IMG/VR virus record: IMGVR_UViG_3300042558_003926
Location: 1-64,000 of that record
Direction: 5' to 3' (one strand)
Length of the DNA stretch: 64,000 bases
Positions 1-64,000 of the stretch are shown here, piece by piece. A program made the position numbers and the translations under genes. The notes under the pieces were generated by a model. It had not been told where the DNA came from and made no database searches. It worked only from the letters and a program-made list of their open reading frames with translations. Positions within the stretch are counted from its first letter, which is position 1. The number at the start of each line of letters is the position of its first letter.

Positions 1-1
1 A

Positions 2-706
2 GGTTCATCAGGATCTTCAGGAGCTAGTGGATCTTCAGGATCATCTGGAACAAGTGGGTCTGCAGGATCTAGTGGTTCATCAGGATCTTCAGGTTCATCA
101 GGAGCTAGTGGATCATCAGGAACAAGTGGATCTAGTGGATCTAGTGGTTCATCAGGATCTTCAGGTTCATCCGGAGCTAGTGGATCTTCAGGATCTTCAG
201 GAACAAGTGGATCTAGTGGTTCATCAGGATCTTCAGGATCTAGTGGATCTTCAGGAACAAGTGGATCTAGTGGTTCATCAGGAGCTAGTGGATCTTCAGG
301 ATCTTCAGGAACAAGTGGATCTAGTGGTTCATCAGGTTCATCAGGTTCATCAGGTTCATCAGGTTCATCAGGTTCATCAGGTTCATCAGGTTCATCAGGA
401 GCTAGTGGATCCTCAGGAACAAGTGGATCTAGTGGTTCATCAGGTTCATCAGGTTCATCTGGAGCTAGTGGATCTTCAGGAACAAGTGGATCTAGTGGTT
501 CATCAGGTTCATCAGGAGCTAGTGGATCATCAGGAACAAGTGGATCTAGTGGATCTAGTGGTTCATCAGGATCTTCAGGTTCATCAGGTTCATCTGGAGC
601 TAGTGGATCTTCAGGAACAAGTGGATCTAGTGGTTCATCAGGTTCATCAGGTTCATCAGGTTCATCAGGAGAAAACGGATCTTCGGGTTCATCAGGAACT
701 TCTGGA
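2..706 (+). repeat. Coding 9-bp-period tandem repeat (GGT/GGA-TCA/TCT/ACA/GCT-TCA/AGT) encoding G-X-S triplets
   Basis: Directly visible, e.g. the (CAGGTTCAT)n run around 330-395. Confidence 0.95.
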
Positions 707-2923
707 ACAAACCTTGAGGTTAAAGACGAAGGAACTTCTTTAACTACCGCTGCATCCTCAATGAATTTCGTAGGTGCGGGCGTTACTGCAACTGCATCAG
801 GTAGTGCCGTTACTGTTACTATACCGGGTGGATCTATACCTGGATCTAATAATCAAGTAATTACATCTGACGGTGCAGGTGGTGCTGTTGCGGAATCCCT
901 ATTGACATTCGATGGAACTATAACATCCCCTTATCTTAATGTTAATTCAGTAACAGTAGGTAGAGGAGGTAATAACGTTTCCACTAACATATCAGTAGGA
1001 CAGTTAGCTTTCTCTGCCTCTACATCGGGTGGATATAACGTTTCTGTTGGTAGATTAGCATCTATAAATGTAACAGAAGGTGCATTCAATGTTGGGATAG
1101 GTGCAAGAGCTATAAATTCACTAACAACTGGATGTTCAAATGTAGCTATAGGTAGGTCTACATTACAAAATGCTACTAGTGCATGTGATAGTATAGCCAT
1201 AGGAACATATTCCCAGCAATCTTATACTCCTTCAGGTGTTATAGCAATAGGCACATCCGCTTTAGGATGTAATCAGATATCGAATATAGTAGGTATAGGT
1301 AGATCGACACTATTCCCTAACAGAGGATTTCTTAACACAGCAGTAGGACATTTTTCTTTAAGTACAAACGCAACGGGTTCGTATAACACAGCATTTGGTT
1401 ACGCCCCTCTCAAAGCGGTAACCTCCGGATCTAAAAACACGGCAGTAGGTGGTGGATGCGTTTGTCCTCAGATTCTTACTTCAACAAATCTTCCACCATT
1501 ATTCTCTAATATTTATGGAAGTCAAAGCGTAGCTATAGGTACTGCTGCTTTAGCTAAAGGAACAAACTTGAATGAGCTTGTAGCAGTGGGTGTTGGTGCT
1601 TTATATAATAATACATCAGGAACACAAAATACTGCTGTTGGTACTTTAGCTCTTGCTAAAAATTTAAACGGGGTATGTAATATAGCTATTGGTAATAAAG
1701 CTTTAGCAGGTAACAATTCCGGTGGATGTAACATAGCTATAGGATTTGAGGTTCTGTGTTTTAACCAAACTGGAGGTAGTAATATTGGTATAGGTGCAGC
1801 CAATCTCGTTAACAACTGTGTTGGTAGCCACAACGTTGCATTAGGTAGATCTGCACTATACACTAACACTTCGGGATGCGGTAATATCGCTATCAGTAGA
1901 AGAGCATTAGCTTATAATACATACGGTAGTTACAATATAGCAATGGGTAGAGGAGCTATGTACTGCAATACAACAGGATGCCATAACATTGCAATAGGTA
2001 GATCAGCTTTATATACTAACTGTACTGCATGCTTCAATATTGGTATTGGTTACAGAGCTTTAGCTAACAATGACTATAATGGTTATGGAGGTAATAGAAA
2101 TATTGCAATAGGGGTCAAAGCATTGTATAGTGCCCAAGTTACATCCGGAGCAATTGCAATAGGCTATTGTGCTCTGTTTAGCTCTTCGGGAGGAGGTAAT
2201 CTTGCTATAGGTGATTGTTCTCAGGCGTTAACTATAGGAGGAGATAGTAACGTTTCTGTTGGGGGACTCTCCTTATGTGGAAATTTAACTGGTAGTGCTA
2301 ACGTTGCAATAGGTAATAAATCATTTAAAAATAATCAATACGGACAACAAACGGTTGCGGTTGGTCATAATGCTATAGCATACGGATCGGGTCCTTATAC
2401 AAACCAATTAACAGCAGTTGGATACCGTGCGGGTTATTATTTTAGCCAGGTATATCAAATAGCGGTAGGTGCTAATGCTCAAACTTCTAACCAGGCATAT
2501 CACACTGTATGGGGTGCTGCTGCAAACAGCGTTTATAACTGTGTATGGGCAGCATGGACAACAGTATCTGACGCCAGAGATAAAGCCAACATCGAGCCAC
2601 TATCTAGGAATCTTGGTCTTAGTCTCATAAACAAGCTAAACCCAGTCTCATTTAAATGGGATCAGAGACAAAGATACGTAGATAAATGTGGATTTGAGTA
2701 TGGTGAAAAAGATGGCACATTAATTACTGCTCATAGAGAATATGGACTTATAGCTCAAGAACTTAAACAGGCTTTAGATGAATTAGGGGAACAATTTGAT
2801 GCTCTTAAATATAATAGTACACAGGATTCCTATAGATTAACTTATGAAGGATTAATAGCTCCTATAATTAAATCTATTCAGGAACTATCTGCTAGAGTCG
2901 AGTCAATAGAGAAAAAGCTATAA
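2..2923 (+). CDS. Tail fibre/adhesin, 5'-truncated: (Gly-Ser/Thr/Ala-Ser)n collagen-like stalk, YadA/Hep_Hag-like NxAIG beta-roll repeats, C-terminal peptidase S74 intramolecular chaperone
   Basis: The frame starting at nt 2 reads GSSGSSGASGSSGSSGTSG... and runs in frame into the 761..2923 ORF through VKDEGTSLTTAASSMNFVGAGVTA. It has many NIAIG/NVAIG repeats and the S74 motifs SDARDKANI, LNPVSFKW and YGLIAQEL. Confidence 0.85.
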   Translation, partial: GSSGSSGASGSSGSSGTSGSAGSSGSSGSSGSSGASGSSGTSGSSGSSGSSGSSGSSGASGSSGSSGTSGSSGSSGSSGSSGSSGTSGSSGSSGASGSSGSSGTSGSSGSSGSSGSSGSSGSSGSSGSSGSSGASGSSGTSGSSGSSGSSGSSGASGSSGTSGSSGSSGSSGASGSSGTSGSSGSSGSSGSSGSSGSSGASGSSGTSGSSGSSGSSGSSGSSGENGSSGSSGTSGTNLEVKDEGTSLTTAASSMNFVGAGVTATASGSAVTVTIPGGSIPGSNNQVITSDGAGGAVAESLLTFDGTITSPYLNVNSVTVGRGGNNVSTNISVGQLAFSASTSGGYNVSVGRLASINVTEGAFNVGIGARAINSLTTGCSNVAIGRSTLQNATSACDSIAIGTYSQQSYTPSGVIAIGTSALGCNQISNIVGIGRSTLFPNRGFLNTAVGHFSLSTNATGSYNTAFGYAPLKAVTSGSKNTAVGGGCVCPQILTSTNLPPLFSNIYGSQSVAIGTAALAKGTNLNELVAVGVGALYNNTSGTQNTAVGTLALAKNLNGVCNIAIGNKALAGNNSGGCNIAIGFEVLCFNQTGGSNIGIGAANLVNNCVGSHNVALGRSALYTNTSGCGNIAISRRALAYNTYGSYNIAMGRGAMYCNTTGCHNIAIGRSALYTNCTACFNIGIGYRALANNDYNGYGGNRNIAIGVKALYSAQVTSGAIAIGYCALFSSSGGGNLAIGDCSQALTIGGDSNVSVGGLSLCGNLTGSANVAIGNKSFKNNQYGQQTVAVGHNAIAYGSGPYTNQLTAVGYRAGYYFSQVYQIAVGANAQTSNQAYHTVWGAAANSVYNCVWAAWTTVSDARDKANIEPLSRNLGLSLINKLNPVSFKWDQRQRYVDKCGFEYGEKDGTLITAHREYGLIAQELKQALDELGEQFDALKYNSTQDSYRLTYEGLIAPIIKSIQELSARVESIEKKL

Positions 2924-2933
2924 AAAATAAATA

Positions 2934-3755
2934 ATGTCAGTACAAAAAATATTTTATAACGCATCGCTTCCGAGGTCTGGATCAACTTTGCTTCAGAATG
3001 TGATGATGCAGAATCCAGACATCTATTCTACTCCAACTTCCGGGGTTGGTGAGCTATTATTGTCTGCGAGAACTATCTATTCAAACGGTGATGCCTTCAA
3101 AGCTCAGGATCCAGAAGAAATGAAGAAAGCTTTTGGTGGATTCTGTAAGGGTGGGATTTATGGATATTTTAATGCTCTTACGGATAGACCTTATGTTCTG
3201 GAAAAAAGTAGAGCATGGTTAGGTCACAGATCTTTTGTAGACTTTTTCGACGAAAATCCTAAGATCATAGTAATGGTTAGGGATTTGAGAAGTGTATTTT
3301 CATCTATGGAAAAAAACTTTAGAAAAAATCCGCATAAGGATCCCCTGATAGTTAACGGAGCCGAATTGAAAAATATGACTACTCCTGCGAGGATAGATCA
3401 TTTTTCTGTTTCCCCTCCTATTGGTCCTTCTTTAGAGTGGCTGTTCGAATCTGTTCACCAAGGATATGATAAAGACATTCATTTTATTAAATTCGAGGAC
3501 TTTTCTATTGATCCAGAGACAGAGATCAAGAAGATATACAACTATCTAAATCTACCATATTTTAAACACGATTTCGAAAATGTTCAGCAACTAACCCACG
3601 AGAATGATGTGATTCATGGAATATTCGGGGATCATAAAATATCTCCTAAAGTTAGACCAGTTCCCGAAGATTATATTGATATATTGGGTAAAGTAGAGTC
3701 AGATAGATTAAGAAACCACTATGATTGGTTTTATAAAAGATTCAAATATATATAA
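2934..3755 (+). CDS. PAPS-dependent sulfotransferase
   Basis: 5'-phosphosulfate-binding loop LPRSGSTLL, 3'-phosphate motif MVRDLRSVFSS, and IKFEDF..DPE.EIKKIYNYL. Confidence 0.85.
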   Translation: MSVQKIFYNASLPRSGSTLLQNVMMQNPDIYSTPTSGVGELLLSARTIYSNGDAFKAQDPEEMKKAFGGFCKGGIYGYFNALTDRPYVLEKSRAWLGHRSFVDFFDENPKIIVMVRDLRSVFSSMEKNFRKNPHKDPLIVNGAELKNMTTPARIDHFSVSPPIGPSLEWLFESVHQGYDKDIHFIKFEDFSIDPETEIKKIYNYLNLPYFKHDFENVQQLTHENDVIHGIFGDHKISPKVRPVPEDYIDILGKVESDRLRNHYDWFYKRFKYI

Positions 3756-3758
3756 GAT

Positions 3759-4358
3759 ATGCCAGATCCTAAAATCATAGAATTGGAATCTAAGATAGCT
3801 AAGTTAGCAGCTATTATAAATGATCCTACCCCTTTATATAAGGAATACATCTACAAGGATGATGAAAAAAGAATCAAGCCCAATCTTAAATTAAAGCATG
3901 TTGATGAGTTAAATGAAGCTCTAATAAGACAGGCTAATGACGTGGAAGAATTTGTAAATTCAATAAAAGAAGAGATTGAGATACCAGGAGAGATTAAACA
4001 ATCTTTTGAGAATTCTATTAAGGAAAAAGAAACATTCATAAGCAAAGGAAGTGTTAACTGGAAACCAGATGACGGATTCGATCAGCCATCTTTTTATATA
4101 GAAAACAATGCACTTTACTTCAAATTCAAGACAGAAGAACCTATAGATTATGTTGAGATTAATGAAATCTCACCCAAAGGGAAGAGTATTATCACAACCC
4201 AAGGAGGAACAGTAGGGGATGGCGAATTTTTAAAGGTTCCGGTTCTAGTAGATTATCTAGAAAAAGGATCTGCTGGAAACAAATATACATTAGTTATAGT
4301 TCTAGGATCGAATCCGGGTAACCAGAGAAAGGGATTTTTTACTTACGTTTATAAATAA
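3759..4358 (+). CDS. Hypothetical protein
   Basis: 199-aa ORF packed in the operon; no motif recognised. Confidence 0.6.
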   Translation: MPDPKIIELESKIAKLAAIINDPTPLYKEYIYKDDEKRIKPNLKLKHVDELNEALIRQANDVEEFVNSIKEEIEIPGEIKQSFENSIKEKETFISKGSVNWKPDDGFDQPSFYIENNALYFKFKTEEPIDYVEINEISPKGKSIITTQGGTVGDGEFLKVPVLVDYLEKGSAGNKYTLVIVLGSNPGNQRKGFFTYVYK

Positions 4359-4363
4359 ATATT

Positions 4364-4816
4364 ATGATTTATTGGTTTACTGGGCAACCGGGACATGGAA
4401 AGACCGTTTTAGGAAAACTTCTCGTAGAGAAAATTGGAGATGATACGTTTCATATTGATGGAGATCACCTCAGGGAGATATTCAACAATAAGGATTATTC
4501 CGAAACTGGAAGAAGAAAAAATATAGATCTAGCACAAAAGATTGCACATTATTTAGAAAATCAGGGTAAGGATTCAGTGGTTTCCCTTGTCTCTCCTTAC
4601 TTGGATCAAAGAGAGGAGTTTAAAAGAATAATGGGAGATAAACTAGTTGAGATTTATGTCCATACTGAAGAGAAAAGAGGAAGGGAGGAATTCCACGTGG
4701 AAAATTACGAGCCACCCACCGAAAATTTTATAGACATTGATACTACAATAGATAATCCTGAAGATAGTATCATTAAAATAATGTCCAATGAAAAATTACA
4801 TAGCAAAGGCAGATAA
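4364..4816 (+). CDS. cysC: Adenylylsulfate (APS) kinase, compact form
   Basis: IYWFTGQPGHGKT P-loop, IDGDHLR, DYSETGRRKNI, VSLVSPY and YEPP match CysC signature motifs. Confidence 0.85.
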   Translation: MIYWFTGQPGHGKTVLGKLLVEKIGDDTFHIDGDHLREIFNNKDYSETGRRKNIDLAQKIAHYLENQGKDSVVSLVSPYLDQREEFKRIMGDKLVEIYVHTEEKRGREEFHVENYEPPTENFIDIDTTIDNPEDSIIKIMSNEKLHSKGR

Positions 4817-5186
4817 AAAAACATCATCAAACAGTTTACAGTATTCGATGTTTGTTGGTAGGTGGCAACCTTTACACGAAGGACACCAATGGCTTTTTAA
4901 CCAGTCGTTAGAGGAGGGTAAGAACGTTCTGATCTGCATAAGAGATGTTGAGCCAGATGAAAAAAATCCATTTAAACCAGATGAGGTAAAAAGAAATATA
5001 GAGGAATTTTATTCTCATCTGGTTGAATCTAAGAGAGTTAAGGTTATGATTATACCTGATATAGAATCTATAAATTATGGTAGGGGGGTTGGTTATGATG
5101 TCATAGAGCACGTTCCACCATCTGAGATATCAGATATTTCTGCTACTAAGATAAGAGAATCTTTAAAGTCGGAGGGGAAATTATGA
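4788..5186 (+). CDS. Small HIGH-superfamily (cytidylyltransferase-like) nucleotidyltransferase; candidate minimal ATP sulfurylase
   Basis: GRWQPLHEGH (HxGH) and ISATKIRE motifs; overlaps cysC. Confidence 0.75.
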   Translation: MKNYIAKADKKTSSNSLQYSMFVGRWQPLHEGHQWLFNQSLEEGKNVLICIRDVEPDEKNPFKPDEVKRNIEEFYSHLVESKRVKVMIIPDIESINYGRGVGYDVIEHVPPSEISDISATKIRESLKSEGKL

Positions 5187-5632
5187 GTAATAAATTCAAG
5201 AAATATCATATTAGATTTAACACCGTATCTAGATCTGAAGACGATAGATGGAGACTAATTGACGAAGAAGGAAAGGAGACATTGGTTTCCTCCGTAGTTG
5301 TTAATGGTTATTCATATACCACCAAAAACTGGATAGATGAAATAGGTGAATATAAATGGCACGTATCATGTGAAGGATACTGTACCATCACTGATAATGT
5401 AGCTAGAATAGAGACAACTAAGAATGAATCCGCATTAACTAGACATATATTAAAAACGGTATCATATAGAATACTCGGAACTTTAACGACAGTGATAGTT
5501 GCATATTCTTTAGGTGTTCCTTTAGAAATATCTTCCATGCTGGGAATCGGCGAACTTTTGCTGAAACCTGTAATTTATTTCTTGCACGAGAGAGCGTGGT
5601 ATAAATGGATTAGAATAGGAATTAAAAAATAA
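5183..5632 (+). CDS. Membrane protein with C-terminal DUF2061-like domain
   Basis: RHILKTVSYRILGTLTT...KPVIYFLHERAW resembles DUF2061 (KxxSWR...YYxHERxW). Confidence 0.7.
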   Translation: MSNKFKKYHIRFNTVSRSEDDRWRLIDEEGKETLVSSVVVNGYSYTTKNWIDEIGEYKWHVSCEGYCTITDNVARIETTKNESALTRHILKTVSYRILGTLTTVIVAYSLGVPLEISSMLGIGELLLKPVIYFLHERAWYKWIRIGIKK

Positions 5633-5636
5633 ATAA

Positions 5637-6512
5637 GTGGAAAGTTATTTAGTGTGGCACATAGAAGGTGGATTGGGAAAAAACATAGCAGCTACCTCTC
5701 TTATAGAGTCTTTGCATGATAGATACCCGGATCGGAAGATAATTATTGTAGCATCATATCCTGATGTTTTTTTAAATCACAGATTGATCTATAGAGTTTA
5801 CCGAATAGGAAACACACAGTATTTCTATGACGACTACATTAAAAATAAGGACACTTTAGTTTTTAGACATGAAGCTTATTACGAGAGTAATCATATCTCG
5901 AAGAGAAAGCATATAATAGATAGCTGGTGTAAATTAATGGATCTGGAATATAAGAATCAGATGCCAGTTATTAATTTCAATCTGGTTCAGCAGAGAAGTT
6001 CACAGAAATGGATTAGAGAGAAACCAATTTTTTTAATTCAAACAAACGGCGGACCCTTCAATTCAGAATCTGCATATTCGTGGGCCAGAGATATTCCTTT
6101 TGATATTTCTCTTAAAATAGCAGAGAGCATGATTAAGGATTATCACGTAATTCAGATATGTAAACCCTCTTCTAGACAAATCCCAGGTGCCGAAGTAATA
6201 TCCGATCAACTATCACCCATCGACCTTTTTCTTTTGCTAGCTCTTAGCGAAAAAAGACTTCTCATAGATTCTTGTTTACAACATGCTGCATCGGCTTTAA
6301 ACTTACCTTCCGCCGTACTTTGGATAGCTACTTCTCCCGCTAATTTTGGTTATACCCTACACAAGAATATAATTGCAAATCCACCAGAGATTGAACCTAA
6401 ATTACCTAATTCATATCTCTTCGATTATTCTTTTGATGGGGTTGCTTATGAATGTCCATATTATTCTACCGATGAAATGTTTAATGTTGGTGAGATAATA
6501 AAATCAATCTAA
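5637..6512 (+). CDS. GT-B fold glycosyltransferase, GT9/heptosyltransferase-like
   Basis: N-terminal GGLGKNIAAT; C-terminal LIDSCLQHAASALNLPSAVLW resembles the GT9 motif DSGxxHxAxAxxxPxxxL. Confidence 0.7.
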   Translation: MESYLVWHIEGGLGKNIAATSLIESLHDRYPDRKIIIVASYPDVFLNHRLIYRVYRIGNTQYFYDDYIKNKDTLVFRHEAYYESNHISKRKHIIDSWCKLMDLEYKNQMPVINFNLVQQRSSQKWIREKPIFLIQTNGGPFNSESAYSWARDIPFDISLKIAESMIKDYHVIQICKPSSRQIPGAEVISDQLSPIDLFLLLALSEKRLLIDSCLQHAASALNLPSAVLWIATSPANFGYTLHKNIIANPPEIEPKLPNSYLFDYSFDGVAYECPYYSTDEMFNVGEIIKSI

Positions 6513-6515
6513 TCC

Positions 6516-6546
6516 GGAACTTTAACCCGATAAAAACTATAAAATA
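6516..6546 (+). promoter_or_regulatory. Putative middle (ECF-type) promoter
   Basis: GGAAC-N16-CTATAAAATA upstream of 6559. Confidence 0.55.
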
Positions 6547-6558
6547 AAAAAACAAAAA

Positions 6559-6834
6559 ATGGAAGAAACTATTAAATTGCCAGAAGAATTGGTATTGGAA
6601 GTTCAGGCTCTTAAAGATGAACTGATGGATAATGTTATTAAAGTTGGAAGACTTAGTGTACAGAAATCTTTTTATGAAAAAGATCTTGAAATGATTAACT
6701 CCCAGCTGGATAATCTTCATGACCAAGCCGCTTTAATATACCAGAAGGAGGAGGAATTACAGAAAAAGGTAATCTCCGAATATGGTAACGGTAAACTGGA
6801 TTTTGAGTCCGGTATTTTTACTAAAAACTCCTAA
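6559..6834 (+). CDS. Small coiled-coil hypothetical protein
   Basis: Heptad-rich, ends in EYGNGKLDFESGIFT. Confidence 0.7.
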   Translation: MEETIKLPEELVLEVQALKDELMDNVIKVGRLSVQKSFYEKDLEMINSQLDNLHDQAALIYQKEEELQKKVISEYGNGKLDFESGIFTKNS

Positions 6835-6890
6835 CCTAAACATAAAAAGCTCGTTCTGCTTTAGGTACTATTCTTCCTTTATTTTTTAAG

Positions 6891-6898
6891 GATATATA
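6891..6898 (+). promoter_or_regulatory. Putative late promoter GATATATA
   Basis: Recurrent motif, about 20 nt upstream of the neck gene. Confidence 0.65.
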
Positions 6899-6918
6899 GA
6901 GAAAGTACTTAATGCAGA

Positions 6919-9408
6919 ATGAGCTTCTATCCGGAGAATAAATTTCCTAAAGACGGATCCCCAGTCAGAAACACAAACGGGGAGCAATATAATTTATCTA
7001 ATCAGAGATATAATTATCACGATGGACTTCAGAATACTTCTAAAGTTAAGAATTCATCTGTAGATAATCTTTTTTCCACCACTGGAGCAGCAGAAGCTAG
7101 ATCCAAACAAATAGGCTGTGGTGGATATCACCAAGTTACAGTAGATGGTAAAACATTCTATAAGCCATGCGAAACAGCTGAGTACTATGATCTAAGAATA
7201 GAACAGCTAGAAAGTGCATTAAACTTCACGTATATAGGTAATTACCGTGTTTTAACATGGGATAAACCATTTGAATATGTTACTTCTTTTAACGGATGGA
7301 TAATAGATGCCTCCAATAGTAACAACACGGCATCTATATTAAACGGGAATGATATATCTATAGATTTCAGATATAGTATAGATGGCACAACTTGGTCTTT
7401 ATGGACAAATGTAGGTACAGCTTTAGGTGGGTTAACCAATGAGTATTCTGAGCTTTTTGATATACCTTTAGATCCTAATAATAAGTTTTATCCCGAATTT
7501 AGATTTACGTGTGTTCTAGTTAATGACGACGGAACAATAGTTTATAACACGGAAGAGCCTATAGATCCTTCTATAGTTATAGTTAACTTCGAATTGGATT
7601 TGACCTATCAGGTTGCTCCGGAAGTGGTGATATACAGACCAGCACCGATATGTACTGATGAGGTTTCTACTAGACCTATACTTTTCTCCAACTGTAATTT
7701 TACCTTTAATCCTTATGCTGTTAATAGAGCATTAAACATGTATCAGGATTTAAGTTTAATGGTTAATAATGTTTTTGGACTAGAAGTTAATTATTATTCG
7801 GTACAACCTCAAGCTAGAGGAAAAGATGTGGTACTTAAAGAGTATACCATATTCGACGTAGTTGACGAGAAATGTATAAAGGCACTAGTTCCTCAAAATC
7901 AATTCCCGGATAATAAAATAAACTTTGATCCATTCGGTCTACAATTCGAAGAACCCTTTGAAATACAAATAGATAAGAGATACTTCGAATCTATATTCGG
8001 AAGAGGATCACAGCCAAGGAAAAGAGATATTATCTACTTCCCTCTAACTAACAGAATATATCAGATTAACTCTACTTATCTCTTCAGGGACTTTATGAAC
8101 GCTCCTGTTTATTTTAAGATAGAGCTTAAAAAATATACACCAAGATCTAACACTTATTTCCAAGATCCAGCATACAAGGAAGAGCTTGATGGTATATCTC
8201 TTACTACTAGTGATCTCTTTGGTGAGGAAGTTCATGCGGAGGAGATCAAAAGTTCAAAACCACAACAATATGCTACAACAATAACACAGATGTCTCAGGA
8301 CCCGATTAGATCTTATGTTTATAAGGATCTTTCTATTATAGAGTATGATTTAAATAATAACTGGACTATAGTCCTGAATAATTATTATGATTTGTACCAG
8401 TCTTTTGCTGATGATTATGAATTTACCTATGATCCTGGTAGATATAGAAATGCTGTTAGATATAAGGTGTTACCTAAATCAGATTCAACAACAGAACTGG
8501 CTTATACATGTTGGTTTAGTCTTAAGAATTTTTACGATAATCAACAACTTGCAAGAAGATCGTATCCGGTTATAAATCTAACCCTGGAGTCATCAACTGA
8601 TGAACTATTATATTTCAATAGCTACCCAAGAAAACATAATTTACAAGTTTGGCAATCCTATGATTCCAATCCTGAAGGATATGTTGCAATCAAGGGAGAC
8701 AAACTGCACTCTGGCGGATACGAGGTTAGAACGGTTATAGACGATTATCGATTTGCAGTAGATAACAATTCAACCGATTTCTCATTAGGAACTATCATTT
8801 GGAAAATGCAGAAAGCACAGAGCAGAAACTTAATTAGTGGATTATACCTTAATGATTTAGAAGAAATAAAGGGAATTAGAATAGATTTAATCCATTCCGG
8901 AGTTATGGATGAGTTAACAAATAATTTCCTAGAAGAAGGAAGTATAGTCATCCGCTTGAATGACACCATAATAAATTCTCCACTACAGTTTGTACCAGAG
9001 TTTGGTGATTGGTATGGGGTGGTCGTCAACTTCTCTAATGTTTATAAACAGATATCCGCAAATATTTGGGAGATGACATACGATCCAACAGATCCGAACG
9101 AGCAAACTAGTAAGCTTAAGAAAGTTCATGAATCGGTTAGAATGTTTACAAATAATATAATATTCGAAGCACCTACCGATGTGGTAACTGATACGCTTAG
9201 TCCTTTCTATGAAACTGATAACAATTCTTATAAAATCTACACCGGTCCTATATGGCTTAGTAATGTTAGATTATTTAAGAATATGATAGATATAGATACG
9301 CAATCCACTGTATTGAATCAAAATACGGTGAGAGATGCACAGTTAGCTCATATTATTGATAACGCAAAACCGCTTCTGAATATTCCGAAGTTTGCAAGAA
9401 ACAGATAA
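6919..9408 (+). CDS. Neck/head-tail connector protein (T4 gp14-like core with large N- and C-terminal extensions)
   Basis: FDPFGLQFEEPFEIQIDKRYFESIFG..SQPRKRDIIYFPLTNRIYQI resembles the gp14 core; lies just before the terminase genes. Confidence 0.65.
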   Translation: MSFYPENKFPKDGSPVRNTNGEQYNLSNQRYNYHDGLQNTSKVKNSSVDNLFSTTGAAEARSKQIGCGGYHQVTVDGKTFYKPCETAEYYDLRIEQLESALNFTYIGNYRVLTWDKPFEYVTSFNGWIIDASNSNNTASILNGNDISIDFRYSIDGTTWSLWTNVGTALGGLTNEYSELFDIPLDPNNKFYPEFRFTCVLVNDDGTIVYNTEEPIDPSIVIVNFELDLTYQVAPEVVIYRPAPICTDEVSTRPILFSNCNFTFNPYAVNRALNMYQDLSLMVNNVFGLEVNYYSVQPQARGKDVVLKEYTIFDVVDEKCIKALVPQNQFPDNKINFDPFGLQFEEPFEIQIDKRYFESIFGRGSQPRKRDIIYFPLTNRIYQINSTYLFRDFMNAPVYFKIELKKYTPRSNTYFQDPAYKEELDGISLTTSDLFGEEVHAEEIKSSKPQQYATTITQMSQDPIRSYVYKDLSIIEYDLNNNWTIVLNNYYDLYQSFADDYEFTYDPGRYRNAVRYKVLPKSDSTTELAYTCWFSLKNFYDNQQLARRSYPVINLTLESSTDELLYFNSYPRKHNLQVWQSYDSNPEGYVAIKGDKLHSGGYEVRTVIDDYRFAVDNNSTDFSLGTIIWKMQKAQSRNLISGLYLNDLEEIKGIRIDLIHSGVMDELTNNFLEEGSIVIRLNDTIINSPLQFVPEFGDWYGVVVNFSNVYKQISANIWEMTYDPTDPNEQTSKLKKVHESVRMFTNNIIFEAPTDVVTDTLSPFYETDNNSYKIYTGPIWLSNVRLFKNMIDIDTQSTVLNQNTVRDAQLAHIIDNAKPLLNIPKFARNR

Positions 9409-9411
9409 TTT

Positions 9412-10206
9412 ATGCCTAGAAGAAAACCGAAACCAGAGAAAGTTGTCGAGGAAAAAATAAAGGAAAGTCTCGATTCTATAATAATGCAGGAGGCCCTTGA
9501 GAATATACTTCCTGACAGCGACGAACTACCAAGATTAAAGACAACGGATTTAATGGATTTTTCAGGAGAAAAATCTACTGCTTTATCTGATGCTAAGGCT
9601 TTACTTGATACTATAACAAAATTCTACATGGACGACACGAGCATGAGCGAGGCCTCGCACGTGGAGTTTAAAAAGAAGGTTGATGCGATGAATTTATCAT
9701 CGATGATGTTTCAGCTTAAAAGTGCTCAGCATGCTATAACAAAAATACTAGAGGAGATAGATCTTGGTAATATGCACCCTAGACTTTTTGAAGTTCTGGC
9801 TCAATTGCAATCGCAGATCATGCAGATGCCTAAAGACTACCAGGCATATCTCGAAAAGATGGAACAGAACTATAAGAAGACAAGGATAGAAGTTGATGAG
9901 AAAAAGCATTCTCAGGGTATAGTAATGGACCAATCCTCAGGAGATTCGGGATTTTATGTTAGTAACACTGCGGTTACACAAGACGGAGGACTTAAATCCA
10001 GAGGAACACGTGGAATTATGGAGGGACTGAGAGATATTATAGGTTCCGAGGTGGTGGACGTAAAACCCGAGGTACTTGATCCGAATGCCGTAGTAAATGC
10101 TAGAGAAAAGAAAATATTGGATTCGCAGAATCCTAATAATAAATCACATTTTAACGAGGAAGATCAGGAGGAAGATTTTTCTATAGAAGATGATATACTA
10201 GAATAA
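9412..10206 (+). CDS. Terminase small subunit (gp16-like)
   Basis: HPRLFEVLAQL resembles the T4-like PRAxEV motif; TAATG coupling to the large subunit. Confidence 0.7.
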   Translation: MPRRKPKPEKVVEEKIKESLDSIIMQEALENILPDSDELPRLKTTDLMDFSGEKSTALSDAKALLDTITKFYMDDTSMSEASHVEFKKKVDAMNLSSMMFQLKSAQHAITKILEEIDLGNMHPRLFEVLAQLQSQIMQMPKDYQAYLEKMEQNYKKTRIEVDEKKHSQGIVMDQSSGDSGFYVSNTAVTQDGGLKSRGTRGIMEGLRDIIGSEVVDVKPEVLDPNAVVNAREKKILDSQNPNNKSHFNEEDQEEDFSIEDDILE

Positions 10207-12026
10207 TGGAGACCGGAATAGAAAAGGTTGAACAGATAGAAACTAACCACTGGTCTACTTCCAGGGTAGAGGAATTATTAAGAAAAGTTGATGAAGAGGG
10301 ACTGGACTATAAGTCCGTTGATAATCCTTTTCATGACAATGACCCAGAATTAAAAAGATCTAATATTCTTTGGGAATATACCAGAGAGGAAATATTGGAA
10401 ATGAAAAAATGTGCTGAGGATGTCAGCTATTTCGCCAAGTATTGTAAAGTAATGACCGATACTGGTTTAGATTACATAAGGCTGAGAGACTACCAAACAT
10501 CGGTACTAAGAGAATATCAGAATCATAGGTTTAATATATTTCTAGCCCCCAGACAGGTTGGTAAATCCATCACATCATCAATAATACTAGTTTGGTATCT
10601 CTTATTCAATCACGATAAAAATGCGATGATTCTTGCCAACGTAGGGGATACTGCGGAAGAGCTAATGGATAAGATTAAGGCTATTATTAAAGGTCTTCCT
10701 TTTTATATGAAACCGGGTATGTTGGTTAACAACGTGATGACCATGAGATTTGATAATGGATGTAGGGTATTAGCTAAAACTACTACCAAAACTTCCGGTA
10801 TTGGTTTTACCATCCACTTCTTATACATGGATGAGTTTGCTCATATTAATTCTAACTTTATAGAGGCTTTCTTTAGATCAACATACCCTACTGTATCTTC
10901 ATCTAAGGTTTCTAGAATTATCATCACATCAACTCCGAATGGGATGAATAAATTTTATGAGATCTATCAAGGAGCACTGACAGGAGAAAATAGTTTTAAT
11001 CCAATAAGAGTAGACTGGTGGCAGGTTCCAGGAAGGGACGATGAGTGGAAGAAGAGAGAAATAGGTAACTTAGGAAGCGAGGAGCTTTTTAATCAAGAAT
11101 ATGGCAACCAATTTCTTAGTTCTTCCAGCCTTTTACTGGGATCTGATGAACTCAGAAAAATAAGGAATAACGAAGTAGAATACGCTTGGAGAGAGATCTC
11201 CAATCTCCATTATGCTGATGTCAATTACGAGAATCTTATATGGCATCCGAAATTTGATTTAGATAAGGCAAATCTACCAGGTAAGAAGTTTGTTTTTTCG
11301 GTGGACCTTAGTAGTGGTGCAAAGGGTGATTTTACAGTAATAAACATATTTAAGGTTACTCCACTTCCTAGAGCTGTTATTGAAAAAATGGAAGAATTTG
11401 AAGATGAAGCAGACTTTTTTGGACTGATTCAAGTTGGAGTTTTTAGAGACAATGAGATTAAACTTGAGGATATTACTAAGCTTCTACAGATACTATGTTC
11501 GGAGGTTTTTGAAGTTGATAGGGTTAAAATCGCTCTGGAAATGAACTACAAAGGTGAGTTGGTTTACGATAAACTCTCACAGAGGGATGACTTTTATGAC
11601 GAGATGTTTCTTTTTACTAAGCATACCGAATCTGCAAGGGTGCTAAAGCCAGGAATTAAATACAACGAGAAGAACAAAATGAAATATTGTGAGCTTCTTA
11701 GAAGTCTGATGAGGAGGGATAGAATCATGGTTAACGATAAAAAATGGACCATCCCCGAATTATTCACTTTTGGACTAAATAATTCTGGAACATATTCAAG
11801 TCAGAGCGGACACGATGATGTTGCTATGACTCTTGTAAATTTACCTGGATTGTTTGATGGCTATGATTTCAATCAGATAGTAGGTGAGGTATTTGATGAA
11901 TTAGAGGACAATTCATACAAAGACATGATTATCAAAAAATTAGAATCTGGATTTAGAGGAGAGGAAGAAAAAGGATACTCCACTAAAGATGGTAAAAGCT
12001 ATGGAGATTTCAACAATCTACTATAA
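10206..12026 (+). CDS. terL: Terminase large subunit (T4 gp17-like)
   Basis: LRDYQ, APRQVGKS (Walker A), LYMDEFAH (Walker B), TSTPNGMNKFY, FNQEYGNQF, GHDDVAM. Confidence 0.95.
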   Translation: METGIEKVEQIETNHWSTSRVEELLRKVDEEGLDYKSVDNPFHDNDPELKRSNILWEYTREEILEMKKCAEDVSYFAKYCKVMTDTGLDYIRLRDYQTSVLREYQNHRFNIFLAPRQVGKSITSSIILVWYLLFNHDKNAMILANVGDTAEELMDKIKAIIKGLPFYMKPGMLVNNVMTMRFDNGCRVLAKTTTKTSGIGFTIHFLYMDEFAHINSNFIEAFFRSTYPTVSSSKVSRIIITSTPNGMNKFYEIYQGALTGENSFNPIRVDWWQVPGRDDEWKKREIGNLGSEELFNQEYGNQFLSSSSLLLGSDELRKIRNNEVEYAWREISNLHYADVNYENLIWHPKFDLDKANLPGKKFVFSVDLSSGAKGDFTVINIFKVTPLPRAVIEKMEEFEDEADFFGLIQVGVFRDNEIKLEDITKLLQILCSEVFEVDRVKIALEMNYKGELVYDKLSQRDDFYDEMFLFTKHTESARVLKPGIKYNEKNKMKYCELLRSLMRRDRIMVNDKKWTIPELFTFGLNNSGTYSSQSGHDDVAMTLVNLPGLFDGYDFNQIVGEVFDELEDNSYKDMIIKKLESGFRGEEEKGYSTKDGKSYGDFNNLL

Positions 12027-12071
12027 GAATGATATTTATCCAACCTCCCCAATAATTCCGATTTTATTTTT

Positions 12072-12079
12072 GATATATA
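12072..12079 (+). promoter_or_regulatory. Putative late promoter GATATATA
   Basis: Upstream of the sheath gene. Confidence 0.65.
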
Positions 12080-12107
12080 GTCTAGAAGCAAAAATATCTT
12101 TAATGTA

Positions 12108-15100
12108 ATGGCAAATAAGGTAAAAATAGATTACTCTCAGTTTAGAGCATCCGGAGTCTACACCCTAGAATTTGATGCGTCCCAGAACGTAATCCTGACA
12201 TCACAGACAATACGTCTTGTTGTAGGATTTTCCAATAAGGGACCTTTCAATACACCGGTTTATATCCCAGATGTAACTACGCTAATTTCTATTTTTGGTG
12301 ACATCGATAGATCATTAGAAAATAAAGGATCTTTTTTCCAAAGATCTATATTAACATGTTTAAATGCAGGCCCAGTGTTTGCTTTAAATCTTTTAAGATT
12401 AAACGATGATACGGATTCAGCTAACCCTGATGAGGTTGATTACCAAGCATACTCACTTGACACCGAAGAGTATAATGGTGTTGTAACAAGCAGACTATAT
12501 TCATCCTACTATAATAAGGAAAGATTCTGGTTTGCTGATCCTAACTATTTCTTGGCTACACTTAGTGTTTCTGACCAGGGTAAATTGTTTAGCTTAGTTA
12601 ATCTAGGTAAATCACCTATGAGTATTATAGTTAGAAAATCTACGGATTCATCTAAGCCACTTAAGGGATATGACATATTCGCTATAGATTGGTATGGAGC
12701 TAACAATGTTCCTACTTTCATGCATCCATTTGACTACATGTCAGATTACTTTATTGATGTTATAGCAGTTTATGGAGATTGGACGAATTATCAGGCACTC
12801 TCTATAGATCCACAGTGGAGCACTTATTTTACCGAAAATGGATTTATTAAAAGCAGAATAGACAGCTTTTTATCTGAACCTGATGTTTCTATCGTTACAT
12901 CAGTAACAGGATGTATTATACCGGATTTCGTAGATCTTAATGGTGTTAATCAATATGTACAAACTCTGATTAATAATAGCACTCCATCTACTGGGTTATT
13001 CTGTGCTATAGACGAACAAGCATTTGATGATATTTGTGCTAATGGATCTAAAATAGATCTAGTCGGAAATCACCTTATCGACGAATTAACGGGAGATAGC
13101 GATTTACCTAGTCCTAGAATTAATTTCTTAAGCTACGATCAAGTTTTAGTTGCTGACTACCTATATACACAAAACGTAGTTGGAGTAACTGGAGCAACTG
13201 GATTTGTTAGTGCTACTGGTGCTACTGTTTATACATCAGGGGCAAAAGTTGGTACCTTATATACATTAACTGGAGTAACTGGTGCAACTGCAGGGGTTGT
13301 TTATCAATCTTTCGCTAATTACGACCCTAATGCTTATGATGGCGGATTACACTATCTTCAGACTTCTGGTACAGGCGGTACCGCTGGATATTTACAAACA
13401 GCTGCTCAGAAAAATGAACTTAAGACATTCTTAACTGTAACATCATCTAACGACCAGAAGTTCATTTTAGGTGTTGTATCTGGATATACCGGAGGTTTAA
13501 CTGGAGGATTGATAAATCAGTTTGCAGAGGGTGATTTAGTTAAGTTAAAAGTAACAGGAACTAAGGACGTATCTGGAGAATTAAGGATATTCTTCACCCA
13601 CCCATTAGATACCGGATTCTACCGATCACAAGGTATTACTGTAACACCGACATACAACTTAACTTCTTACAATACAGGAGCATCTGGAAGTAATCAACCT
13701 TTCTATACGGATGCTTATCAATTTGGTAATTCTGATTATGTTGATATCGTTAGCACATCTACACCTAATGGTGTAACTGGACCTAGCGCACCTCTCGGAG
13801 TTTCTAACGTATTAGTTGGATATAATGCTTCTTCTCTTTACCAGGATAACAAGTATGCTGAGATTACAGATGGCGATATCATCTGGACTAACAGTAGTGG
13901 ATCTAACGTTCAATATTTAGGGTTCGAACAAACTGTGGATAAGGATCAGTTCAATTATGTTAATACTAGAGCATTTACCAATGTTTCTTTAGCTGATACG
14001 ACAATAACAAATATAGCTGCATTCGGTACACCTTACGCATCTAACAACGTAGGTTTACCTGTAGGAACACAGAATACTGATATAGTTTCTCAGGAAGGTG
14101 CAATAAATGAATTTGTAGATTGTTCAAGAATCGACGTAACAACATTCTTGGTAACTCAAGATTCTAACGGAAACGCCCCTTTCTCGGTTGGAGATTTGGT
14201 GGTTTCAACTGACCTTGATATATGTGAGCCTTCTACCGGAAACAGACAAAATAGATTAGCTAAAATCACTACAGTTTCTGCTACAACTACTGCTGGAACT
14301 TTCAGAGTAACTTCAGCTAGACCGGTTCTTTATTATACTTCAGGATCTGGAGTTAGAGTTCAGAAATTTAAATCGATAGCTCAGTTTACAAGATCCTTTG
14401 ATTTTACATATCTGAGTGGATTCACAATGACAGACTGGCACAGACCTAATGGAAGTGATGCTAGAATATCTGAGATTCTTGATGTTATGTATAACACGAA
14501 TATTGCTAAGACATTAGCAGCTAAGGATGTTATATCTTACCGATACATCATTGATACATTCTCTGGGCAGATTTTACCAAACTCTAAATACCAGCTTTCT
14601 AGATTGGCTATGTTAAGACAACAGGCTTTGGCGATTATAAACGCTCCTTCTATGGCGCAATTTAGAGCTAGTACAGATCCAAGATTTACTGATGCTCCTA
14701 CTGCAGCTAATCCTTATCCGAGATTAAATACTGCTTATATAGCAGATGGCGGTAACTTATCTTTAAATCCGTCTTACACATTTAGCTTACCTTCAGAAGC
14801 TGATGGAGCTAAGTACGCAGCATTCTATTCTCCTTATATTACTGTAAGAGAAACTAATAGAAACGTTGAGGTACCACCTGCAGCATACGTTTCTAATAAC
14901 TTCCTTAGAAAATTCGCTAACGGAGAACCTTATGCTATTATAGCAGGTCAGAAACGTGGAGTAATTAGCGGAGGTAATATAGTAGGTGTTGAATATGACT
15001 TTACTGAAGAGGACAGAGGAAACTTAGAACCTTTCGGAATCAATCCAATCATCAAAAGAAGAGGAATTGGAGTAGTTATCTTCGGTAACCAAACTGCTTA

Positions 15101-15458
15101 TCAGCAAGTTAATTCAGCATTTAATCTTGTTCACGTTAGAGATCTATTGATTAGTGTAGAAAACGACGTTCAAGAGATCTTGGCTAACTACCTATTTGAT
15201 TTCAACGAAGATTCAATCAGACTAGAAATCAAAACATTAGTAGACAACTACCTAGATGGTGTTAGAGCTGGTGGTGGTATTTACGCTTACCAAACAATTA
15301 TGGATGCTTCTAATAATACCCCTGCAATCATAGATATGAACATGGGTATAATTGACGTCATAATAGAACCAGCAAGAGGAATCCAGAAGTTCATTAATCG
15401 AATCACGGTTACAAGAACTGGAGGAATTGCTTCTGGAGGATTCATACAATTTGTATAA
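12108..15458 (+). CDS. Contractile tail sheath protein (gp18-like) with large insertions
   Basis: SGVYTLEFD...VGFSNKGPFNTPV at the N-terminus; VPPAAYV, AGQKRG, GINPII, FGNQT, VHVRDLLI and LFDFNEDSIR at the C-terminus. Confidence 0.93.
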   Translation: MANKVKIDYSQFRASGVYTLEFDASQNVILTSQTIRLVVGFSNKGPFNTPVYIPDVTTLISIFGDIDRSLENKGSFFQRSILTCLNAGPVFALNLLRLNDDTDSANPDEVDYQAYSLDTEEYNGVVTSRLYSSYYNKERFWFADPNYFLATLSVSDQGKLFSLVNLGKSPMSIIVRKSTDSSKPLKGYDIFAIDWYGANNVPTFMHPFDYMSDYFIDVIAVYGDWTNYQALSIDPQWSTYFTENGFIKSRIDSFLSEPDVSIVTSVTGCIIPDFVDLNGVNQYVQTLINNSTPSTGLFCAIDEQAFDDICANGSKIDLVGNHLIDELTGDSDLPSPRINFLSYDQVLVADYLYTQNVVGVTGATGFVSATGATVYTSGAKVGTLYTLTGVTGATAGVVYQSFANYDPNAYDGGLHYLQTSGTGGTAGYLQTAAQKNELKTFLTVTSSNDQKFILGVVSGYTGGLTGGLINQFAEGDLVKLKVTGTKDVSGELRIFFTHPLDTGFYRSQGITVTPTYNLTSYNTGASGSNQPFYTDAYQFGNSDYVDIVSTSTPNGVTGPSAPLGVSNVLVGYNASSLYQDNKYAEITDGDIIWTNSSGSNVQYLGFEQTVDKDQFNYVNTRAFTNVSLADTTITNIAAFGTPYASNNVGLPVGTQNTDIVSQEGAINEFVDCSRIDVTTFLVTQDSNGNAPFSVGDLVVSTDLDICEPSTGNRQNRLAKITTVSATTTAGTFRVTSARPVLYYTSGSGVRVQKFKSIAQFTRSFDFTYLSGFTMTDWHRPNGSDARISEILDVMYNTNIAKTLAAKDVISYRYIIDTFSGQILPNSKYQLSRLAMLRQQALAIINAPSMAQFRASTDPRFTDAPTAANPYPRLNTAYIADGGNLSLNPSYTFSLPSEADGAKYAAFYSPYITVRETNRNVEVPPAAYVSNNFLRKFANGEPYAIIAGQKRGVISGGNIVGVEYDFTEEDRGNLEPFGINPIIKRRGIGVVIFGNQTAYQQVNSAFNLVHVRDLLISVENDVQEILANYLFDFNEDSIRLEIKTLVDNYLDGVRAGGGIYAYQTIMDASNNTPAIIDMNMGIIDVIIEPARGIQKFINRITVTRTGGIASGGFIQFV

Positions 15459-15480
15459 TTTATGATTTTTAAAGAAGGCA

Positions 15481-15488
15481 GATAAATA
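15481..15488 (+). promoter_or_regulatory. Putative late promoter GATAAATA
   Basis: One mismatch to T4 TATAAATA; 9 nt before the tube gene. Confidence 0.55.
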
Positions 15489-15497
15489 TAAGTAATT

Positions 15498-16052
15498 ATG
15501 GCAGGATTATCTCACTTTTCAAATTCGTTATCAGCAATAAATAGGTTTGAACCTGTTTATCTGAATCAATTCGAAGTTACTATTATACCACCAGCAGCAG
15601 TTGCCGGAGGTGAAATTTTACTTCAGCACGTATCCAAAGTAAGCGGTCTTTCTTTAGATAAGAACCCAGGACTTGCTACTCAGAAATTTAAGTTTGCTAA
15701 AAGAAATTACGCTGGAGCTAAGCCAGATCAGACATTCATGGATCTTAGTGTTAGTTTTTCTGTTAACTTGAACGATGATAACTCAATGTACGTTTTCAAA
15801 ACTCTGAGACAGTGGTCTGATTTAATTTACAATCCACTAACAGGAGCGATGGGATTAAAGAATGACTATGTAGGAACTATAGTAGTTAACATCTTTAATA
15901 AACAAGGTGATGTTTTTAGAAGGATTACTTGTAAAGATTGCTTTCTTACAAAGCCAATCTCTCCGATGAACCTAAACTATACATCAACTGACCTATACAA
16001 GATAGATGATATGGTATGGGCGGTGGACTACTGGGAGGATTTATTCCTATAA
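15498..16052 (+). CDS. Tail tube protein, paralog 1 (gp19-like)
   Basis: Follows the sheath; EPVYLNQFEV, LRQWSDLIYNPLTG..G.K.DYVG, DYWED. Confidence 0.85.
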   Translation: MAGLSHFSNSLSAINRFEPVYLNQFEVTIIPPAAVAGGEILLQHVSKVSGLSLDKNPGLATQKFKFAKRNYAGAKPDQTFMDLSVSFSVNLNDDNSMYVFKTLRQWSDLIYNPLTGAMGLKNDYVGTIVVNIFNKQGDVFRRITCKDCFLTKPISPMNLNYTSTDLYKIDDMVWAVDYWEDLFL

Positions 16053-16069
16053 AAAAAGAATTTAAATAA

Positions 16070-16645
16070 ATGGCAGGACTACCACATTTTACCAATTCAA
16101 AAGCAGCTATAAGTAACTTCGAACCGGTTTATTTAAATCAGTTTGAGGTTATAATAAATCCACCTGCTGGTATAGTAGACGCCGCTACTACCTTTAACGG
16201 TGAGGGGATATTAGCTCAACAAGTTAAATCCATAACGGGTTTAGCAGTAGATATTTCTCCTGCAGCAACAATAGAGCAGAACTATAAGTTTGCTACAAGA
16301 AGATATGCAGGGGGTGAACCATCTACCACGGATATGACTCTTTCGATGGAATTTGAGGTCAATCTTAATGATCAAAATTCCATGACTGTTTATAAAATAC
16401 TAAGACAGTGGTCGGATCTAATTTACAACCCTCTAACTGGAGCTATGGGGATTAAATCAGATTATGTTGGATCTATGGTTATTCAGGTATTTAACAAAAG
16501 AGGTGACGTTTTTAGAAGAATAAGAATACCTTCTTGCTTTTTAAGTGAAGCTATAAATGCAATGGAGTTAGATTATGAGACCCCAGCAATATATAACCTT
16601 ACTGCTAGTTGGATCTGTGATTACTGGGAAGATACCTTCTTATAA
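16070..16645 (+). CDS. Tail tube protein, paralog 2 (gp19-like)
   Basis: Shares the same blocks as 15498..16052. Confidence 0.85.
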   Translation: MAGLPHFTNSKAAISNFEPVYLNQFEVIINPPAGIVDAATTFNGEGILAQQVKSITGLAVDISPAATIEQNYKFATRRYAGGEPSTTDMTLSMEFEVNLNDQNSMTVYKILRQWSDLIYNPLTGAMGIKSDYVGSMVIQVFNKRGDVFRRIRIPSCFLSEAINAMELDYETPAIYNLTASWICDYWEDTFL

Positions 16646-16672
16646 ATACTTTTATATAAAAAAAATATGAAA

Positions 16673-16699
16673 AAAAAGAGGCCAAATTGGCCTCTTTTT
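16673..16699 (+). terminator. Rho-independent terminator
   Basis: AAAAAGAGGCCA-AAT-TGGCCTCTTTTT. Confidence 0.85.
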
Positions 16700-16735
16700 C
16701 TGTTTCCTGTTATATAATAGAAAAAATATAATCTT

Positions 16736-17848
16736 ATGGAAAATGGACTATCCCCTGAGGAGATCTTAAGAATGAAAGAAATAGAAGGGGGAATTGAATA
16801 TGATGACCCGATAAGTAAAGAGCAATCTTCAGTAGTCACGATAGAAAAAGAGGCTGATCCTAAACCGGAGGAAGTCAATAAACATGATTCAAATAATACC
16901 GAGCCAAAAAAAGTACAATCACCCGATCAGAAATTAAACGTGGTAGATCTGAATCAAAGCTTAAGTAAGAATTCTTTTGGTAAGGCTCAGAGTGTTCCTG
17001 AATCACCATCCTTTGATAGTGGATGGAAGAATCTACCTGTTAATATACTACCTTCTAAAGGCATGTTCTATCCGGATAAAACAAGGATTGCAATAAGAGC
17101 TGCGGAGGTAAGAGAGATTAGACATTTTTCTACTATAGACGAGGATGATAATTTAGATATCGAGGAGAAACTTAGTTATATCTTAGATAGATGTTTTAGA
17201 ATGGAATTCCCGGGAGAGGGAGTAGTTTCATATAAGGATCTAAAACAGGAGGATAGATTCTTTGTTATTATGGCCATAAGGGATTTAACATTCGTAAGGG
17301 GTGAAAATTCTATTATACTTAAAACGAAGAAAAAATGTAAACAAACACCAGAATGTCCATTCAACGAAGGTTTGGAATTGAGAACCGGTGTTTTAAGTTC
17401 ATATGATATAAACCGAGATATCCTAAAATATTACAATCAGGAGACAAGGAGTTTTATCTTTACCGTTAAAAAAACGGGTAAAACTATAGAGATGACAGTT
17501 CCTAGTATAGGAGTTACCCAAGCCATTTCTGATTTTGTTCGAAATGAATACAAGGGGAACAACCCTGTAGACGAGGGATTTATTCAAATAGCTCCCTTCA
17601 TCTTTAATGAATGGAGAAATTTAACTCCAGACAAGATTAGAATAAAATTAAAGGAATCTGATTTCTGGACCAAAGAAGAATACAGCTTATATTTTGGTCT
17701 TTCAGAAAAAATTAAAATAGGAACCACGCTAGAGGCAAAACAGAAATGTCATATTTGCGGTGATGAGGAGGTCACCGCTGATATTACCTTTCCCGGCGGG
17801 ATCAGATCTCTTTTCCTTATTTCAGATATCTTTAGAGAACTTCTTTGA
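16736..17848 (+). CDS. Tail/baseplate-hub assembly chaperone (T4 gp26/gp51-like)
   Basis: LPSKGMFYP, Cys pairs (CKQTPEC, CHIC); sits between the tube genes and the tape-measure-like gene. Confidence 0.65.
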   Translation: MENGLSPEEILRMKEIEGGIEYDDPISKEQSSVVTIEKEADPKPEEVNKHDSNNTEPKKVQSPDQKLNVVDLNQSLSKNSFGKAQSVPESPSFDSGWKNLPVNILPSKGMFYPDKTRIAIRAAEVREIRHFSTIDEDDNLDIEEKLSYILDRCFRMEFPGEGVVSYKDLKQEDRFFVIMAIRDLTFVRGENSIILKTKKKCKQTPECPFNEGLELRTGVLSSYDINRDILKYYNQETRSFIFTVKKTGKTIEMTVPSIGVTQAISDFVRNEYKGNNPVDEGFIQIAPFIFNEWRNLTPDKIRIKLKESDFWTKEEYSLYFGLSEKIKIGTTLEAKQKCHICGDEEVTADITFPGGIRSLFLISDIFRELL

Positions 17849-18023
17849 TATTAAATTTAGACTTTGGTATGAGCATAAGCTAGATCCAAATTGGCTAGAA
17901 TCTATACCTTTCTATGAATATCAAATATGGATCGATAAACTGAACGATACCATAGAAAAAGAAAATGCTGAAGCTCAGGCTGAGGGAGGGGTTACCCAAT
18001 TATTTAGTTTTACATCTAAGTAA
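17760..18023 (+). CDS. Small tail assembly chaperone C-terminal module, probably expressed by frameshift from the upstream gene
   Basis: SLENFFDIKFRLWYEHKL...LESIPFYEYQIWI resembles the small T4-like ORF (YYxxNF...HHKY...ExMIPWER) that follows the hub chaperone. It overlaps the upstream gene in the +1 frame. Confidence 0.6.
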   Translation: MMRRSPLILPFPAGSDLFSLFQISLENFFDIKFRLWYEHKLDPNWLESIPFYEYQIWIDKLNDTIEKENAEAQAEGGVTQLFSFTSK

Positions 18024-18029
18024 GACTTA

Positions 18030-18037
18030 AATATATA
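18030..18037 (+). promoter_or_regulatory. Putative late promoter AATATATA
   Basis: Variant of the motif, just before 18043. Confidence 0.45.
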
Positions 18038-18042
18038 CAGAT

Positions 18043-19584
18043 ATGTCAGATCCTAAACTAACAGCTCAAATGTTAGATCTCAGTAGAAATATTGAGAAGC
18101 TAACAGGTGCAGTAAAAACTAATACCGAAAGCACAGATCAACTACAGAAAGCTAATTCCGATTCAGATAAGGGACTCAAGGATGTTGTTTCCAATTTGAA
18201 AGACCTAAATTTCAAAGAGATATCTAAAGAATTTAAGGACATATCCAAAAACATAAAGGATTTAGATTTTAAAAAAATAGGAGAAGATTTTAAGGGCGTA
18301 ACTAAATCTTTTGGAGATATCGGAAAAAGCATAGGCGATATAAAAAGTTTAAAAGATATACCCAAAAGCTTTGGTGATATATCTAAATCTCTAGGAGGGA
18401 TAAAGGATCTTGGTAAAGATTTTAAAGGTATAAAGGATCTGGGTAAAAACATTGGGGACGTAACCAAGGACCTCAAGGGAGTTGGTAAAATCAAGGATAT
18501 AGTATCGGGAGGCGTCGGGAAAAAAATACTAGGTGCTTTTGCTGACGGAGGTCCTGTTGATGAAACCGGCAGCTATCTTGTTGGTGAAAGGGGACCGGAG
18601 GTTGTTAAGTTAAACGAAGGTAGTAACGTTATACCTAATGAAAAGTTAGTTAGTGCAGACCAAAAACTTAGTGAAAAAAAGGGTCCTACAGAAAAGCAAA
18701 TATCTAGGTATAAAGATTATCTGCTTTGGGAGTATCCAGACCACTATGAGGAATTCCCTGAATTTCTAGAGAGTGATGTCAAGGATTGGATGGACAGTAT
18801 GAGATATCATTCTCCGGAGGTCATAGATAGTTTATTGGAGGGTAGGGGCGGAACATTTACTAAGGAGGATGTAGCTAAACTAACTTCTCCGACAAAAACA
18901 GAATTACCAGATACACTTACTGCAGAAGGTGAATTATCGAAAAAAGATAAGAGAAAAAAAGAGAAGGGAGAAGAGAGAATAGCTAAGGATAAAGCCAGAG
19001 CTGAAAAAAAAGAAGCTAACCTAGAAAAGAGTGCAGAAAGAAAGGAGAAGTTTAGCGGTCTAATAGGGAACATAAAAGAATCGGGTAAGAGTGCTTTAGA
19101 GGGTAAGAATATTTCTAAAGTTACAGGCTTAGGAGCTGGATTACTATCTAAAAATATAAAGACCGATAATCCTCTATTAAAAAAAGCAGCGGATATCGGT
19201 ATTAAAACATCTGCGGATAAATTAGGGAAATCTTTAGAAAATCCGGAACTGCTTTCCAATGTGCTCCCTCTTAAAAAAGCCCCGAATAAAAAGATGGAGA
19301 AGGAAGAAAAGAAATCGGAAATATCTGAATCCATCGAACCTAAAAAAGCAGAACAACCAAAAGCATCTACCACCGAAGCTTCTACAGTTAAGAGCGAAAC
19401 CGTAGCATCAGATAAATCGGAGTCAGCAGCAGGAAAAAGTTCAGAAAAATCCGAAACAAATCTATCAAAAGCCGATATAGATGATATGAAATCGGCATTA
19501 TTTAGAATGGTATCCCTATTGGAGGGAACATTAATGGTATCTACTATAGAATCACCATTCCGACCAAATTCAAAAAGAATCTAA
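18043..19584 (+). CDS. Tape-measure-like tail protein
   Basis: Amphipathic KD(I/L)xKx(F/I)G repeats; FADGGPV..GSYLVGERGPE motif typical of tape-measure proteins; follows the chaperone pair. Confidence 0.6.
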   Translation: MSDPKLTAQMLDLSRNIEKLTGAVKTNTESTDQLQKANSDSDKGLKDVVSNLKDLNFKEISKEFKDISKNIKDLDFKKIGEDFKGVTKSFGDIGKSIGDIKSLKDIPKSFGDISKSLGGIKDLGKDFKGIKDLGKNIGDVTKDLKGVGKIKDIVSGGVGKKILGAFADGGPVDETGSYLVGERGPEVVKLNEGSNVIPNEKLVSADQKLSEKKGPTEKQISRYKDYLLWEYPDHYEEFPEFLESDVKDWMDSMRYHSPEVIDSLLEGRGGTFTKEDVAKLTSPTKTELPDTLTAEGELSKKDKRKKEKGEERIAKDKARAEKKEANLEKSAERKEKFSGLIGNIKESGKSALEGKNISKVTGLGAGLLSKNIKTDNPLLKKAADIGIKTSADKLGKSLENPELLSNVLPLKKAPNKKMEKEEKKSEISESIEPKKAEQPKASTTEASTVKSETVASDKSESAAGKSSEKSETNLSKADIDDMKSALFRMVSLLEGTLMVSTIESPFRPNSKRI

Positions 19585-19587
19585 TAA

Positions 19588-19621
19588 AATTTTTTTTTCT
19601 CCAGACGTATAGTTACATTTG
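19588..19621 (+). promoter_or_regulatory. Putative early promoter (Bacteroidota primary-sigma type)
   Basis: AAT9CTCC-N11-TACATTTG (matches TAnnTTTG). Confidence 0.6.
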
Positions 19622-19646
19622 GCAGCTATACTGAAGGAGAATTTAT

Positions 19647-20213
19647 ATGCGCAAGGAAAAAGCTATTAAGGAGTTTAAGTTTAAAGATCTGTCATTTCTA
19701 GAGGATCGGTTTTTTAATAATTCTAATTGGAGGATTGTAAAATTTACAGATTCTAACGATTTATTTCACTATAGGGTATTTACTTCTGATGATTCTGACC
19801 TTATAATTGATCATAGGAGCGATAAGATATACTTAGAAATGGCGCAAACTTGGGCAAAAAATTCTTACTGCGAAAGAAAAAAAGTAGGTTGCTTGATAGT
19901 AAACAATAGAGCGGTGATTTCGGATGGATATAACGGATCACCTACTGGATTTCCTAATAGGTGTGAAATTAATGATGTAACATTACCTTACGTACTTCAC
20001 GCAGAGGCTAATGCCATAACAAAATTAGCTAGAGGAACTCAAAGTTCAGATGGGTCGGTTTTGTATGTTACTTTATCTCCTTGTTACGAATGTTCAAAAC
20101 TTATTATACAATCTGGTATAAAAAGAGTAGTTTTTAATCAGATTTACAGAAAAACTGAATCGATATCCTTTCTTGCTGAAGCTGGGATAGAGATAATAAA
20201 AATAAATATTTAA
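19647..20213 (+). CDS. dCMP deaminase
   Basis: KKVGCLIV, GYNGSP, HAEANAI, SPCYECSKLIIQSGI. Confidence 0.92.
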   Translation: MRKEKAIKEFKFKDLSFLEDRFFNNSNWRIVKFTDSNDLFHYRVFTSDDSDLIIDHRSDKIYLEMAQTWAKNSYCERKKVGCLIVNNRAVISDGYNGSPTGFPNRCEINDVTLPYVLHAEANAITKLARGTQSSDGSVLYVTLSPCYECSKLIIQSGIKRVVFNQIYRKTESISFLAEAGIEIIKINI

Positions 20214-20220
20214 TTACTGC

Positions 20221-20829
20221 ATGGAGAAAAATATACAGAAACTAGCCGAGGATTTTATGGAGACAAGATCAGATAGAGAATTTCAACCGTTATTTGACAG
20301 ACTTAGACCCGGCGTATTAAATCACTGTTTCCTTATTGTGAAGGAGAACGAATTAGCACAAGATGCTTTTATAAACACAATGGCTAAGATCTGGTTGAAG
20401 ATAGATCAATACGATAAGGAAAGAGGTAATTTTTCAACCTGGTGTTATAACATAGCAAGGAATGAATCTTTACTTTTATTGAAATCAAGAAAAAGATATT
20501 TTTCTCATAATGAATCAGAGCTAGATTTTCTGTCCTCCAAAAATTCAATCGGTGATCTGGGCGGAGTGTATCTTATGGAAGAGGATCCATGTAATTTTAT
20601 ATTTGGCGAGGAAAATAGTGTCGACGAGATATATGAGTCGGTACTCGATGAGATTAGAGATCTACCCGACCTTTATCGGGATATTATGATAGATAGGGAG
20701 ATCAATAATATGAAATATAAGGATATCGCTGAAAAGTACGGGATCAAGAAAAGATCCATAGCAACCCGTATTAGGAGGGCCAGAGGTAAAATCCGTAAAA
20801 AGATGGGCGGGAACAATAAACCCCATTAG
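20221..20829 (+). CDS. ECF-type sigma-70 family RNA polymerase sigma factor
   Basis: Region 2 AQDAFINT..KIW.KIDQYD..RGNFSTWCYNIARN; region 4 helix-turn-helix MKYKDIAEKYGIKKRSIATRIRRARGKIRK. Confidence 0.9.
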   Translation: MEKNIQKLAEDFMETRSDREFQPLFDRLRPGVLNHCFLIVKENELAQDAFINTMAKIWLKIDQYDKERGNFSTWCYNIARNESLLLLKSRKRYFSHNESELDFLSSKNSIGDLGGVYLMEEDPCNFIFGEENSVDEIYESVLDEIRDLPDLYRDIMIDREINNMKYKDIAEKYGIKKRSIATRIRRARGKIRKKMGGNNKPH

Positions 20830-20838
20830 CATATAATA
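20810..20838 (+). promoter_or_regulatory. Putative middle (ECF-type) promoter
   Basis: GGAAC-N16-ATATAATA upstream of 20850. Confidence 0.55.
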
Positions 20839-20849
20839 TAGAAAGAAGT

Positions 20850-21284
20850 ATGTTTAGGATTTTTAAAGTTATAAAGGAAATACGGCTCTACAGAGAGTAC
20901 ACCAGGATCGTAAAAAAAGAGGAGAAGGATTCTCAAATGTGGAAGAGAAGAAACTTAAGAAGAGACTATTTAAATAGGATTTATACCGTTATCAATCTCC
21001 CCTTACAGGTTCTTGCTTCTGTGGATTTACCTAGGGAATCCAGGCCTTCCTTTGTAGTACAAGAAATAAAACCAATAAACGAATATCTTAAATCCCTTAA
21101 TCTGGAAGAAATTATAACAATGTGGGTAGAGCCAGTTAAGGGGACAGACGAAGAATCATATCTGGTCGTTTATCAATTTCTTTTTAGATATATTACCTGG
21201 CTTTGGATTTTAAGGTTTATTTTGGAGATAGTCCTCATCTCCCTGGCTATTTATTATAGAGGTTTTTTATTTTCTTTCTTCTAA
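20850..21284 (+). CDS. Hypothetical protein with C-terminal transmembrane segment
   Basis: Hydrophobic C-terminus. Confidence 0.65.
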   Translation: MFRIFKVIKEIRLYREYTRIVKKEEKDSQMWKRRNLRRDYLNRIYTVINLPLQVLASVDLPRESRPSFVVQEIKPINEYLKSLNLEEIITMWVEPVKGTDEESYLVVYQFLFRYITWLWILRFILEIVLISLAIYYRGFLFSFF

Positions 21285-21295
21285 TCTAGTTTATA

Positions 21296-22099
21296 ATGTC
21301 TGAAGAGTTAATATTATTAAAGAAGAGGGAAATAGAGGAGAAGTTGAGAATCTATGAGGATTCTAACTTTACGTTTCATGAGGAGTCGCATGTTTATAGA
21401 TATTCAGGAGTAAAGTATGATTCAGTTACTACTTTTCTTAAGATATTCAAAGTTCCTTTTGATCGAGAATATTGGTCGAAAAGAAAAGCTGAGGAAAGGG
21501 GAGTGGATGTTTCCGTTATATTAAACGAATGGGAAACTAAGGGGGATGTGTCAAGAAACTTAGGGACTTTAGTCCATAAGTTCATAGAGGACTTTTGGTC
21601 GGGTGAAAATCCGGAAATTCCTGATGATGTGGATGTTAAGGATAGAGTCTTAAAATTTATGGAGGTCTATAATAAAAGACTACATAAGCTAACCCCATTA
21701 AAATCAGAGCTAAAGATATTTTCTAAAAAATGGAGGCTTGCTGGAACAATCGACCAGCCATTACTTTTATTCGATCCATCAACAGAAAGAGTACATTTAA
21801 TAATAGGAGACTGGAAAACCAACGGTGAATTTAAGGATGATAAACACCCTAAGGGGAGATTTAAAAAATTACTCAGACCTTTCAATAATCTATATGAGAA
21901 TGACCATAATGAATATTCAATTCAGATAAGTCTATATCGTCTTATATTAGAGGAGATTGGTATTGAGACCGAGAGCGGGTTCCTTCTTCATTTAGGTCCA
22001 GAGGATCCTAAGATTTACCCAGCTAAGGATCTCAGGGAACCACTAAGAGCATACCTTAATCAAAATAGAACAGAGTTTGATATTTTTAAAATAGATTAG
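21296..22099 (+). CDS. PD-(D/E)XK (RecB-like) exonuclease
   Basis: GTLVHKFIE, SELKIFS, LAGTIDQ, IGDWKT, YSIQISLY. Confidence 0.85.
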   Translation: MSEELILLKKREIEEKLRIYEDSNFTFHEESHVYRYSGVKYDSVTTFLKIFKVPFDREYWSKRKAEERGVDVSVILNEWETKGDVSRNLGTLVHKFIEDFWSGENPEIPDDVDVKDRVLKFMEVYNKRLHKLTPLKSELKIFSKKWRLAGTIDQPLLLFDPSTERVHLIIGDWKTNGEFKDDKHPKGRFKKLLRPFNNLYENDHNEYSIQISLYRLILEEIGIETESGFLLHLGPEDPKIYPAKDLREPLRAYLNQNRTEFDIFKID

Positions 22100-22130
22100 A
22101 AACAAAAACGTAAAGAATAACTAAAAAATA
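22099..22130 (+). promoter_or_regulatory. Putative middle (ECF-type) promoter
   Basis: GAAAC-N17-CTAAAAAATA upstream of 22144. Confidence 0.55.
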
Positions 22131-22143
22131 AAAAATAAACAAA

Positions 22144-22683
22144 ATGACAAAGAAAAAAGCACAAGAAATGAACACGGAGCAAATTGAAATGCCAGGTGGA
22201 TCTTCAATGGTTGATTTTGAAAACACTCAGTCTGGATCTTTCGAAAATAGTGTAATTGTTGATTCTGAATTGGTTGAATCTATAGAGAAGCAAATACACG
22301 ACAAAAAGGAAGAACTTAAGAGTAAGGTATATGCAGTAACTTGCTCTGAGTCTGTATTTACCGAATACGAGACCTTCATGAGAGAGAAAGCAGAATGGAA
22401 TTCTACTGAAGCTCTAGGTGTAATTGAAATCAATAAACAAATTGCTAGAATCAAGAAAGAAGGCATCAAAGATGGCGTGATCTATCTTGGTGCACTTCCT
22501 TTAGAGGCAAGCCATTACTTCCTTAGCAAATCAAAAGGAACTGGACTTAATAGTGCGGAGAGTTTTATCAAAATGTACAAAGTTTTCGATCAGGCATTAA
22601 ATGATGCTAAAGCGGATGCTTCGAGTATCAAAGAGCTAGAAAAACAATTGGCTGCTGCTATGCAGGGTATAACCTTAGGTTAA
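22144..22683 (+). CDS. Hypothetical protein
   Basis: 179-aa ORF with its own putative promoter and terminator. Confidence 0.7.
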   Translation: MTKKKAQEMNTEQIEMPGGSSMVDFENTQSGSFENSVIVDSELVESIEKQIHDKKEELKSKVYAVTCSESVFTEYETFMREKAEWNSTEALGVIEINKQIARIKKEGIKDGVIYLGALPLEASHYFLSKSKGTGLNSAESFIKMYKVFDQALNDAKADASSIKELEKQLAAAMQGITLG

Positions 22684-22695
22684 TCTAAAAAATAT

Positions 22696-22724
22696 AAAAA
22701 GCTAGCTACATGCTAGCTTTTTTT
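22696..22724 (+). terminator. Rho-independent terminator
   Basis: AAAAAGCTAGC-TACAT-GCTAGCTTTTTTT. Confidence 0.85.
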
Positions 22725-22746
22725 GTACGCCATAGTTTTTGAATTG

Positions 22747-22754
22747 GATATATA
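22747..22754 (+). promoter_or_regulatory. Putative late promoter GATATATA
   Basis: Upstream of 22776. Confidence 0.65.
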
Positions 22755-22775
22755 GATAGTAAAAATTATTTAATT

Positions 22776-23072
22776 ATGAAAATAGTAGAAAAAATTAAAG
22801 CTAATTATTGGGCGATCCTGCTTTTATTAATGCTCGTTATTCTTCTTAGACAGTGTGGTATTAGAAGAGATATAGACCGGATTGAAAAAAATGTAAAGAC
22901 AGTAACGGGGAAAACCGATTCTATTCAGAACACGATGGTTACAAGGGAGCAGGTTAAATACGAGATGAATGAATCAATGTTTAATTTCCTTATTTACGAG
23001 GATGATTTTGATAAAGGAAGAGCATCTCTATCAGATATAAAAAATAAAATCAATACCGATGAAGCGAAGTAA
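22776..23072 (+). CDS. Small N-terminally anchored membrane protein
   Basis: Transmembrane stretch WAILLLLMLVILL followed by a coiled segment. Confidence 0.65.
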   Translation: MKIVEKIKANYWAILLLLMLVILLRQCGIRRDIDRIEKNVKTVTGKTDSIQNTMVTREQVKYEMNESMFNFLIYEDDFDKGRASLSDIKNKINTDEAK

Positions 23073-23697
23073 TCTAGTTCGTGGATTTATCATAACGACA
23101 TTCGTTAGCTTATATCTGGTTGTTTCCATAATTTCTACGATACACGTTATTGATTTCTTTAAGCTTTCTAACCCTGATTGGTTGGCAATATCTCTAGCTA
23201 TTGCTTTTGAGATAGGAGCGGCTGCTTCGTTAGCTAGTCTTATAGCTTTGGATAAGATGAATAAAACGATGGTTTGGTTTCTTTTCGTCCTTCTAACTGC
23301 TATGCAGGCAATGGGGAATACTTATTACGCATATACGCATCTCGATAACTTTAATTCATGGATTGAACTTTTTGGACTAGTTGATGAAGAGCTGATCTAT
23401 CAGAAAAGAATATTGTCGATAATAAGTGGTGCAATTCTTCCTCTAGTAGCTCTTGGGTTTATTAAGTCTCTAGTTGATTATATTAAGCCAGATGAATCCG
23501 CCGGAATAGTTCAAGAAGAGGAGATAAATATAGATAATATAAGCGGAGATGAAAGTGAAAATACTGCAGAAGAGCAAGAGGTGAAGACAAGCGAGGTGAT
23601 TAAAGAAGAGATTTTGAACAATCAAGAACCTCAGCCTGATCCCGTTCAAAAAAGCAGAAATAACTTCATATACGAGGATCCGACCAGATTAAAATAA
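23059..23697 (+). CDS. Multi-pass (about 4 TM) membrane protein with acidic tail
   Basis: Four hydrophobic stretches; late context. Confidence 0.7.
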   Translation: MKRSNLVRGFIITTFVSLYLVVSIISTIHVIDFFKLSNPDWLAISLAIAFEIGAAASLASLIALDKMNKTMVWFLFVLLTAMQAMGNTYYAYTHLDNFNSWIELFGLVDEELIYQKRILSIISGAILPLVALGFIKSLVDYIKPDESAGIVQEEEINIDNISGDESENTAEEQEVKTSEVIKEEILNNQEPQPDPVQKSRNNFIYEDPTRLK

Positions 23698-23706
23698 TAA
23701 AGAAAC

Positions 23707-24375
23707 TTGGCAGATAACCAGAATAATAATTTTTATGGTGGAAGTGCTTCCGATATAGGATCTGAACTTTTTGCAGGAGGTAGCGCAGCATATCCGATGG
23801 ATCCTTTAGGTGGATCTACCGGTGGGTTTGTTACCCGATATACTAACATAGCTGAAATAACTCGGGATCTTGAGAGAGTTGAGGCAACTTTTAAAAGATT
23901 TAATGATCCGACAGAAATAAAATTCATAAAGGAGTCATTCCGTGTAACACAGCAGTCACAGACACTAAATTACGTAGATTTAGTAGATTTTTTCCATCCT
24001 CTCCAGGATTTCTCTGAATTTCAGAAAGTCTCAATGGTTATCGGTCCTAGATCATCAGCAAATCTAGATCCCGGATCTTTCTACGGAACTACGGGTGAGG
24101 TTTCCATGTTAATAGCAAGAGCATATTATCTTCCAGAAACACCGGAAGATCAGAAGGTTCTTTTCTGGGATTATAAGGCAAACGAGAGAAATATAATGGG
24201 AGAATTTATGGTCTTAACAGGAGCGGTTAAGAACGGGTCTCAATGGAGAGGATGGGACGTGGATCCTTTCTCTACTTACGGACACACAGGTAATGCTAAT
24301 AGCTCTGATGGTGGATTTATATTCACCAACCCCACTGACTACAACGTCAAGTTAACAGTAATAGCAGCAAACTAA
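23707..24375 (+). CDS. Putative virion protein, paralog of 24377..24862
   Basis: Shares MGE(F/L)M(V/I)L(T/S)G, GW and DGGxxFxNPxxD with the next gene. Confidence 0.6.
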   Translation: MADNQNNNFYGGSASDIGSELFAGGSAAYPMDPLGGSTGGFVTRYTNIAEITRDLERVEATFKRFNDPTEIKFIKESFRVTQQSQTLNYVDLVDFFHPLQDFSEFQKVSMVIGPRSSANLDPGSFYGTTGEVSMLIARAYYLPETPEDQKVLFWDYKANERNIMGEFMVLTGAVKNGSQWRGWDVDPFSTYGHTGNANSSDGGFIFTNPTDYNVKLTVIAAN

Positions 24376-24376
24376 G

Positions 24377-24862
24377 ATGGCAACACAACCAATAACATGC
24401 CCATATGATGTACTGGAAGGATTTAGATTCAACCGAGGAAATCTCGTACTTGATACAGGTAGAACTAATAACCCACAGCAATACCTAAGTATGTCTGATC
24501 TTTCCTGGGAGATCCAGAATTTTGCTAGGAACAGAGCAATGCTAAATGAATCTTCTTGCTATCTTTTAAGTCAGCCCGATGTAGCTGATGAATATGGATT
24601 TGTTTCCTTTATTGCTATAAAAGCAATATTTCCTAGTAATATAGTAGAGTCAAAAAAATACTTAACTTGGACATACCAGGGAAAAACATATTACATGGGT
24701 GAGCTTATGATTTTAAGCGGTAAAAGAATATCCACTGTTGATGCTGGTCACGAGGGATGGAATCTAAGTAAGCCAGGAACAACTCAGCAGGATGGGGGAA
24801 TTACTTTCTGCAATCCACACACTGATATAAAAATAAGGTTAGAGATGCTAATCGGACAGTAA
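24377..24862 (+). CDS. Putative virion protein, paralog of 23707..24375
   Basis: Same shared motifs as the previous gene. Confidence 0.6.
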   Translation: MATQPITCPYDVLEGFRFNRGNLVLDTGRTNNPQQYLSMSDLSWEIQNFARNRAMLNESSCYLLSQPDVADEYGFVSFIAIKAIFPSNIVESKKYLTWTYQGKTYYMGELMILSGKRISTVDAGHEGWNLSKPGTTQQDGGITFCNPHTDIKIRLEMLIGQ

Positions 24863-24911
24863 AACCCGCATTGGGTTAAATATATACTGTAAAAGTTTTG
24901 TATTCTGTTTG

Positions 24912-24919
24912 GATATATA
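24912..24919 (+). promoter_or_regulatory. Putative late promoter GATATATA
   Basis: Upstream of 24941; a second AATATATA lies at 24879. Confidence 0.65.
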
Positions 24920-24940
24920 ATTTGAAAAAAAAATTTAACT

Positions 24941-27571
24941 ATGGAATTCTTAAACCAGGTAAAAAAGCTAAAAGACACAACAAAATCTGCTGAAGTCAAA
25001 GCTCTTTGCGAAAATTTCCTTAATGGTGGATCTGTTTCTAAGGAGTTATTGATTGAATCTTTAGAGAATCACAATATATCTAATGATACCGTGAGCAATG
25101 TACAAAGCCACGTAGATGCTATAAGAAACGAAGAAATGGAAGCTTCAAGAAGAGTAGCAGAGTCAATTATGGAGTCTTGGGGCGGAATAAACAATAACAA
25201 ATCATTGGGTAATGCTGGATCATATGGCTCATTAAACGAGGCAGAAATGACAGATCCTGCTGCAGTAGAGAAAGCTTATAAGACAATAAAGAAAGGCGAG
25301 AAAGGGGAAAGAGTAAAAGAATTACAAATCTATCTTGCTGTACCAAATCCAGATGGTATTTTTGGACCAGCCCTAGAAACTAAAGTTAAGGAATTCCAAA
25401 AAGCTAATGGATTAACCACAGATGGTATGGTTGGAATTGCCACAATGAAAAAAATCATTGAGGTCTTAGGTAAGAAAAAGACTTTGGTTGACCAGATAAA
25501 AGAGATAGGAAAGAAATTCATTAGTGCTATAACTTCTGTAAAGGAAGAGGAATCATTCTTACAGGAGCTTGGAAGAGTAAGTTCGATTGATGGATCTGCA
25601 CAAGGGTTTTTAAAATCAAACGAGATTAATAATCTTGGTGTATTAGAATCTATTGGTATGATAAAAACATCATCCATCTATACATACCCTAAAGCTAGAA
25701 TTATATGCGAGCAATATCAGAATCTTATAGTAAATAAGAGAATACCTGAATTCGCATTAGTTCATAATTTTTTGAATGATATTCAACCTCTAAACTGGGA
25801 CGATACTGTTAAAGGAGTTTCCTCGGGTCTTATGGAAAAAGCAGAGACACTTTCAAGAGAGATCGAGGTTTCTAAAGTTATTGAATCAATAAAAAACACA
25901 GGAAGCTCCGCTTTCTATTCCGATCTTAATGATATTCTTAATGAGTGGTTAGTTTCCGAGAGTAAATCAAATGCCCTATTAGTTAAAAATATTTCTAAGT
26001 GGTCATTTAATCCAGTTGTTAGAAACTTAATCAACTTTATAAATGTAAATGAGAACACAGATAATAGAAGATTGGAAATTCCTACTATAGCTCAAGGAGA
26101 ATCTAGTGTATCTAGAGTTTTCTCTCCTGTTATGTTAGGGAGTCATAAATCTATCTTCTATCTAGGAGGAAACGTTTTTGAATCTAATTCTGCTGACATT
26201 AAGAAGCTAACAAGAAAAGAAGTTGCTGGCTTATCTAGCGATTATATTCAATTGATAGAATCTTTCAACAGACAATACGTTAGAGTTAACGAGGAAGGGA
26301 TTTTCGTTCAGTTAGGTAAAAGCACTGTTAGAATAATAGAGGAAGGAGAGGAAGTATCAGTTTATTTAGGAAAGAGAAAACTTAAATTTGGCGATCCTTC
26401 TGGATTAGCTAAAATATTAGGCTTAGAGTCAGCTACATATTTTGGAGTAAATGAAACTCAGGTCGTATCAGATATTATGAGACTTTACACTAACTACCAA
26501 AATATAGTTGAACTTGATTTCGCCAAGAGCATAGAATCAAATGTATTTGAAGGACTTGCTATCAATCTAATTAAATGGAATAATCAAATTTATCTTCAGA
26601 AGATTAACCAAGGAATGAATGAAAATTCAATCTATAAGGTTACTGGAAATCAGGCAGTATCAATGGTTAAGGAATTTATGAGATATGATATCTCTGAGGG
26701 ATTAACAGAATTTTTAGTTGGAGAAAATAGGGTTAAATCTATTATGGTAAATGACAGAAACAAGGTTATTGAGAACATTTCCAAAGTAGAGGAACAAATA
26801 AACAAGTTAGAAACATTAATGTCAACTAACCCTCTATATTCTGCTTCGCCTGAGATTATGTCAGCTAAAAAACTATTAGAGAATGAGCTTAACGTTCTTA
26901 GAGAGAAGTGGAACCAAATTAATATAGAGATATCTTCAGCTGAATCAACTATAGAATTGGAGAATTCTTTAGAAATCTTTGAAGATGAGAAATTTAACAT
27001 TGGCGATTTTATTAAAGTTAAAGAATCGGGAGATACTGGTAAGATAATTTCTATAGATGCTACTTCGGGAAGATACACGGTTCTTCTAGATACCGGTAAA
27101 ACTTCAGATTTTCTAATCAGTGAAATTACTGATTTAGAAGAGGCTCTTAGTCAAGCAGCTGAAGATAATGCTGATTCTTCGGATGAGGACGATTCAGAAG
27201 AGGAAGTAAAAGAGAACTTTGATATGTTAAGCGGTAACGGAAACAAACTTAACAAATCAGAAATGCCTCTATCAGATCAGAAGAAACTTTTGACTGATTT
27301 TTCAAAAGGGCATGGATTTTCTAAAGCCCCTGGAGATCATAAAGGAACAATCGACATGAAGATGGATTCGCTACATGGGTACAATTCAACGATGAATGAA
27401 GATGAGGGCTCAAAAAAAAACCCCAGTCGTAACTTCTACTTCGCTCCAAAATCAGAAGATCAGAATAAAAAAGGAAACCCTTTCGTCCAATCCTCTAAAG
27501 GAAAACTAAGCAAGGCACCAACAGGAAAAAACATAGTAGAAGAAGAGGAAGAGGGAGGAGAAAAGGAATAA
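24941..27571 (+). CDS. Large putative head/virion protein with peptidoglycan-binding (PG_binding_1-like) domain
   Basis: IKKGEKGERVKELQ..L...DGIFGPALETKVKEFQKANGLTTDGMVG; several (L/I/M)xE putative prohead-protease sites. Confidence 0.7.
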   Translation: MEFLNQVKKLKDTTKSAEVKALCENFLNGGSVSKELLIESLENHNISNDTVSNVQSHVDAIRNEEMEASRRVAESIMESWGGINNNKSLGNAGSYGSLNEAEMTDPAAVEKAYKTIKKGEKGERVKELQIYLAVPNPDGIFGPALETKVKEFQKANGLTTDGMVGIATMKKIIEVLGKKKTLVDQIKEIGKKFISAITSVKEEESFLQELGRVSSIDGSAQGFLKSNEINNLGVLESIGMIKTSSIYTYPKARIICEQYQNLIVNKRIPEFALVHNFLNDIQPLNWDDTVKGVSSGLMEKAETLSREIEVSKVIESIKNTGSSAFYSDLNDILNEWLVSESKSNALLVKNISKWSFNPVVRNLINFINVNENTDNRRLEIPTIAQGESSVSRVFSPVMLGSHKSIFYLGGNVFESNSADIKKLTRKEVAGLSSDYIQLIESFNRQYVRVNEEGIFVQLGKSTVRIIEEGEEVSVYLGKRKLKFGDPSGLAKILGLESATYFGVNETQVVSDIMRLYTNYQNIVELDFAKSIESNVFEGLAINLIKWNNQIYLQKINQGMNENSIYKVTGNQAVSMVKEFMRYDISEGLTEFLVGENRVKSIMVNDRNKVIENISKVEEQINKLETLMSTNPLYSASPEIMSAKKLLENELNVLREKWNQINIEISSAESTIELENSLEIFEDEKFNIGDFIKVKESGDTGKIISIDATSGRYTVLLDTGKTSDFLISEITDLEEALSQAAEDNADSSDEDDSEEEVKENFDMLSGNGNKLNKSEMPLSDQKKLLTDFSKGHGFSKAPGDHKGTIDMKMDSLHGYNSTMNEDEGSKKNPSRNFYFAPKSEDQNKKGNPFVQSSKGKLSKAPTGKNIVEEEEEGGEKE

Positions 27572-27593
27572 AAATCATAAAAAAATCATAAAG

Positions 27594-27626
27594 GAATGTA
27601 GCTCTAATGGGCTACATTCTTTTTTT
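27594..27626 (+). terminator. Rho-independent terminator
   Basis: GAATGTAGCTC-TAAT-GGGCTACATTC followed by T7. Confidence 0.85.
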
Positions 27627-27656
27627 GAAATCTTTTTCTGTTCTATCAGTAGAATA
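27627..27656 (+). promoter_or_regulatory. Putative middle (ECF-type) promoter driving the late sigma gene
   Basis: GAAAT-N17-GTAGAATA immediately after the terminator. Confidence 0.5.
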
Positions 27657-27692
27657 GATAACAAACAAACAAACAAAAATAATTAAACCTTA

Positions 27693-28052
27693 ATGGCTAA
27701 AGATTATGTAAAAAATAGTGAATTGTTGGCCGCGGTAGTGGAATCCAAACAAAAGGGACATTTAACCCCAGATACTATAGAGATGTTTAATCTAATGATA
27801 CACGGGATATCCAAAAAAATGTCATATAAAGATCCGGAAGACAGGGAAGATTGTATGGCCTTTGCCATGGAAGATCTTTGCAAGTATTGGAATAGATTCA
27901 ATCCCGATAAATCGAATAATCCATTTGCTTATTTCACACAAATAGCTAAGAATGGTTTTGCTAAAGGATGGAAGAAAATACATCCACCTAAGAGTCCAAG
28001 AACTATACCTTTTAGCTACATTACAGGAGAGGATAATACATATAACGTATAA
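27693..28052 (+). CDS. Late transcription sigma factor (T4 gp55-like), short
   Basis: YVKNSELL, DREDCM..AME...KYWNRFNPDKSNNPFAYFTQIA matches the gp55 signature. Confidence 0.88.
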   Translation: MAKDYVKNSELLAAVVESKQKGHLTPDTIEMFNLMIHGISKKMSYKDPEDREDCMAFAMEDLCKYWNRFNPDKSNNPFAYFTQIAKNGFAKGWKKIHPPKSPRTIPFSYITGEDNTYNV

Positions 28053-28063
28053 AATTCTTTTTA

Positions 28064-28549
28064 ATGGTTGATATTAAGAAAGTAAAACCTAACGGAGAAT
28101 ATCGGTCAGGTAAATATGAACCCAGAAATCCGGAAAAGTACATAGGTGATATACACAATATCATATACAGATCCTCGTGGGAGTATAGATTCTGTACTTA
28201 CTGTGATACAAACGAATCGATTTTAAAATGGAGTTCTGAACCAGTATCGATAGATTACTACAATCCATTAGACAAGAAGGATCATAAATATAATGTTGAT
28301 TTCTATATAAAGGTTCTAAAGGAAAGTGGGGAAGAGCAAGATTGGATCATTGAAATAAAACCAGAGAATCAGACAAAAAAACCTATTTATGAGGGTGTAA
28401 ATACTCTGAGTAAGCTAAAATCTTATAATAGAAATATGCAGATTTGGATAACAAATCAGGCTAAGTTTAAGGCAGCTAAAGAATGGGCATCGAAGAGAGG
28501 ATTTAAATTTGGTGTGATAGATGAAAATTTTCTTTTTAGAAGTAAATGA
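28064..28549 (+). CDS. Head completion nuclease (T4 gp4-like)
   Basis: PRNPEKYIGD..NIIYRSSWE..FC.YCD.N..ILKWSSE, YNVDF, IEIKP. Confidence 0.9.
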   Translation: MVDIKKVKPNGEYRSGKYEPRNPEKYIGDIHNIIYRSSWEYRFCTYCDTNESILKWSSEPVSIDYYNPLDKKDHKYNVDFYIKVLKESGEEQDWIIEIKPENQTKKPIYEGVNTLSKLKSYNRNMQIWITNQAKFKAAKEWASKRGFKFGVIDENFLFRSK

Positions 28550-29148
28550 GTTTCAAGGATCTAGTTTTAGAATACCGGGATAAGATAGGTACTAATAAAA
28601 ACATCTTCAGGGAGACTGATGAGTATTTTCTAAAAGAGTATTTTAAAAACGATAAGAAATTTCTACCTCAACCGATTTCAATAATACCCGGAAAAATTTA
28701 CTACTTTAATTATTCAACCGATTCTAAAATTACCAAAGAAAGGAAGTTTATAGATAGATTTCCTGTAATTTTATGTACAGATTTTTTTGAAACCGGAGGA
28801 TTTAAAATAATGAAAGGTATAGATCTAGTAACTACCCCAATGAAATACAGAATGGAAATTATAAGCAGAATTTTTGATTCATTCGAGCAGACAATAAAAG
28901 ATAACGGCATTTCCGAATCAGAAGGTGGAATAGCTTCTCCTTTAAATTTAAAGGATTCTGAATTAAATAAAATTTTAGGAGACACCGGATATAAGTCTTC
29001 TCTCTTTGGATTTAAAACGTCTTTCATAAAGAATGCTGGATCGATTATTTATAAGGATTGGTCTAAACTACCCTATCTAACCGTTAATCTGGTCGAGGGG
29101 TTAAATATATCAGGGATATATAGTGAATATGAATCGAAATTAAAATAG
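28546..29148 (+). CDS. DNA end protector (T4 gp2-like)
   Basis: IPGKIYYFNY, DRFPVI; adjacent to the gp4-like gene. Confidence 0.7.
   Translation: MSFKDLVLEYRDKIGTNKNIFRETDEYFLKEYFKNDKKFLPQPISIIPGKIYYFNYSTDSKITKERKFIDRFPVILCTDFFETGGFKIMKGIDLVTTPMKYRMEIISRIFDSFEQTIKDNGISESEGGIASPLNLKDSELNKILGDTGYKSSLFGFKTSFIKNAGSIIYKDWSKLPYLTVNLVEGLNISGIYSEYESKLK
29115..29122 (+). promoter_or_regulatory. Putative late promoter GATATATA
   Basis: Upstream of portal 1, inside the 3' end of the gp2-like gene. Confidence 0.55.
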
Positions 29149-29169
29149 TATTTCGATCTAGAATTAAAA

Positions 29170-30843
29170 ATGGCTGGATTCGTCGAAAATAATAATCCCG
29201 GACAAACCCCTGTTATTCAGAGGATCAGGGATTCAGTAAGAAAATTAAGTACCTTCGGTATGAAGTACGATGACATGGTCATTCGTAACTCCCAAGCTGT
29301 TGGTGTAACTGAGGCATCGTTCCTTAATAAGAATAAATCCAATGTAGAGGATGAGAGCATGCTTTGGACCCTTGCTAAGCAAGATATATCTTCTAAACAA
29401 TTTATCGGGTACTTTGATAAGGACTATAAGGGTAAAAGAGATTATTTAAGAAAGTTTTCTCTTAATCCTGAAATAGAGTGGGTTTTAGATACGATATGCG
29501 ACGAGTCTATTTCTTATGATCCCTCTAATTTTTTCGCATATCCCGATTTTATAGATCTCAGTGATATTAACGAAAAGCTGAAGGATGATTTATATGAGAC
29601 ATTCAAGAAGCTTTATGATATATGGGGATTCTCCGATGATATTACCGCATGGCAATATTTCAGACAATTCATAGTTGATGGGTTTTTAGCTTTTGAGATT
29701 ATCTATGATGATAAAGGAAAGGAGATAGTTGGATTTAAAGAATTAGATCCAATATCTTTAATACCCAGTGTAGAAAAACAAATAGACGGATCCTTTATTA
29801 ATACATGGACTCAGTATCCTCAAGATCCTAAGAAAAAAAGAGTCCTTTATGACCCTCAGATAATTTACATTTCATACGCTAAGGGTAATGCTGTATCAAG
29901 AGTAAGCTACATAGAGAGATTAATAAGACCTTATAATATTCTTCGAATTATAGAATATACGAGAGTAATTTGGTCTGTAATGAACGCTTCATTTAAGCTA
30001 AAAATGACGGTTCCTATTGGTAGTAAATCCCAACAAAAGGGTATGCAAACACTGGGAGAACTAATGAGCATTTATAAGGAGGATATTCAATTGAATGACG
30101 ATAGTGGAGAATTAAGTATAGACGGAAGGCCTAAGATACAATTTTATAAAAACTACCTAATGCCTTCTGGCGTTAACGGAACGCCTTCTATAGAACCTAT
30201 AACAACAGATGGACCTAACCTTAACGACCCAGCTCCTCTAGCGTATTTCTTTGATAAATTTATACTTGAATCTAAAGTCCCTCCTTCAAGATTTCATAAC
30301 CCAGACGGAGGTACAACTTCTCCATATTCTAACGGGGCTGAGGGGTTAGACAAAGAAGAAATAAGATTTGCTAAGTTTATTTCTAGATTGAGATCAATAT
30401 TCCAGGAAATAGTAACAAAACCACTCTGGATACAAATGGTGAAGAAGTATCCTAAACTGGAGGATGATTTTATGTTTAAGAGTCAATTAGGACTTGATTA
30501 TTTCTCGGATAACCCATTTAAGTTAAATCAAGAAATTGATATAATAAACAAAAGAAAAGAGGCGGTAGCTGCTTTAGGTGGAATCATGGGAGATGAGGAA
30601 AAACCCTTTTTCTCTAATGCTTTCCTAATAGAAACATACCTAGGAATTTCTAAGCAAGATATTGATGCTAACAAGGAGGCATTAAAAAGGAAAGAGAAAG
30701 AGAAGAAGGAAAAAGAGAAAGAAGGAGAAGCTGGAGAAGAAGGAGGAGAAGCTGGAGCAGAATCCTCTACTGAAACAGCAGAGGAAACCCCTCCTGCAGA
30801 GGGAGAAGAAAAAACTACTGAAGAAACACCTCCTGCAACCTAA
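29170..30843 (+). CDS. Portal protein, paralog 1 (T4 gp20-like)
   Basis: PEIEWVLDTICDESI, FRQFIVDG, GFKELDP, SYIERLIRPYNILRIIE, KVPPSRF, EEIRFAKFISRLRSIF. Confidence 0.9.
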   Translation: MAGFVENNNPGQTPVIQRIRDSVRKLSTFGMKYDDMVIRNSQAVGVTEASFLNKNKSNVEDESMLWTLAKQDISSKQFIGYFDKDYKGKRDYLRKFSLNPEIEWVLDTICDESISYDPSNFFAYPDFIDLSDINEKLKDDLYETFKKLYDIWGFSDDITAWQYFRQFIVDGFLAFEIIYDDKGKEIVGFKELDPISLIPSVEKQIDGSFINTWTQYPQDPKKKRVLYDPQIIYISYAKGNAVSRVSYIERLIRPYNILRIIEYTRVIWSVMNASFKLKMTVPIGSKSQQKGMQTLGELMSIYKEDIQLNDDSGELSIDGRPKIQFYKNYLMPSGVNGTPSIEPITTDGPNLNDPAPLAYFFDKFILESKVPPSRFHNPDGGTTSPYSNGAEGLDKEEIRFAKFISRLRSIFQEIVTKPLWIQMVKKYPKLEDDFMFKSQLGLDYFSDNPFKLNQEIDIINKRKEAVAALGGIMGDEEKPFFSNAFLIETYLGISKQDIDANKEALKRKEKEKKEKEKEGEAGEEGGEAGAESSTETAEETPPAEGEEKTTEETPPAT

Positions 30844-30865
30844 GGAGAATATAATATTATAACTA

Positions 30866-32476
30866 ATGGCAGGATTTTTAGATTTTTTAAAACCAAATCA
30901 ATCAGCTTTAGGAAATATCCTAAAGAACCTTTCCAATGTTGCAAAATTTGGAATGCAATATGATGATATGGTTGTTAGAAACTCTCAGGCTATTGGTAAA
31001 ACTGAGGGATATTTTTTCAATCAAGAGAGCACTGGTTTTACTCAAAATGATGCCTTTCAGTGGACCGCTTCCTATCAAGATACCAAGGTAAGAAAATATA
31101 TTGCTTATTTTGACAAGGATTACATCGAGAAAAGAAATTATTTAAGAAAATTTTCTTTAAATGGTGAGATAGAGTTCATTCTAGATACCATAACGGATGA
31201 ATCGATCGTATACGACGATCGTAATTATTTCGCTCAGCCATCTTTTGTTAATCTTGACTTAAAGGACAAGATCAAAGATAAACTTGCTTCGCATTACAAT
31301 AGAATATACAATGTATTTGGATTTCAAAATACAATTCTTGCATGGCAATACTTTAAGCAATTTTTAATTGATGGATTTTTAGCATTTGAAATAATTTACG
31401 ATAACAAAGGAAGAGAGATAATAGGATTTAAGGAACTAGACCCAACCTCACTTCAGCCTGTGGTAGAGAAGGTAGCAGAAAATGAATATAGACAGTTTTG
31501 GATTCAGTACCCGAAGAATCCACAAATGACAAGAAAGCTAACCAATGAGCAGGTGATCTATATTTCTTATGCTAAGGGAAATACCATTTCAAGAGTTAGC
31601 TATATAGAAAGACTGGTTAGATCATACAATATTCTAAGAATAATGGAAAATTCCAGAGTTATCTGGAACGTAATGAATGCTTCCTATCGACTAAAATTCA
31701 TCATACCTATAGGTAGTCAATCTCCGCAAAAAGCCATGCAAACATTAGGACAGTTGATGTCCAATTATAAGGAGGATATTTCTATTAACGATTCTTCTGG
31801 TGAATTAACAATAAACGGAAGACCAAAGGTACAATTTTATAAGAACTATCTCTTTCCTGAAAAAGATGGACAGAGCCCAGATATATCATCTCTTAATTCG
31901 GCAGGTCCAGATTTTAACGTAATGGAGAATGTCGTATATTTTTTCAATAAATTAAAAATGGATTCTAAGATTCCCTATGCTAGATTTGCTTCTAAAAATA
32001 CTACGCCGGGAAATTATCAGACTAGCATAGATCAGCTAGAGAGGGATGAGATAAGATTCGAGAAATTTTTAAGAAGATTAAGATCCATATTCCAGGAGAT
32101 TCTAGTAAAACCCCTCTATATTCAAATGTGTTTAGATTACCCTGAACTATCCAGGGATAAAGGATTCAAAGCAAATATAGGATTAAATTATAATAGAGAT
32201 AGTGAGTTCGAGGAAATGGTAGAACTTGCTGGGTTTACAAAAAGGACCGAGTTTATAAACGGGTTAAAAGAATTGAAAGTTAAAATAGGAGAGGAAGAAA
32301 AAGGATACTTCGATCCGGATTTCTTGATTCAAAGATTCCTAGGCATGAATCCAGACCAGATAAAAATGAATCAAAAGTACAAAGAGAAAGAGGAGAAGGA
32401 GGCAGAAAAAGCTAAAGAAGAAGGTGGAGGAGAAGGCGAAGAATCCGGAGGTGGGGGTCAAACCGTTACTCTATAA
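30866..32476 (+). CDS. Portal protein, paralog 2 (T4 gp20-like)
   Basis: Same motifs, including KIPYARF and RDEIRFEKFLRRLRSIF. Confidence 0.9.
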   Translation: MAGFLDFLKPNQSALGNILKNLSNVAKFGMQYDDMVVRNSQAIGKTEGYFFNQESTGFTQNDAFQWTASYQDTKVRKYIAYFDKDYIEKRNYLRKFSLNGEIEFILDTITDESIVYDDRNYFAQPSFVNLDLKDKIKDKLASHYNRIYNVFGFQNTILAWQYFKQFLIDGFLAFEIIYDNKGREIIGFKELDPTSLQPVVEKVAENEYRQFWIQYPKNPQMTRKLTNEQVIYISYAKGNTISRVSYIERLVRSYNILRIMENSRVIWNVMNASYRLKFIIPIGSQSPQKAMQTLGQLMSNYKEDISINDSSGELTINGRPKVQFYKNYLFPEKDGQSPDISSLNSAGPDFNVMENVVYFFNKLKMDSKIPYARFASKNTTPGNYQTSIDQLERDEIRFEKFLRRLRSIFQEILVKPLYIQMCLDYPELSRDKGFKANIGLNYNRDSEFEEMVELAGFTKRTEFINGLKELKVKIGEEEKGYFDPDFLIQRFLGMNPDQIKMNQKYKEKEEKEAEKAKEEGGGEGEESGGGGQTVTL

Positions 32477-32508
32477 TTTTTTATCCCCGTAAGTTTTTGG
32501 TATTTTTA
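32475..32508 (+). promoter_or_regulatory. Putative early promoter (Bacteroidota type)
   Basis: AATTTTTTATCCCC-N12-TATTTTTA upstream of the ligase gene. Confidence 0.55.
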
Positions 32509-32521
32509 TGAAAAAATATCA

Positions 32522-33853
32522 ATGAGAAAAGAACTTCAATTATTCAAAGATCTAGAATCGCTAACTGGCGAGGGATCTCAAAAGGCTAAACAAAAGATAA
32601 TTTCGGAAAATCAGAGCGAGAGATTTTTATATCTTTTGGACATCTGTTTTAATCCTTTTGTTACCACTAAACTTCATAAGATCTCTTTTAATGAGTCTTT
32701 ATCTGAAATTAATCATAACCACTGGGATAATTTTAAAGATCTCGTAGAGGAGCTAAAAAGAGTGCCAGCTGCAAATGATTTACTTAGAAAAAGAGCACAG
32801 GATATAGTTTCTTTCCGGATATCTGATGATGAACCAGAGGATCTTCAACTTAGAGAAGTTTTAATGAAGATTATCACAAAGAGGATGAATATAGGGATAG
32901 GTGCTAAGCTTATCAATAAAGCAATCGGCAAGGAAATAATACCCGATCCCTCCCTCATGTTAGCTACCGACGATCACGAAACGATAGAAAAATGGGATCG
33001 TATTTATTGCGAGGAAAAATATGACGGGGTAAGAGTTATTGCCCTTTGGAAGGATCGTAAATTTTCTTACTTTACAAGGGCTTTTAATGAGTTAGACTCC
33101 GCTTGCTTCCCCCAATTATCTAAATCTTTAGAAACAGCAATAGAATCTAGCGGTATGACTGGGGATTTTTTCTTCGATGGAGAGCTTACCGATTTAAATA
33201 GAAAATCAGTTAGCGGAAAGGTAACGCAGATTCTTAAAGGTAAGGTTGATTCTAAGATAGAAGAGGGAATGATATTTAATGTTTTTGATTTAGAGTCTAG
33301 CGATGTACTAGTTAAGGGAAGGGGTTCTAAAAAATATAAAGAAAGAAGAGAAGCTTTAGAGAATGTTCTGAAAAACATCCCGGATGGATCCAATGTAACG
33401 TTAGCTCAAATGTGGGAGATTGATAGTCCAGATCAAATAACTCCTATCTATAAAAATATAGTAGATCAAGGGGGAGAGGGTGTTATATGTAAGAATGACG
33501 AGGTTTATGAGTGCAAGAGATCAAAATCTTGGGTAAAATTTAAGGAAGTTAATGAATGCGACTTAGTAATAACTGGATGGTATCCAGGAGAGGGTAAAAG
33601 AGAGGGACTGATAGGTGGATTTATCTTGACTGATTCCTCCGGGACTCTTCACGTAAGGGTGGGAGCAGGATTTACCGATCAGGATCTAAAAGATCTAAGT
33701 TCGGACCCAGATTCACATACTGGTAAGATAGTAGCAGTCCAATATAATGTCACAATTACTGATAAGCATGGAAACAGATCTCTTTTTCTTCCTAGATTTG
33801 TTGATATAAGAAATGACAAGAATTGTGCTGATGATCTTTCCAAATTATTTTAG
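32522..33853 (+). CDS. lig: ATP-dependent DNA ligase
   Basis: EEKYDGVR (motif I), FDGEL, FNVFD, GEGVICK, WVKFK, FLPRF. Confidence 0.95.
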   Translation: MRKELQLFKDLESLTGEGSQKAKQKIISENQSERFLYLLDICFNPFVTTKLHKISFNESLSEINHNHWDNFKDLVEELKRVPAANDLLRKRAQDIVSFRISDDEPEDLQLREVLMKIITKRMNIGIGAKLINKAIGKEIIPDPSLMLATDDHETIEKWDRIYCEEKYDGVRVIALWKDRKFSYFTRAFNELDSACFPQLSKSLETAIESSGMTGDFFFDGELTDLNRKSVSGKVTQILKGKVDSKIEEGMIFNVFDLESSDVLVKGRGSKKYKERREALENVLKNIPDGSNVTLAQMWEIDSPDQITPIYKNIVDQGGEGVICKNDEVYECKRSKSWVKFKEVNECDLVITGWYPGEGKREGLIGGFILTDSSGTLHVRVGAGFTDQDLKDLSSDPDSHTGKIVAVQYNVTITDKHGNRSLFLPRFVDIRNDKNCADDLSKLF

Positions 33854-33884
33854 AAACACTTTCATATCCATCTGATAAAAAATA
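33853..33884 (+). promoter_or_regulatory. Putative middle (ECF-type) promoter
   Basis: GAAAC-N17-ATAAAAAATA upstream of the clamp loader gene. Confidence 0.55.
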
Positions 33885-33885
33885 T

Positions 33886-34830
33886 ATGATACAAGAATTG
33901 CTAACAGAGAAGCTTAGACCTAGAGAGCTAAGACATATGATACTCCCGTCTAGGATAACTAAGATATTCGAAAATGGATTAAATCACAATGTTCTTTTGA
34001 GCGGATCACCAGGGTGTGGAAAAACAACACTTGCTAAAATACTAGCTGCCCCCTTTCCACATTTATTTATAAATGTTTCTGACGAGAGCTCAGTAGAAAC
34101 CATAAGGGTTAAGATAAATGATTTCTGCTCGACTATATCAATAATGGACGGCAAATCTTCTAAGAAAGTAGTTATACTGGATGAGTTTGATGGCGCATCC
34201 GATCAATTCTACAAGGCTTTAAGAGGAACAATAGAGAAGTTTGCTGGGAATGCAAGATTCATAGCCACTTGTAACTACATAAATAAGGTGCCTGAAGCTA
34301 TCCAGAGCAGATTTGAAGTTATAGATTTTAATCCGGTTTCAAGTCAGGAGGAGGAATCTCTTAAACTAGAATGGAACAATAGAGTAAGACTTATCCTAAA
34401 TAAGACGGGCATTGAAATAGATGATGACTCCTTAATGGAATTCCAGAAAAACTATTATCCCGATTTTAGATCGGCATTAAATCGAGTTCAGACATGGATG
34501 ATCGAAGGGGTTAAGGTAATTGACACCAACAAGATAAATGAATTTGGGTGGTCATATGAGGATATCTACAATCTAATTGTTTCTTCTAAGGATCCCGTTA
34601 AAAACTACCAGAATATATCTGGAGAATATCAGGGTAAGGTTGATGATATAATGTCAGCTTTAGGGACTGAGTTTATTGATTGGCTGATAAAAAATAAACC
34701 CGATCTTTCTAATATCATCCCGGGTGTTGTGGTTCTTGTTGCTGATCATCAATCTCAAAGGACCCAGGTAATCGATCCGATGGTATCTCTTCTCTCATTA
34801 GTTTTTAGCATACAAAAACTAATACCGTAA
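33886..34830 (+). CDS. Sliding-clamp loader ATPase subunit (T4 gp44/RFC-like)
   Basis: TEKLRP, GSPGCGKTT, ILDEFD, LRGTIE, TCNY, IQSRF, YPDFR. Confidence 0.93.
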   Translation: MIQELLTEKLRPRELRHMILPSRITKIFENGLNHNVLLSGSPGCGKTTLAKILAAPFPHLFINVSDESSVETIRVKINDFCSTISIMDGKSSKKVVILDEFDGASDQFYKALRGTIEKFAGNARFIATCNYINKVPEAIQSRFEVIDFNPVSSQEEESLKLEWNNRVRLILNKTGIEIDDDSLMEFQKNYYPDFRSALNRVQTWMIEGVKVIDTNKINEFGWSYEDIYNLIVSSKDPVKNYQNISGEYQGKVDDIMSALGTEFIDWLIKNKPDLSNIIPGVVVLVADHQSQRTQVIDPMVSLLSLVFSIQKLIP

Positions 34831-34841
34831 TTTACCGTATA

Positions 34842-35351
34842 ATGAATTATAAAAGGGTTATCATAGCAGGAAAGGGTGGATCAGGTAAGGACTATTTGAG
34901 AAAGATGTTAGTACAGAATGGATTCGTGTATTGCGTTTCTCATACCTCCAGACCGATTAGGGAAGGGGAAACCGAAGGTGAGGATTATTATTTTGTTACT
35001 GAAAAATATTTTCACACGGTCCCTTTTTATGAGACTGTAGTTTTTAATACATGGCACTATGGAACATCGATTGAGGAATTTAATAATTCCGATCTTTTTA
35101 TAATGACTCCATCTGGTTTATCTAAAATGTCTCCAGAAGACAGGAAACAATCCTACGTTATTTACATAGATATAGACGAGAACACCCGGAGAGAAAGACT
35201 ATCTGGAAGAAGAGACGCAGATGACGTCGAAAGAAGATTAAGAGCTGATGAATCGGATTTTGAAAATTTTTATGATTTTGATCATATAATAACAAATCCC
35301 AATTTTGGGCTGGACGAATTAGAGGTAATAAAAAAAGGAACAGATGGTTAA
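34842..35351 (+). CDS. gmk: Guanylate kinase
   Basis: GKGGSGKD, VSHTSRPIREGETEGEDYYFV, WHYGTS. Confidence 0.9.
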   Translation: MNYKRVIIAGKGGSGKDYLRKMLVQNGFVYCVSHTSRPIREGETEGEDYYFVTEKYFHTVPFYETVVFNTWHYGTSIEEFNNSDLFIMTPSGLSKMSPEDRKQSYVIYIDIDENTRRERLSGRRDADDVERRLRADESDFENFYDFDHIITNPNFGLDELEVIKKGTDG

Positions 35352-36480
35352 TATATTGATAGACGGGAATTACATCTTTCACAAGACCTTTGGGGTTTTT
35401 GGAGGATATGGAAATGTTGATCCGGGTAAAATACTTAAGGACAAGAAAGAGCAATCAGCTTTTATTAGAAAAATATCTACTGATCTTTGCGCTTCTTTAA
35501 AAATGTTACCACAGGGCGGAAGAATGATATTTACCTCTGACAGCAGAAGCTGGAGAAAGGATGTCGAAATAGAAGACGGCGGATATAAATCAGGCAGAGT
35601 TAAGGACGAGAATGTCGACTGGACAATCTTTTTTGATCTGATGAAATCTTTTGGAGATCACTTAGAAAAAACTGGTTTTATTTTTTCTAAGGTAGAAGGT
35701 GCAGAGGGGGATGACCTATTAATGTTCTGGTCTAATTATTTCAATCAAAGGAATGAAAATTGTCTGATCATAACAGGCGATAAGGATCTCCATCAGCTAG
35801 CAGGAATAACAGAAAACTCCTGGACTGTAGTATGGAATAATAATCAGAAGAAAAACACATTATTTGTTCCCGAAGGGTGGAAGGATCAATGGTTAGATAG
35901 AGACGAATCAATAAGTATTTTCAATATGGCATCCGCAATTTCTCCGGAGAAGGAGAGATTTAAAACTTTCCTTAAAAAGGCAACTATAGAGGAAGTTGAA
36001 AGTAGATCTTTTATTTTTACCAAGATACTAATGGGAGATAAGGGAGATTCTGTACCCAGCGTATGGGAGCAGACTTCCGGGACAAGGATTATGGGATTCA
36101 CCCAGAAAAAGGCTGATAGTGTATTTGAATCATTTTCTTCCTCCGAGTGGTCAGATATCGAGTTTTCTCAAATGCTCAACGACGAGGGTTACCTAAACTG
36201 GGTTAGTGGTATGGTACTAAGAACAGCAAAATCGGTAGACAGTACAGAAAACAGAAATAAGGTAAAAGAAAATATAATCAGGAACTTTAAGCTAATGTGG
36301 CTTAATTCGGAGGTAATCCCCGATTTTGTAAAAGATTCTTGTCAAGAGGAGATAGAGAGAGGTATATCACTGGATAAAAAATCGGTTACCTTGGATAGAA
36401 TTAAGATACTAGAAGGTACTGAATGGGTTACCGTAAACTACCAACCTAAGGGATTCGATCCATTTGAAAATTTTATTTAA
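35344..36480 (+). CDS. 5'-3' exonuclease / T4-type RNase H (FEN family)
   Basis: ILIDGN, SWRK, YKSGR, EGDDL, TGDKDLHQL, GDKGDSVP. Confidence 0.9.
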   Translation: MVNILIDGNYIFHKTFGVFGGYGNVDPGKILKDKKEQSAFIRKISTDLCASLKMLPQGGRMIFTSDSRSWRKDVEIEDGGYKSGRVKDENVDWTIFFDLMKSFGDHLEKTGFIFSKVEGAEGDDLLMFWSNYFNQRNENCLIITGDKDLHQLAGITENSWTVVWNNNQKKNTLFVPEGWKDQWLDRDESISIFNMASAISPEKERFKTFLKKATIEEVESRSFIFTKILMGDKGDSVPSVWEQTSGTRIMGFTQKKADSVFESFSSSEWSDIEFSQMLNDEGYLNWVSGMVLRTAKSVDSTENRNKVKENIIRNFKLMWLNSEVIPDFVKDSCQEEIERGISLDKKSVTLDRIKILEGTEWVTVNYQPKGFDPFENFI

Positions 36481-36481
36481 C

Positions 36482-36910
36482 ATGGAATTATTTGATATAA
36501 TTAAAAATATATTTTCTCAGGATCCTAAAAAATGGTCCCAGATATCTAAAAACGATAAGTCTAGGAATTTTTTCATGATTAATCGTATTATGGCTATACA
36601 ATTTCCACATATAGCTAACCAATTTAATAAAATAAAGATAAATCCAGATGCTACGGTTGACTGGTGGAGAAAAAACCTTTCTTCCAGATATGCTAAAACA
36701 CCCACGTGGATTTACACTAAAACTATTAAAAAGGAGAATAAAATCAAGAAGGATGCGTCAGCTTCTTGGGAAACTGTTGAACTTTTCGTTAGAGATAGAT
36801 ATAATGTATCCAAGAGGGATCTTTCAGATTTAAAGAGATTTTATCCCATGAAATATGATTTATGGATGAAGGATATATCTGATCAAATAGGGATAAAAAA
36901 TAATTCTTGA
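36482..36910 (+). CDS. Probable clamp-loader small subunit (gp62-like)
   Basis: NFFMINRIMA.QFP.IANQFN resembles the gp62 motif FMINRxLS...ANEMN; ATG at 36482 preferred over the upstream TTG. Confidence 0.55.
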   Translation: MELFDIIKNIFSQDPKKWSQISKNDKSRNFFMINRIMAIQFPHIANQFNKIKINPDATVDWWRKNLSSRYAKTPTWIYTKTIKKENKIKKDASASWETVELFVRDRYNVSKRDLSDLKRFYPMKYDLWMKDISDQIGIKNNS

Positions 36911-36911
36911 C

Positions 36912-37484
36912 ATGAAGAACAAACATTCTAAAATTATAGATAAAGTCATTGCAAGCCTAGATTGGGATTCCATCTTCGAAGTAAATAAATGCTTTAAACA
37001 TGGTGTAGGAGAGGGAACCTCTGCTATACCCGGAGTAAAGAGAAAACCATTCTCCGACGGAATAACTAAGAATGACATTAAAAGTGAACTTAGAGGACTT
37101 CTTAAATATGTGGTTGAGAACGACTATGCTGAGTTAATCTATGGGTATTGGATGATATTCTGGAATAATTCGGAGTGGGCGGAAGAGGATCTTAAGAAGA
37201 TTAAAGAAGAAATGGGAGACGAAGAAGATGCCGTAGATCTAAGCGAAATATCTATAGATAACAGTCTCGAGGTTATTTATTCCCCTCAGAGGACATTTAT
37301 AGTAGAGGCCAGGAGATCTGATGGATCTTCTGATATTGAGGATAAGGATGTGATTAATCTAGAACTTATGCTAAAAAAAGCTTTGGAGTCGGAACAGTAC
37401 GAGCTAGCTTCTAAAATAAGAGATGTTATAAAGCTCCAAAAAAATCAGACAGATTCGGATACATATTCTGATGAAGTACATTAG
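36912..37484 (+). CDS. Protein with C-terminal UVR (UvrB/UvrC) motif
   Basis: LKKALESEQYELASKIRDVI. Confidence 0.7.
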   Translation: MKNKHSKIIDKVIASLDWDSIFEVNKCFKHGVGEGTSAIPGVKRKPFSDGITKNDIKSELRGLLKYVVENDYAELIYGYWMIFWNNSEWAEEDLKKIKEEMGDEEDAVDLSEISIDNSLEVIYSPQRTFIVEARRSDGSSDIEDKDVINLELMLKKALESEQYELASKIRDVIKLQKNQTDSDTYSDEVH

Positions 37485-37950
37485 ATCCATAAACGAATTT
37501 GACGCGGGAGCGTTCGGAGACACGTACGGGTACGGAGGAGCGAACGGGGTTCTTAAGATAAACTATAAGCCATTTAACGACCTTTCTGTTTCTGTTGGCC
37601 CAGATCCTAATATTGAAAGAACAGTAAAAGGATCAGAATTTCAGATCGGCGATGTTGTTATAGCTCAACCTCTAAAATCCAAAGATAAAGTAATAGGTGT
37701 TATCGTTAGATCTTTTAGAAACCCAGATAATCAAGAATATAGATACTTTATACAGGTTTACAATAAAGGTAAAGAGACTGAGAGAGTTATAGAAGTTAAA
37801 TCAGATTCCATCCAATTTGCAGAAGGAGGAGATCACGGTAATATTGAATCTAAGTCTAAGTATAAAAACAACGATATTCCTAGCTCAGCATTTAATTCTA
37901 AGACAGTTTACAATTCTAGCGAGCTTGGATTGGAAACAACAGGAGGATAG
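37471..37950 (+). CDS. Putative internal head protein
   Basis: N-terminal MKYIRSINEF (capsid-targeting-like); GATACATA at 37458. Confidence 0.55.
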   Translation: MKYIRSINEFDAGAFGDTYGYGGANGVLKINYKPFNDLSVSVGPDPNIERTVKGSEFQIGDVVIAQPLKSKDKVIGVIVRSFRNPDNQEYRYFIQVYNKGKETERVIEVKSDSIQFAEGGDHGNIESKSKYKNNDIPSSAFNSKTVYNSSELGLETTGG

Positions 37951-37979
37951 AAACCTAAATGCTGCAATCGGGTATAATA
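37950..37979 (+). promoter_or_regulatory. Putative middle (ECF-type) promoter
   Basis: GAAAC-N17-GTATAATA upstream of 37987. Confidence 0.6.
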
Positions 37980-37986
37980 AGTAAAA

Positions 37987-38886
37987 ATGATATCCGATAA
38001 TAACCCATTAATTTCTTATTTAGGCATACCTAAAACATGGGCAAGCGAGGGATTTAGAATATCCTCGCATAAGGATCTTTTAAATCTAGTTACCGATCTT
38101 TGTAAGTTCAATTCATCAATTAAGTGCAAATCCGTTTGTATAGATTCGGGGGAGATTGATTTTGATCCATCGGTGTTTAATTCTGTAATAGACGAGACGG
38201 ACAGCGAAACTTCATCTATGCTCTTAGAAATCCAGGAAATAACACGAAGGGAAAATCTTAAGATATATTTTCTAGTTACCAAGGATTATTTTTTAGGAAG
38301 CCAGATCGACAACATTTTCACATCGACAAATAGATTTTTAAGCTTTATTGGAGGATTTCTTGAATCTATTGGTGTTACATATCCTTCCATAATAGTAAGG
38401 GTGGGATCTGCTTACGGGAACAGAAAGGATTCCATGAAGATTTTTTGCGAGAGAGTAAGAAGTCTCGATACTGTAGTTTCTTCCAAGTTGTGCGTTATGA
38501 ATGACGACAAGCCTAGCCTTTTTTCTGTTACTGATCTACTAACTGGAATATACTACGATGCAGGACTTCCTATATGTTTTAGAACATTAGCTCATCATTT
38601 TAATGACGGCGGATTAACCATAAGGGAAGCTCTATATTTGGCTTCAACTACTTGGACTGAAGGTAATTCACCACTAATGATCCATTCGGAATCCAGGGAT
38701 ATTAACAGCGACGGGATTTTTCTTAGTCCTCTTCCCTCTGATGAATTAACTATGAGGATTCCAACATTCGGTCTCCGCTGTGAAATTATCTTAGACTCTC
38801 TGGGAAAGGAACTATCATACATTAATTATTTAAAAAACCATAAGGCTTTACCCCCTATTGTTATTAACAGAATATCCGGGAAATAA
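37987..38886 (+). CDS. UV-damage endonuclease (UvsE/UVDE) homolog with degenerate metal sites
   Basis: MNDDKPSLFSVTDL, HHFNDGGL...EAL.LA..TW and HSESR follow the UVDE pattern. Confidence 0.7.
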   Translation: MISDNNPLISYLGIPKTWASEGFRISSHKDLLNLVTDLCKFNSSIKCKSVCIDSGEIDFDPSVFNSVIDETDSETSSMLLEIQEITRRENLKIYFLVTKDYFLGSQIDNIFTSTNRFLSFIGGFLESIGVTYPSIIVRVGSAYGNRKDSMKIFCERVRSLDTVVSSKLCVMNDDKPSLFSVTDLLTGIYYDAGLPICFRTLAHHFNDGGLTIREALYLASTTWTEGNSPLMIHSESRDINSDGIFLSPLPSDELTMRIPTFGLRCEIILDSLGKELSYINYLKNHKALPPIVINRISGK

Positions 38887-38917
38887 TTTTTTATCCCGGT
38901 GATTTTAATTATCTTTA
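38885..38917 (+). promoter_or_regulatory. Putative early promoter (Bacteroidota type)
   Basis: AATTTTTTATCCC-N12-TATCTTTA. Confidence 0.55.
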
Positions 38918-38921
38918 CAGC

Positions 38922-39623
38922 ATGTTTAAAGAGGAACTAATTAAGAAATATCTTTACTTTGATGTAGAGACTGCTAGTGGATATGAATCATATGATGATC
39001 TTTTGTATCGAAACGAAAGACTAGCTCTATTGTGGGATAAAAGGTGTAAGTACTATAGATCCTCCTTTCCGGAGCTAGCCGAAGCAGATGAATCTAAAAT
39101 ATATGATGAAAAATCTCCGTTAGAGCCAGAATTTGCAAAGATCGTTTGCGTATCGTTTGGATCTTTTGATGAGGATGGCTTAGAGAGGTTCATTTCATTT
39201 AACGGTGAGGATGAGATTGATATATTATCTAAAGCAAATAAGGTTTTCAATAACGCACATGCTAAGGGATGGAAACTTTGTGGGCATAACATTAAAGCTT
39301 TTGATGTTCCTTGTCTAGGAAAAAGAATGCTATACCAATCAATAAATCCTTCCCCTAATATACAGATATGGGACAAAAAACCATGGGAAATACCCTATAT
39401 AGATACTTCTGAAGTTTTTTCTTTCGGAAGCTGGGTACAACAAAAATATCTAAGCTTAGATTTAGTTTCATGTATGTTTGGTGTAGAATCACCTAAAGTA
39501 TCTATGGATGGATCCCAGGTAAGTAATGTTTTTTGGAAAGATGGGGACCACGATAAGATAAAGGGGTACTGTGAAAATGATGTTCGTACGGTTATGGAGA
39601 TTATGAAAAAATCTTGCTTTTAG
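38922..39623 (+). CDS. DEDD 3'-5' exonuclease (PolB-exo-like, standalone)
   Basis: YFDVETA, GHNIKAFDVP, YCENDV. Confidence 0.88.
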   Translation: MFKEELIKKYLYFDVETASGYESYDDLLYRNERLALLWDKRCKYYRSSFPELAEADESKIYDEKSPLEPEFAKIVCVSFGSFDEDGLERFISFNGEDEIDILSKANKVFNNAHAKGWKLCGHNIKAFDVPCLGKRMLYQSINPSPNIQIWDKKPWEIPYIDTSEVFSFGSWVQQKYLSLDLVSCMFGVESPKVSMDGSQVSNVFWKDGDHDKIKGYCENDVRTVMEIMKKSCF

Positions 39624-39648
39624 AAAAAAATAAAATAAGCTAACATAT

Positions 39649-39685
39649 AAAGCTTTTCTTTGATATATAGAGAAAAGCTTTTTTT
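39649..39685 (+). terminator. Terminator-like hairpin whose loop holds a late promoter (GATATATA, 39662-39669)
   Basis: AAAGCTTTTCT-TTGATATATAG-AGAAAAGCTTT-TTTT, directly followed by the GTG start. Confidence 0.7.
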
Positions 39686-40483
39686 GTGGCCAGAGTTTTA
39701 GATTACATATCATTCAATAATAATGTTAATGAGGCAGAAACTCCTTATTACCACGAGTCTCTTAATCCTGTATTCTGGGAAAAAAAGAAGGATCGTAAAG
39801 GTGATATAAAATGGGTTTTCGATCAGAGGGTGAGAAGAAAGCTAGTAAGGATAGCCAAGGAATTCTACACTAAATATGAGGACATATTAGGAGAAAGAGC
39901 AATTAAAGATATCGTATTAACAGGATCTCTTGCTAATTTCAACTACACTAAATACTCTGATCTTGATGTTCATATTCTAGTAAATCTAGATGGCATCGAC
40001 GATGAAAATCCCAAGATATTAAAATCAGCTATAGATGGGGTTAGATTCATATGGAACCTCAGACATGATATAAAGATTAGAAATTATGATATGGAGGTAT
40101 ACCTTCAGGATGATGACGAGGAGCATAACTCTTCCGCTGTATTTTCACTATTAGATAATGAATGGATTAAGAAACCTGTTTATGATCTTCCTGAGATTGA
40201 TGACCAGCAGGTAAATAAAAAATACGAATCCATAGTTTCAGATATAGAAAACATGCACACAAGGCTCATGATATCAGGAAACATGCCAAGCAATGCAAGA
40301 CAGCTCCATAAAAGATGTGAGAAAATAAAGAAAAAAATATTTAAGATGAGAAGAGAATCTCTAACTAAAGGAGGAGAGATGTCAGTGGGCAATCTTGTCT
40401 TTAAAAAACTGAGGAACGAGGGATATATAAAGCAGTTAATAGATATTATTTCTAAATCCTACGACAAAATTTACACGGAATAA
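39686..40483 (+). CDS. Pol-beta superfamily nucleotidyltransferase, probably head-packaged
   Basis: LTGSLANFNYTKYSDLDVHIL (GS-x10-DxD) and a third acidic residue in DMEVYLQD; N-terminus MARVLDYISF..VNEA. Confidence 0.8.
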   Translation: MARVLDYISFNNNVNEAETPYYHESLNPVFWEKKKDRKGDIKWVFDQRVRRKLVRIAKEFYTKYEDILGERAIKDIVLTGSLANFNYTKYSDLDVHILVNLDGIDDENPKILKSAIDGVRFIWNLRHDIKIRNYDMEVYLQDDDEEHNSSAVFSLLDNEWIKKPVYDLPEIDDQQVNKKYESIVSDIENMHTRLMISGNMPSNARQLHKRCEKIKKKIFKMRRESLTKGGEMSVGNLVFKKLRNEGYIKQLIDIISKSYDKIYTE

Positions 40484-40490
40484 TTTAATT

Positions 40491-43208
40491 ATGATAATTA
40501 TTTTACCAAAGAACACAGAATATAATCTAGGGAACGATTTTCCCTTGATTACCATACCTATGACCATGGAGAATGCTGAATCAGCATCGTTTGAAGATTT
40601 CCAGTGGTGGTCGTATTCTAAGGATTTTAGAAATTGGTTGAAAGCAAATCCAAGACAATGGGTAGCAGACTCCGAGGATCTCTCTAAATATTCAGGTAGC
40701 TTAACTGAATACCTAAGAGAGTGTATGGAAAGATATGATGAGGAGTCCTTACTATCAGAATCTAGCGTTATATCTTTTGAAGATTTTGAAAGGATGCTCT
40801 CAGAAAATGAAAATCTTTTCGAGGATGATGGGGATTCGGGAGCAGCTAGTGTGGACGACCAAGCTACTGTAAAAGAAGCGGTAAAATTTCACTTTGCATA
40901 CAATAAATTAAAAAGTGATGGAACTTTAAAAGAATCTGCTACTGCTGATCAAATAGCTACAGGCGACGATAAAGCGGTATTTTTAGTTTTAGAAGATCCT
41001 GAGAGTAAGGAAAATCTTTTAGAGACTTTAAAAGCATTTAGAATGAAAGGATTCACCGATACCGCAGCTGAATCTAAATTTACATTAATAAATGTTACTG
41101 AGATGGTTCCTGGTGGACCGGTTGCAGAAGATGACTCCCCTGAAAATGTCGTGGGTAAGATAGTTCAGGATGCTACAATTTTAGCAACAACTGCTGGTGC
41201 GGGGGTTCTTATCTTTGGTGCTCTTAAAGTAGCTGGTGGAGCTTTAGGAACACAGGCTTTGTTAAAAACAATCAGGGGATTCTCCCCTAGTGCAGCTGCT
41301 AAAGCGGCTTCCACCGCAGCTAAACCTGGCCTTTGGAGTAAAGCAGGAAAATTTACAGCAGGTAAACTCAAGAGTATCTGGGGTATAGCCAAAGAAATGG
41401 CTACACTTAAAAATACAAGGATAGCAGCTCAGGGTGCAGCAAGAGGTTTCAGAGGAGCTAAAGCCGCTTTCATGCTAGGAAAACAGGGAGTAGGTGGAGC
41501 GATTAAAGCTTTCGGTAAAGGATTCGCTAGAGGATTTTCTAAAGCAGGAGGTAAAGCAATACCTTTCGTAGGTGAGGTACTTATGGTTATCGATGCTGTG
41601 GGTTCTACTTGGAACTGGTTTAGTTCCAATCAGGCACCTAGATATGGCGAGGTTGATAGTTTTGCGCACAACTCATTAGATCCTGCATCAATACCGGTTG
41701 GAGTTCCTATCACTATATGCTGGTCACAGCCTGCAGGTGGATGGGGTGGAGCTGCAGTAAGCTTTTTCTTCAGTAATGAAACTAGAACTACATGCGAGCT
41801 TGTAAAGATTGGAGTTAGAGATAACTATTCAATATTCATATTAACTCAGGTTAACTCTGCAGAGGTTCAGAAACAGCTAGCATCTCACGATCTAGTTTTG
41901 ATTGCTTTGGATAACAGCGATAAAGTTAATGAGCAACCAGAGGATGCGGGAAATATACTTACAAAAGCTGCTAAATACGTTCAGAGAACATTTGACAACG
42001 AGGATATGGACTTTAAAATGTCTTTTGTTGATGGAATCGATAAGATTGCAGCATTATTCAATTTCCAGGGTATGTGCGATTGGAACACATTCATATCGGA
42101 ATACAATAACGCATCAGACCAGTTAATAATAGCTGACGAAAACGCTCCTGCAACATATCAGTTTTATTATACAGATTCAGAGGATAATATTATTAACGTA
42201 GCGGGAAGACTATTAACCAGCGAAGAATTAGCTACTACTTCAGATACGGATATAGAAAAGATATTTTACCCTATAGAAGGAGGTGAGGATGTCTTCGGTA
42301 AAGTTAAGAAAAGAGGGGAAGGTGAAGTAGCAGAAGAATCCGAGGGATTTGATTCTTATGGACTAAACATATTGATGGAATCATCCGGAGTTATAACTAG
42401 CTTTTCTGATTTCAATTCATCTTTAACAAAGGCTAATTTGGGAATTTTTGAGGCTGGAGGATCTTCTGGAAATCCCGATGAGGGATCAGGAGACCCAGAT
42501 TCACAGGGAGTAGGCGCAAGTACTGCTGATCTTAGCCCAGATGATAAAATGGAGCCTGCAAAGGTAGCAATCTATAAGGTAACCGATAGAGAATATGCAA
42601 ATCCAGAGCTTAGAAAATATAAAGCAGGAGTATTTACCCAATTTATTCTTACGGAGGAATCTTTTGATGCTAAAGCTAATGAATCGATTGGTGTAGACGT
42701 TAATACTACAGGGGAGGACCTAGAAGATCCTAGAAGAGGGGTTTATGCTTATAAGAGAAAAGAAGATACACCGAAACCTCCGGTTGATCCTGATAAGGAT
42801 AAGGATAAAGATAAAGATAAGGAAGAAGACGTAAAAAGGGACCAACAGCCTGACGTCGAAAAAACGGAGGATGACTACTTCTTAAAAGTTAATCCTAAGG
42901 ATGTAGAGATTAAAGATAAAAGAAATTCTACAGTTATTAGAGATAAGAGCGTAGAAGGTGGTATAAACATCTTAGACGAGTTCTTAGATGCTAAGAAAAA
43001 AGAGATATTAGGTATCTCAGATTGGAAAGCAATTACTTTCGCTAAATCGATGTTAGATGCTAAAGGAGAAGTTACTGAAGTTAAATTAAAGAACAGATTT
43101 GCTCCGTTTGGTGATAAGATAAGAAAATATAGAGTTACTGATGGCGAATCATTCGAGATAGCTAAGAAATTTGCTGAAGATGTTGAAGCCAGAATAAAAT
43201 ATGAATAA
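40491..43208 (+). CDS. Large putative internal/ejection protein with Gly/Ala-rich hydrophobic segments
   Basis: GAGVLIFGALKVAGGALG and GKAIPFVGEVLMVIDAVG; acidic flanks; GATATATA at 40422. Confidence 0.6.
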   Translation: MIIILPKNTEYNLGNDFPLITIPMTMENAESASFEDFQWWSYSKDFRNWLKANPRQWVADSEDLSKYSGSLTEYLRECMERYDEESLLSESSVISFEDFERMLSENENLFEDDGDSGAASVDDQATVKEAVKFHFAYNKLKSDGTLKESATADQIATGDDKAVFLVLEDPESKENLLETLKAFRMKGFTDTAAESKFTLINVTEMVPGGPVAEDDSPENVVGKIVQDATILATTAGAGVLIFGALKVAGGALGTQALLKTIRGFSPSAAAKAASTAAKPGLWSKAGKFTAGKLKSIWGIAKEMATLKNTRIAAQGAARGFRGAKAAFMLGKQGVGGAIKAFGKGFARGFSKAGGKAIPFVGEVLMVIDAVGSTWNWFSSNQAPRYGEVDSFAHNSLDPASIPVGVPITICWSQPAGGWGGAAVSFFFSNETRTTCELVKIGVRDNYSIFILTQVNSAEVQKQLASHDLVLIALDNSDKVNEQPEDAGNILTKAAKYVQRTFDNEDMDFKMSFVDGIDKIAALFNFQGMCDWNTFISEYNNASDQLIIADENAPATYQFYYTDSEDNIINVAGRLLTSEELATTSDTDIEKIFYPIEGGEDVFGKVKKRGEGEVAEESEGFDSYGLNILMESSGVITSFSDFNSSLTKANLGIFEAGGSSGNPDEGSGDPDSQGVGASTADLSPDDKMEPAKVAIYKVTDREYANPELRKYKAGVFTQFILTEESFDAKANESIGVDVNTTGEDLEDPRRGVYAYKRKEDTPKPPVDPDKDKDKDKDKEEDVKRDQQPDVEKTEDDYFLKVNPKDVEIKDKRNSTVIRDKSVEGGINILDEFLDAKKKEILGISDWKAITFAKSMLDAKGEVTEVKLKNRFAPFGDKIRKYRVTDGESFEIAKKFAEDVEARIKYE

Positions 43209-43243
43209 TCGCAGAAATGATAAAAAATATCTGAACGATTGTT

Positions 43244-43251
43244 GATATATA
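43244..43251 (+). promoter_or_regulatory. Putative late promoter GATATATA
   Basis: Upstream of the protease/capsid operon. Confidence 0.7.
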
Positions 43252-43276
43252 AATGACATAAAAAAGAAAAAATAAA

Positions 43277-45307
43277 ATGCCAACAACTCAAAGACTTAAT
43301 GAAGAATTGGTTTTCATTCTTGAAAGACAAGAACTTTTCCTTGAATCCAAAAAGGAGGGATCTAGCGATTATGTTCTAGAGGGTATTGCTGCTGTTTTCG
43401 GTAAAGAAAATAACAATAATCGAATCTACGAGGAAAAAGAATATCTACCTCACTTGGATTACCTTAGAGATAAGATCAAGCAGAGAAGATTAGTTGGTGA
43501 ATTAGACCACCCTGAAAAATTCGACGTTTCACTTAAGAACATTTCTCATATCATAGAGAAGCTAGATTACGATAAGGGAAATAGACAACTTAAAATTAAA
43601 GTTAGATTATTGGACACCCCTGCTGGAAAAATAGCTAAGAATTTAGTTGATGCTGGAGTTCCTTTATCTATATCTTCTAGAGCTGCTGGATCAGTTGGTG
43701 GAGATAAGAAAGTACAGATTAAAAAGATATTCACTTACGATCTAGTTGCAGATCCTGGTTTTCAAGACGCACAGTTAGAAAGAGTATATGAGAGTGCAGG
43801 TTTCACTTATGAAGAATTCTTCGCAAAGAGAAATAACACTATCCTAAACACACTAACTTGCTTAAATGAATCTCTAGGTCTGGAAAACGAATCCCCAGTG
43901 AAGATATATAGAGTTGAAAACAACGAAGAATTTAATAAACTCGTGAAAACAGACAAAAATAAAACATCCCTTATGGAGAATAATGAATTTGTTACCGCTG
44001 ATGAATTGAATCAATATTCCATCTTTCTTAAGAAGGAAATGGATTCGATGAAAAATGAGCTGACAACTATTAGACAACAAAGAAATTCTATTACTGAATC
44101 TAATAGCGATTATTCTAAATCTTTGGTTAGCCAACTTGAGAATAGAGTAGCTAAGTTAGAGAAATATTCAGAATATCTTGCTGAGAATTTAGATAACGCA
44201 ATTAAATACGGAGAATATCTTGCTGAGAATTTAGATCAGAGCATTAATTACAGTAAGTATTTAGCTGAGAACTTAGATAAGAATATTTCTTATTCTAAAT
44301 ATCTTTCTGAAAACGTAGATAAAAACATTTCTTATTCTAAATATCTTGCTGAGAACGTAGATAAGTCAATCAGCTATACTGAGTATGTAGCAGAGAACGT
44401 AGATAGAAATATCGAATACTCTAAATACTTAGCTGAAAAATTAGACCACTCTATCCAATATTCTGAATATTTAGCTGAAAACGTTGATAACAACATCGCA
44501 TACAGCGAGCATATTGCAGAAAATGTTAATAGCGGAATTGCTTATACCGAGTATGTAGCTGAAAAACTAAACGACGGTATTGAATACAGTGAGTATCTTG
44601 CTGAGAATTTGAGTAAAACTATTTCTTATACTGACTATTTAGCAGAAAATCTAAATAGAGGTTTAGATTACTCGGAGTACTTAGCTGAAAAAGTTAAAAG
44701 AGGTATTGATTACACAGAATACATCGCAGAAAGCATTAATGGCTCAGCATCTGGATTAGATATGGGTACATCTTCTGTTCCTCACGTAGGCAACTTAAGA
44801 GAAAATGTTGATGTTAGCTATCATGCAGGACTAAACGAGTCTGGATTTGCTGGAAGCTACGACAATCTTACTTCAAGAATAGATAATTTGATTGAATCGG
44901 TTAAAACACAAAAAACCGAGTCAAATATAAACGAGGCTGCTTCTAGATTTCAGTCTCAAGCCAATACACAAAAGGCTCAAACAGGTGTTCTAAATGAATC
45001 AATTAACGAAGGAGCAACAGGTCTTAAATTTATTGATGAAATGCCAGAGGAATACACTTCAATTTGGGAGTCTCTAAACGAAGGGCATAAGCAATCAATC
45101 ATTGCTCAAAGCCACTTCTACAGATTAGATACTGCATACCAAATTAAGAATTTCTGGTCTACTCGTCAATTAGGAGCTAAAACTTTCGGAGTTCAAAAAT
45201 TGGACGAGAACGAGAATCTAAATGAAAATAACGCTACGCAAGGCTACTCAAGTGATTATATGAATTACATAGCTTCAGCGTTAGAACAAAAATTTCAAAA
45301 AAGGTAA
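43277..45307 (+). CDS. Prohead protease (gp21-like) fused to scaffold/core domain
   Basis: LEGI, NNNNRIY, GELDHP, SHII, LDTPAGKI, ISSRAAGSV, TYDLVADPGF, followed by coiled-coil repeats. Confidence 0.9.
   Translation: MPTTQRLNEELVFILERQELFLESKKEGSSDYVLEGIAAVFGKENNNNRIYEEKEYLPHLDYLRDKIKQRRLVGELDHPEKFDVSLKNISHIIEKLDYDKGNRQLKIKVRLLDTPAGKIAKNLVDAGVPLSISSRAAGSVGGDKKVQIKKIFTYDLVADPGFQDAQLERVYESAGFTYEEFFAKRNNTILNTLTCLNESLGLENESPVKIYRVENNEEFNKLVKTDKNKTSLMENNEFVTADELNQYSIFLKKEMDSMKNELTTIRQQRNSITESNSDYSKSLVSQLENRVAKLEKYSEYLAENLDNAIKYGEYLAENLDQSINYSKYLAENLDKNISYSKYLSENVDKNISYSKYLAENVDKSISYTEYVAENVDRNIEYSKYLAEKLDHSIQYSEYLAENVDNNIAYSEHIAENVNSGIAYTEYVAEKLNDGIEYSEYLAENLSKTISYTDYLAENLNRGLDYSEYLAEKVKRGIDYTEYIAESINGSASGLDMGTSSVPHVGNLRENVDVSYHAGLNESGFAGSYDNLTSRIDNLIESVKTQKTESNINEAASRFQSQANTQKAQTGVLNESINEGATGLKFIDEMPEEYTSIWESLNEGHKQSIIAQSHFYRLDTAYQIKNFWSTRQLGAKTFGVQKLDENENLNENNATQGYSSDYMNYIASALEQKFQKR
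44165..44752 (+). repeat. 14 x 42-bp coding repeat, Y(S/T)(E/K)Y(L/V/I)AE(N/K)(L/V)xxxIx
   Basis: Counted from the translation, from YSEYLAENLDNAIK to YTEYIAESINGSAS. Confidence 0.9.
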
Positions 45308-45325
45308 AAAAAATAGAAAACAATC

Positions 45326-47065
45326 ATGAAACTGATTAACGAACAAGAAATCTATGATACCTGGTCTCCGATTATCGAGAGCAAAGCTGGTATCACAGAA
45401 GAAAGCAAAAAAGGTTGGTTGACTAAATACTGTCACTACCATTCATTAAACGAATCTGCTGGAGCTTATAACACTCTTGGTGTTGTAAACGGTATGGGTA
45501 ACGTTGCCCCACCAGCATTCCCTGGTGCTACTATTGGTGGTACTTCATTCTCAACAGGCGCTAACGCTGGTTTCTACAACACAGCTTGGCAAGGATCTGG
45601 AGATAAATTCCCTTCACTTCTTCCATTGGCTATTCAGGTAGCTGCGAAGACTGTAGGTTTTGATATCGTTCCAGTTATTCCTATGTCTGGTCCTACTGGT
45701 ATCTTGTCTTACTTAGACTACGTATACGCAGGTGGTAAAACTAACGCTGCTACTGCTGCTACATCTGGAGACAGTTTAGCAAAAGCTCCAGCTATGATTA
45801 AATTCCCAGTTTATCAAACTGCTTTAGGTACTGGTGTTACTGGTGCTACTGCAGGTACATTTACTGTTGGACAAAATTACGCTCTTACTAACGGTGGTAC
45901 AATAAACTTATTGTTTGTTGGTCTATCAAGAATTGACGGTTTCCCTATATTCGAGATCAATCCTTCTACAGTTGGTGGTGTAACTGGTATAACTGATGGC
46001 TATAACGTAGCTGGTATCATCAACGGTACTCCTGCTCAAGTAGGTTCTAGCGGATTCTATACTGGTGCTACTTCAGTTAACTACTTAGCTCAGTTAGTTA
46101 AAGGTCTAGAAGATCACATCCAAGGTTTCTCCGGTGCTGGTTTCAATAACACCGACGCTTGGCAAGGTCCTTACGTAGATGGTACTAAGACTTACAACCC
46201 GATGTTAAGAGGTGTTGGTGAGTCTACTTACTACAACTCAATGGGTCTATCGACTTTCACTAAGTTCGTAGAAGCTGAAACTTTCCAAGTAGCTGCTTCT
46301 GTTACAACTGAGCAAATCCAAGACCTTAACAAACAATTCGGTATCGACGTTATCTCAATGATCGAGAACGCATTGGTTAATGAGGTATCTCAGTCTATTA
46401 ACAAGCACATCCTTTCTAGAGCATTCGCTTTAGGTTGGTCTAACCACATCCAGTTCAACAATGTTGAAAACCAAAACTTGAACTTGAACTTGGTAATCGG
46501 TGGTGGTTCTGGTACTACATCAGCTTACGTTAAGAAAGACGATACTACTGGAACTATGGTTATCCCTGGTGGTCCTGCTTCAGGAGGTTACGAGAACTTG
46601 TCAACTTTACAAAGAAGACTATTCTCAAGAATCCTTGCAGCTGCAAACGTAGTAGCTAACAGAGGTCGTAGAGGTCCTGCTAACTTCATCGTTACTAACG
46701 CTGCAGTAGCAAGTGCACTTCAAGATATCTCTCAGTTCACTTTCGCTCCATTCTCTAACACGTTAACTCAAAATAACGGTACTTTATACCCTGTAGGTTC
46801 ACTTGCTGGTATGACCGTTTACGTAGATCAGAACATGAGATACGACGATACACGTGTATGTATTGGTAGAAAAGGTGGTGACGATGAGCCAGGATTGAAA
46901 TTCATGCCTTACATGATGGCTGAGTCAATTCAGACTATCTCTGAAGGTACAATGTCACCTAAAATCGCGGTTAAATCAAGATACGCTCTAGTTGAAGCTG
47001 GTTTCTTACCAGAGACTATGTACTTGACATTCTATGTTAACGTACCTGCTGGAGGTTTAGCTTAA
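45326..47065 (+). CDS. Major capsid protein (T4 gp23-like)
   Basis: WSPIIE, V.PMSGPTG, TTEQIQDL, EV.QSINK, RRGPANFIV, KIAVKSRYAL; strongly biased codon usage. Confidence 0.93.
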   Translation: MKLINEQEIYDTWSPIIESKAGITEESKKGWLTKYCHYHSLNESAGAYNTLGVVNGMGNVAPPAFPGATIGGTSFSTGANAGFYNTAWQGSGDKFPSLLPLAIQVAAKTVGFDIVPVIPMSGPTGILSYLDYVYAGGKTNAATAATSGDSLAKAPAMIKFPVYQTALGTGVTGATAGTFTVGQNYALTNGGTINLLFVGLSRIDGFPIFEINPSTVGGVTGITDGYNVAGIINGTPAQVGSSGFYTGATSVNYLAQLVKGLEDHIQGFSGAGFNNTDAWQGPYVDGTKTYNPMLRGVGESTYYNSMGLSTFTKFVEAETFQVAASVTTEQIQDLNKQFGIDVISMIENALVNEVSQSINKHILSRAFALGWSNHIQFNNVENQNLNLNLVIGGGSGTTSAYVKKDDTTGTMVIPGGPASGGYENLSTLQRRLFSRILAAANVVANRGRRGPANFIVTNAAVASALQDISQFTFAPFSNTLTQNNGTLYPVGSLAGMTVYVDQNMRYDDTRVCIGRKGGDDEPGLKFMPYMMAESIQTISEGTMSPKIAVKSRYALVEAGFLPETMYLTFYVNVPAGGLA

Positions 47066-47088
47066 TCTTAACCACATAAGCACATATT

Positions 47089-47118
47089 AAAACCCTAGGC
47101 TCAGCCTAGGGTTTTTTT
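47089..47118 (+). terminator. Rho-independent terminator after the capsid gene
   Basis: AAAACCCTAGGC-TCA-GCCTAGGGTTTTTTT. Confidence 0.9.
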
Positions 47119-47128
47119 GTGTAGATGG

Positions 47129-47136
47129 GATATATA
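47129..47136 (+). promoter_or_regulatory. Putative late promoter GATATATA
   Basis: Supports a start at 47161 rather than 47125. Confidence 0.65.
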
Positions 47137-47160
47137 GAGAGTAGAAAAGTATTACACCAT

Positions 47161-48324
47161 ATGAAAAATATACCATCATTTAAAGAATTTAATCAGTATT
47201 CGGACTATATCGAAACAACTAACGAAAGCACGTTAAACGAGCTTAGAAATTTAGAAGGTGCAGATCCTATACATTCGGTTAACGAGGGCCACGTAATGAA
47301 CGCAGCCAAAAATTTTCTTTCCAAGTTTTTTCTAGGTCCTCTTTCTAGAGTAGGAGCTATAGATCAGGCTAGAAAAATAATTCTTGAATTGGAATTAGAT
47401 CTTATAGAAAAAAGAAACGATTTTGAGCTTGAGATGGAAGAGATAGAGAATAAAATCGATGAGTTAATAAAGATAAACGATAAAGAAAAAATAGTTTCTT
47501 TAGAAAGAGAAAGAGAGCTAAAAGCTAAACAAATGGATGCTTATGTTAAAGCACAAAAACTTAAGCTTGAAAAATCAAAAGATGTTGCAAGAAAAATAGT
47601 AGACGGTAATGCTAGAAGAAAAGAATACTTAGAAGCTGGGTATGCTGAGGATGAAATAGCTATAGCTGAACTTGAATATAAGTTAGCTTCCCAGAGAATC
47701 GAAGATAAATCCGAACTTGGCGAATACGAAGCAAAAGTTAAGAAGGCTAAAGAAGAAGCAGATGCTAAGGCAGCTCAAATGAAAGATAATGCAGAAAAGG
47801 ATGCAGGGAAGAATGCAGGAAAAACTGGATCTTCCGAAGATGAACCAGAGGACCTATCTTTAGATCCTCAGGAAGAGAAGAAAAAAGTTGCTGGTAGAAA
47901 ATATAAGGATATTATAACCAGAAAAAATGAGCTAACAAAGGAGATTGCCGATCTTAGATCTGATTTGGAGAGGAAATTAAGTAAATTCAAATCGAGAGTT
48001 TCTGGAAATGCTGCTGCGGGTAAGAAGGAATCTAAATATGCTGAATCGATTAAGATTGAGTTATTAGAGATTTGTTCAGCTCTTGATTCGAAAATAAATC
48101 TTCTTACGACCCTTAGAAATCTAGGTAAAACCGAGAGGGAAATAGATAGAAAATTAGGTAAAGAATCAGAATTTACCCAACTAGCAGATAAGATCAATCA
48201 GAGTATCTTGGATGGTGAAGATGCAAATTCAGGGACAAAGAAAATTATTTCTGATTTATTTGGATCGTCCCAAGTTACCCCTCAATCTATAGAAGAGGCT
48301 ATGAGAAAAATAACCGAAAATTAA
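47161..48324 (+). CDS. Coiled-coil putative internal head protein
   Basis: MKNIPSFKEF...TNES leader; paralog-like to the next gene. Confidence 0.65.
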   Translation: MKNIPSFKEFNQYSDYIETTNESTLNELRNLEGADPIHSVNEGHVMNAAKNFLSKFFLGPLSRVGAIDQARKIILELELDLIEKRNDFELEMEEIENKIDELIKINDKEKIVSLERERELKAKQMDAYVKAQKLKLEKSKDVARKIVDGNARRKEYLEAGYAEDEIAIAELEYKLASQRIEDKSELGEYEAKVKKAKEEADAKAAQMKDNAEKDAGKNAGKTGSSEDEPEDLSLDPQEEKKKVAGRKYKDIITRKNELTKEIADLRSDLERKLSKFKSRVSGNAAAGKKESKYAESIKIELLEICSALDSKINLLTTLRNLGKTEREIDRKLGKESEFTQLADKINQSILDGEDANSGTKKIISDLFGSSQVTPQSIEEAMRKITEN

Positions 48325-48334
48325 TTCTCTTAAT

Positions 48335-49225
48335 ATGACATTACTTAAATTTAAAGATTGGGATAACCTGAACGAAGCTAATGTTTTTGATAAAATCAAA
48401 ACATGGTTTAGCACTAATTTTGGTGGAGTTCTTTCAAGGATCGAGGATCTTTTAAGCGAATATAGATCGGCAGAAACTGATTACGTAGATGAATGGGGGA
48501 AGATTGTCGAAGAAATTGACAAACTGGAACTTCAGAGAGCTCAAACTAAATCCGATCCTGCGGAGGTTAAAAAAATAGACCGATACATTCAAAGAAATCG
48601 TCAGTTAATTGAGGATATGAAAAAAGCTCATGTTAAAAAGATAGATCACTTGATGGTGAAGGTCAAAAAAGAAATAGCAGATAGCAGAAAGCTTCAAAGC
48701 TATTGGGAAGTTAATAAAACAAGGATTGACGCCGAGGTTGCTGATGATATGCTAAAAAGATCTAAACAGCTGGCTAATGTCGATCTTTCTGGATCTCTTT
48801 ATTCTAAATACAAAGAAGCTGTTATGAAAGCTAGAGAGAAGGATCTCGAATTTAAAGAAAAATACGGGGATCTTTTGGCTGGACAGAAAAAACCACAAGC
48901 TACTCCGTCTTCTAAGACGAGCAAGAGTGGTTTCAGTGAAGCTGCATTGGATCTTTACATTTCAATGTCTCTAAGTGATTTTACTAAGGAAGTGGAGGAT
49001 TTAGATTCAAAGGAAAAGAAAGAGGTAACTTCATACCTTCTTAAACAAAGGAATGATCTGTATGTCCAGATGGAAATGGAGAAAGAATCAGCTAATTTAA
49101 TGTTTACCAATGATGAGATCAAAAGAGATGAACTAGGTAAAATGCTTAAGGAAATCAGAGAAAAATATATGGATCAAATTAGAGATCTTAGATCAAAAAT
49201 AACTATATCTAGGAAAAATGCTTAG
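48335..49225 (+). CDS. Coiled-coil putative internal head protein
   Basis: MTLLKFKDWDNLNEA leader. Confidence 0.65.
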   Translation: MTLLKFKDWDNLNEANVFDKIKTWFSTNFGGVLSRIEDLLSEYRSAETDYVDEWGKIVEEIDKLELQRAQTKSDPAEVKKIDRYIQRNRQLIEDMKKAHVKKIDHLMVKVKKEIADSRKLQSYWEVNKTRIDAEVADDMLKRSKQLANVDLSGSLYSKYKEAVMKAREKDLEFKEKYGDLLAGQKKPQATPSSKTSKSGFSEAALDLYISMSLSDFTKEVEDLDSKEKKEVTSYLLKQRNDLYVQMEMEKESANLMFTNDEIKRDELGKMLKEIREKYMDQIRDLRSKITISRKNA

Positions 49226-49475
49226 TTTTTATGATTTCATGAACGAGGACGATAGCGAAAAAACTAAAGTTCAACAGATAAAGTTAGATCTTGCTAAAAA
49301 GTTTGATGCAATAGGGATTGCTAAAAATGAAAAAAAGCCAGACGATATCAATTCAGAGATTAAGAGTATAGATAAGCAAGCAGCTCTTTATTTGGAGATT
49401 TCCAACATGATGAAATTATTATCTGCGGAAATTAAGAAAGCTGGTACCACTAAAAAATCAACCAATATATACTAA
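49218..49475 (+). CDS. Small putative internal head protein
   Basis: MLSFYDFMNE leader. Confidence 0.55.
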   Translation: MLSFYDFMNEDDSEKTKVQQIKLDLAKKFDAIGIAKNEKKPDDINSEIKSIDKQAALYLEISNMMKLLSAEIKKAGTTKKSTNIY

Positions 49476-49483
49476 AAGAATAT

Positions 49484-51994
49484 ATGAAAAATCCTTATTT
49501 AAATAATCTAGTAGCTAGCAGAATATTCGAAGGTCACTATACAAAACTATTCGAAAATGAGAAAGTTGATTCTCTAGCAAGCAAGCTAGCTGACAATGCT
49601 CTTAATGTTTTTAAGGTATTAACTTTCGATCTTGCTCCTAAAAGGGATAGAAACCCTGATGTTATTAGGGTTAAGTTATCAGATATTGCTAATTCGGATA
49701 GCGTTAAACAAATGACTGCTAAGCTACTTGATTATGCCGACGATAATGAATTGGTTAATGCTAAATACGCTGAATCTAAAAGACTCTATCTTGAGTGTTT
49801 AAAAAAGCTATGTGATGCTTTAGAAAGAATAGCGGAGATAAGCAAGGAAAAAGGAGAGACGATTATTAAAGGATTTAAGCTATCCCCTACCAAATTACAG
49901 AACATCATAGATAATATAGCAAAACAAGCAGAGGAAGAAACTAAGCTTAAAGCTGCTAATGAATCTGATCTATATGATTACTATGAGGATATTAACGAAT
50001 CTATTTTAGTTGGGTACAGAGGCAGAATAGAAAAAATCAAGAAGCTATTAACCAACCTTATTACTTCCGCTGAAGGAAAGGACCAGAAAAATGGATACGG
50101 AAGGGACTGGAAAAGAACTTTTATAGACCTTGACGAGAAAAGAAAAGTATTAGATATAACTAGATCGGGATTCGGTGAAAAGGACAAGAAAACTCTAGAT
50201 GACCTAGAAAAGCAGGTAACTAAATACCAAACGGAATTTAATGATGCCCTTTTGCAGGCTGCTAATAGATCTCTACAATCACTAGAAGACGACGAGGAGG
50301 TTTATAAACTCTATTCCGATGTAACTGAGCTTGCAACCGAGGCTTTGGATCTACTTACTAGAGCAAAATCCCAGTATGAAATAGCATACAAAGAAATCTT
50401 AGATCAGCACGAAGTTGAGGAGAGCACATTCCTTAAATCTCTATTCCCACTAAAAAGAGGAGACAAAGATACTAATCCTAAAATAAAAGGAAGCAATTTG
50501 ATATATTCCATTCAACTTGCTTTATGTCACGGTATCCCATCTGCTGATAAGCTTATTAAATCTAAAAAAGGACCTAATGGTATTTATGGACCGGCAACTA
50601 CTGCTGTGGTAGCCAGTCTTCAAAAATTATCGGGGAATAAAAATACAAACGGTCAGCTTGACAAGGCTCTTCTAGATTCAATTTTAGCCTCTGATTGGGT
50701 TCAAGTAAAAGACAAGAAAGCGATCGAGAGTGCTTTAGAAATAATTAGATCAAAGACCAACGAGTCCGAATTCTATGGGTATCAGGATAACGTGATGAGC
50801 ATGGATTATTTTCTATCGATTAATGAAAGCAAGATCGTTATAAACAATTCAGAATTTGAGAAGGAGCTTACTTCTCAATATAAAACGGCTTCCGCTGCTC
50901 CTAGCACGGAGGGATCTTCTAAAGGGTCTTCATCTTCTAAAAAAAATGCTGGCTCTAGTGTTAAGGAATTAGCTAAAAAACTTAGAACCGTTTATGGTAT
51001 GAAAATAGAATCTGACGATTTTGTTAAGACCGACGGGACACTGAAATCATCATATACCCCCGGGTTTGTAAGTGCATGGACAAAAGCAATAGATAAAGTA
51101 GGGGAATCTGCTAAAGAATACGGATACTTCTTTTATGATGGCGGACTATATCCTATTAAAAGTAAATACTCTTCTCTGAAAAGACCAAGCAATTGGGAAA
51201 AATGGTCTGTTGTCAGACAAGCAAAATCATTTAATTCTGAGGATGCCTCGGACTTTCTATCTGATTATATGAAATCATGGAAAAGTTTTGGTAAGGTTAA
51301 AGGGGAGGAAAGATACCAGGCAATCAAATCTATTATCAAAAAGAGAGGGGATTCCGATTTAGCAACAGCATATGAATTGATGGACTCTTCAATTCTAAAT
51401 AAAAGCATACCCTATATTGACTTTGATGATCTAAAAGGAAATATCACCAAGGCATTTAATATAGCCCTACAGAAGGGAGAAAAATCCCCAGATCTAGGAG
51501 CTGAAGATTTTTGTGCAGTCAACGATTTCCTTATTATGATTTCTAGTGCAGTTTCTTTCGATGGCAAGAAATTTATAAGCTGTGTTAAATGGATACATGA
51601 CCATGTTCTGGGAGAGGTTACAGCTAAGAGAATAGCTAATGATTCTATTATATTCCTTAAGACTGGAGGTTTCTCCGGTGTAGACGAGATTCTTTCCTAT
51701 AATAGTACAGGTATAATTCTTAGAGACGTAACCACCAAATCTGGAATAAAATCTTTAATCGACAGAGTAAGAAAATTAATTCTAAAGGATCCTACTAAGG
51801 ACTTACCCGGATTTAAGTATCTTATAGACATGGATGATGACGACGATCTAGGAAAAAGTACTCTTTCTTTGAATTGTAAATACATTGCGTGTGAGATTTA
51901 TCCAATAGTAAATTCTCACGTAAAAAGGATGAATGCAAATTCCTTCGAAAAAGTTCCGCAGTCTAAATTCGGCAAGTGCGTAGATATTAGCTAA
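49484..51994 (+). CDS. Large putative virion protein with degenerate peptidoglycan-binding domain
   Basis: PLKRGDKD...IYSIQLAL...NGIYGPATTAVVASLQ...NGQLD; repeated xNES sites; AATATATA at 49464. Confidence 0.6.
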   Translation: MKNPYLNNLVASRIFEGHYTKLFENEKVDSLASKLADNALNVFKVLTFDLAPKRDRNPDVIRVKLSDIANSDSVKQMTAKLLDYADDNELVNAKYAESKRLYLECLKKLCDALERIAEISKEKGETIIKGFKLSPTKLQNIIDNIAKQAEEETKLKAANESDLYDYYEDINESILVGYRGRIEKIKKLLTNLITSAEGKDQKNGYGRDWKRTFIDLDEKRKVLDITRSGFGEKDKKTLDDLEKQVTKYQTEFNDALLQAANRSLQSLEDDEEVYKLYSDVTELATEALDLLTRAKSQYEIAYKEILDQHEVEESTFLKSLFPLKRGDKDTNPKIKGSNLIYSIQLALCHGIPSADKLIKSKKGPNGIYGPATTAVVASLQKLSGNKNTNGQLDKALLDSILASDWVQVKDKKAIESALEIIRSKTNESEFYGYQDNVMSMDYFLSINESKIVINNSEFEKELTSQYKTASAAPSTEGSSKGSSSSKKNAGSSVKELAKKLRTVYGMKIESDDFVKTDGTLKSSYTPGFVSAWTKAIDKVGESAKEYGYFFYDGGLYPIKSKYSSLKRPSNWEKWSVVRQAKSFNSEDASDFLSDYMKSWKSFGKVKGEERYQAIKSIIKKRGDSDLATAYELMDSSILNKSIPYIDFDDLKGNITKAFNIALQKGEKSPDLGAEDFCAVNDFLIMISSAVSFDGKKFISCVKWIHDHVLGEVTAKRIANDSIIFLKTGGFSGVDEILSYNSTGIILRDVTTKSGIKSLIDRVRKLILKDPTKDLPGFKYLIDMDDDDDLGKSTLSLNCKYIACEIYPIVNSHVKRMNANSFEKVPQSKFGKCVDIS

Positions 51995-52026
51995 TTTTTT
52001 AGTCCCGTTTATCTTTATTATATTTG
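51993..52026 (+). promoter_or_regulatory. Putative early promoter (Bacteroidota type)
   Basis: AATTTTTTAGTCCC-N12-TATATTTG. Confidence 0.6.
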
Positions 52027-52032
52027 CTGTAT

Positions 52033-52062
52033 GAAATCTATAGTGGTTTCTGCAATATAATT
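52033..52062 (+). promoter_or_regulatory. Putative middle (ECF-type) promoter
   Basis: GAAAT-N17-ATATAATT, in tandem with the early promoter. Confidence 0.45.
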
Positions 52063-52065
52063 TTT

Positions 52066-52635
52066 ATGATTTATGTATTTGAGGGTGCTAGAAATAGTGG
52101 TAAAACCTATTTAAGCAATTACGTATCTAAAAAATATAACATCCAGCGTTTTCAATTTAACTTTGGGGGTTACTTTAATCTTCTTGGATTAAAAAGTAGT
52201 GACAATAGGGAAGCTCATTCGTTTTCTATGGGAAAGGAATTAATGCTTCTTCAATTAGCTAGAGAGTTTTCTTTTGAATTTCCCGACTTTATTCACGATA
52301 GAGGGATAGTCACAGTGTTAGCCTGGGGATTATATGAGAATAGGATCACTAAGGACGATCTCATAAACCAGATTGACTACATCGAAAAAAATAATCTTCT
52401 GGACGGAATTTATATAATTAGGATTAAGGGTAAAAACCCGAATCGTGCAGATAGAGATAAAGATCAATGGGACTTTGCCGATTCAGATAACGGCGAATCT
52501 GAATGCTTTGAAATGGTTTTTAGTGAATTAGAAAAAAGAAAGATATTCAAGGTTTTTACCGTCAATAACACATTTGATTCGGATGGACTAAGAGAGATTG
52601 ATAACCTATTTAATTTTATAAATACAACAGAATAA
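52066..52635 (+). CDS. Thymidylate/dNMP kinase-like P-loop kinase
   Basis: IYVFEGARNSGKT, FIHDRG; ATG at 52066 preferred. Confidence 0.75.
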   Translation: MIYVFEGARNSGKTYLSNYVSKKYNIQRFQFNFGGYFNLLGLKSSDNREAHSFSMGKELMLLQLAREFSFEFPDFIHDRGIVTVLAWGLYENRITKDDLINQIDYIEKNNLLDGIYIIRIKGKNPNRADRDKDQWDFADSDNGESECFEMVFSELEKRKIFKVFTVNNTFDSDGLREIDNLFNFINTTE

Positions 52636-52636
52636 A

Positions 52637-54046
52637 ATGTGTGGAATAATTTTAACTACAGGGGCAAGTAAAACCCCAGAAATACTTGACTCGATAAAGC
52701 ACAGAGGAATAGAAAGAAGTGAAGTAGATTTTAACGGGGTAACCCTTTGTCATCATCGATTACCAATACAGACTTCAGATGGTGATGAATGGAGTCAACC
52801 AATTGAGATATCCGATGGAATATACCTCATGTTCAATGGTGAGATATTTAATTATGATCGGGATAGATTTGGATCAGACACTGAGTACTTAATAAATCTA
52901 TTCTCTCCATATAAAGGTGCATCCAATCTGGAATTTTTCTGTGCAATGTACATTCCACATATAGTTAAATGGGATGGATTTTGGGCCATAGTAATATATG
53001 ACGTTAAAACCGGAGATGTTATTTACTTCACGGATCCTCTGGGTAAAAAGTCTCTATATCGTAACGAGTTAGGAGAGATCTGCTCGGAGATAAAGGGATT
53101 GTACACACAAAATTCTAATATAGATGAATCGTATATTAGCTCAGTAAGAAAATGGGGATATAATAAGGACGAAAGAACACCCTATACTAATATCAAAAGG
53201 GTTCTTCCTAATAACATTTATATGCACAATATAAGCTCACCTTTATTCAGTAAAGTTTATAACGGGTACTATAGAATATGGGAAACCCCAATTCCGGAGC
53301 TAAAAGAAGCCTCATACGAGGATCACATGGAATGGCTATGGGACAAAATGGTCGAGAGTGTAGAGAACAGATTGGTTTCTAAAGATTACCCGATATCTTT
53401 ACTTGTATCGGGTGGACTGGATTCTGCAATAATAGCTGGACTTCTCAAAGGAATGGATGCTGATGTTAAATGGTTTAGTATAGAGAATGGAGAAACCCAG
53501 TTTGTTAGTGATTTAGAAGCTCATTTAGACGTTAAAACTAATTTTCTAGACTATTCTATGGATAGCGAAAAAAACGCTCTTATATACGCTAAATGGAACG
53601 AAAGCCCAATCGATCTGGGATCTGTAATACCCCAGTATCATCTTTTCGAGGCTATTAGAAAAAATAGCGACTATAGGATAGTTCTTAGCGGGGATGGATC
53701 AGATGAACTATTTGGCGGATATTCAAGAATTCATGAATACGACTCACAGAAATCTGACATATTCGAGGAACTTACTTTCTACCACCTTCCTAGACTCGAC
53801 AAGATGTCAATGGCCCACACACTGGAGCTTAGAAACCCTTTTCTTAATCTGGATATAGTTAGATTCGCCATGCACCTTCCTTTAGAATGGAGAACCGATA
53901 AAAAAATCCTAAAAGACACGTTTGGTCCTATGCTTCCTGATAGTATAGTCAACAGAAAAAAAGAGGCTCTTAAAAATCCAGAGATAAAACAGGATAGAAT
54001 AGCATATAGATATAAAGCGATAGAATTATTTCTCTCAATAGCTTAG
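52637..54046 (+). CDS. asnB: Asparagine synthetase B-like glutamine amidotransferase
   Basis: MCGI, HRG, HHRLPI, FNGEIFNY, SDTE, SGGLDS, SGDGSDELFGGY, RLDKMSMAHTLELRNPFL. Confidence 0.9.
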   Translation: MCGIILTTGASKTPEILDSIKHRGIERSEVDFNGVTLCHHRLPIQTSDGDEWSQPIEISDGIYLMFNGEIFNYDRDRFGSDTEYLINLFSPYKGASNLEFFCAMYIPHIVKWDGFWAIVIYDVKTGDVIYFTDPLGKKSLYRNELGEICSEIKGLYTQNSNIDESYISSVRKWGYNKDERTPYTNIKRVLPNNIYMHNISSPLFSKVYNGYYRIWETPIPELKEASYEDHMEWLWDKMVESVENRLVSKDYPISLLVSGGLDSAIIAGLLKGMDADVKWFSIENGETQFVSDLEAHLDVKTNFLDYSMDSEKNALIYAKWNESPIDLGSVIPQYHLFEAIRKNSDYRIVLSGDGSDELFGGYSRIHEYDSQKSDIFEELTFYHLPRLDKMSMAHTLELRNPFLNLDIVRFAMHLPLEWRTDKKILKDTFGPMLPDSIVNRKKEALKNPEIKQDRIAYRYKAIELFLSIA

Positions 54047-54068
54047 ATTAAAATAGAAATCTTAGTTG

Positions 54069-54076
54069 GATATATA
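54069..54076 (+). promoter_or_regulatory. Putative late promoter GATATATA
   Basis: Upstream of 54096. Confidence 0.65.
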
Positions 54077-54095
54077 CTAGAAATAAAATTCCGAA

Positions 54096-54746
54096 ATGAC
54101 TAAAATAGTTAAGCTAGATGAATTTGAACACGTAAACGAGGAGTTATCGATGAGTGAAATACTATTCGGTAAAGTTCTTCCTTTTATGGGTGAGGGATTT
54201 ATTAAAACACTAAAGCAGAAGATAGCTGCTATCCTAATGGAGAAAATAGGGATTTTGGAAGATTCTAAATTTTCTATTATCATACAGGAGCTTGTTGATG
54301 CAATTCCAGTAAAAGATATACCTGGATTAATGACAGGGGAAAAGGCTAATGCTGAATATTTAGCTCCTAAGTTAGCTCAGGCTTGTCAGGAGTATATCCA
54401 AAGAAAGGGGCTTGATTCTCTATTTGAACCATTTGGTATAGATCCTAACGGATGGTTAGCTTCTACAGTGAGAGAGGGTTTACAAAGCGAGATCGGACAG
54501 GAAAGATTGGAAGCATTTTTCATAGCCGCATTAGGAGGAGAAAAATTGTTATCTGGAGCACTTTCTAAGCTAGATCCAGAAGACAAAAGAGCAGTAGACA
54601 GTGCACTCGTACAACAAGCTGCTAAATTATATCCATCTAAAGTAAAAAAAGATTCTGGTTCAGGTAACAGTGGATCAGGAGGAGGAGGCGTGATGGATAC
54701 ATTAAGTGCAATATGGGGCGGACTCCTATCAGGAGCCTCTAAATAA
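54096..54746 (+). CDS. Putative internal head protein
   Basis: MTKIVKLDEFEHVNEE leader; amphipathic C-terminus after a Gly/Ser linker. Confidence 0.6.
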   Translation: MTKIVKLDEFEHVNEELSMSEILFGKVLPFMGEGFIKTLKQKIAAILMEKIGILEDSKFSIIIQELVDAIPVKDIPGLMTGEKANAEYLAPKLAQACQEYIQRKGLDSLFEPFGIDPNGWLASTVREGLQSEIGQERLEAFFIAALGGEKLLSGALSKLDPEDKRAVDSALVQQAAKLYPSKVKKDSGSGNSGSGGGGVMDTLSAIWGGLLSGASK

Positions 54747-54758
54747 AAATTAAAAGAT

Positions 54759-55118
54759 ATGGACGTACAAAACGTTGGAAAAAGAGAAATATTGGACTAT
54801 AAGCAATTTTTAGGAAAGGTCCATGACGATACCTATAAGCCATTTGCTCCTGACAATCAGAAAGTTCAGAGAGAGAAAACTGGCCTATCGACTATACAAA
54901 GGCAACCAGCTTTTGATTTTGTTGGTTATGCTGATTCTGTATTTGGTCATACCTCTAAGATGGATGTACCAGGATATAGAACATCATCTCCCGATGGAAA
55001 ATTTATGGCAGATGCTGGATCTTTCGGAAACGTGTTTAATATGAATACTAGTGAATCTGAAAATTATAATTCCCTCTATACTGGTGATAATTATATAAAG
55101 AAATTAAGCGATTTTTAA
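54759..55118 (+). CDS. Hypothetical (putative head) protein
   Basis: ILDYKQF and IKKLSDF motifs. Confidence 0.6.
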   Translation: MDVQNVGKREILDYKQFLGKVHDDTYKPFAPDNQKVQREKTGLSTIQRQPAFDFVGYADSVFGHTSKMDVPGYRTSSPDGKFMADAGSFGNVFNMNTSESENYNSLYTGDNYIKKLSDF

Positions 55119-55137
55119 TCGGATATTTTAGAATCGG

Positions 55138-55165
55138 AAAAGGGATCTTATAGATCCCTTTTTTT
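55138..55165. terminator. Bidirectional terminator between convergent genes
   Basis: AAAAGGGATCT-TAT-AGATCCCTTTTTTT. Confidence 0.85.
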
Positions 55166-55886
55166 ATGATATTTTTTCTATGAATTTTTCCTTTGCCATC
55201 TTGAGAATTTCTGAGTTTTCGTTATAATTCTCATATATCTCTATAACATAAAGATCTGGAGATTTCTTTTTCTCCTGTGAGGATTCTTCTAAAATTTCAT
55301 GGTAGATGTATTCATAATTTATCGAGAATACCCTGTTCTTAAGAGGTATTCTTTTCATTATACATACCTCTTTATCCCCATCTGCTGTTTTTAAGATAAC
55401 CGATCCTTGCCATCTATATGCTTCTATTGCATCGGTAACCATATTTCTTATGATCAATATACCGGAATTAGATTTATCGGGTTGTAGTAACGATTCTGGC
55501 TCTACTCTAAAGATTTTAATCTTTGATTCTTCTTCCTTCAATATTTCCAAACAAACCTCTGAATAGTCATACAAAGTATGTAGTGATGCCTCTATTATTT
55601 CTTCCAGAGTAGATTTTGAATCTGGATCCAGATTTTTAAATTGGAAATTTTGAAGATATTCCCGGTCATCTTTTTTAAGACCCTTCAGGATGTCCGGATT
55701 TACCACCTTTCTTTCCTTGAAGTCATTTAAAACCTTTACTATTCGAGATATTTCTCTAAGTACAGAATATGAGGTCTTAGTATTTAATTTTTTGGTAAGT
55801 GACTTAAGATAGTCCAGCAAGACATATTCTTTGTGCTCTGGATCGATCGGATCCTGTATAAACCACAGGGGATTAAAATTCTTCAT
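55164..55886 (-). CDS. Hypothetical protein (only credible minus-strand gene)
   Basis: 240 aa, fills a gap with no + strand ORF; ends at the bidirectional terminator; AATATATA on the minus strand at 55913-55920. Confidence 0.8.
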   Translation of the reverse strand: MKNFNPLWFIQDPIDPEHKEYVLLDYLKSLTKKLNTKTSYSVLREISRIVKVLNDFKERKVVNPDILKGLKKDDREYLQNFQFKNLDPDSKSTLEEIIEASLHTLYDYSEVCLEILKEEESKIKIFRVEPESLLQPDKSNSGILIIRNMVTDAIEAYRWQGSVILKTADGDKEVCIMKRIPLKNRVFSINYEYIYHEILEESSQEKKKSPDLYVIEIYENYNENSEILKMAKEKFIEKIS

Positions 55887-55912
55887 CTTTTTAAATTGAG
55901 AAGTGTATAATC

Positions 55913-55952
55913 TATATATTTAACCTTTGAAAAAATCATTACTGGATATATA
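55913..55952. promoter_or_regulatory. Divergent putative late promoters
   Basis: AATATATA on the minus strand (55913-55920) and GATATATA on the plus strand (55945-55952). Confidence 0.55.
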
Positions 55953-55968
55953 CACTAAAACAATAAAA

Positions 55969-56415
55969 ATGGCAAGAATATACGATTATAATTCTTTTCA
56001 GGACGGAAACAAAGGAGCAAACCAAAATGATTTTAAATTTGGAGATGAGATTAAGTATATTAACATCGATATACACAATACTCCGGAGGAATATGATGAT
56101 ATAACGGACGCGAAAGTTTATGTCGAATACTCAGTTAGGTTTATTCTTAAAAAAGGAGGAATCGACGATCTTATATTCTCTGTAGATTCGGTTGAGTTAG
56201 AATTTCAGGTAGATGACTATCCGAATGACTATCCAAAAGAATTTGACATCGAGTTAATCCCAGGAAAGACCATAGATTATAGCCAGCTTAAAGCAGAGAG
56301 AGAAGCGGTTATCGTACCAACTTACCCTGATAGAATAGAAATCAATATGAACAAATCAACGGAGCCTAGGAACTTTGATGTAACTGTTTATTTTGGAACC
56401 GATAGCAAATATTAA
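55969..56415 (+). CDS. Acidic hypothetical (putative head) protein
   Basis: ATG at 55969 lies downstream of the promoter motif; MARIYDYNSF leader. Confidence 0.65.
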   Translation: MARIYDYNSFQDGNKGANQNDFKFGDEIKYINIDIHNTPEEYDDITDAKVYVEYSVRFILKKGGIDDLIFSVDSVELEFQVDDYPNDYPKEFDIELIPGKTIDYSQLKAEREAVIVPTYPDRIEINMNKSTEPRNFDVTVYFGTDSKY

Positions 56416-56418
56416 TAT

Positions 56419-57375
56419 ATGAGAATTTTAAATTTTTCGGAGTTCGCTCTAAATGAGTCAGATGATTTAAACCAGGAGGATTTTTATAAAGTTCCTGGGG
56501 TAAAGAATTTTATAGACGATGGATATGAAATATCTGCAGAAAATTGTATAGACTCCGAAGACTATCCATCTTTTAAAATATCAGCTATGGAGGAAAATCC
56601 TACTTCCATAAGGATATGCTATTGTGACGAGCACGGGAACGTCGTAGAAGATATGTGGATACCTAAAGATTCGGTTGATATCAAGGATGACGGAGAAGAT
56701 GTCATTACAATAACTATTCACCCAGAGTGCAGATGGATAAACAACCCAGAAAACAGGGAAAAGCTAGAGGAATTTATAGAGAATTTCGATAGTATCAGGA
56801 CCGAAGAGGGGGAGAAAGAAGATAGAAGAATAGAATCGATAAAGGATGATCTGGAGAATTTTCTCGAAGCTATTGGATTTGAATTAATGGTAACTGATGT
56901 AAATAAGATCGGAGAAAATGAATATGAGATCTATCTGGACAATAACATATGTGCTAACGTAAAAAAGAGAAACTCAGCCGATATAATAGGAAAAATCAGT
57001 TTGTATAAGGATAAAGTTATAGGCGACCCCGGAATAGAGTTATCAGGCAATAAAGACGGCATTTTAATGATATCGAAGATACCGGATCTTTTTACTAAGG
57101 AGGTTGAATGTCAGATAGACGACTTCGAGGAAAATCCTTACCTAAGATATCTTCTCAGAAAGCCATTAGATATGGATAGAAATTCCGATAGAGAGAATTT
57201 ATTATCATATTACATAGACACCCATGATAGCCACGATAAAGACCGGTACGAATCTAGCGATGAAAAAATTAGAGACTCATCCAGAGAAGAATCATATCAC
57301 ATAAAGGATCTTAGAAAAATGCTTTCTCAATTCTTGAGCGAGGAAAGGCTAAGAAAAATATCAGCTGATTATTAA
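56419..57375 (+). CDS. Acidic putative internal head protein
   Basis: MRILNFSEFALNES leader. Confidence 0.65.
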   Translation: MRILNFSEFALNESDDLNQEDFYKVPGVKNFIDDGYEISAENCIDSEDYPSFKISAMEENPTSIRICYCDEHGNVVEDMWIPKDSVDIKDDGEDVITITIHPECRWINNPENREKLEEFIENFDSIRTEEGEKEDRRIESIKDDLENFLEAIGFELMVTDVNKIGENEYEIYLDNNICANVKKRNSADIIGKISLYKDKVIGDPGIELSGNKDGILMISKIPDLFTKEVECQIDDFEENPYLRYLLRKPLDMDRNSDRENLLSYYIDTHDSHDKDRYESSDEKIRDSSREESYHIKDLRKMLSQFLSEERLRKISADY

Positions 57376-57377
57376 CA

Positions 57378-57408
57378 GAAACATTTTACTAGTTTCAAGC
57401 TACAAATA
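57378..57408 (+). promoter_or_regulatory. Putative middle (ECF-type) promoter
   Basis: GAAAC-N17-CTACAAATA; another GAAAC-N17-CTAAAAC lies at 57661. Confidence 0.55.
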
Positions 57409-57411
57409 TTT

Positions 57412-57696
57412 ATGGATCTGAATGCTGATTTTCAATTAAATCACGGTGAGATAATAATAATGTCTAAGGTCAAAGGATTTACGGTGATTGAATTAAAAAG
57501 GCACACTGACCCTATCTTGGATAATATAGTAGAGGTTTGGCAATATGATAACAGAAAGAAAACTGCCAAGTCTAAGGGAGAATCTAGTTGGATTATACTC
57601 AAGGATTTACCCTGTCACTTAAGATATTATAAAAGTTTAGGATTTAATCAGATCTCATTGGAAACAAAAGACCAGAAAAAATCTAAAACGAAATAA
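57412..57696 (+). CDS. Hypothetical protein
   Basis: 94-aa ORF. Confidence 0.55.
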   Translation: MDLNADFQLNHGEIIIMSKVKGFTVIELKRHTDPILDNIVEVWQYDNRKKTAKSKGESSWIILKDLPCHLRYYKSLGFNQISLETKDQKKSKTK

Positions 57697-57698
57697 AG

Positions 57699-58337
57699 AT
57701 GAGAAAAATTCTGTCTTTTTTTAACAGGGAACCCAAAAAAAGTCTAAAAATGGACATAACAGATCAAACCGTAGAGGAGATAAGAGATAAATTTAAATCC
57801 ATGGAATTTCAATGGATTAAAGGTGAATATCTTTCAACCACCGAAAATTATAAAAATGCTGTTTCTAATGGAGATGCTATTTTTATAGAGTTTTCCAGTG
57901 GCAGAAGAATCAATATGGATTTATTGGACGAGTATCTTGTTTACTTTCCAGCTCAGCCTAAAGTTCCTCAGCCGGAACAGCCGGTAGTTAATCAAGCTCA
58001 GGTTAAAAGAGACTCAACTGTAACCGCTATTGTATATGACGACCAGCCGAAAAATTCTAATGAAGATTCCCCGATATATAAGCTACTTAGAAAGCAGAAG
58101 AAAAATTTAGTTGAGGTTTCGATTAAACTTAAATTAAATCTTCCTTCCAAAGAACTTTATGGTGTTCTTTCTACGTCCTTTGAAGATGCGGATAAAGAGA
58201 TTATAGAATTTGTTTTAGATGGTGTTGATATAGAAGATATTAAGGCATCTTTAGCTCAATCTATCAGATCCAACTATTATTCTATAGAGGAAAAGAAAAA
58301 GCCAGTAGCAACAACAAATAGAAATAGCAAACAATGA
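57699..58337 (+). CDS. Hypothetical protein
   Basis: 212-aa ORF. Confidence 0.7.
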   Translation: MRKILSFFNREPKKSLKMDITDQTVEEIRDKFKSMEFQWIKGEYLSTTENYKNAVSNGDAIFIEFSSGRRINMDLLDEYLVYFPAQPKVPQPEQPVVNQAQVKRDSTVTAIVYDDQPKNSNEDSPIYKLLRKQKKNLVEVSIKLKLNLPSKELYGVLSTSFEDADKEIIEFVLDGVDIEDIKASLAQSIRSNYYSIEEKKKPVATTNRNSKQ

Positions 58338-58924
58338 AAGAGGAAAACGAAGATAAAATCCTATACGAAGCACCAAAATTCAACGTTGTTGAAAGAGGGG
58401 GCAAACCTGGAATAGTATCTACGGTTGAAACTGTAATGGTTCTTCCTTTTATATCTGACGATAGGGGATTACCTCTAATGATTGGCGTGCTAAAAGAAAG
58501 AAATCTTTTTAGAGAAGGCGGATATTCCATGAGCTTAATAACTGGGACATGTGAAGAGGAAGATCCTGATTATTTAAGCACCGCAAAAAGAGAACTTTTA
58601 GAAGAGGGAGGATTTGAAGTTGAAGAGAATGATAGATGGTTTTTTCTGGGTACCGTTACGGGAACAAAATTTGTTGAAAAAGAATATCCTTGTTTTGCTG
58701 TTGATGTGACTGGTATTAAAAAAGGAGAAGCAGAAACGGATGGATCTAAACAGGAAGAATTATCAAGCTTCCATTTCATTCCTGCAAACGACGTAGTTAA
58801 GGCTCAGGACGTATACATACCCGCTTTATTTCTTAAGCTCTTTAAATTTGTAGTTGGCATGGATCTATATAATAGAGATGATTCAGTTTTTGGTAAGTCT
58901 AAAGGATTTAGTGTAGAGATATAA
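58334..58924 (+). CDS. Nudix hydrolase
   Basis: Nudix box GTCEEEDPDYLSTAKRELLEEGG. Confidence 0.85.
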   Translation: MKEENEDKILYEAPKFNVVERGGKPGIVSTVETVMVLPFISDDRGLPLMIGVLKERNLFREGGYSMSLITGTCEEEDPDYLSTAKRELLEEGGFEVEENDRWFFLGTVTGTKFVEKEYPCFAVDVTGIKKGEAETDGSKQEELSSFHFIPANDVVKAQDVYIPALFLKLFKFVVGMDLYNRDDSVFGKSKGFSVEI

Positions 58925-58934
58925 ATAATAGTTT

Positions 58935-59237
58935 ATGAGCAATTCAAGAAGAGAGAAAAGAAAGCTTATGAGGCAATTCGGAGTTATGGACTCTATTAAG
59001 AAGAAAAGTTTTTCTGAAAGAATAGAGGAAGGAAAAAAAACTCAGAGAGAAAACCTACAGAGAATAAAAAATGAATCTATAAAAAGAGAAATAGAACGAG
59101 GATCTGGAGTAGATACAAATCCAGATTTTCCTATTTATAGAGGTATAGATAACGAGTATTCATTTTTTGGAAATTTTCTAAATTCTAAAAATTGGGAAAT
59201 ATTAGAATCTAATGGAGACGATGGAGTCGAGGACTAA
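58935..59237 (+). CDS. Basic hypothetical protein
   Basis: 100-aa ORF. Confidence 0.6.
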   Translation: MSNSRREKRKLMRQFGVMDSIKKKSFSERIEEGKKTQRENLQRIKNESIKREIERGSGVDTNPDFPIYRGIDNEYSFFGNFLNSKNWEILESNGDDGVED

Positions 59238-59550
59238 GGTAGATTTCTATATAACTAAGTATTCCCCAAAGGAAGCTAAAAAAAGATCCGAGGTGGGACA
59301 GTATCTATATGTTGTCGATATCTCTAAAATAATCAGGGATCTAGGGTATACCACAGATGTATTAACTAGAGAATCTGAATTTATTATAAACTACACCATT
59401 CGTAAGAAAATAATCCAGGGAATATATAGTACAAAGTGCGAGGGTATACTTGTGTGCTATAAGAACATCTCTCAGGAGTTTATAGAAAACCTGGAAACGT
59501 TTTTAGAAGAACATACAGAAACTTTAGAGTATACCATTAGCGATCTTTAA
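59212..59550 (+). CDS. Hypothetical protein
   Basis: 112-aa ORF. Confidence 0.6.
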   Translation: METMESRTKVDFYITKYSPKEAKKRSEVGQYLYVVDISKIIRDLGYTTDVLTRESEFIINYTIRKKIIQGIYSTKCEGILVCYKNISQEFIENLETFLEEHTETLEYTISDL

Positions 59551-59569
59551 AAAAAAGACTAATTGGTAG

Positions 59570-61453
59570 ATGCCAACTCAAGCAAATCCGGTAAACTCGG
59601 CTAATTACGTGGAGAGACTCCAGCAAGGAGCATCCAATGATATCGTCGAGAGGTACAGTAATCTAAATTCCATAAATCCTTTTAAGGGACCAACTGCAAG
59701 AAGCTTATTTTATGAAGCTGGGAAAAGAAACCCAGGAAAGTATGGGCAATTCCTTTTTTATTCTCTGGGTAATAATGAGAATGATTTTATCGATGCCTAT
59801 TACAGATCAGAGTCAGCAGATTTCAATAGAAACGTATCCTCCCTTAAATCTAAAAATCCCTCTGCTGGATTTTTAGTAAGACAAACAGCAGATTTAGATA
59901 GAATAGCATCTAGTGCTACTAATGATATATTGGGTTTGCCTTCGACATTTGAACAGGATATAGTAGGTGGATTATCCGCTCCTTATTATTGGAAAGATTT
60001 TTTATATTGTAAATATTACGGGACAATCCCCAATAATTACATGATAACTCTTAGAAGATTTCCTACACCAATACTAGATAATCTGTCGATACCAGATTCT
60101 GTTAAACAATCTGATTCTTACTCTAAGGAAGGTGCTGGTAGACCGGTTGCCCAAGCTGTTACTTGGTTTGGTGGAAACACTGGAAATACTCTTAGTACCT
60201 TAATACAGTTCACAACAGGACTTTCGTGGGAGCCCAAAACACAGGATCAAGCTAAAGAAACAGAGGCCTTCTCTAAGGGATTTTTCCAAGATTTACCTTA
60301 TCAATGGTTTTCCGCAGCCGCTAGGGCAGCAACCGGTAACGAGGATATTGCATCTGGAATATCTAGCATCGCTGAGGGTACAGCAGTTGCTTTCGATCCA
60401 AATAATCAAACTATAGAGGGACTAAGATTCCAACAACTTAGGGATAGAGCCAAAGATGGAACACTCGGTGTAATGAGTGAATTTATTTGGGTACCTCTTG
60501 ATGTAGTACAGAACACAAAAGTTAGAGGGGTAGGGTTATCGTTTACTGGGGGAACCCTTGATATCGTTTTCGAATATGAGCTTACCTCTGTAGGTGAGGT
60601 CAATACTAAGGCTGCTATGTTAGATATAATGGCAAATCTTCTTTCGATAGGTACGAATTACGGTAATTTTTTGACACCGGAAACTAGATACAAGTCTACA
60701 TTTCCTGCTTTTGGATTTCCAGGTGGAGATGATGGTCTTGCTACATTCTATAGAAATCCTTTGCAATTTCTTTTAAAGTATGGCGATAAATTAGTAAACC
60801 CAGTGGGAAATGCTGTTTCAGCACAGGATGATGTAGTTAGTAACGGTGAAGTCGGCGAGGGCACTGATGCAGCTACTGATTCTCAGAGCGCTTTAACTGA
60901 ACTTAGGGGTATACTTGAAAAATTAAACACAGAGGGCTTGGATTTGGAAAAAGTAAAAGACCTTGCTTCCAAATTCGGAACTGGATTTTCGAGACTTCTA
61001 AAATTATCAGTTACTAAAGAATTTACTGATAATTGGCAGGTTCCTGCTAGTTTACTTACCGGGGCTCCTATTGGAGAATGGCATCTAACTATAGGCAATC
61101 CATGTAACCCCATAGCAATGATAGGTAATCTAGTTTGCAGTAACGTAAAAATAGAATTTGGAGACGTACTAGGTCCAGATGATTTCCCGACTTTATTAAA
61201 AGCAACATTTACTTTAGAACACGGAAGGGATAGAGAAAGGGGCGAAATCGAGAGCATGTTCAATAGAGGAGATGGAAGATTATATTCTTCTAGTGCATCA
61301 ACTTCCTCATCTGTTCAGTCATTCAGCGCATTCTCTGATGTTAATGGCAATGTGCTTAGTGAAAATCTGGCTAATCAGTATATGCAGGGAGATGCCTTCA
61401 ATACAACGTATGGTCTGGAAGAACAACTCGGACCTATAAATACAGAAGAATAA
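59570..61453 (+). CDS. Putative baseplate-tail tube junction protein (gp48/gp54-like)
   Basis: C-terminal NLVCSNVKIEFG....DDFPT.LKATFTLE resembles a tube fold; baseplate context. Confidence 0.5.
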   Translation: MPTQANPVNSANYVERLQQGASNDIVERYSNLNSINPFKGPTARSLFYEAGKRNPGKYGQFLFYSLGNNENDFIDAYYRSESADFNRNVSSLKSKNPSAGFLVRQTADLDRIASSATNDILGLPSTFEQDIVGGLSAPYYWKDFLYCKYYGTIPNNYMITLRRFPTPILDNLSIPDSVKQSDSYSKEGAGRPVAQAVTWFGGNTGNTLSTLIQFTTGLSWEPKTQDQAKETEAFSKGFFQDLPYQWFSAAARAATGNEDIASGISSIAEGTAVAFDPNNQTIEGLRFQQLRDRAKDGTLGVMSEFIWVPLDVVQNTKVRGVGLSFTGGTLDIVFEYELTSVGEVNTKAAMLDIMANLLSIGTNYGNFLTPETRYKSTFPAFGFPGGDDGLATFYRNPLQFLLKYGDKLVNPVGNAVSAQDDVVSNGEVGEGTDAATDSQSALTELRGILEKLNTEGLDLEKVKDLASKFGTGFSRLLKLSVTKEFTDNWQVPASLLTGAPIGEWHLTIGNPCNPIAMIGNLVCSNVKIEFGDVLGPDDFPTLLKATFTLEHGRDRERGEIESMFNRGDGRLYSSSASTSSSVQSFSAFSDVNGNVLSENLANQYMQGDAFNTTYGLEEQLGPINTEE

Positions 61454-61463
61454 AATAATTACG

Positions 61464-62054
61464 ATGGGACTTTTACTTATAGACACATTAAAAAAGAACA
61501 AGTCAGTATTTAATCCAGAACCAGGACTGGATTCTAGCAAATATGGTATTTGGGACTTAACGAAATCATCGATCACCTATAATAACTTGGATATAAAAAT
61601 AGACGATTTCTTTTTTGTCAAGGATATCTATCAAATGAGACCTGATCTTATTGCTGCTATTAAATTAGGGGATCAAGCCAAGGTTGGGTCTTTACTAAAA
61701 ATAAACGGAATAAGTAATCCGTTTGCATTAAAAGAGGGCAGATTTATTCTTATCCCATCAGACAATACTGTTGAAAGATCTTTTGATATTAAAAAAATCA
61801 AAAATCAGGCTTCTACATCCTCTAACACCAACACAAACCCTAACGAGGCTTTCAGAAAAAATCAGGAACAAAAGAAATTCAAGGTTTCTGATGGCAGAAA
61901 AAAATTCTTAGCTAGCAAAGTCAAAAATCAACCTGAGATGGTTCTTCCGCCTAACGTCATGCAGCCAAGCCAAAGATCTATTCTTAAGAAAGATGGATTC
62001 CTCATCTTTGCACCAGATGCTGGAGGCGGAGGATCTAATAAACCTTCTAACTAA
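61464..62054 (+). CDS. Baseplate wedge LysM-like protein (gp53-like)
   Basis: MRPDLIA...LLKINGISNPFALKEGRFILIP. Confidence 0.7.
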   Translation: MGLLLIDTLKKNKSVFNPEPGLDSSKYGIWDLTKSSITYNNLDIKIDDFFFVKDIYQMRPDLIAAIKLGDQAKVGSLLKINGISNPFALKEGRFILIPSDNTVERSFDIKKIKNQASTSSNTNTNPNEAFRKNQEQKKFKVSDGRKKFLASKVKNQPEMVLPPNVMQPSQRSILKKDGFLIFAPDAGGGGSNKPSN

Positions 62055-62062
62055 TTTTTTAA

Positions 62063-63616
62063 ATGACAGTAGATTCGACTAAAATAGTAACTCTGGCTCT
62101 TAATAATATGAAGCTGGATGAGTTAGTTCAGAACGACAGGACTAATGGTTCTAATAACCCGGATACACAGAGAGAACTAGGCGCTGGTCAGGATAAATCA
62201 ACTGGTCTCAATTCACCCTTCATGTCGATCAATGGGTATAGTGTATCTAAGTATCTGGATTCGTTTTCTTTGGATCTTAGCGGATTTCTACCAATAATAA
62301 GATTTTCCTTTACGCCGACCGAAACTGTGTTCATATCAGTAAACTACCCTAAGGACGGTGACATAGTTTCCACTTATATGAGATCCCCTGGTGATTTCTA
62401 TAATCCCCTGAGAATGGATTTCAAAGTTCTAAGTGTTTCTGGTGATGTTTCAAGTAAGTATTCACCAAGCGGAACAGATTCTAATGGCACTACGTTTAGA
62501 TTTCACATAGTTGCCGAAGCTTATATTCCGGGGTTATATTCCCCGAAGATTAAGTCTTTCAGTAAAATGAATTCAGCAGATGTTTTATTAGACGTTTCTC
62601 AGGAATTAAATCTTGGATTTGCAACAAACGAGAAAACAACTAATGACTCTATGACGTGGATATGTCCTAATTATTCATATTATGACTTTATCCAGGAGGT
62701 TTGTCTTAGATCGTACAAGGACGACGAGCAAAGTTTTTTTGACTGCTGGATAGATCCATATTACAATCTGAACTTCGTAAACATGGGAAGTCAATTTGCT
62801 TTCGAAGGTGACCCTAAGCAGGAGGTTCTTATTATTCCTGGATATGCAGACGGTGGTCTAAAAATGGATTCAGCTATTCCAGGAACTCCAACCCCAAGTC
62901 CAGCTAAAGTACCATTAGTAATAACCAACGCAATAGGAGCCGGTGTTACCCCCTTTTTCATAAATGGATACACGCTAACCTCAAGAGCAGGGAATAATAC
63001 CAATGAGTTTGGCTACATAACGGAGGTTGGCTTTTATGACGAAGAATCAGAGGAGGGAGGTTTAGATGGCAAATATGTTAAATATGAGATAGAAACGCAA
63101 ACAACGGATAATGTAAGACCCGGAGCTATACTTCAAAAAGGAAGAGCTAGAGATAATGAATACAAAAACGAAACGAGAAGGGAATGGTTTGGTGTTCTGA
63201 ATTATTCCCCTGACTTAAACGATGGGGTTCATCAGAACTATTATCATGCTACTGTTCAGAATACTATAAATATTAGCGATGTTTCTAAAATGACTTTGGA
63301 AGTAGAGCTTTCCTCGTATTTTCCTGGAATTATAAGAGGAATGGTTTTACCTGTTTCTATTTATGTTTTCGACGGTGGATTAAGACAGCAGAATTCAGGG
63401 AATCTCTCCAATAAAGATAAGAATACAGGACTCAATCCAACCATCGATAACTTCCTATCTGGAAGTTATGTTGTTACCGGAATGGAGGTTTATTGGTCTA
63501 AGTTTTCAGGTGGAATGAAGCAGAAACTTTCTCTATCTAAAAGGACGTGGACTGCTAACTCTTCCGGAACTATTCCGAAGGCTTTCCCTATTTCTATTCA
63601 AACGGGACAATTCTAG
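62063..63616 (+). CDS. Putative baseplate hub protein (gp27-like)
   Basis: Follows the gp53-like gene; C-terminal FLSGSYVVTGMEVYW...QKLSLSKR pattern. Confidence 0.55.
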   Translation: MTVDSTKIVTLALNNMKLDELVQNDRTNGSNNPDTQRELGAGQDKSTGLNSPFMSINGYSVSKYLDSFSLDLSGFLPIIRFSFTPTETVFISVNYPKDGDIVSTYMRSPGDFYNPLRMDFKVLSVSGDVSSKYSPSGTDSNGTTFRFHIVAEAYIPGLYSPKIKSFSKMNSADVLLDVSQELNLGFATNEKTTNDSMTWICPNYSYYDFIQEVCLRSYKDDEQSFFDCWIDPYYNLNFVNMGSQFAFEGDPKQEVLIIPGYADGGLKMDSAIPGTPTPSPAKVPLVITNAIGAGVTPFFINGYTLTSRAGNNTNEFGYITEVGFYDEESEEGGLDGKYVKYEIETQTTDNVRPGAILQKGRARDNEYKNETRREWFGVLNYSPDLNDGVHQNYYHATVQNTINISDVSKMTLEVELSSYFPGIIRGMVLPVSIYVFDGGLRQQNSGNLSNKDKNTGLNPTIDNFLSGSYVVTGMEVYWSKFSGGMKQKLSLSKRTWTANSSGTIPKAFPISIQTGQF

Positions 63617-63650
63617 AAATTAGGATAAATATGAAAAATAAAATAACCTT

Positions 63651-64000
63651 ATGTCTTTAGGAGCAACCGATAGGGAAAGGAGTTTATTTCTTAAGGGATT
63701 TAAATTATCTAAACAGGGAAATTACGAGGATCCAACATACCTTGGATTTAAGATAGTATTTGACTTCGGTACACTACCTATAAGTCCGGAAGATGGTATT
63801 CCTCCTAGTCCACTGTTTAAGGACAGAAGCTATTTTTTTGAATCTGGTGGAGCTTTCGCAGCTTCCAATCCATTCTCACAACCTCAATATGATTATAGAA
63901 ATCCATCTGCAGATGGTATGGTCCAATTTTATTCAGCAGCATCCTATTTAGAACAAAGGGAATTTGATTTCGATTATGGTCCTAAGAGAGCTGATATGTT
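63651..64000 (+). CDS. 3'-truncated putative tail/baseplate protein (not in the ORF track)
   Basis: Open frame MSLGATDRERSLFLKGFKLSKQGNYEDPTYLGFKIVFDF... to the window end; GATAAATA at 63624. Confidence 0.7.
   Translation, partial: MSLGATDRERSLFLKGFKLSKQGNYEDPTYLGFKIVFDFGTLPISPEDGIPPSPLFKDRSYFFESGGAFAASNPFSQPQYDYRNPSADGMVQFYSAASYLEQREFDFDYGPKRADM

What the first reader, a model, noticed from the sequence alone, without database searches (positions are those of the whole stretch)
13160..45856. Identical octapeptide GVTGATAG and related G-x-T-G motifs in the insertion regions of both sheath and capsid
Seen: GVTGATAG is encoded at 13272-13295 (sheath) and 45833-45856 (capsid) with different codons. 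Nearby are GVTGATG, SATGAT, SGYTGGLTGG, NTGASG and GVTGPS in the sheath, GGVTGIT and YTGAT in the capsid, and GGSTGG, GTTGE and GHTGN in 23707. These cluster in segments outside the conserved cores. Inference: unrelated surface proteins converging on one Thr-Gly motif suggests a shared modification sequon (O-glycosylation by phage glycosyltransferases) or a docking site for a decoration protein. This would extend the sulfo-glycan hypothesis to the whole virion.
Basis: partly seen in the sequence, partly recalled or inferred. Interest (0 to 1): 0.6.

Follow-up and report, generated by a model that had tools for sequence, protein, structure and literature searches.

The report
Shared Gly-X-Thr motif on virion proteins
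A jumbo phage from a widespread environmental clade carries the same short glycine-x-threonine-glycine loop motif many times in its tail sheath, capsid and probable fibre proteins, far more often than chance allows; this may mark sugar-attachment sites, but no modification has been shown.

Summary
The shared peptide is a 9-mer, TGVTGATAG, in the sheath (aa 388-396) and the gp23-like capsid (aa 169-177). A third copy, TGSTGATAG, sits in an unrelated 1828-aa protein outside the window.

G-x-T-G occurs 82 times in the 289.7-kb genome against about 29 expected. The excess is Thr-specific and lies entirely in the structural module: 62 against 14-18 expected there, and 15 against 15 elsewhere. T4, MaF61, PTm1 and LR756500 lack this excess, while two in-clade genomes share it.

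The motif is a short Gly-X-Thr (bacterial-collagen type) triplet run with 9-bp DNA periodicity. In the models it falls in coil or turn segments of lineage-specific insertions. It is conserved amid variable flanks in three unrelated families. Across orthologues many sites turn over while their density is kept, and Thr is replaced mainly by Ser.

All six clade genomes examined encode a GmaR/SunS-like GT2-TPR glycosyltransferase, and five outgroup phages lack it. Variable glycan or sulfation cassettes sit beside the neck-terminase-sheath genes.

My best reading (about 0.4) is that these are O-glycosylation acceptor loops, as in BclA-type G-X-T triplets. A purely structural turn motif is nearly as likely (about 0.35). 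Nothing here demonstrates modification.

The parts
12108..15458 (+). Tail sheath gene (1116 aa). The lineage-specific central region, about aa 100-750, carries the motifs.
   Evidence: PHROG 34521 E 5e-120; Pfam Phage_sheath_1C aa 1001-1102. Least conserved region is aa 351-750.
13182..13226 (+). Sheath aa 359-373: a degenerate Gly-X-Thr triplet run that includes GVTGATG and SATGAT. Some homologues have 6-7 perfect G-X-Y triplets here.
   Evidence: 9-bp tandem periodicity at 13181-13202 and 13210-13227. AF2 gives short strands and turns, pLDDT 82-92.
13269..13295 (+). Sheath nonapeptide TGVTGATAG (aa 388-396).
   Evidence: Coil at aa 387-394 leading into a strand, pLDDT about 86. Homologues keep G-x-TAG-[VI]. 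9-bp repeat at 13267-13290.
13479..13508 (+). Sheath SGYTGGLTGG (aa 458-467), two overlapping-register G-x-T-G sites.
   Evidence: Coil directly after strand 451-458. GLTG is kept in 115-118 of 120 homologues.
13671..13688 (+). Sheath NTGASG (aa 522-527).
   Evidence: A looser variant of the motif, not a G-x-T-G site.
13770..13787 (+). Sheath GVTGPS (aa 555-560).
   Evidence: Mostly coil, pLDDT about 88. Thr is kept in 105 of 120 homologues.
45326..47065 (+). Major capsid protein, T4 gp23-like (579 aa). Aa 143-301 lies between blocks that align to T4 gp23 residues 137 and 246, which is the insertion-domain region.
   Evidence: Pfam Gp23 E 2e-41; phmmer alignment to T4 gp23; AF2 pLDDT 80 and Foldseek top hits T4 gp23.
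45830..45856 (+). Capsid nonapeptide TGVTGATAG (aa 169-177).
   Evidence: G-x-TGAT-[AS]-GTF is at least 90% conserved in 120 homologues while flanks vary. Coil, pLDDT 70-75. 9-bp repeat at 45829-45851. Absent from homologues below 60% identity.
45974..45994 (+). Capsid GGVTGIT (aa 217-223), in a hypervariable stretch.
   Evidence: 9-bp repeat at 45976-45995. The GGV part is an insertion seen in only 1 of the 120 homologues.
46058..46072 (+). Capsid YTGAT (aa 245-249).
45689..45700 (+). Capsid core GPTG (aa 122-125). It is invariant and matches T4 gp23 SPTG, so it is a structural site and not part of the lineage-specific set.
23707..24375 (+). ORF of 222 aa with three G-x-T-G sites (GSTG aa 36-39, GTTG aa 127-130, GHTG aa 192-195). 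Function unknown; an orthologue is present in relative G002.
   Evidence: (3 observed against 0.15 expected).
2..700 (+). Collagen-like (Gly-Ser-Ser / Gly-Thr-Ser / Gly-Ala-Ser)n array of at least 74 triplets. It is cut by the contig start and is in frame with ORF 761-2923, which has a Peptidase_S74 chaperone domain. This is a tail fibre.
   Evidence: TRF 9-bp array at 1-671; translation; Pfam S74 E 3e-13.
2934..5186 (+). Sulfation cassette between the fibre and the neck/terminase/sheath genes: sulfotransferase 2934-3755, APS kinase 4364-4816, ATP-sulfurylase/cytidylyltransferase-like 4788-5186.
   Evidence: The same slot in relatives holds GT2/GT2/GT1/GT9, or a 2OG-Fe(II) oxygenase plus GT1.

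Best explanation
Shown: the motif is a short run of Gly-X-Thr triplets, the triplet type typical of bacterial collagen-like proteins, usually 1-3 units long. It is encoded by imperfect 9-bp tandem repeats. In the two models it sits in coil or turn segments flanked by beta-strands, inside lineage-specific insertions of the sheath and the gp23-like capsid. It also recurs in large proteins downstream of the baseplate wedge gene. It is kept by selection at the peptide level in three unrelated families and is a clade-wide trait.

Inferred mechanism: the Thr hydroxyls of these G-X-T loops are acceptor sites for phage-encoded protein O-glycosylation. The likely initiating enzyme is the clade-conserved GT2-TPR protein (G000 129750-131033), whose nearest solved relatives are the flagellin O-GlcNAc transferase GmaR and the peptide glycosyltransferase SunS. 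The other glycosyltransferases, the methyltransferase fusion, and the strain-variable cassette next to the sheath operon (sulfation genes in this genome) would then extend or decorate the glycan. The long Ser/Thr-rich collagen-like fibre next to that cassette would be the main substrate. The short G-X-T loops in sheath, capsid and fibres would be copies of the same acceptor written into other virion proteins. The identical nonapeptide would then be convergence on an enzyme-preferred sequence, not common descent.
For: Statistics: (62 observed against 14-18 expected in the structural module; 15 against 15 elsewhere; Thr-specific).

Peptide-level selection: codons are diverse and there is no out-of-frame excess. 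Conservation amid variable flanks holds in the capsid, in the 1828-aa protein down to about 45% identity, and partly in the sheath.

Triplet grammar and 9-bp periodicity.

Coil or turn location at good pLDDT.

Clade specificity: own genome 2.8x, G004 3.0x, G002 2.8x, against T4 1.55x, MaF61 1.68x, PTm1 0.83x, LR756500 1.73x.

Site turnover with maintained density: about two thirds of sites are private to one lineage in orthologues at 37-67% identity, each with 5-15 sites against about 1 expected.

Thr substitutions are mainly Ser (89), then Ala (41), with Val 12 and Ile not among the ten commonest residues.

Enzymes: the GT2-TPR matches GmaR at E 3.9e-6 and SunS at E 4.5e-4, with the VDTGS and DAD motifs aligned and TPR matches at aa 214-320. 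It is present at 62-87% identity in 5 of 5 in-clade genomes and in 0 of 5 outgroup phages. There are further GT2 genes, a GT1-FkbM fusion, a sulfotransferase and PAPS-synthesis genes. Variable glycan cassettes occupy the same late-operon slot in relatives.

Precedents: Thr in BclA3 GPT triplets is O-GlcNAcylated by the adjacent SgtA (PMC7157674). GmaR glycosylates flagellin through a GT domain followed by TPRs (PMC9638930). Mycobacteriophage virions are glycosylated (as summarised in PMC12619734).
Against: No glycan, mass shift or enzyme-substrate contact has been observed. All evidence is sequence-based and circumstantial.

The enzyme/motif co-occurrence rests on one clade, so it counts as one evolutionary event.

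The GmaR and SunS matches are weak. They lie far below NCBIfam equivalog cut-offs (27 bits against 350), and the TPR hits are below Pfam thresholds. Such an enzyme could equally target host proteins or a small peptide.

Many sites lie in well-ordered turns (pLDDT 82-92). They are often preceded by an aromatic or other beta-strand-type residue and have V, A, P, L or I at the x position, which suits a structural turn.

One G-P-T-G is a conserved core site shared with T4. Ordinary phages already show a 1.5-1.7x baseline excess.

A relative whose sheath has only 2 sites still carries a rich glycosyltransferase cassette. The sulfotransferase is missing from 2 of 5 relatives.

The virion status of the large 74-103 kb proteins is inferred from synteny only.
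Confidence: 0.4

Rival explanations
1. Purely structural motif. Phi-G-x-T-G is a favoured strand-end plus tight-turn (or PPII-like) element. In this lineage it is repeatedly generated by 9-bp slippage, perhaps seeded from the phage's many collagen-like repeat genes, and kept because it makes stable, hydrated surface loops. No modification is involved, and the shared nonapeptide is convergence within a very small alphabet (G, T, A, V, S).
For: 9-bp periodicity and triplet-sized indels. Sites lie at strand-turn junctions with high pLDDT. The residue before the first G is enriched for Tyr and other aromatics, and the x position is hydrophobic or small. The core GPTG site is shared with T4. Thr is the predominant Y residue in bacterial collagen for structural reasons (PMC8968730). 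True collagen-like runs are present in fibres of the same genome. There is a baseline 1.5-1.7x excess in other phages.
Against: It does not explain why the excess is confined to this clade and to sheath, capsid and fibre-module proteins. It does not explain why the same 8-9 residues, including the off-register ATAG/ATSG tail, are conserved in three unrelated folds. It does not explain why new private sites keep arising at 3-7 per protein against about 1 expected. It does not explain why Ser, rather than beta-branched Ile or Val, is the main replacement for Thr.
Confidence: 0.35
2. Docking site. The motif is bound non-covalently by one accessory or decoration protein (or by an assembly chaperone) that coats capsid, sheath and fibres.
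For: The same conserved peptide occurs in three unrelated virion proteins and is restricted to particular virion components.
Against: No candidate binding partner was identified. One decoration protein binding lattices of different symmetry on head, sheath and fibres has no precedent known to me. Rapid site turnover fits poorly with stoichiometric lattice binding. The interaction test could not be run.
Confidence: 0.06
3. Common descent or recent DNA transfer. The motif-bearing segments belong to one mobile small domain (as with Ig-like domains on phage structural proteins), or were copied between genes by gene conversion.
For: hhalign of the capsid and 1828-aa regions aligns 28 columns at 50% identity around the motif. 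The sheath and capsid 27-mers share 23/27 nt.
Against: hhalign probabilities are only 1-11%. BLAST aligns nothing beyond the 9-mer. Identity at third codon positions (5 of 9) is roughly what I estimated by hand from the codon usage (about 3 of 9 expected); this was not formally tested. The surrounding folds are unrelated (gp23 insertion region against sheath insertion).
Confidence: 0.04
4. Chance or composition. Gly/Thr/Ala-rich low-complexity loops produce the matches without any selection.
For: The segments are rich in G, T and A. The pair of proteins was picked after the fact.
Against: Local block shuffles that preserve 12-residue composition give 18 +/- 4 against 62 observed. None of 2000 shuffles shares more than 7 residues. 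G.SG and G.AG are not enriched. The excess recurs in two diverged relatives and in orthologous proteins. The motif is more conserved than its flanks.
Confidence: 0.02

Closest known systems
BclA / BclA3 exosporium glycoproteins (Bacillus, Clostridioides): collagen-like G-X-T (mostly GPT) triplets O-glycosylated on Thr by an adjacently encoded glycosyltransferase (SgtA)
   Same: The Gly-X-Thr triplet is the repeated unit. Thr or Ser hydroxyl is the acceptor (SgtA also accepts Ser). The glycan enzymes are encoded next to a Ser/Thr-rich collagen-like surface fibre. The structure is surface-exposed. (PMC7157674, PMC8968730.)
   Different: In this phage most sites are isolated runs of 1-3 triplets in loops of globular, non-trimeric proteins (sheath, capsid), too short for a triple helix. 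The x position is mostly V or A rather than P. No glycan has been shown. The candidate enzyme resembles GmaR/SunS; it could not be compared with SgtA.
Mycobacteriophage virion glycosylation (Freeman et al. 2023, as summarised in PMC12619734; the original paper is not held in the library)
   Same: Phage-encoded glycosyltransferases modify major virion proteins to form a glycan coat.
   Different: There the glycans are on C-terminal extensions of capsid and tail-tube subunits of siphophages. Here the motifs are internal loops of capsid, sheath and fibre-module proteins of a jumbo myophage, and the tail tube has none.
Collagen-like Gly-X-Y regions in phage and prophage tail fibres
   Same: This genome has genuine examples: an array of at least 74 triplets in the S74-chaperone fibre, and 10-11-triplet runs in three paralogous fibre-like proteins. 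Prophage collagen-like tail fibres are described in PMC3368898.
   Different: The finding concerns micro-runs inside the sheath and major capsid protein, where a collagen triple helix is not expected.
GmaR (Listeria flagellin O-GlcNAc transferase) and SunS (SPbeta sublancin S-glycosyltransferase): GT2 catalytic domain followed by TPRs
   Same: The phage protein at G000 129750-131033 has an N-terminal GT2 domain with aligned VDTGS and DAD motifs, followed by TPR-like repeats. GmaR and SunS are its best matches among solved structures (PMC9638930).
   Different: Similarity is weak (29 and 22 bits). The protein is shorter than GmaR and lacks its antirepressor domain. Its substrate is unknown.
T4 gp23 insertion region and T4 gp18 outer domains
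   Same: The motifs lie in the segment between the blocks aligned to T4 gp23 residues 137 and 246, and in the central, non-core part of the sheath. From my own knowledge of the T4 structures, these parts face outward in T4.
   Different: T4 has no such motif excess (1.55x genome-wide, no protein with more than 2 sites). The insertions here are larger and lineage-specific.

Membership tests
T4 gp23-like major capsid protein (Pfam PF07068) | Sequence match over the family's gathering threshold, and an HK97-like fold with an insertion domain | tested here: met
   143 bits against a 24.4 cut-off. AF2 model pLDDT 80, Foldseek top hits T4 gp23, E 4e-18.
Contractile tail sheath | Conserved C-terminal sheath domain, and gene position upstream of the tail tube | tested here: met
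   PHROG 34521 E 5e-120. Pfam Phage_sheath_1C scores 22.8 bits, below its 26.9 cut-off. Tail-tube paralogues follow at 15498 and 16070. The AF2 core is poorly modelled.
Collagen-like triple helix (Gly-X-Y)n | An uninterrupted Gly-X-Y run long enough for a triple helix (roughly 6-10 or more triplets) in a trimeric protein | tested here: not met
   Sheath and capsid sites are 1-3 triplets. The sheath aa 359-379 run is interrupted in this genome, although perfect over 6-7 triplets in some homologues. The feature is met only by the fibres: at least 74 triplets at window 2-700, and 10-11 triplets in the proteins at 97537, 99136 and 100806.
G-X-T O-glycosylation acceptor (BclA/BclA3 type) | Thr at the Y position of Gly-X-Y triplets on an exposed surface | tested here: inconclusive
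   The sequence pattern is met. Sites fall in coil or turn segments of the models.
G-X-T O-glycosylation acceptor (BclA/BclA3 type) | A dedicated protein glycosyltransferase encoded with the substrate | tested here: inconclusive
   A candidate GT2-TPR resembling GmaR/SunS is conserved in 6 of 6 clade genomes, and glycan cassettes sit beside the structural genes. No link to the substrate has been shown.
G-X-T O-glycosylation acceptor (BclA/BclA3 type) | Glycan covalently attached to the Thr | not testable with these tools
   Requires mass spectrometry or glycan staining of virions or recombinant proteins.
Mycobacteriophage-type virion glycosylation | Acceptor region is a C-terminal extension of capsid and tail-tube subunits | tested here: not met
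   The motifs are internal. The tail-tube paralogues have no G-x-T-G site.
Shared mobile surface domain (Ig-like domain type) | Detectable homology of the motif-bearing segments between the different virion proteins | tested here: not met
   hhalign probabilities are 1.2%, 11.3% and 0.9%. BLAST aligns only the 9-mer.
'Moraphage' lineage of aquatic jumbo phages (PMC12619734) | Near-core genes such as lysyl-tRNA ligase and glutamine synthetase | tested here: not met
   No match to PF00152 or PF00120 in the genome. Kinship with Lak, Flavobacterium and Tenacibaculum phages is shared, so membership is not claimed.

The most novel reading that the evidence does not exclude
An abundant clade of environmental jumbo phages (probably infecting Bacteroidota, judging only from their named relatives) coats its exterior with a phage-made O-glycan, covering capsid, contractile sheath, baseplate-distal proteins and collagen-like fibres. 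It does so by writing one minimal sequon, the bacterial-collagen triplet Gly-X-Thr followed by Gly, into surface loops of unrelated proteins. A GmaR/SunS-like GT2-TPR enzyme starts the glycan. A strain-variable cassette (sulfation here; GT2/GT1/GT9, or hydroxylase plus GT1, in relatives) diversifies it like a serotype locus.
Probability: 0.3. Interest if true: 0.8.

Novelty: new variant of a known kind. Interest (0 to 1): 0.55.

Why it matters
Virion glycosylation is documented for only a few phages, on terminal extensions, and no sequon has been defined.

If the Gly-X-Thr loops are acceptors, this would give a simple sequence rule for predicting glycosylated phage surfaces from metagenomes. 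It would also provide a candidate initiating enzyme and a variable glycan cassette. Together these would explain why glycosyltransferase and sulfation genes sit inside structural operons of a very abundant uncultured phage clade (thousands of capsid homologues in public data). That bears on phage adhesion, aggregation, grazing resistance and recognition by hosts.

If the motif is purely structural, it is still a clear case of one loop-building peptide spreading convergently through unrelated virion proteins by 9-bp repeat slippage.

Either outcome can be tested with a few recombinant constructs.

Tried and rejected
1. DNA-level motif (methylation or recombination site): rejected. The Thr-Gly pair is encoded by 11 different hexamers, with no excess out of frame or on the antisense strand.

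2. Shared domain: rejected.

3. General property of gp23-like capsids or of phage structural proteins: rejected. 104 diverse capsid representatives give 1.35x, and T4, MaF61, PTm1 and LR756500 give 0.8-1.7x.

4. Internal repeats inflating the counts in the large proteins: none found by self-BLAST. Only three fibre paralogues share N-terminal collagen-like runs, and these were masked in later tests.

5. Fold of the motif-bearing sheath domain: the VIA-align wide search gave nothing above Z 6.3, and nothing at all for aa 350-660. This is inconclusive and no evidence of a new fold. The sheath core was poorly modelled (mean pLDDT 52), probably because the alignment lacked diversity.

6. Solvent accessibility: not computed, because model coordinates are not exposed to the scripts.

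No verdict.

8. Function of ORF 23707: no Pfam or PHROG hit, and Atlas scores below 0.9.

9. Solved homologues of the 1401-, 1358- and 1828-aa proteins: none, apart from a beta-propeller repeat match.

10. Moraphage membership: not supported.

11. Freeman et al. 2023 could not be read. PMC8402811 proved irrelevant.

12. Correlation of sheath motif count with the neighbouring cassette: none seen in two relatives.

The reads tools were not used. Only genetic code 11 was used.

Full report
**Setting.** The window is the first 64 kb of a single 289,651-bp viral contig with 37% GC, rated complete by CheckV. ORF 12108-15458 is a 1116-aa tail sheath (PHROG 34521, E 5e-120). ORF 45326-47065 is a 579-aa T4 gp23-like major capsid protein (Pfam Gp23, E 2e-41). 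The nearest named relatives are the uncultured megaphage LR756500, the Lak Prevotella phages, and Flavobacterium, Tenacibaculum and Chryseobacterium phages, at 27-45% capsid identity. Public metagenomes hold thousands of close capsid homologues (3701 hits; the top 120 are at least 82% identical). All translations used code 11.

**Check of the observation.** Both coordinates translate to GVTGATAG. The identity is actually nine residues, TGVTGATAG: sheath aa 388-396 and capsid aa 169-177.
- The DNA is 23/27 identical, and the four differences are synonymous third positions.
- BLAST aligns nothing beyond the 9-mer.
- Among 361 ORFs called with my own simple script, it is the only 9-mer shared by proteins without BLAST-detectable similarity, apart from one adjacent gene pair.
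- In 2000 shuffles preserving 20- or 40-residue local composition, the two proteins never shared more than 7 residues.
- A third near-copy, TGSTGATAG, lies at aa 482-490 of an unrelated 1828-aa protein at G000 92047-97533, outside the window.
- The pentapeptide GATAG occurs five times against 0.1 expected, always in the first 110 kb.

**The general motif.** G-x-T-G occurs 82 times genome-wide against 29 expected from each protein's composition (z 9.7).
- The excess is Thr-specific: G.SG is 1.17x, G.AG 0.8x and G.VG 0.75x. G.TG is the top gapped tetrapeptide not explained by a leucine-rich-repeat-like (LRR-like) paralogue family elsewhere in the genome.
- With long collagen-like runs masked, the first 110 kb hold 62 sites against 13.8 expected (4.5x). 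The remaining 180 kb hold 15 against 14.7.
- Block shuffles that preserve composition within 12 residues still give only 18.0 +/- 4.0, with a maximum of 29 in 300.
- The sites concentrate in particular proteins: the sheath (6), the capsid (3), ORF 23707 (3), and large proteins at 74-103 kb (10, 10, 5, 6, 4 and so on).
- That 74-103 kb block begins directly after a baseplate wedge gene (PHROG 219, E 9e-28) and ends before the DNA helicase. Three of its members have tail-fibre PHROG hits and collagen-like N-termini. I therefore take the block to be the baseplate-distal and fibre module. This is inferred from synteny only, because no solved homologues exist.
- Tail-tube paralogues, a tape-measure-like protein, two portal paralogues, terminase and neck protein have no site.
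- The Thr-Gly pair is written with 11 different hexamers and shows no out-of-frame excess, so selection acts on the peptide.

**Grammar and origin.** Around the fixed G-x-T-G, Gly is enriched at -6, -3, +6 and +9, and Thr at -1, +5 and +11. The unit is therefore a Gly-X-Thr triplet, the form typical of bacterial collagen-like proteins, where Thr is the predominant Y residue (PMC8968730).
- Tandem Repeats Finder detects 9-bp periodicity exactly under the motif segments: 13181-13202, 13210-13227 and 13267-13290 in the sheath; 45829-45851 and 45976-45995 in the capsid.
- Homologues differ by triplet-sized indels. In some sheath homologues, aa 359-379 is a perfect run of 6-7 G-X-Y triplets.
- The genome also has true collagen-like arrays. 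There are 10-11 triplets in three fibre paralogues. The window itself starts inside an array of at least 74 triplets (Gly-Ser-Ser, Gly-Thr-Ser, Gly-Ala-Ser), in frame with the S74-chaperone fibre ORF 761-2923.

**Structure.** The capsid model (pLDDT 80; Foldseek top hits T4 gp23) puts aa 164-183 in coil between strands, at pLDDT 70-75.
- The phmmer alignment to T4 gp23 places aa 143-301 between T4 residues 137 and 246, the insertion-domain region. It also shows that the invariant core GPTG (aa 122-125) equals T4's SPTG, a structural site.
- The sheath model is poor overall (pLDDT 52) but confident for aa 350-750 (pLDDT 80-94). There every motif lies in coil or at strand-turn junctions of a small beta-meander.
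- No clear fold match was found for that domain.
That these regions face outward is inferred from what I know of the T4 gp23 and gp18 architectures.

**Conservation.**
- In 120 capsid homologues (82-98% identity), G-x-TGAT-[AS]-GTF is at least 90% conserved while both flanks vary. The x position is free (A, V, T, L or I).
- In capsids below 60% identity, the same loop is hypervariable and lacks the motif.
- In 120 sheath homologues (66-99% identity), the nonapeptide varies but keeps G-x-TAG-[VI].
- In 82 homologues of the 1828-aa protein, SATGSTGAT-[SAM]-GSLVI is kept down to about 45% identity.
- Profile-profile comparison of the three motif regions gives probabilities of 1-11%, so no shared domain is detected.
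- At the Thr position the replacements are Ser 89, Ala 41, Gly 22 and Val 12, and Ile is not among the ten commonest residues.

**Phylogenetic extent.**
- T4 (1.55x), Flavobacterium phage MaF61 (1.68x), Tenacibaculum phage PTm1 (0.83x) and LR756500 (1.73x over its first 381 kb) show only a weak baseline. None has a protein with more than 4 sites.
- 104 diverse gp23-like capsids give 1.35x.
- Two complete in-clade genomes were analysed. G004 (capsid 71%, sheath about 60-67% identity depending on the alignment) shows 3.0x, and G002 (capsid 83%, sheath about 79%) shows 2.8x. In both, the excess lies in orthologues of the same proteins (12-15, 8-12 and 7-8 sites).
- In alignments of these orthologues (37-67% identity), only about a third of sites are shared. 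Each lineage has 3-7 private sites per protein where about 1 is expected. Density is maintained while positions turn over.

**Enzymes.**
- The genome encodes three GT2 proteins, a GT1-FkbM methyltransferase fusion, a sulfotransferase, an APS kinase and an ATP-sulfurylase-like protein.
- The sulfation genes (2934-5186) lie between the collagen-like fibre and the neck, terminase and sheath genes.
- In two relatives the same slot holds GT2, GT2, GT1 and a faint GT9, or a prolyl-hydroxylase-type 2OG-Fe(II) oxygenase plus GT1. The sulfotransferase is present in 3 of 5 relatives.
- One GT2 (G000 129750-131033, 427 aa) has TPR-like repeats at aa 214-320. Its best solved relatives are GmaR (E 3.9e-6) and SunS (E 4.5e-4), with the VDTGS and DAD motifs aligned.
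- GmaR is the Listeria flagellin GlcNAc transferase, built as a GT domain followed by TPRs (PMC9638930). SunS is annotated as a peptide S-glycosyltransferase.
- This gene is present at 62-87% identity in 5 of 5 in-clade genomes. It is absent at E 0.01 from MaF61, T4, PTm1, LR756500 and PAU.

**Interpretation.** Chance, a DNA-level signal, a shared domain and a general property of phage structural proteins are excluded or unsupported. What remains is a clade-specific, peptide-level, Thr-specific motif in coil or turn segments of sheath, capsid and fibre-module proteins.

Several observations point to recognition by a common trans-acting factor:
- convergent conservation of the same 8-9 residues in three unrelated folds;
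- the Thr-to-Ser replacement pattern;
- the maintained density despite site turnover;
- co-occurrence with a protein-type glycosyltransferase;
- glycan cassettes inside the structural region.

The best precedent is O-glycosylation of G-X-T triplets in BclA3 by the adjacent SgtA (PMC7157674). I put this reading at about 0.4.

A purely structural strand-end and turn motif, spread by 9-bp slippage, is nearly as likely (about 0.35). It is favoured by the ordered turns, the hydrophobic x position and the residue before the first G, the T4-like core site, and the baseline excess in other phages. A docking site (0.06), common descent (0.04) and chance (0.02) are minor.

No modification has been shown. 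The enzyme/motif association is a single phylogenetic event. The complex prediction could not be run.

**Novelty and verdict.** Collagen-like fibres on phages, G-X-T glycosylation in spore proteins, and virion glycosylation in mycobacteriophages are all known (the last as summarised in PMC12619734). I have not found a description of a minimal G-X-T motif spread convergently over the sheath, the major capsid protein and fibre-module proteins of a jumbo phage clade. I therefore rate it a new variant of a known kind. Interest is moderate to good, because the signal is robust and the test is simple. Membership in the 'moraphage' lineage is not claimed.

Noticed in passing
window 2-2923: The contig begins inside a collagen-like array of at least 74 triplets (Gly-Ser-Ser, Gly-Thr-Ser, Gly-Ala-Ser; 9-bp DNA period). 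It is in frame with a fibre ORF that ends in a Peptidase_S74 intramolecular chaperone domain. The assembly probably broke in this repeat. Joining the contig ends gives only 11 further open codons and no start codon. Relative G002 has an 87-triplet counterpart.
   Followed up: partly
window 2934-6512: A sulfation cassette lies inside the structural region: sulfotransferase (2934-3755), APS kinase (4364-4816), ATP-sulfurylase/cytidylyltransferase-like protein (4788-5186) and a DUF2061 membrane protein (5183-5632), plus two ORFs with no family.
   Followed up: partly
L065 1-4685 and L066 1-4774 (relatives, upstream of neck-terminase-sheath): The slot that holds the sulfation cassette in this genome holds GT2, GT2, GT1 and a faint GT9 in one relative. 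In another it holds a 2OG-Fe(II) oxygenase (prolyl-hydroxylase type) plus GT1. This is a strain-variable glycan-enzyme locus reminiscent of a serotype locus.
   Followed up: partly
G000:C1:129750-131033 (outside the window; locus L008 1387-2667): A GT2 glycosyltransferase with TPR-like repeats. Its nearest solved relatives are GmaR (flagellin GlcNAc transferase) and SunS (peptide S-glycosyltransferase). It is conserved at 62-87% identity in five in-clade genomes and absent from five outgroup phages.
   Followed up: yes
window 29170-30843 and 30866-32476: Two adjacent paralogous genes share several 7-mers. The first is a portal protein (PHROG 213, E 3e-56). A tandem portal duplication is unusual. 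The second copy was not scanned on its own.
   Followed up: partly
window 15498-16052 and 16070-16645: Two adjacent paralogous tail-tube genes sharing 10-mers lie directly after the sheath gene. The same pair is present in relatives L065 and L066.
   Followed up: partly
window 44170-44364: 42-bp tandem repeats (about 3.6 copies, 79-80% matches) lie inside the C-terminal half of the head maturation protease gene (43277-45307).
   Followed up: no
G000:C1:234424-239281 and 273173-274696 (outside the window): A family of 8-9 paralogous genes has leucine-rich-repeat-like units (recurrent NNQLTSLEGAPQ-type segments). It dominates the genome's shared k-mers.
   Followed up: no
window 24941-27571: An 876-aa protein with an endolysin-like domain (aa 100-187) lies just downstream of ORF 23707. 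It is probably a tail-associated lysin or baseplate hub protein, which suggests ORF 23707 belongs to the tail/baseplate module.
   Followed up: no
G002 (IMG/VR relative) ORF 43077-43913: A 278-aa protein in a relative carries a 31-triplet Gly-X-Thr collagen-like run rich in GAT and GPT units. It uses the same triplets as the short motifs in sheath and capsid.
   Followed up: no
G000:C1:159787-161724 (outside the window; locus L009): A fusion of a GT1 glycosyltransferase with an FkbM-family methyltransferase, which suggests a methylated sugar in whatever glycan the phage makes.
   Followed up: no

What the first reader, a model, noticed from the sequence alone, without database searches (positions are those of the whole stretch)
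17760..18023. Probable +1 (or -2) programmed frameshift in the tail chaperone, with a prfB-like CTT-TGA site
Seen: the downstream ORF overlaps in the +1 frame, and its only candidate starts (GTG/ATG at 17760-17765) lie deep inside the upstream gene. The upstream gene ends AGA GAA CTT CTT TGA T (CTT TGA at 17843-17848), and a +1 slip continues directly as D-I-K-F-R. A second candidate site is CTT TTC at 17810-17815, which would retain the SLENFF segment. Known: tail chaperones between tube and tape-measure genes commonly frameshift (lambda G/GT is -1, Mu is -2), and CUU-UGA is the RF2 autoregulatory +1 site. Inference: a G/GT-like pair in a T4-like phage, possibly responsive to RF2 level.
Basis: partly seen in the sequence, partly recalled or inferred. 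Interest (0 to 1): 0.6.

Follow-up and report, generated by a model that had tools for sequence, protein, structure and literature searches.

The report
Frameshift in phage hub/tail chaperone gene

Summary
ORF 16736-17848 (370 aa) is overlapped in the +1 frame by an open frame, 17733-18023. All 79 related viral contigs that carry both parts keep this offset. Of 70 distinct relatives, 22 have no ATG, GTG or TTG ahead of the conserved +1 peptide, so a separate start cannot be the conserved mechanism. Sequence variation follows 0-frame third positions up to about 17803 and +1-frame third positions from 17816 on. GATCTCTTTTC (17805-15) is invariant in the 48 sequences first aligned. The prfB-like CTT TGA and the RF2 idea are not supported.

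The gene belongs to the T4 gp26/gp51 family, and the extension matches the C-terminus of gp51. T4 encodes the short and long forms as two paralogous genes. T4-like cyanophages reach the same extension through a -1 shift at an invariant T_TTT_TTC, which sampled GenBank records leave unannotated.

Whether the shift here is +1 or -2 cannot be settled from sequence. I found no paper describing this. It is a new variant of the known tail-chaperone frameshift.

The parts
16736..17848 (+). 0-frame gene for the short isoform (370 aa), a gp26-like hub/tail assembly chaperone. The N-terminal 92 residues are predicted disordered, residues 93-363 are folded, and there are two CxxC-type motifs.
   Evidence: ORF. 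phrog_36717, E 1.3e-21. The same phrog holds PAU gp93, which passes Pfam PF12322 T4_baseplate at 33.9 bits against a cutoff of 24.5. hhalign against the gp26 family gives E 1.4e-4 over 208 collinear columns. The AF2 model matches 'baseplate hub subunit / hub assembly protein T4-like' models in BFVD, with E down to 1e-10.
17807..17815 (+). Shift site TCT CTT TTC (0 frame S-L-F; +1 frame reads CTC TTT TCC).
   Evidence: GATCTCTTTTC (17805-15) is invariant in the 48 distinct sequences. In the 70, 69 carry TCT CTT TTC and one carries TCT TTT TTC. The same nine bases occur in the distant relatives MaF61 and LR756500. The codon-phase switch is bracketed by 17804 and 17816.
17814..18023 (+). +1-frame extension (about 70 aa, SLFQISLENFFDIKFRLW...) that forms the C-terminus of the long isoform. 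It is homologous to the C-terminal part of T4 gp51.
   Evidence: phrog_634, E 9.5e-5. The same phrog matches T4 gp51 residues 147-246 (E 1e-23) and the cyanophage -1 ORFs (E 1e-28). Alignment. There is a single copy in the 290-kb genome.
17816..17848 (+). Dual-coding overlap: the 0-frame tail LISDIFRELL* of the short isoform and the +1-frame SLFQISLENFF of the long isoform.
   Evidence: The DNA is almost invariant, and the variation that exists falls nearly all on +1-frame third positions (17816, 17825, 17834, 17840, 17843). An acidic ...ELL* end recurs in window, LR756500, PTm1 and L230.
17757..17778 (+). Possible upstream hairpin GCGGUGA/UCACCGC with GGAGG in the loop. The GGAGGU is conserved at the nucleotide level about 37 nt 5' of the site. 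Its role is unproven.
   Evidence: The fold of 17750-17785 gives -16.7 kcal/mol, z -5.3. Six pairs are kept across the family with 2 compensatory events, but the statistics are weak. GGAGGT is present at the same place in PAU, LR756500 and L221 although the preceding amino acid differs.
18043..19584 (+). Downstream tape-measure-like gene (513 aa), the presumed client.
   Evidence: Weak hits to tape-measure phrogs, E 2.5e-6 to 5.5e-4, plus its position.
15498..16645 (+). Two tandem tail-tube paralogues immediately upstream.
   Evidence: phrog_32623 and tail-tube phrogs.

Best explanation
One gene gives two proteins. Most ribosomes read 16736-17848 to the TGA and make a 370-aa gp26-like chaperone ending ...GIRSLFLISDIFRELL. 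A fraction change frame on the U-rich site UCU CUU UUC (17807-15) and continue in the +1 frame to 18023. This gives a long isoform of about 430 aa whose last roughly 70 residues correspond to the C-terminal extension of T4 gp51.

Shown:
- where the frame switches;
- that the site is conserved;
- that many relatives lack a start codon;
- that the two parts are homologous to gp26 and to the gp51 C-terminus.

Inferred:
- The shift is ribosomal, because the T run has only four bases.
- The direction is either a +1 slip of the P-site tRNA on NNN_N (CUU_U here), about 50%, or a -2 tandem slip CUU UUC to CUC UUU, about 40%. The junction would read ...RSL-SLFQ... for +1 and ...RSLF-SLFQ... for -2.
- Both isoforms act as non-virion assembly chaperones for the hub and tape measure, by analogy with T4 gp26/gp51 and lambda gpG/gpGT.

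The stated confidence is for a programmed frameshift at this site, not for its direction.
For: - The +1 offset is kept in all 79 loci with both parts.
- 22 of 70 distinct relatives have no ATG/GTG/TTG in the +1 frame before the conserved LFSLFQ. The L016-type extension printed in full contains no Met at all.
- Mean column entropy by 0-frame codon position 1/2/3: 1.12/1.07/1.46 far upstream, 0.43/0.01/0.13 in the overlap after the site, and 1.27/0.69/0.44 downstream. The constrained frame therefore flips at the site.
- A double change at 17803/17804 is synonymous in frame 0 but changes S to Y in +1. The C/G change at 17816 is synonymous in +1 but changes L to V in frame 0.
- Site conservation across clades is shown.
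- T4 gp26 and gp51 are both PF12322, with BLASTP E 2e-6. The gp51 C-terminus and the extension fall in the same phrog.
- 37 distinct cyanophage/pelagiphage gp26 genes end with an invariant T_TTT_TTC followed by the homologous extension in the -1 frame. The base before the run stays T although the residue varies between S, A and D.
- This genome has only one copy of the gene and one of the extension, so the long form has no other source.
- For +1: clade L230-L233 has GTC AAA AGT TTA TTC, where only AAA_A re-pairs. L007-L009 have UUU_U.
- For -2: CUC UUU re-pairs perfectly, the preceding UCU is invariant, and the cyanophages show a backward UUC to UUU slip.
Against: - There is no protein or ribosome-profiling evidence.
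- The metatranscriptome contigs do not cover the site.
- The window itself has GTG 17760 and ATG 17763, so an extra independently started 86-87-aa product cannot be excluded here. PAU has GGAGGT-N5-ATG in the +1 frame.
- No convincing downstream stimulatory structure was found.
- No single slippery pattern fits all +1-offset clades, so the tRNA events are unresolved.
- The profile link to gp26 is moderate (hhalign probability 53%), though the fold search supports it.
Confidence: 0.85

Rival explanations
1. prfB-like +1 frameshift at CTT TGA (17843-48), stimulated by slow RF2 termination.
For: The sequence CTT TGA T is present, and 52 of 70 family members keep CTTTGAT.
Against: That conservation is already required by the +1 codons TTC TTT GAT (F-F-D). 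The +1 coding signature and the gp51-profile match begin about 30 nt upstream. There is no SD-like element 3 nt upstream. The family also has TTT TGA, ATT TGA and TAA stops, and PAU, LR756500, MaF61 and L230 end in TAA.
Confidence: 0.03
2. Two independent overlapping genes, with the 87-aa ORF translated from GTG 17760 or ATG 17763 (or reinitiation) and no frameshift.
For: Start codons exist in the window and in 48 of 70 relatives. PAU has a good SD plus ATG. GenBank annotators call small separate 'gp51' ORFs.
Against: 22 of 70 relatives, plus LR756500, MaF61, Syn19 and Mosig, have no start before the conserved peptide. The GTG at -86 is a by-product of the 0-frame C-G-D/E codons. Upstream of 17804 the substitutions respect frame 0 and change the +1 residues. 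T4 gp51 carries the extension fused in one frame.
Confidence: 0.08
3. Transcriptional slippage (RNA polymerase stuttering) rather than ribosomal slippage produces the frame change.
For: The site is a T run. The cyanophage version has six Ts.
Against: The window has only four Ts, and clade L230 has no T run at the homologous place. As far as I recall, known slippage sites need longer runs of about 7 or more. The RNA contigs showed no indels but did not cover the site.
Confidence: 0.04

Closest known systems
T4 gp26 / gp51 (baseplate hub assembly chaperones, Pfam PF12322 T4_baseplate)
   Same: The upstream ORF has the same fold and family. The extension is homologous to the gp51 C-terminus. In both systems a short and a long form share a common domain.
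   Different: T4 encodes the two forms as separate, divergently transcribed paralogues. Here one gene plus a frameshift gives both. This protein also has an extra disordered N-terminus of about 90 aa and sits between the tube and tape-measure genes.
Lambda gpG/gpGT-type tail assembly chaperone frameshift (Xu, Hendrix, Duda 2004; cited in PMC9024508)
   Same: The gene lies between the tube and tape-measure genes. The second ORF has no start of its own. The slippery site is conserved near the 3' end. The result is a short and a long isoform. The best PDB fold match for residues 94-189 is the HK97 tail assembly chaperone, although it is weak (Z 5.5).
   Different: There is no sequence match to the Pfam tail-chaperone families. 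The offset is +1/-2 rather than the usual -1. The overlap is long (at least 62 nt) and dual-coding. The protein is about three times larger than gpG.
Cyanophage/pelagiphage (Kyanoviridae) gp26 with the small 'gp51' ORF
   Same: Both the gene and the extension are homologous, and the junction lies within about 2 codons of the same place.
   Different: These phages use a -1 shift at T_TTT_TTC with the 0-frame stop one codon later. It is not annotated as a joined CDS in the GenBank records sampled.
prfB (RF2) autoregulatory +1 site
   Same: A CUU codon followed by U, with CUU to UUU re-pairing possible.
   Different: There is no stop codon in the A site at the real shift site, no SD at 3-nt spacing, and no conserved link to UGA.

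Membership tests
T4 gp26/gp51 family (PF12322 T4_baseplate) | Sequence match to the family profile | tested here: inconclusive
   The window protein alone has no Pfam hit at E<=0.1. Its phrog-mate PAU gp93 passes the cutoff. Profile-profile comparison gives E 1.4e-4, probability 53%.
T4 gp26/gp51 family (PF12322 T4_baseplate) | Shared fold with annotated hub assembly proteins | tested here: met
   The BFVD Foldseek search gave 51 hits at E<=1e-3. Many of them are named baseplate hub subunit or hub assembly protein T4-like.
T4 gp26/gp51 family (PF12322 T4_baseplate) | gp51-type C-terminal extension collinear with the domain end | tested here: met
   phrog_634 matches the extension and T4 gp51 residues 147-246. 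Alignment.
T4 gp26/gp51 family (PF12322 T4_baseplate) | Required for hub assembly and absent from the virion | not testable with these tools
   Needs genetics and virion proteomics.
gpG/gpGT-type tail assembly chaperone frameshift | Position between the tube and tape-measure genes | tested here: met
gpG/gpGT-type tail assembly chaperone frameshift | Second ORF lacks its own start and the slippery site is conserved | tested here: met
gpG/gpGT-type tail assembly chaperone frameshift | Homology to known TAC families | tested here: not met
   There are no Pfam TAC hits. The only link is a weak fold match to HK97 TAC, Z 5.5.
gpG/gpGT-type tail assembly chaperone frameshift | Both products made in a fixed ratio | not testable with these tools
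   Needs expression and mass spectrometry.
prfB-like +1 site | Shift at CUU followed by an in-frame UGA, conserved in relatives | tested here: not met
prfB-like +1 site | SD-like element about 3 nt upstream of CUU | tested here: not met
   The upstream sequence is AGAGAA. The nearest G-rich motif (GGCGGG here, GGAGGG in most relatives) lies 9 nt before CTT 17810.

The most novel reading that the evidence does not exclude
The gp26/gp51 hub chaperones are the T4-lineage counterpart of gpG/gpGT. Different lineages reach the long form in three ways: two paralogous genes (T4), a -1 shift at U_UUU_UUC (cyanophages and pelagiphages), and a +1 or rare -2 shift at UCU_CUU_UUC (freshwater jumbo phages). 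The last operates in hosts that seem not to use Shine-Dalgarno initiation, and may be helped by a conserved upstream GGAGGU hairpin.
Probability: 0.4. Interest if true: 0.75.

Novelty: new variant of a known kind. Interest (0 to 1): 0.6.

Why it matters
- It points to a chaperone frameshift in the T4 lineage, where I found none described or annotated. It also offers an explanation for why T4 carries two paralogous hub 'catalyst' genes.
- It would correct the annotation of cyanophage genomes. 355 GenBank records match the Syn19 junction region, and every record I inspected either has a truncated 'gp51' ORF or leaves the extension unannotated.
- It offers a natural series of -1 and +1/-2 sites at nearly the same codon for studying what sets frameshift direction. 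That series includes a host group (probably Bacteroidota) whose ribosomes hide the anti-SD.

Tried and rejected
- Nucleotide search of the phage collection with the region found nothing.
- The downstream stimulatory structure is not supported. Folds of 17816-17880 and 17816-17920 are no better than shuffles (z 0.4 and 0.2). The RNAalifold stems lie in invariant DNA and show no covariation.
- The outer part of the upstream hairpin is specific to the window.
- Metatranscriptome contigs from 4 lake runs show pieces of the tube gene and of this gene but do not span the site. They say nothing about RNA-level indels.
- There is no tRNA gene in the window.
- There are no PDB sequence relatives and no significant PDB Foldseek match.
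- PF12322 was not detected by the six-frame genome search, whose controls also stayed silent.
- The four-letter-codon translation (CTTT=L) re-shifts at a later CTT T, so no fused product was built or folded.
- Literature searches for a gp26/gp51 frameshift found nothing relevant. Subscription papers are not covered.
- Scans with the PAU, PTm1, MaF61 and L221 proteins returned almost only the query phage itself.

Full report
**1. Observation**

The window is the first 64 kb of a 289,651-bp IMG/VR virus record. Near-identical DNA occurs in at least 14 lake-water metagenome runs.

The gene order is:
- large terminase
- 1116-aa sheath
- two tube paralogues
- a 370-aa ORF, 16736-17848
- a +1-frame ORF, open from 17733 to 18023
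- a tape-measure-like ORF, 18043-19584

**2. The arrangement is conserved and the second ORF has no start of its own**

tblastn with the 87-aa ORF hit PAU, PTm1, MaF61, LR756500, Syn19 and Pelagibacter phage Mosig. In each annotated record inspected, and by my own ORF analysis of the unannotated LR756500, the match straddles the end of the upstream gene and a small or unannotated ORF.

Eighty IMG/VR loci with 52-100% protein identity were fetched. All 79 that contain both parts keep the +1 offset.

In the 70 distinct sequences, 22 have no ATG, GTG or TTG in the +1 frame before the conserved LFSLFQ. The L016-type extension printed in full contains no Met at all.

The genome has one copy of the gene and one of the extension.

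**3. Where the frame changes**

Column-by-column counts show the following:
- Up to about 17803, variation sits on 0-frame third positions.
- GATCTCTTTTC (17805-15) is invariant in the 48 sequences.
- From 17816 on, variation falls nearly all on +1-frame third positions.
- Mean entropy by 0-frame codon position 1/2/3 goes from 1.12/1.07/1.46 far upstream, to 0.43/0.01/0.13 in the overlap after the site, to 1.27/0.69/0.44 downstream.

A paired change at 17803/04 is silent in frame 0 but changes S to Y in +1. The C/G change at 17816 is silent in +1 but changes L to V in frame 0.

The switch therefore lies in TCT CTT TTC. The same nine bases are present in MaF61 and LR756500, which are only about 35-45% identical to the window over the extension (site DNA).

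The CTT TGA is explained by the +1 codons TTC TTT GAT, and it is not kept outside the family.

**4. What the gene is**

- The 370-aa ORF and PAU gp93 share phrog_36717, and PAU gp93 passes PF12322.
- hhalign of the family against gp26 proteins is collinear over 208 columns and ends GGIRSLF ~ EGLASFF (E 1.4e-4).
- An AF2 model (pLDDT 75; residues 93-363 confident) matches many 'baseplate hub / hub assembly' models.
- T4 gp26 and gp51 are paralogues and are divergently transcribed.
- The C-terminal part of gp51 (residues 147-246) falls in the same phrog_634 as the window extension and the cyanophage ORFs.
- No solved structure of the family exists.
- The best PDB fold match, for residues 94-189, is the HK97 tail assembly chaperone at Z 5.5. 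This is a lead only.

**5. Relatives use other routes**

In 37 distinct cyanophage and pelagiphage loci, gp26 ends ...FFx* with an invariant T_TTT_TTC, and the extension follows in the -1 frame. The base before the run is always T although the residue varies. The GenBank records I inspected carry no joined CDS.

**6. Direction and stimulators**

- A -2 tandem slip (CUU UUC to CUC UUU) re-pairs perfectly in the TCT CTT TTC clades, and it mirrors the backward UUC to UUU slip of the cyanophages.
- PAU has TAT CTT TTC. PTm1 and L221 have ATT TTC. L007-L009 have TTT TTC. Clade L230-L233 has GTC AAA AGT TTA TTC.
- These are better unified by a +1 slip on NNN_N.
- I leave the direction open, at about 50% for +1 and 40% for -2.

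On stimulators, a GCGGUG/CACCGC hairpin presenting GGAGG lies about 37 nt upstream of the site, and there is a G-rich motif 9 nt upstream. Both are conserved at synonymous positions, but their function is untested.

Genes in the window lack SD sequences. Only 3 of 57 have one, against a background rate of 15%. This suggests a Bacteroidota-like host and makes the role of an SD-like element uncertain.

**7. Novelty**

No paper in the searchable library describes a gp26/gp51 frameshift. This is a new variant of the known tail-chaperone frameshift. Its favoured site and the RF2 link do not.

Noticed in passing
L003:4011-4019; L085:2987-2995; L088-L140: T4-like cyanophage and pelagiphage gp26 genes carry an invariant T_TTT_TTC heptamer one codon before the stop. 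The 'gp51' extension follows in the -1 frame. In the GenBank records I inspected it is either unannotated or truncated to a late ATG.
   Followed up: partly
L087:7803-9229 (T4 genes 26 and 51): T4 gp26 and gp51 are paralogues (both PF12322). gp51 is a gp26-like domain plus the C-terminal extension, so T4 encodes the short and long forms as two divergent genes.
   Followed up: partly
L007-L009 (e.g. L008:4072-4080): A natural variant has TCT TTT TTC (six Ts) at the site but keeps the +1 offset. It therefore carries a classic -1 heptamer that would lead into a frame closed after about 7 codons.
   Followed up: no
L230-L233 (about 36 nt before the 0-frame stop): This clade has the same +1 arrangement but no T run (GTC AAA AGT TTA TTC). 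Only AAA_A offers re-pairing.
   Followed up: partly
window 15498-16052 and 16070-16645: Two tandem tail-tube paralogues (184 and 191 aa, phrog_32623) lie upstream of the chaperone gene. The sheath at 12108-15458 is unusually long at 1116 aa.
   Followed up: no
window 19647-22099: A dCMP deaminase, an ECF-type sigma factor and a weak PD-(D/E)XK nuclease hit lie directly after the tape-measure-like gene, inside the structural block.
   Followed up: partly
whole window: Start codons are preceded by A/T-rich leaders with almost no SD motifs (3 of 57 against a 15% background). GGAGGT occurs 32 times on the + strand and 5 times on the - strand.
   Followed up: no
L001:4004-4024 (PAU): PAU has GGAGGT-N5-ATG in the +1 frame just upstream of its site. 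In that phage the extension might also be started independently.
   Followed up: no

Follow-up and report, generated by a model that had tools for sequence, protein, structure and literature searches.

A clade of uncultured jumbo phages (contigs up to 430 kb) keeps two diverged, co-evolving copies of the portal gene side by side, as well as two copies of the tail-tube gene, which most likely means that the DNA-entry ring of these phages is built from two different subunits, although this composition is inferred from sequence alone. We examined a window of 64,000 nt, the first 64 kb of the 289,651-bp genome in IMG/VR record IMGVR_UViG_3300042558_003926, in which an earlier note had described two full-length, intact, tandem gp20-like portal genes that share long blocks but are substantially diverged and have different acidic tails. 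This observation is correct in each of these respects. The note had inferred either a hetero-dodecamer (for example, alternating 6+6) or a second specialised vertex, and our analysis supports this interpretation only in part, since the evolutionary evidence favours the former and gives no support to the latter.

A tandem pair of T4-type portal genes

We found that the two ORFs, portal A and portal B, each match the T4-type portal family Portal_T4 over nearly the whole 433-position model (193 and 234 bits; cut-off 22.9 bits) (Table 1). BLASTP of A against B gave 51% identity over 507 aa (521 bits, E = 0), far beyond chance, and the blocks singled out in the note (YFDKDY..KR.YLRKFSLN.EIE; AWQYF.QF..DGFLAFEIIYD.KG.EI.GFKELDP; IYISYAKGN..SRVSYIERL) are all present in the alignment. 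The C-terminal tails are both acidic and low in complexity, but differ in length and sequence. A search of the whole genome returned exactly these two portal matches, and thus the genome departs from the single portal gene of the canonical homododecameric portal.

Table 1. Features of the 64-kb window (window positions; domain limits are approximate, from alignment to T4 gp20 with limits from PMC4493910)
Position	Strand	Feature	Support
10206..12026	+	Terminase large subunit, single copy; packaging partner of the portal	phrog_5989 and phrog_2; no paralogue in all-against-all BLAST of the genome
12108..15458	+	Tail sheath, single copy	phrog_34521, E 5e-120; no paralogue
15498..16052	+	Tail-tube paralogue 1 (184 aa)	phrog_32623, and phrog_45 tail tube; 56% identical to its neighbour
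16070..16645	+	Tail-tube paralogue 2 (191 aa)	56% identical to its neighbour
27693..28052	+	gp55-like late sigma factor, syntenic in relatives	phrog_234, E 1.1e-15; same order in three related loci (L091-L093)
28064..28549	+	gp4-like head completion (head closure) protein with a TnsA-like N fold	phrog_218, E 5.7e-47; PF08722 on the orthologues in L091-L093
28546..29148	+	gp2-like DNA end protector, immediately upstream of portal A (21-nt gap)	phrog_429; PF26869 Phage_T4_gp2 on the orthologues in L091-L093
29170..30843	+	Portal paralogue A (P0001; 557 aa, gp20-like): N-terminal region 1-83, wing 84-248 and 396-446, stem 249-272 and 354-368, clip 273-353, tunnel loop 369-395, crown 447-522, then an acidic tail	PF07230, E 8.9e-57, model positions 7-431; phrog_213; profile match to T4 gp20 structures 3ja7, 6uzc and 9lu6; top Foldseek matches are T4 gp20 chains
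30844..30865	+	22-nt spacer between the stop of A and the start of B	No + strand terminator; 1-23 nt in relatives
30866..32476	+	Portal paralogue B (P0002; 536 aa, gp20-like): same domain layout as A, different acidic tail	PF07230, E 3.9e-69, model positions 3-433; phrog_213
43277..45307	+	Prohead maturation protease (gp21-type), single copy	phrog_207; no paralogue
45326..47065	+	gp23-type major capsid protein, the only strong copy	PF07068, E 3.6e-41; a weak second match (1.4e-6) outside the window at genome position 170510-171421

The pair lies in a head-morphogenesis and packaging context of T4-type late genes. To examine the predicted fold, we aligned the profile with T4 gp20 (residues 77-523) and built AlphaFold2 monomers from 47-row alignments. 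The top 13 Foldseek matches were T4 gp20 chains (E down to 3.6e-15; about 15-17% sequence identity), which confirmed only the family, since the models were of low confidence (pLDDT 60 for A and 53 for B), good only in the wing and poor in the clip, with TM-scores of about 0.35.

Retention and evolution of the two copies

If the second gene were a local accident or a decaying duplicate, we expected sporadic loss among relatives, a test that had been proposed along with phylogeny and dN/dS. We found instead that none of 160 related IMG/VR and ENA contigs lacks a copy: the portals are always arranged A then B, 159 contigs show both with junctions of 1-23 nt, one (L005) ends inside A, and one short contig has a stop in A. 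The IMG/VR searches listed roughly 560 relatives in all (374 and 184 candidate stretches). In contrast, eleven outgroup lineages have a single portal (LR756500, LR756501, LR756502, LR756504, LR745206, Lak-C1, PTm1, and the representatives P0004, P0014, P0058 and P0007), although searches of IMG/VR with the LR756500 and P0004 portals returned only 1 and 2 loci, too few to sample the nearest single-copy groups.

Trees show one ancient duplication. In a mixture-model tree, the A-type genes of both subclades plus the representative P0003 group together with support 99, the B-type genes group with support 95, and the two groups join with support 99, to the exclusion of all other (non-pair) representatives, of which P0004 and P0006 are confirmed single-copy. 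In another tree, the A and B subtrees mirror each other, with stem lengths of 0.49 and 0.44. Both copies are under equally strong purifying selection (dN/dS about 0.02), dN of A against dN of B has a slope of 1.01 (r 0.95), and there is no gene conversion, since within-genome A/B identity (0.51) equals between-genome identity. We considered and rejected a recent duplication, an assembly artefact and a pseudogene, since the pair recurs in contigs from dozens of different metagenomes, with about 50% divergence and dN/dS of 0.02.

We also asked if the copies co-evolve above background. On a fixed topology (66 loci, 125 branches), tree lengths were 5.54 for A and 5.53 for B, and the residual branch-rate correlation of A with B (Pearson 0.76, Spearman 0.68) was the highest of 21 gene pairs. 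The next pair reached 0.39, and the adjacent pairs gp2-A and B-ligase reached 0.28 and 0.14. Rate covariation could partly reflect a shared recombination history of the two-gene block, or simply a shared function.

These results bear on two of the alternatives. We considered that the second copy might be a redundant dosage duplicate, or a decoy against host defences, since some bacterial pattern-recognition defences are reported to detect phage portal proteins. This appears very unlikely, since a redundant copy would be lost or decay in some lineages, and none has; a decoy would not need every domain under dN/dS of 0.02 at exactly the rate of the real portal; and the duplication is very old. 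We also considered that one copy is the true portal and the other, with the same fold, is an accessory head-assembly or DNA-gating component (a second stacked ring, an assembly chaperone, or a plug at the same vertex). Giant phages often elaborate head structures with paralogue families (PMC5694885), T4 uses gp24, a paralogue of its capsid protein, for a different position, and the acidic tails of A and B differ. However, an accessory copy is normally freed from part of the ancestral constraint and evolves asymmetrically, whereas here stem lengths, tree lengths, dN/dS values and the numbers of sites conserved in only one copy (21 for A, 23 for B) are all symmetrical, such that neither copy is relaxing. 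By alignment to T4 gp20, both copies also keep every domain, including the invariant clip-helix lysine (A K290, B K289) that aligns with T4 K296. Thus, we consider this alternative unlikely, and the asymmetric divergence expected of a positional paralogue of the gp23/gp24 type is not observed.

Paralogue-specific residues and the inferred composition of the ring

We next examined where A and B differ, using an alignment to T4 gp20 of roughly 17% identity, and thus not a real interface. In clade I, 21 of 31 fixed A/B differences lie in the stem, clip or tunnel loop, which make up 146 of 506 sites (Fisher P = 4e-6), while only 4 of 215 wing sites differ in a fixed way. Across both subclades, sites with disjoint residue sets show the same bias (13 against 8, P = 0.002). 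In T4 these regions form the inter-subunit core, the DNA channel valve and the terminase/neck docking site (PMC4493910; PMC12929587). We also looked for fixed charge reversals, which could show whether interfaces are complementary between or within paralogues, but the fixed differences include none.

We favour, with moderate confidence at best, the explanation that the two genes encode two subunit types of one portal ring. In this view, a single tandem duplication occurred in the ancestor of the clade, and both copies have since been kept as an adjacent, co-transcribed pair whose products would be made together late in infection. Because they keep the same predicted fold, N-terminal assembly region and wing surface, they would co-assemble into a mixed dodecamer at the single portal vertex, most simply an alternating A6B6 ring with true six-fold symmetry, in which the paralogue-specific residues would give two alternating kinds of subunit interface, channel valve loop and docking site for terminase and neck. 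Loss of either copy would be lethal, which would explain the strict co-retention. Co-expressed paralogues of a homo-oligomer cross-assemble by default and can become mutually dependent. Our analysis demonstrates the duplication, its age, its strict retention, the equal and strong constraint on both copies, their rate covariation and the location of the paralogue-specific residues, but co-expression, assembly as a dodecameric ring at one capsid vertex, co-assembly of A with B, the 6+6 stoichiometry and the alternating order are inferred. A complex prediction of A with B (residues 25-515 of each, with matched orthologue alignments) scored 0.04 and 0.11 against a mark of 0.32, which is not evidence either way, and no cultured relative exists in the phage collection.

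The main competitor is that A and B form two separate homododecameric portals, used in different particles (two virion forms), or under different conditions or in different hosts. Each copy is a complete portal by family match, the paralogue-specific residues in the ring core would also be expected if the copies had evolved to avoid each other, and with the tail tube duplicated in the same clade, two alternative portal-plus-tube sets are conceivable. Nevertheless, we consider this unlikely. The spacing leaves no room for separate regulation in most relatives, rates are identical with very high covariation, and no lineage among the 160 contigs has dispensed with either copy. Moreover, terminase, sheath and protease have no second copy, and the gp23-type capsid gene has only one weak second match, so there is no second set of head genes for a second kind of particle; and the portal and tube do not touch in T4-type virions, because the neck proteins lie between them (PMC12929587). 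The symmetrical evolution of the copies, their shared wing and N-terminal regions and the lack of other duplicated head and packaging genes (apart from that weak capsid match) likewise give no support to a second specialised vertex.

The tail tube and comparison with known systems

The earlier note did not include the duplication of the tail-tube gene. We found two copies in 23 genomes of the pair-bearing clade and one copy in 7 outgroups. The tail-tube tree is compatible with one duplication on the same stem, but its deep nodes are weak (51/53 and 46/83) because the protein is short. The shared distribution suggests a coordinated change of virion architecture, not an isolated oddity. It is possible, though we consider it doubtful, that this clade has halved the symmetry of its whole head-to-tail axis, with an ordered A6B6 portal and a tube built from two alternating paralogues (three-fold rings, or alternating rings), the two duplications having arisen together and been locked in ever since. 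If so, this would be the first natural heteromeric portal, and a genetic rather than conformational solution to symmetry matching at the phage neck.

The nearest relatives of both paralogues in the annotated phage collection are huge Mahaphage-type phages (LR756500-LR756504, LR745206, Prevotella Lak phages and Tenacibaculum phage PTm1), at 30-44% identity. These share the conserved N-terminal motif and the gp2-portal synteny, but each has one full-length portal gene and one tail-tube gene. T4 gp20 (structures 3JA7, 6UZC, 9LU6, 9MKB) and every solved portal we found are built from one gene product, as twelve identical subunits (PMC4493910; PMC12929587), whereas here two genes are kept together across a whole clade. 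The T5 tail-tube protein pb6, a duplication and fusion that forms a pseudo-hexameric trimer, shows that duplicating a ring-forming virion module can halve the true symmetry of the ring while keeping its geometry (PMC5717097), the same logic as proposed here for the portal (12 to 6) and possibly the tube (6 to 3); however, in pb6 the copies are fused in one polypeptide and the protein is the tube, while here the copies are separate genes with inferred co-assembly. T4 gp23 and gp24 are a structural paralogue pair retained long-term within one assembly (PMC5694885), but gp24 occupies different positions (the vertices) in different copy number and is strongly diverged from gp23, while the portal pair evolves symmetrically and there is only one portal vertex to fill.

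We found no report of duplicated or heteromeric portals in the literature searched, which is not exhaustive. The portal is the most conserved machine of tailed phages and herpesviruses, and in every structure we found it is a ring of twelve identical subunits. A natural two-subunit portal would show that this rule can be broken, would offer a ring with built-in six-fold symmetry for studying how 12-fold portals mate with 5-fold capsids and motors and with 6-fold necks, and would be a clean viral example of a homomer turning into an obligate heteromer after duplication. The pair also matters for annotation and virus-completeness tools, which treat the portal as a single-copy marker.

Finally, we considered that stop-codon read-through might yield an A-B fusion. 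The junction is in frame in 61 of 80 subclade-II loci but only 27 of 79 subclade-I loci, which is chance level. No alternative genetic code was needed for the window.

Two full-length portal genes in a T4-like late module

We first confirmed that the window contains two intact portal open reading frames in tandem, as claimed in the earlier note, and the coordinates it reported for them were exact. Each protein, referred to here as A and B, matches the Pfam Portal_T4 (gp20) family over almost the entire model (E 8.9e-57 for A and 3.9e-69 for B) and also matches the PHROG portal family. A and B are 51% identical over 507 residues, all of the shared sequence blocks described in the note are present, and the acidic C-terminal tails of the two proteins differ, as the note had also stated. 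The 22-nt spacer between the genes contains no + strand terminator. The window is the first 64 kb of a 289,651-bp IMG/VR virus record that CheckV rates as complete, and these two genes are the only portal matches in the whole genome. Thus, the observation made in the note is correct.

The two portal genes are part of a T4-like late module, which runs in the order gp55-like late sigma factor, gp4-like head completion protein, gp2-like DNA end protector, portal A, portal B, DNA ligase, clamp loader, guanylate kinase and exonuclease. The window also contains genes encoding the terminase large subunit, tail sheath, prohead protease and gp23-type capsid protein. To find out if other virion genes are duplicated, we compared all 366 ORFs of the genome against each other. 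We found no second copy of terminase, sheath or protease, and only weak matches for the capsid gene, but we did find a second tandem pair among the core virion genes, which encodes two tail-tube-like proteins that are 56% identical. This comparison also revealed three sets of paralogues outside the window (see table), as well as an endolysin-like or peptidoglycan-binding segment (residues 100-187) in an 876-aa protein encoded in the window, a module that is repeated in two other genes of the genome, at 191 kb and 288 kb. This 876-aa protein may be a virion-associated lysin.

Coordinates of the portal genes, the tail-tube genes and other features in the window, its genome (G000) and related sequences
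Sequence	Position	Strand	Feature	Details
Window	29170-30843	+	Portal paralogue A	557 aa
Window	30866-32476	+	Portal paralogue B	536 aa
Window	15498-16052		Tail-tube-like protein	First of tandem pair
Window	16070-16645		Tail-tube-like protein	Second of tandem pair
Window	24941-27571		Protein with endolysin-like or peptidoglycan-binding segment	876 aa
Genome G000, outside the window	234424-239281 and 273173-279179	- and +	Family of nine paralogous genes in two clusters	224-351 aa, 33-73% identical; matches only PHROGs of unknown function
Genome G000, outside the window	97537-102473		Three tandem paralogues	523, 555 and 555 aa, about 30% identical; weak N-terminal matches to tail-fibre families
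Genome G000, outside the window	197214-198752 and 270090-271643		Two related proteins	512 and 517 aa, 28% identical over full length; no PHROG match
L144 (related contig, subclade II)	1527-3161		First portal gene	In-frame TAG
L089 (LR756501)	15166-15351		Open frame matching the end of the portal model	101 aa
MK250029 (Lak-C1)	180527-181822		Portal match	6 in-frame TAG codons
MK250029 (Lak-C1)	433892-434464		Tail-tube match	1 in-frame TAG codon

Distribution and age of the portal duplication

To find out when the duplication arose, we examined relatives of the two genes. The nearest annotated phages are the huge uncultured phages LR756500-LR756504 and LR745206, the Prevotella Lak phages and Tenacibaculum phage PTm1, at 30-44% identity, but IMG/VR holds a large family of closer contigs. 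In the 80 best loci (65-100% identical to A), every contig that reaches past the first gene carries A followed by B, with both genes intact and the A stop and B start separated by 1-23 nt (79 of 79 junctions); the 80th contig (L005) ends inside A. A profile search of 1.84 billion representative proteins yielded one further member of the group (P0003), whose contig shows a second portal gene starting 9 nt downstream before the contig ends. Using P0003 as bait, we recovered a second subclade of 184 contigs, and all 80 loci examined from this subclade again carry a tandem pair, with junctions of 2-11 nt. The only defect seen in the 160 contigs is in L144, in which the first portal gene has a TAG where its 98%-identical relative, L137, has TCA (Ser); since this contig is a single 5.2-kb piece, the TAG could reflect a sequencing error, a real nonsense variant or suppression. 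We also noted that in 61 of 80 subclade II loci (L102-L181) the stop of the first portal gene and the ATG of the second are 3, 6 or 9 nt apart, and thus in frame, such that stop read-through would make a fused A-B protein. In contrast, the in-frame share in subclade I is at chance level (27 of 79).

Phylogenetic analysis with a site-heterogeneous model placed the A-type genes of both subclades plus P0003 in one clade (support 99) and the B-type genes in another (support 95), and the two together form a clade (support 99) that excludes all other (non-pair) representatives, of which we confirmed P0004 and P0006 (the LR756500 portal) as single-copy. Within subclade I, the A and B subtrees mirror each other and have nearly equal stems (0.49 and 0.44). 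Moreover, eleven outgroup lineages each have one full-length portal gene: LR756500, LR756501, LR756502, LR756504, LR745206, Lak-C1, PTm1 and the lineages of the representative proteins P0004, P0014, P0058 and P0007. One of these outgroups, the 735-kb phage LR756501, has in addition to its full portal a 101-aa open frame that matches only the last 58 positions of the portal model and looks like a remnant of a portal gene. In Lak-C1, the in-frame TAG codons in the portal and tube matches are in line with TAG being read as a residue in that phage, but the phage of the window shows no such recoding. Thus, there was one ancient duplication, gene order has been fixed since then, and no contig in the sample lacks a copy.

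Selection, rate covariation and the sites that distinguish A from B

We next examined the constraints on each copy. Pairwise dN/dS among orthologues is about 0.02 for both A and B, and dN of A and dN of B across genome pairs correlate with r = 0.95 and a slope of 1.01. Within-genome A/B identity (0.51) equals between-genome identity, and thus there is no gene conversion. To assess covariation, we fixed a topology from seven concatenated genes (66 unique loci, 125 branches) and re-estimated the branch lengths gene by gene. A and B have identical tree lengths (5.54 and 5.53), and after removal of the background rate their branch-rate residuals correlate at 0.76 (Pearson) and 0.68 (Spearman), the highest of 21 gene pairs. 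In contrast, the next pair reaches 0.39, and the physically adjacent pairs gp2-A and B-ligase reach only 0.28 and 0.14. These interpretations are complicated because shared recombination of the two-gene block could contribute to the covariation, and because two proteins with the same function would covary to some degree even if they sat in separate rings.

To locate the differences between the paralogues, we mapped the T4 gp20 domain limits (PMC4493910) through a profile alignment to solved T4-type portals; since this alignment is distant (about 17% identity), the mapping should be read at the level of domains, not residues. In subclade I, 31 sites are conserved within A and within B but differ between them. 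Of these, 21 fall in the stem, clip or tunnel loop, which make up 146 of 506 sites (Fisher p = 4e-6), while only 4 of 215 wing sites and 2 of 75 N-terminal sites differ in this way. Across both subclades only 6 sites are universally fixed, but sites with non-overlapping residue sets retain the same bias (13 in the core against 8 elsewhere, p = 0.002). Sites conserved in only one copy are balanced, with 21 for A and 23 for B. In T4, the stem and clip carry much of the inter-subunit packing, the tunnel loops touch their neighbors and act as the DNA valve, and the clip is the docking site for terminase and for the C-terminal arms of the gp13 adaptor, which insert between adjacent clip helices (PMC4493910; PMC12929587). 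Both paralogues retain the invariant clip-helix lysine that aligns with T4 K296.

A possible mixed portal ring and the parallel tail-tube duplication

These data exclude a recent, redundant or decaying duplicate, and we consider it very unlikely that the second gene is a decoy or dosage copy. The data also argue against an asymmetric accessory paralogue, since every measure of divergence is symmetrical, although an accessory ring or assembly factor remains an unlikely possibility, about as unlikely as two separate homomeric rings. The most economical reading is that both proteins are subunits of the one portal ring, based on the evidence that they are made from adjacent genes with no room for separate control in most relatives, that they keep the same assembly-relevant regions, that they co-evolve more tightly than any neighboring pair, and that there is only one set of partners (capsid, protease and terminase) for them to work with. 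We consider this mixed-ring reading somewhat more likely than not, and have less confidence in the specific alternating order of an A6B6 ring, which would have true six-fold symmetry. In T4, the 12-to-6 step is taken one layer further out, between the gp13 dodecamer and the gp14 hexamer (PMC12929587). While the duplication, its age and retention, the constraint on both copies, their covariation and the location of the paralogue-specific sites come directly from our analysis, expression of the two genes together, their co-assembly and the stoichiometry and order of subunits are inferred from sequence alone; a single complex prediction returned no verdict and the monomer models were poor. The note's proposal of a hetero-dodecamer is partly supported. 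Full-text literature searches found no report of duplicated, paralogous or heteromeric portals. A and B are clear members of the known gp20 family; what differs is that, across a populous clade, they break the rule of one gene and, as subunits of a mixed ring, would also break that of twelve identical subunits, in a manner that is easy to test.

The tail-tube duplication has the same distribution as the portal duplication. All 23 genomes of the pair-bearing clade that include the region (G000-G003 and 19 more) have two tandem tube genes and two portals, while two further contigs end before the tube region; in contrast, seven outgroups have one of each. The tube tree is compatible with one duplication on the same stem, but is weakly resolved. 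Because all of the two-copy genomes form one clade, this counts as one evolutionary event, not many. Even so, the two ring-forming proteins of the DNA conduit doubled together while sheath, capsid and terminase did not, and T5 pb6 shows that duplication of a tube module can give a pseudo-hexameric ring of true three-fold symmetry (PMC5717097). We also note that both portal paralogues begin with MAGF, as does the LR756500 portal, and both tube paralogues begin with MAGL, which may be chance or a shared N-terminal processing signal.
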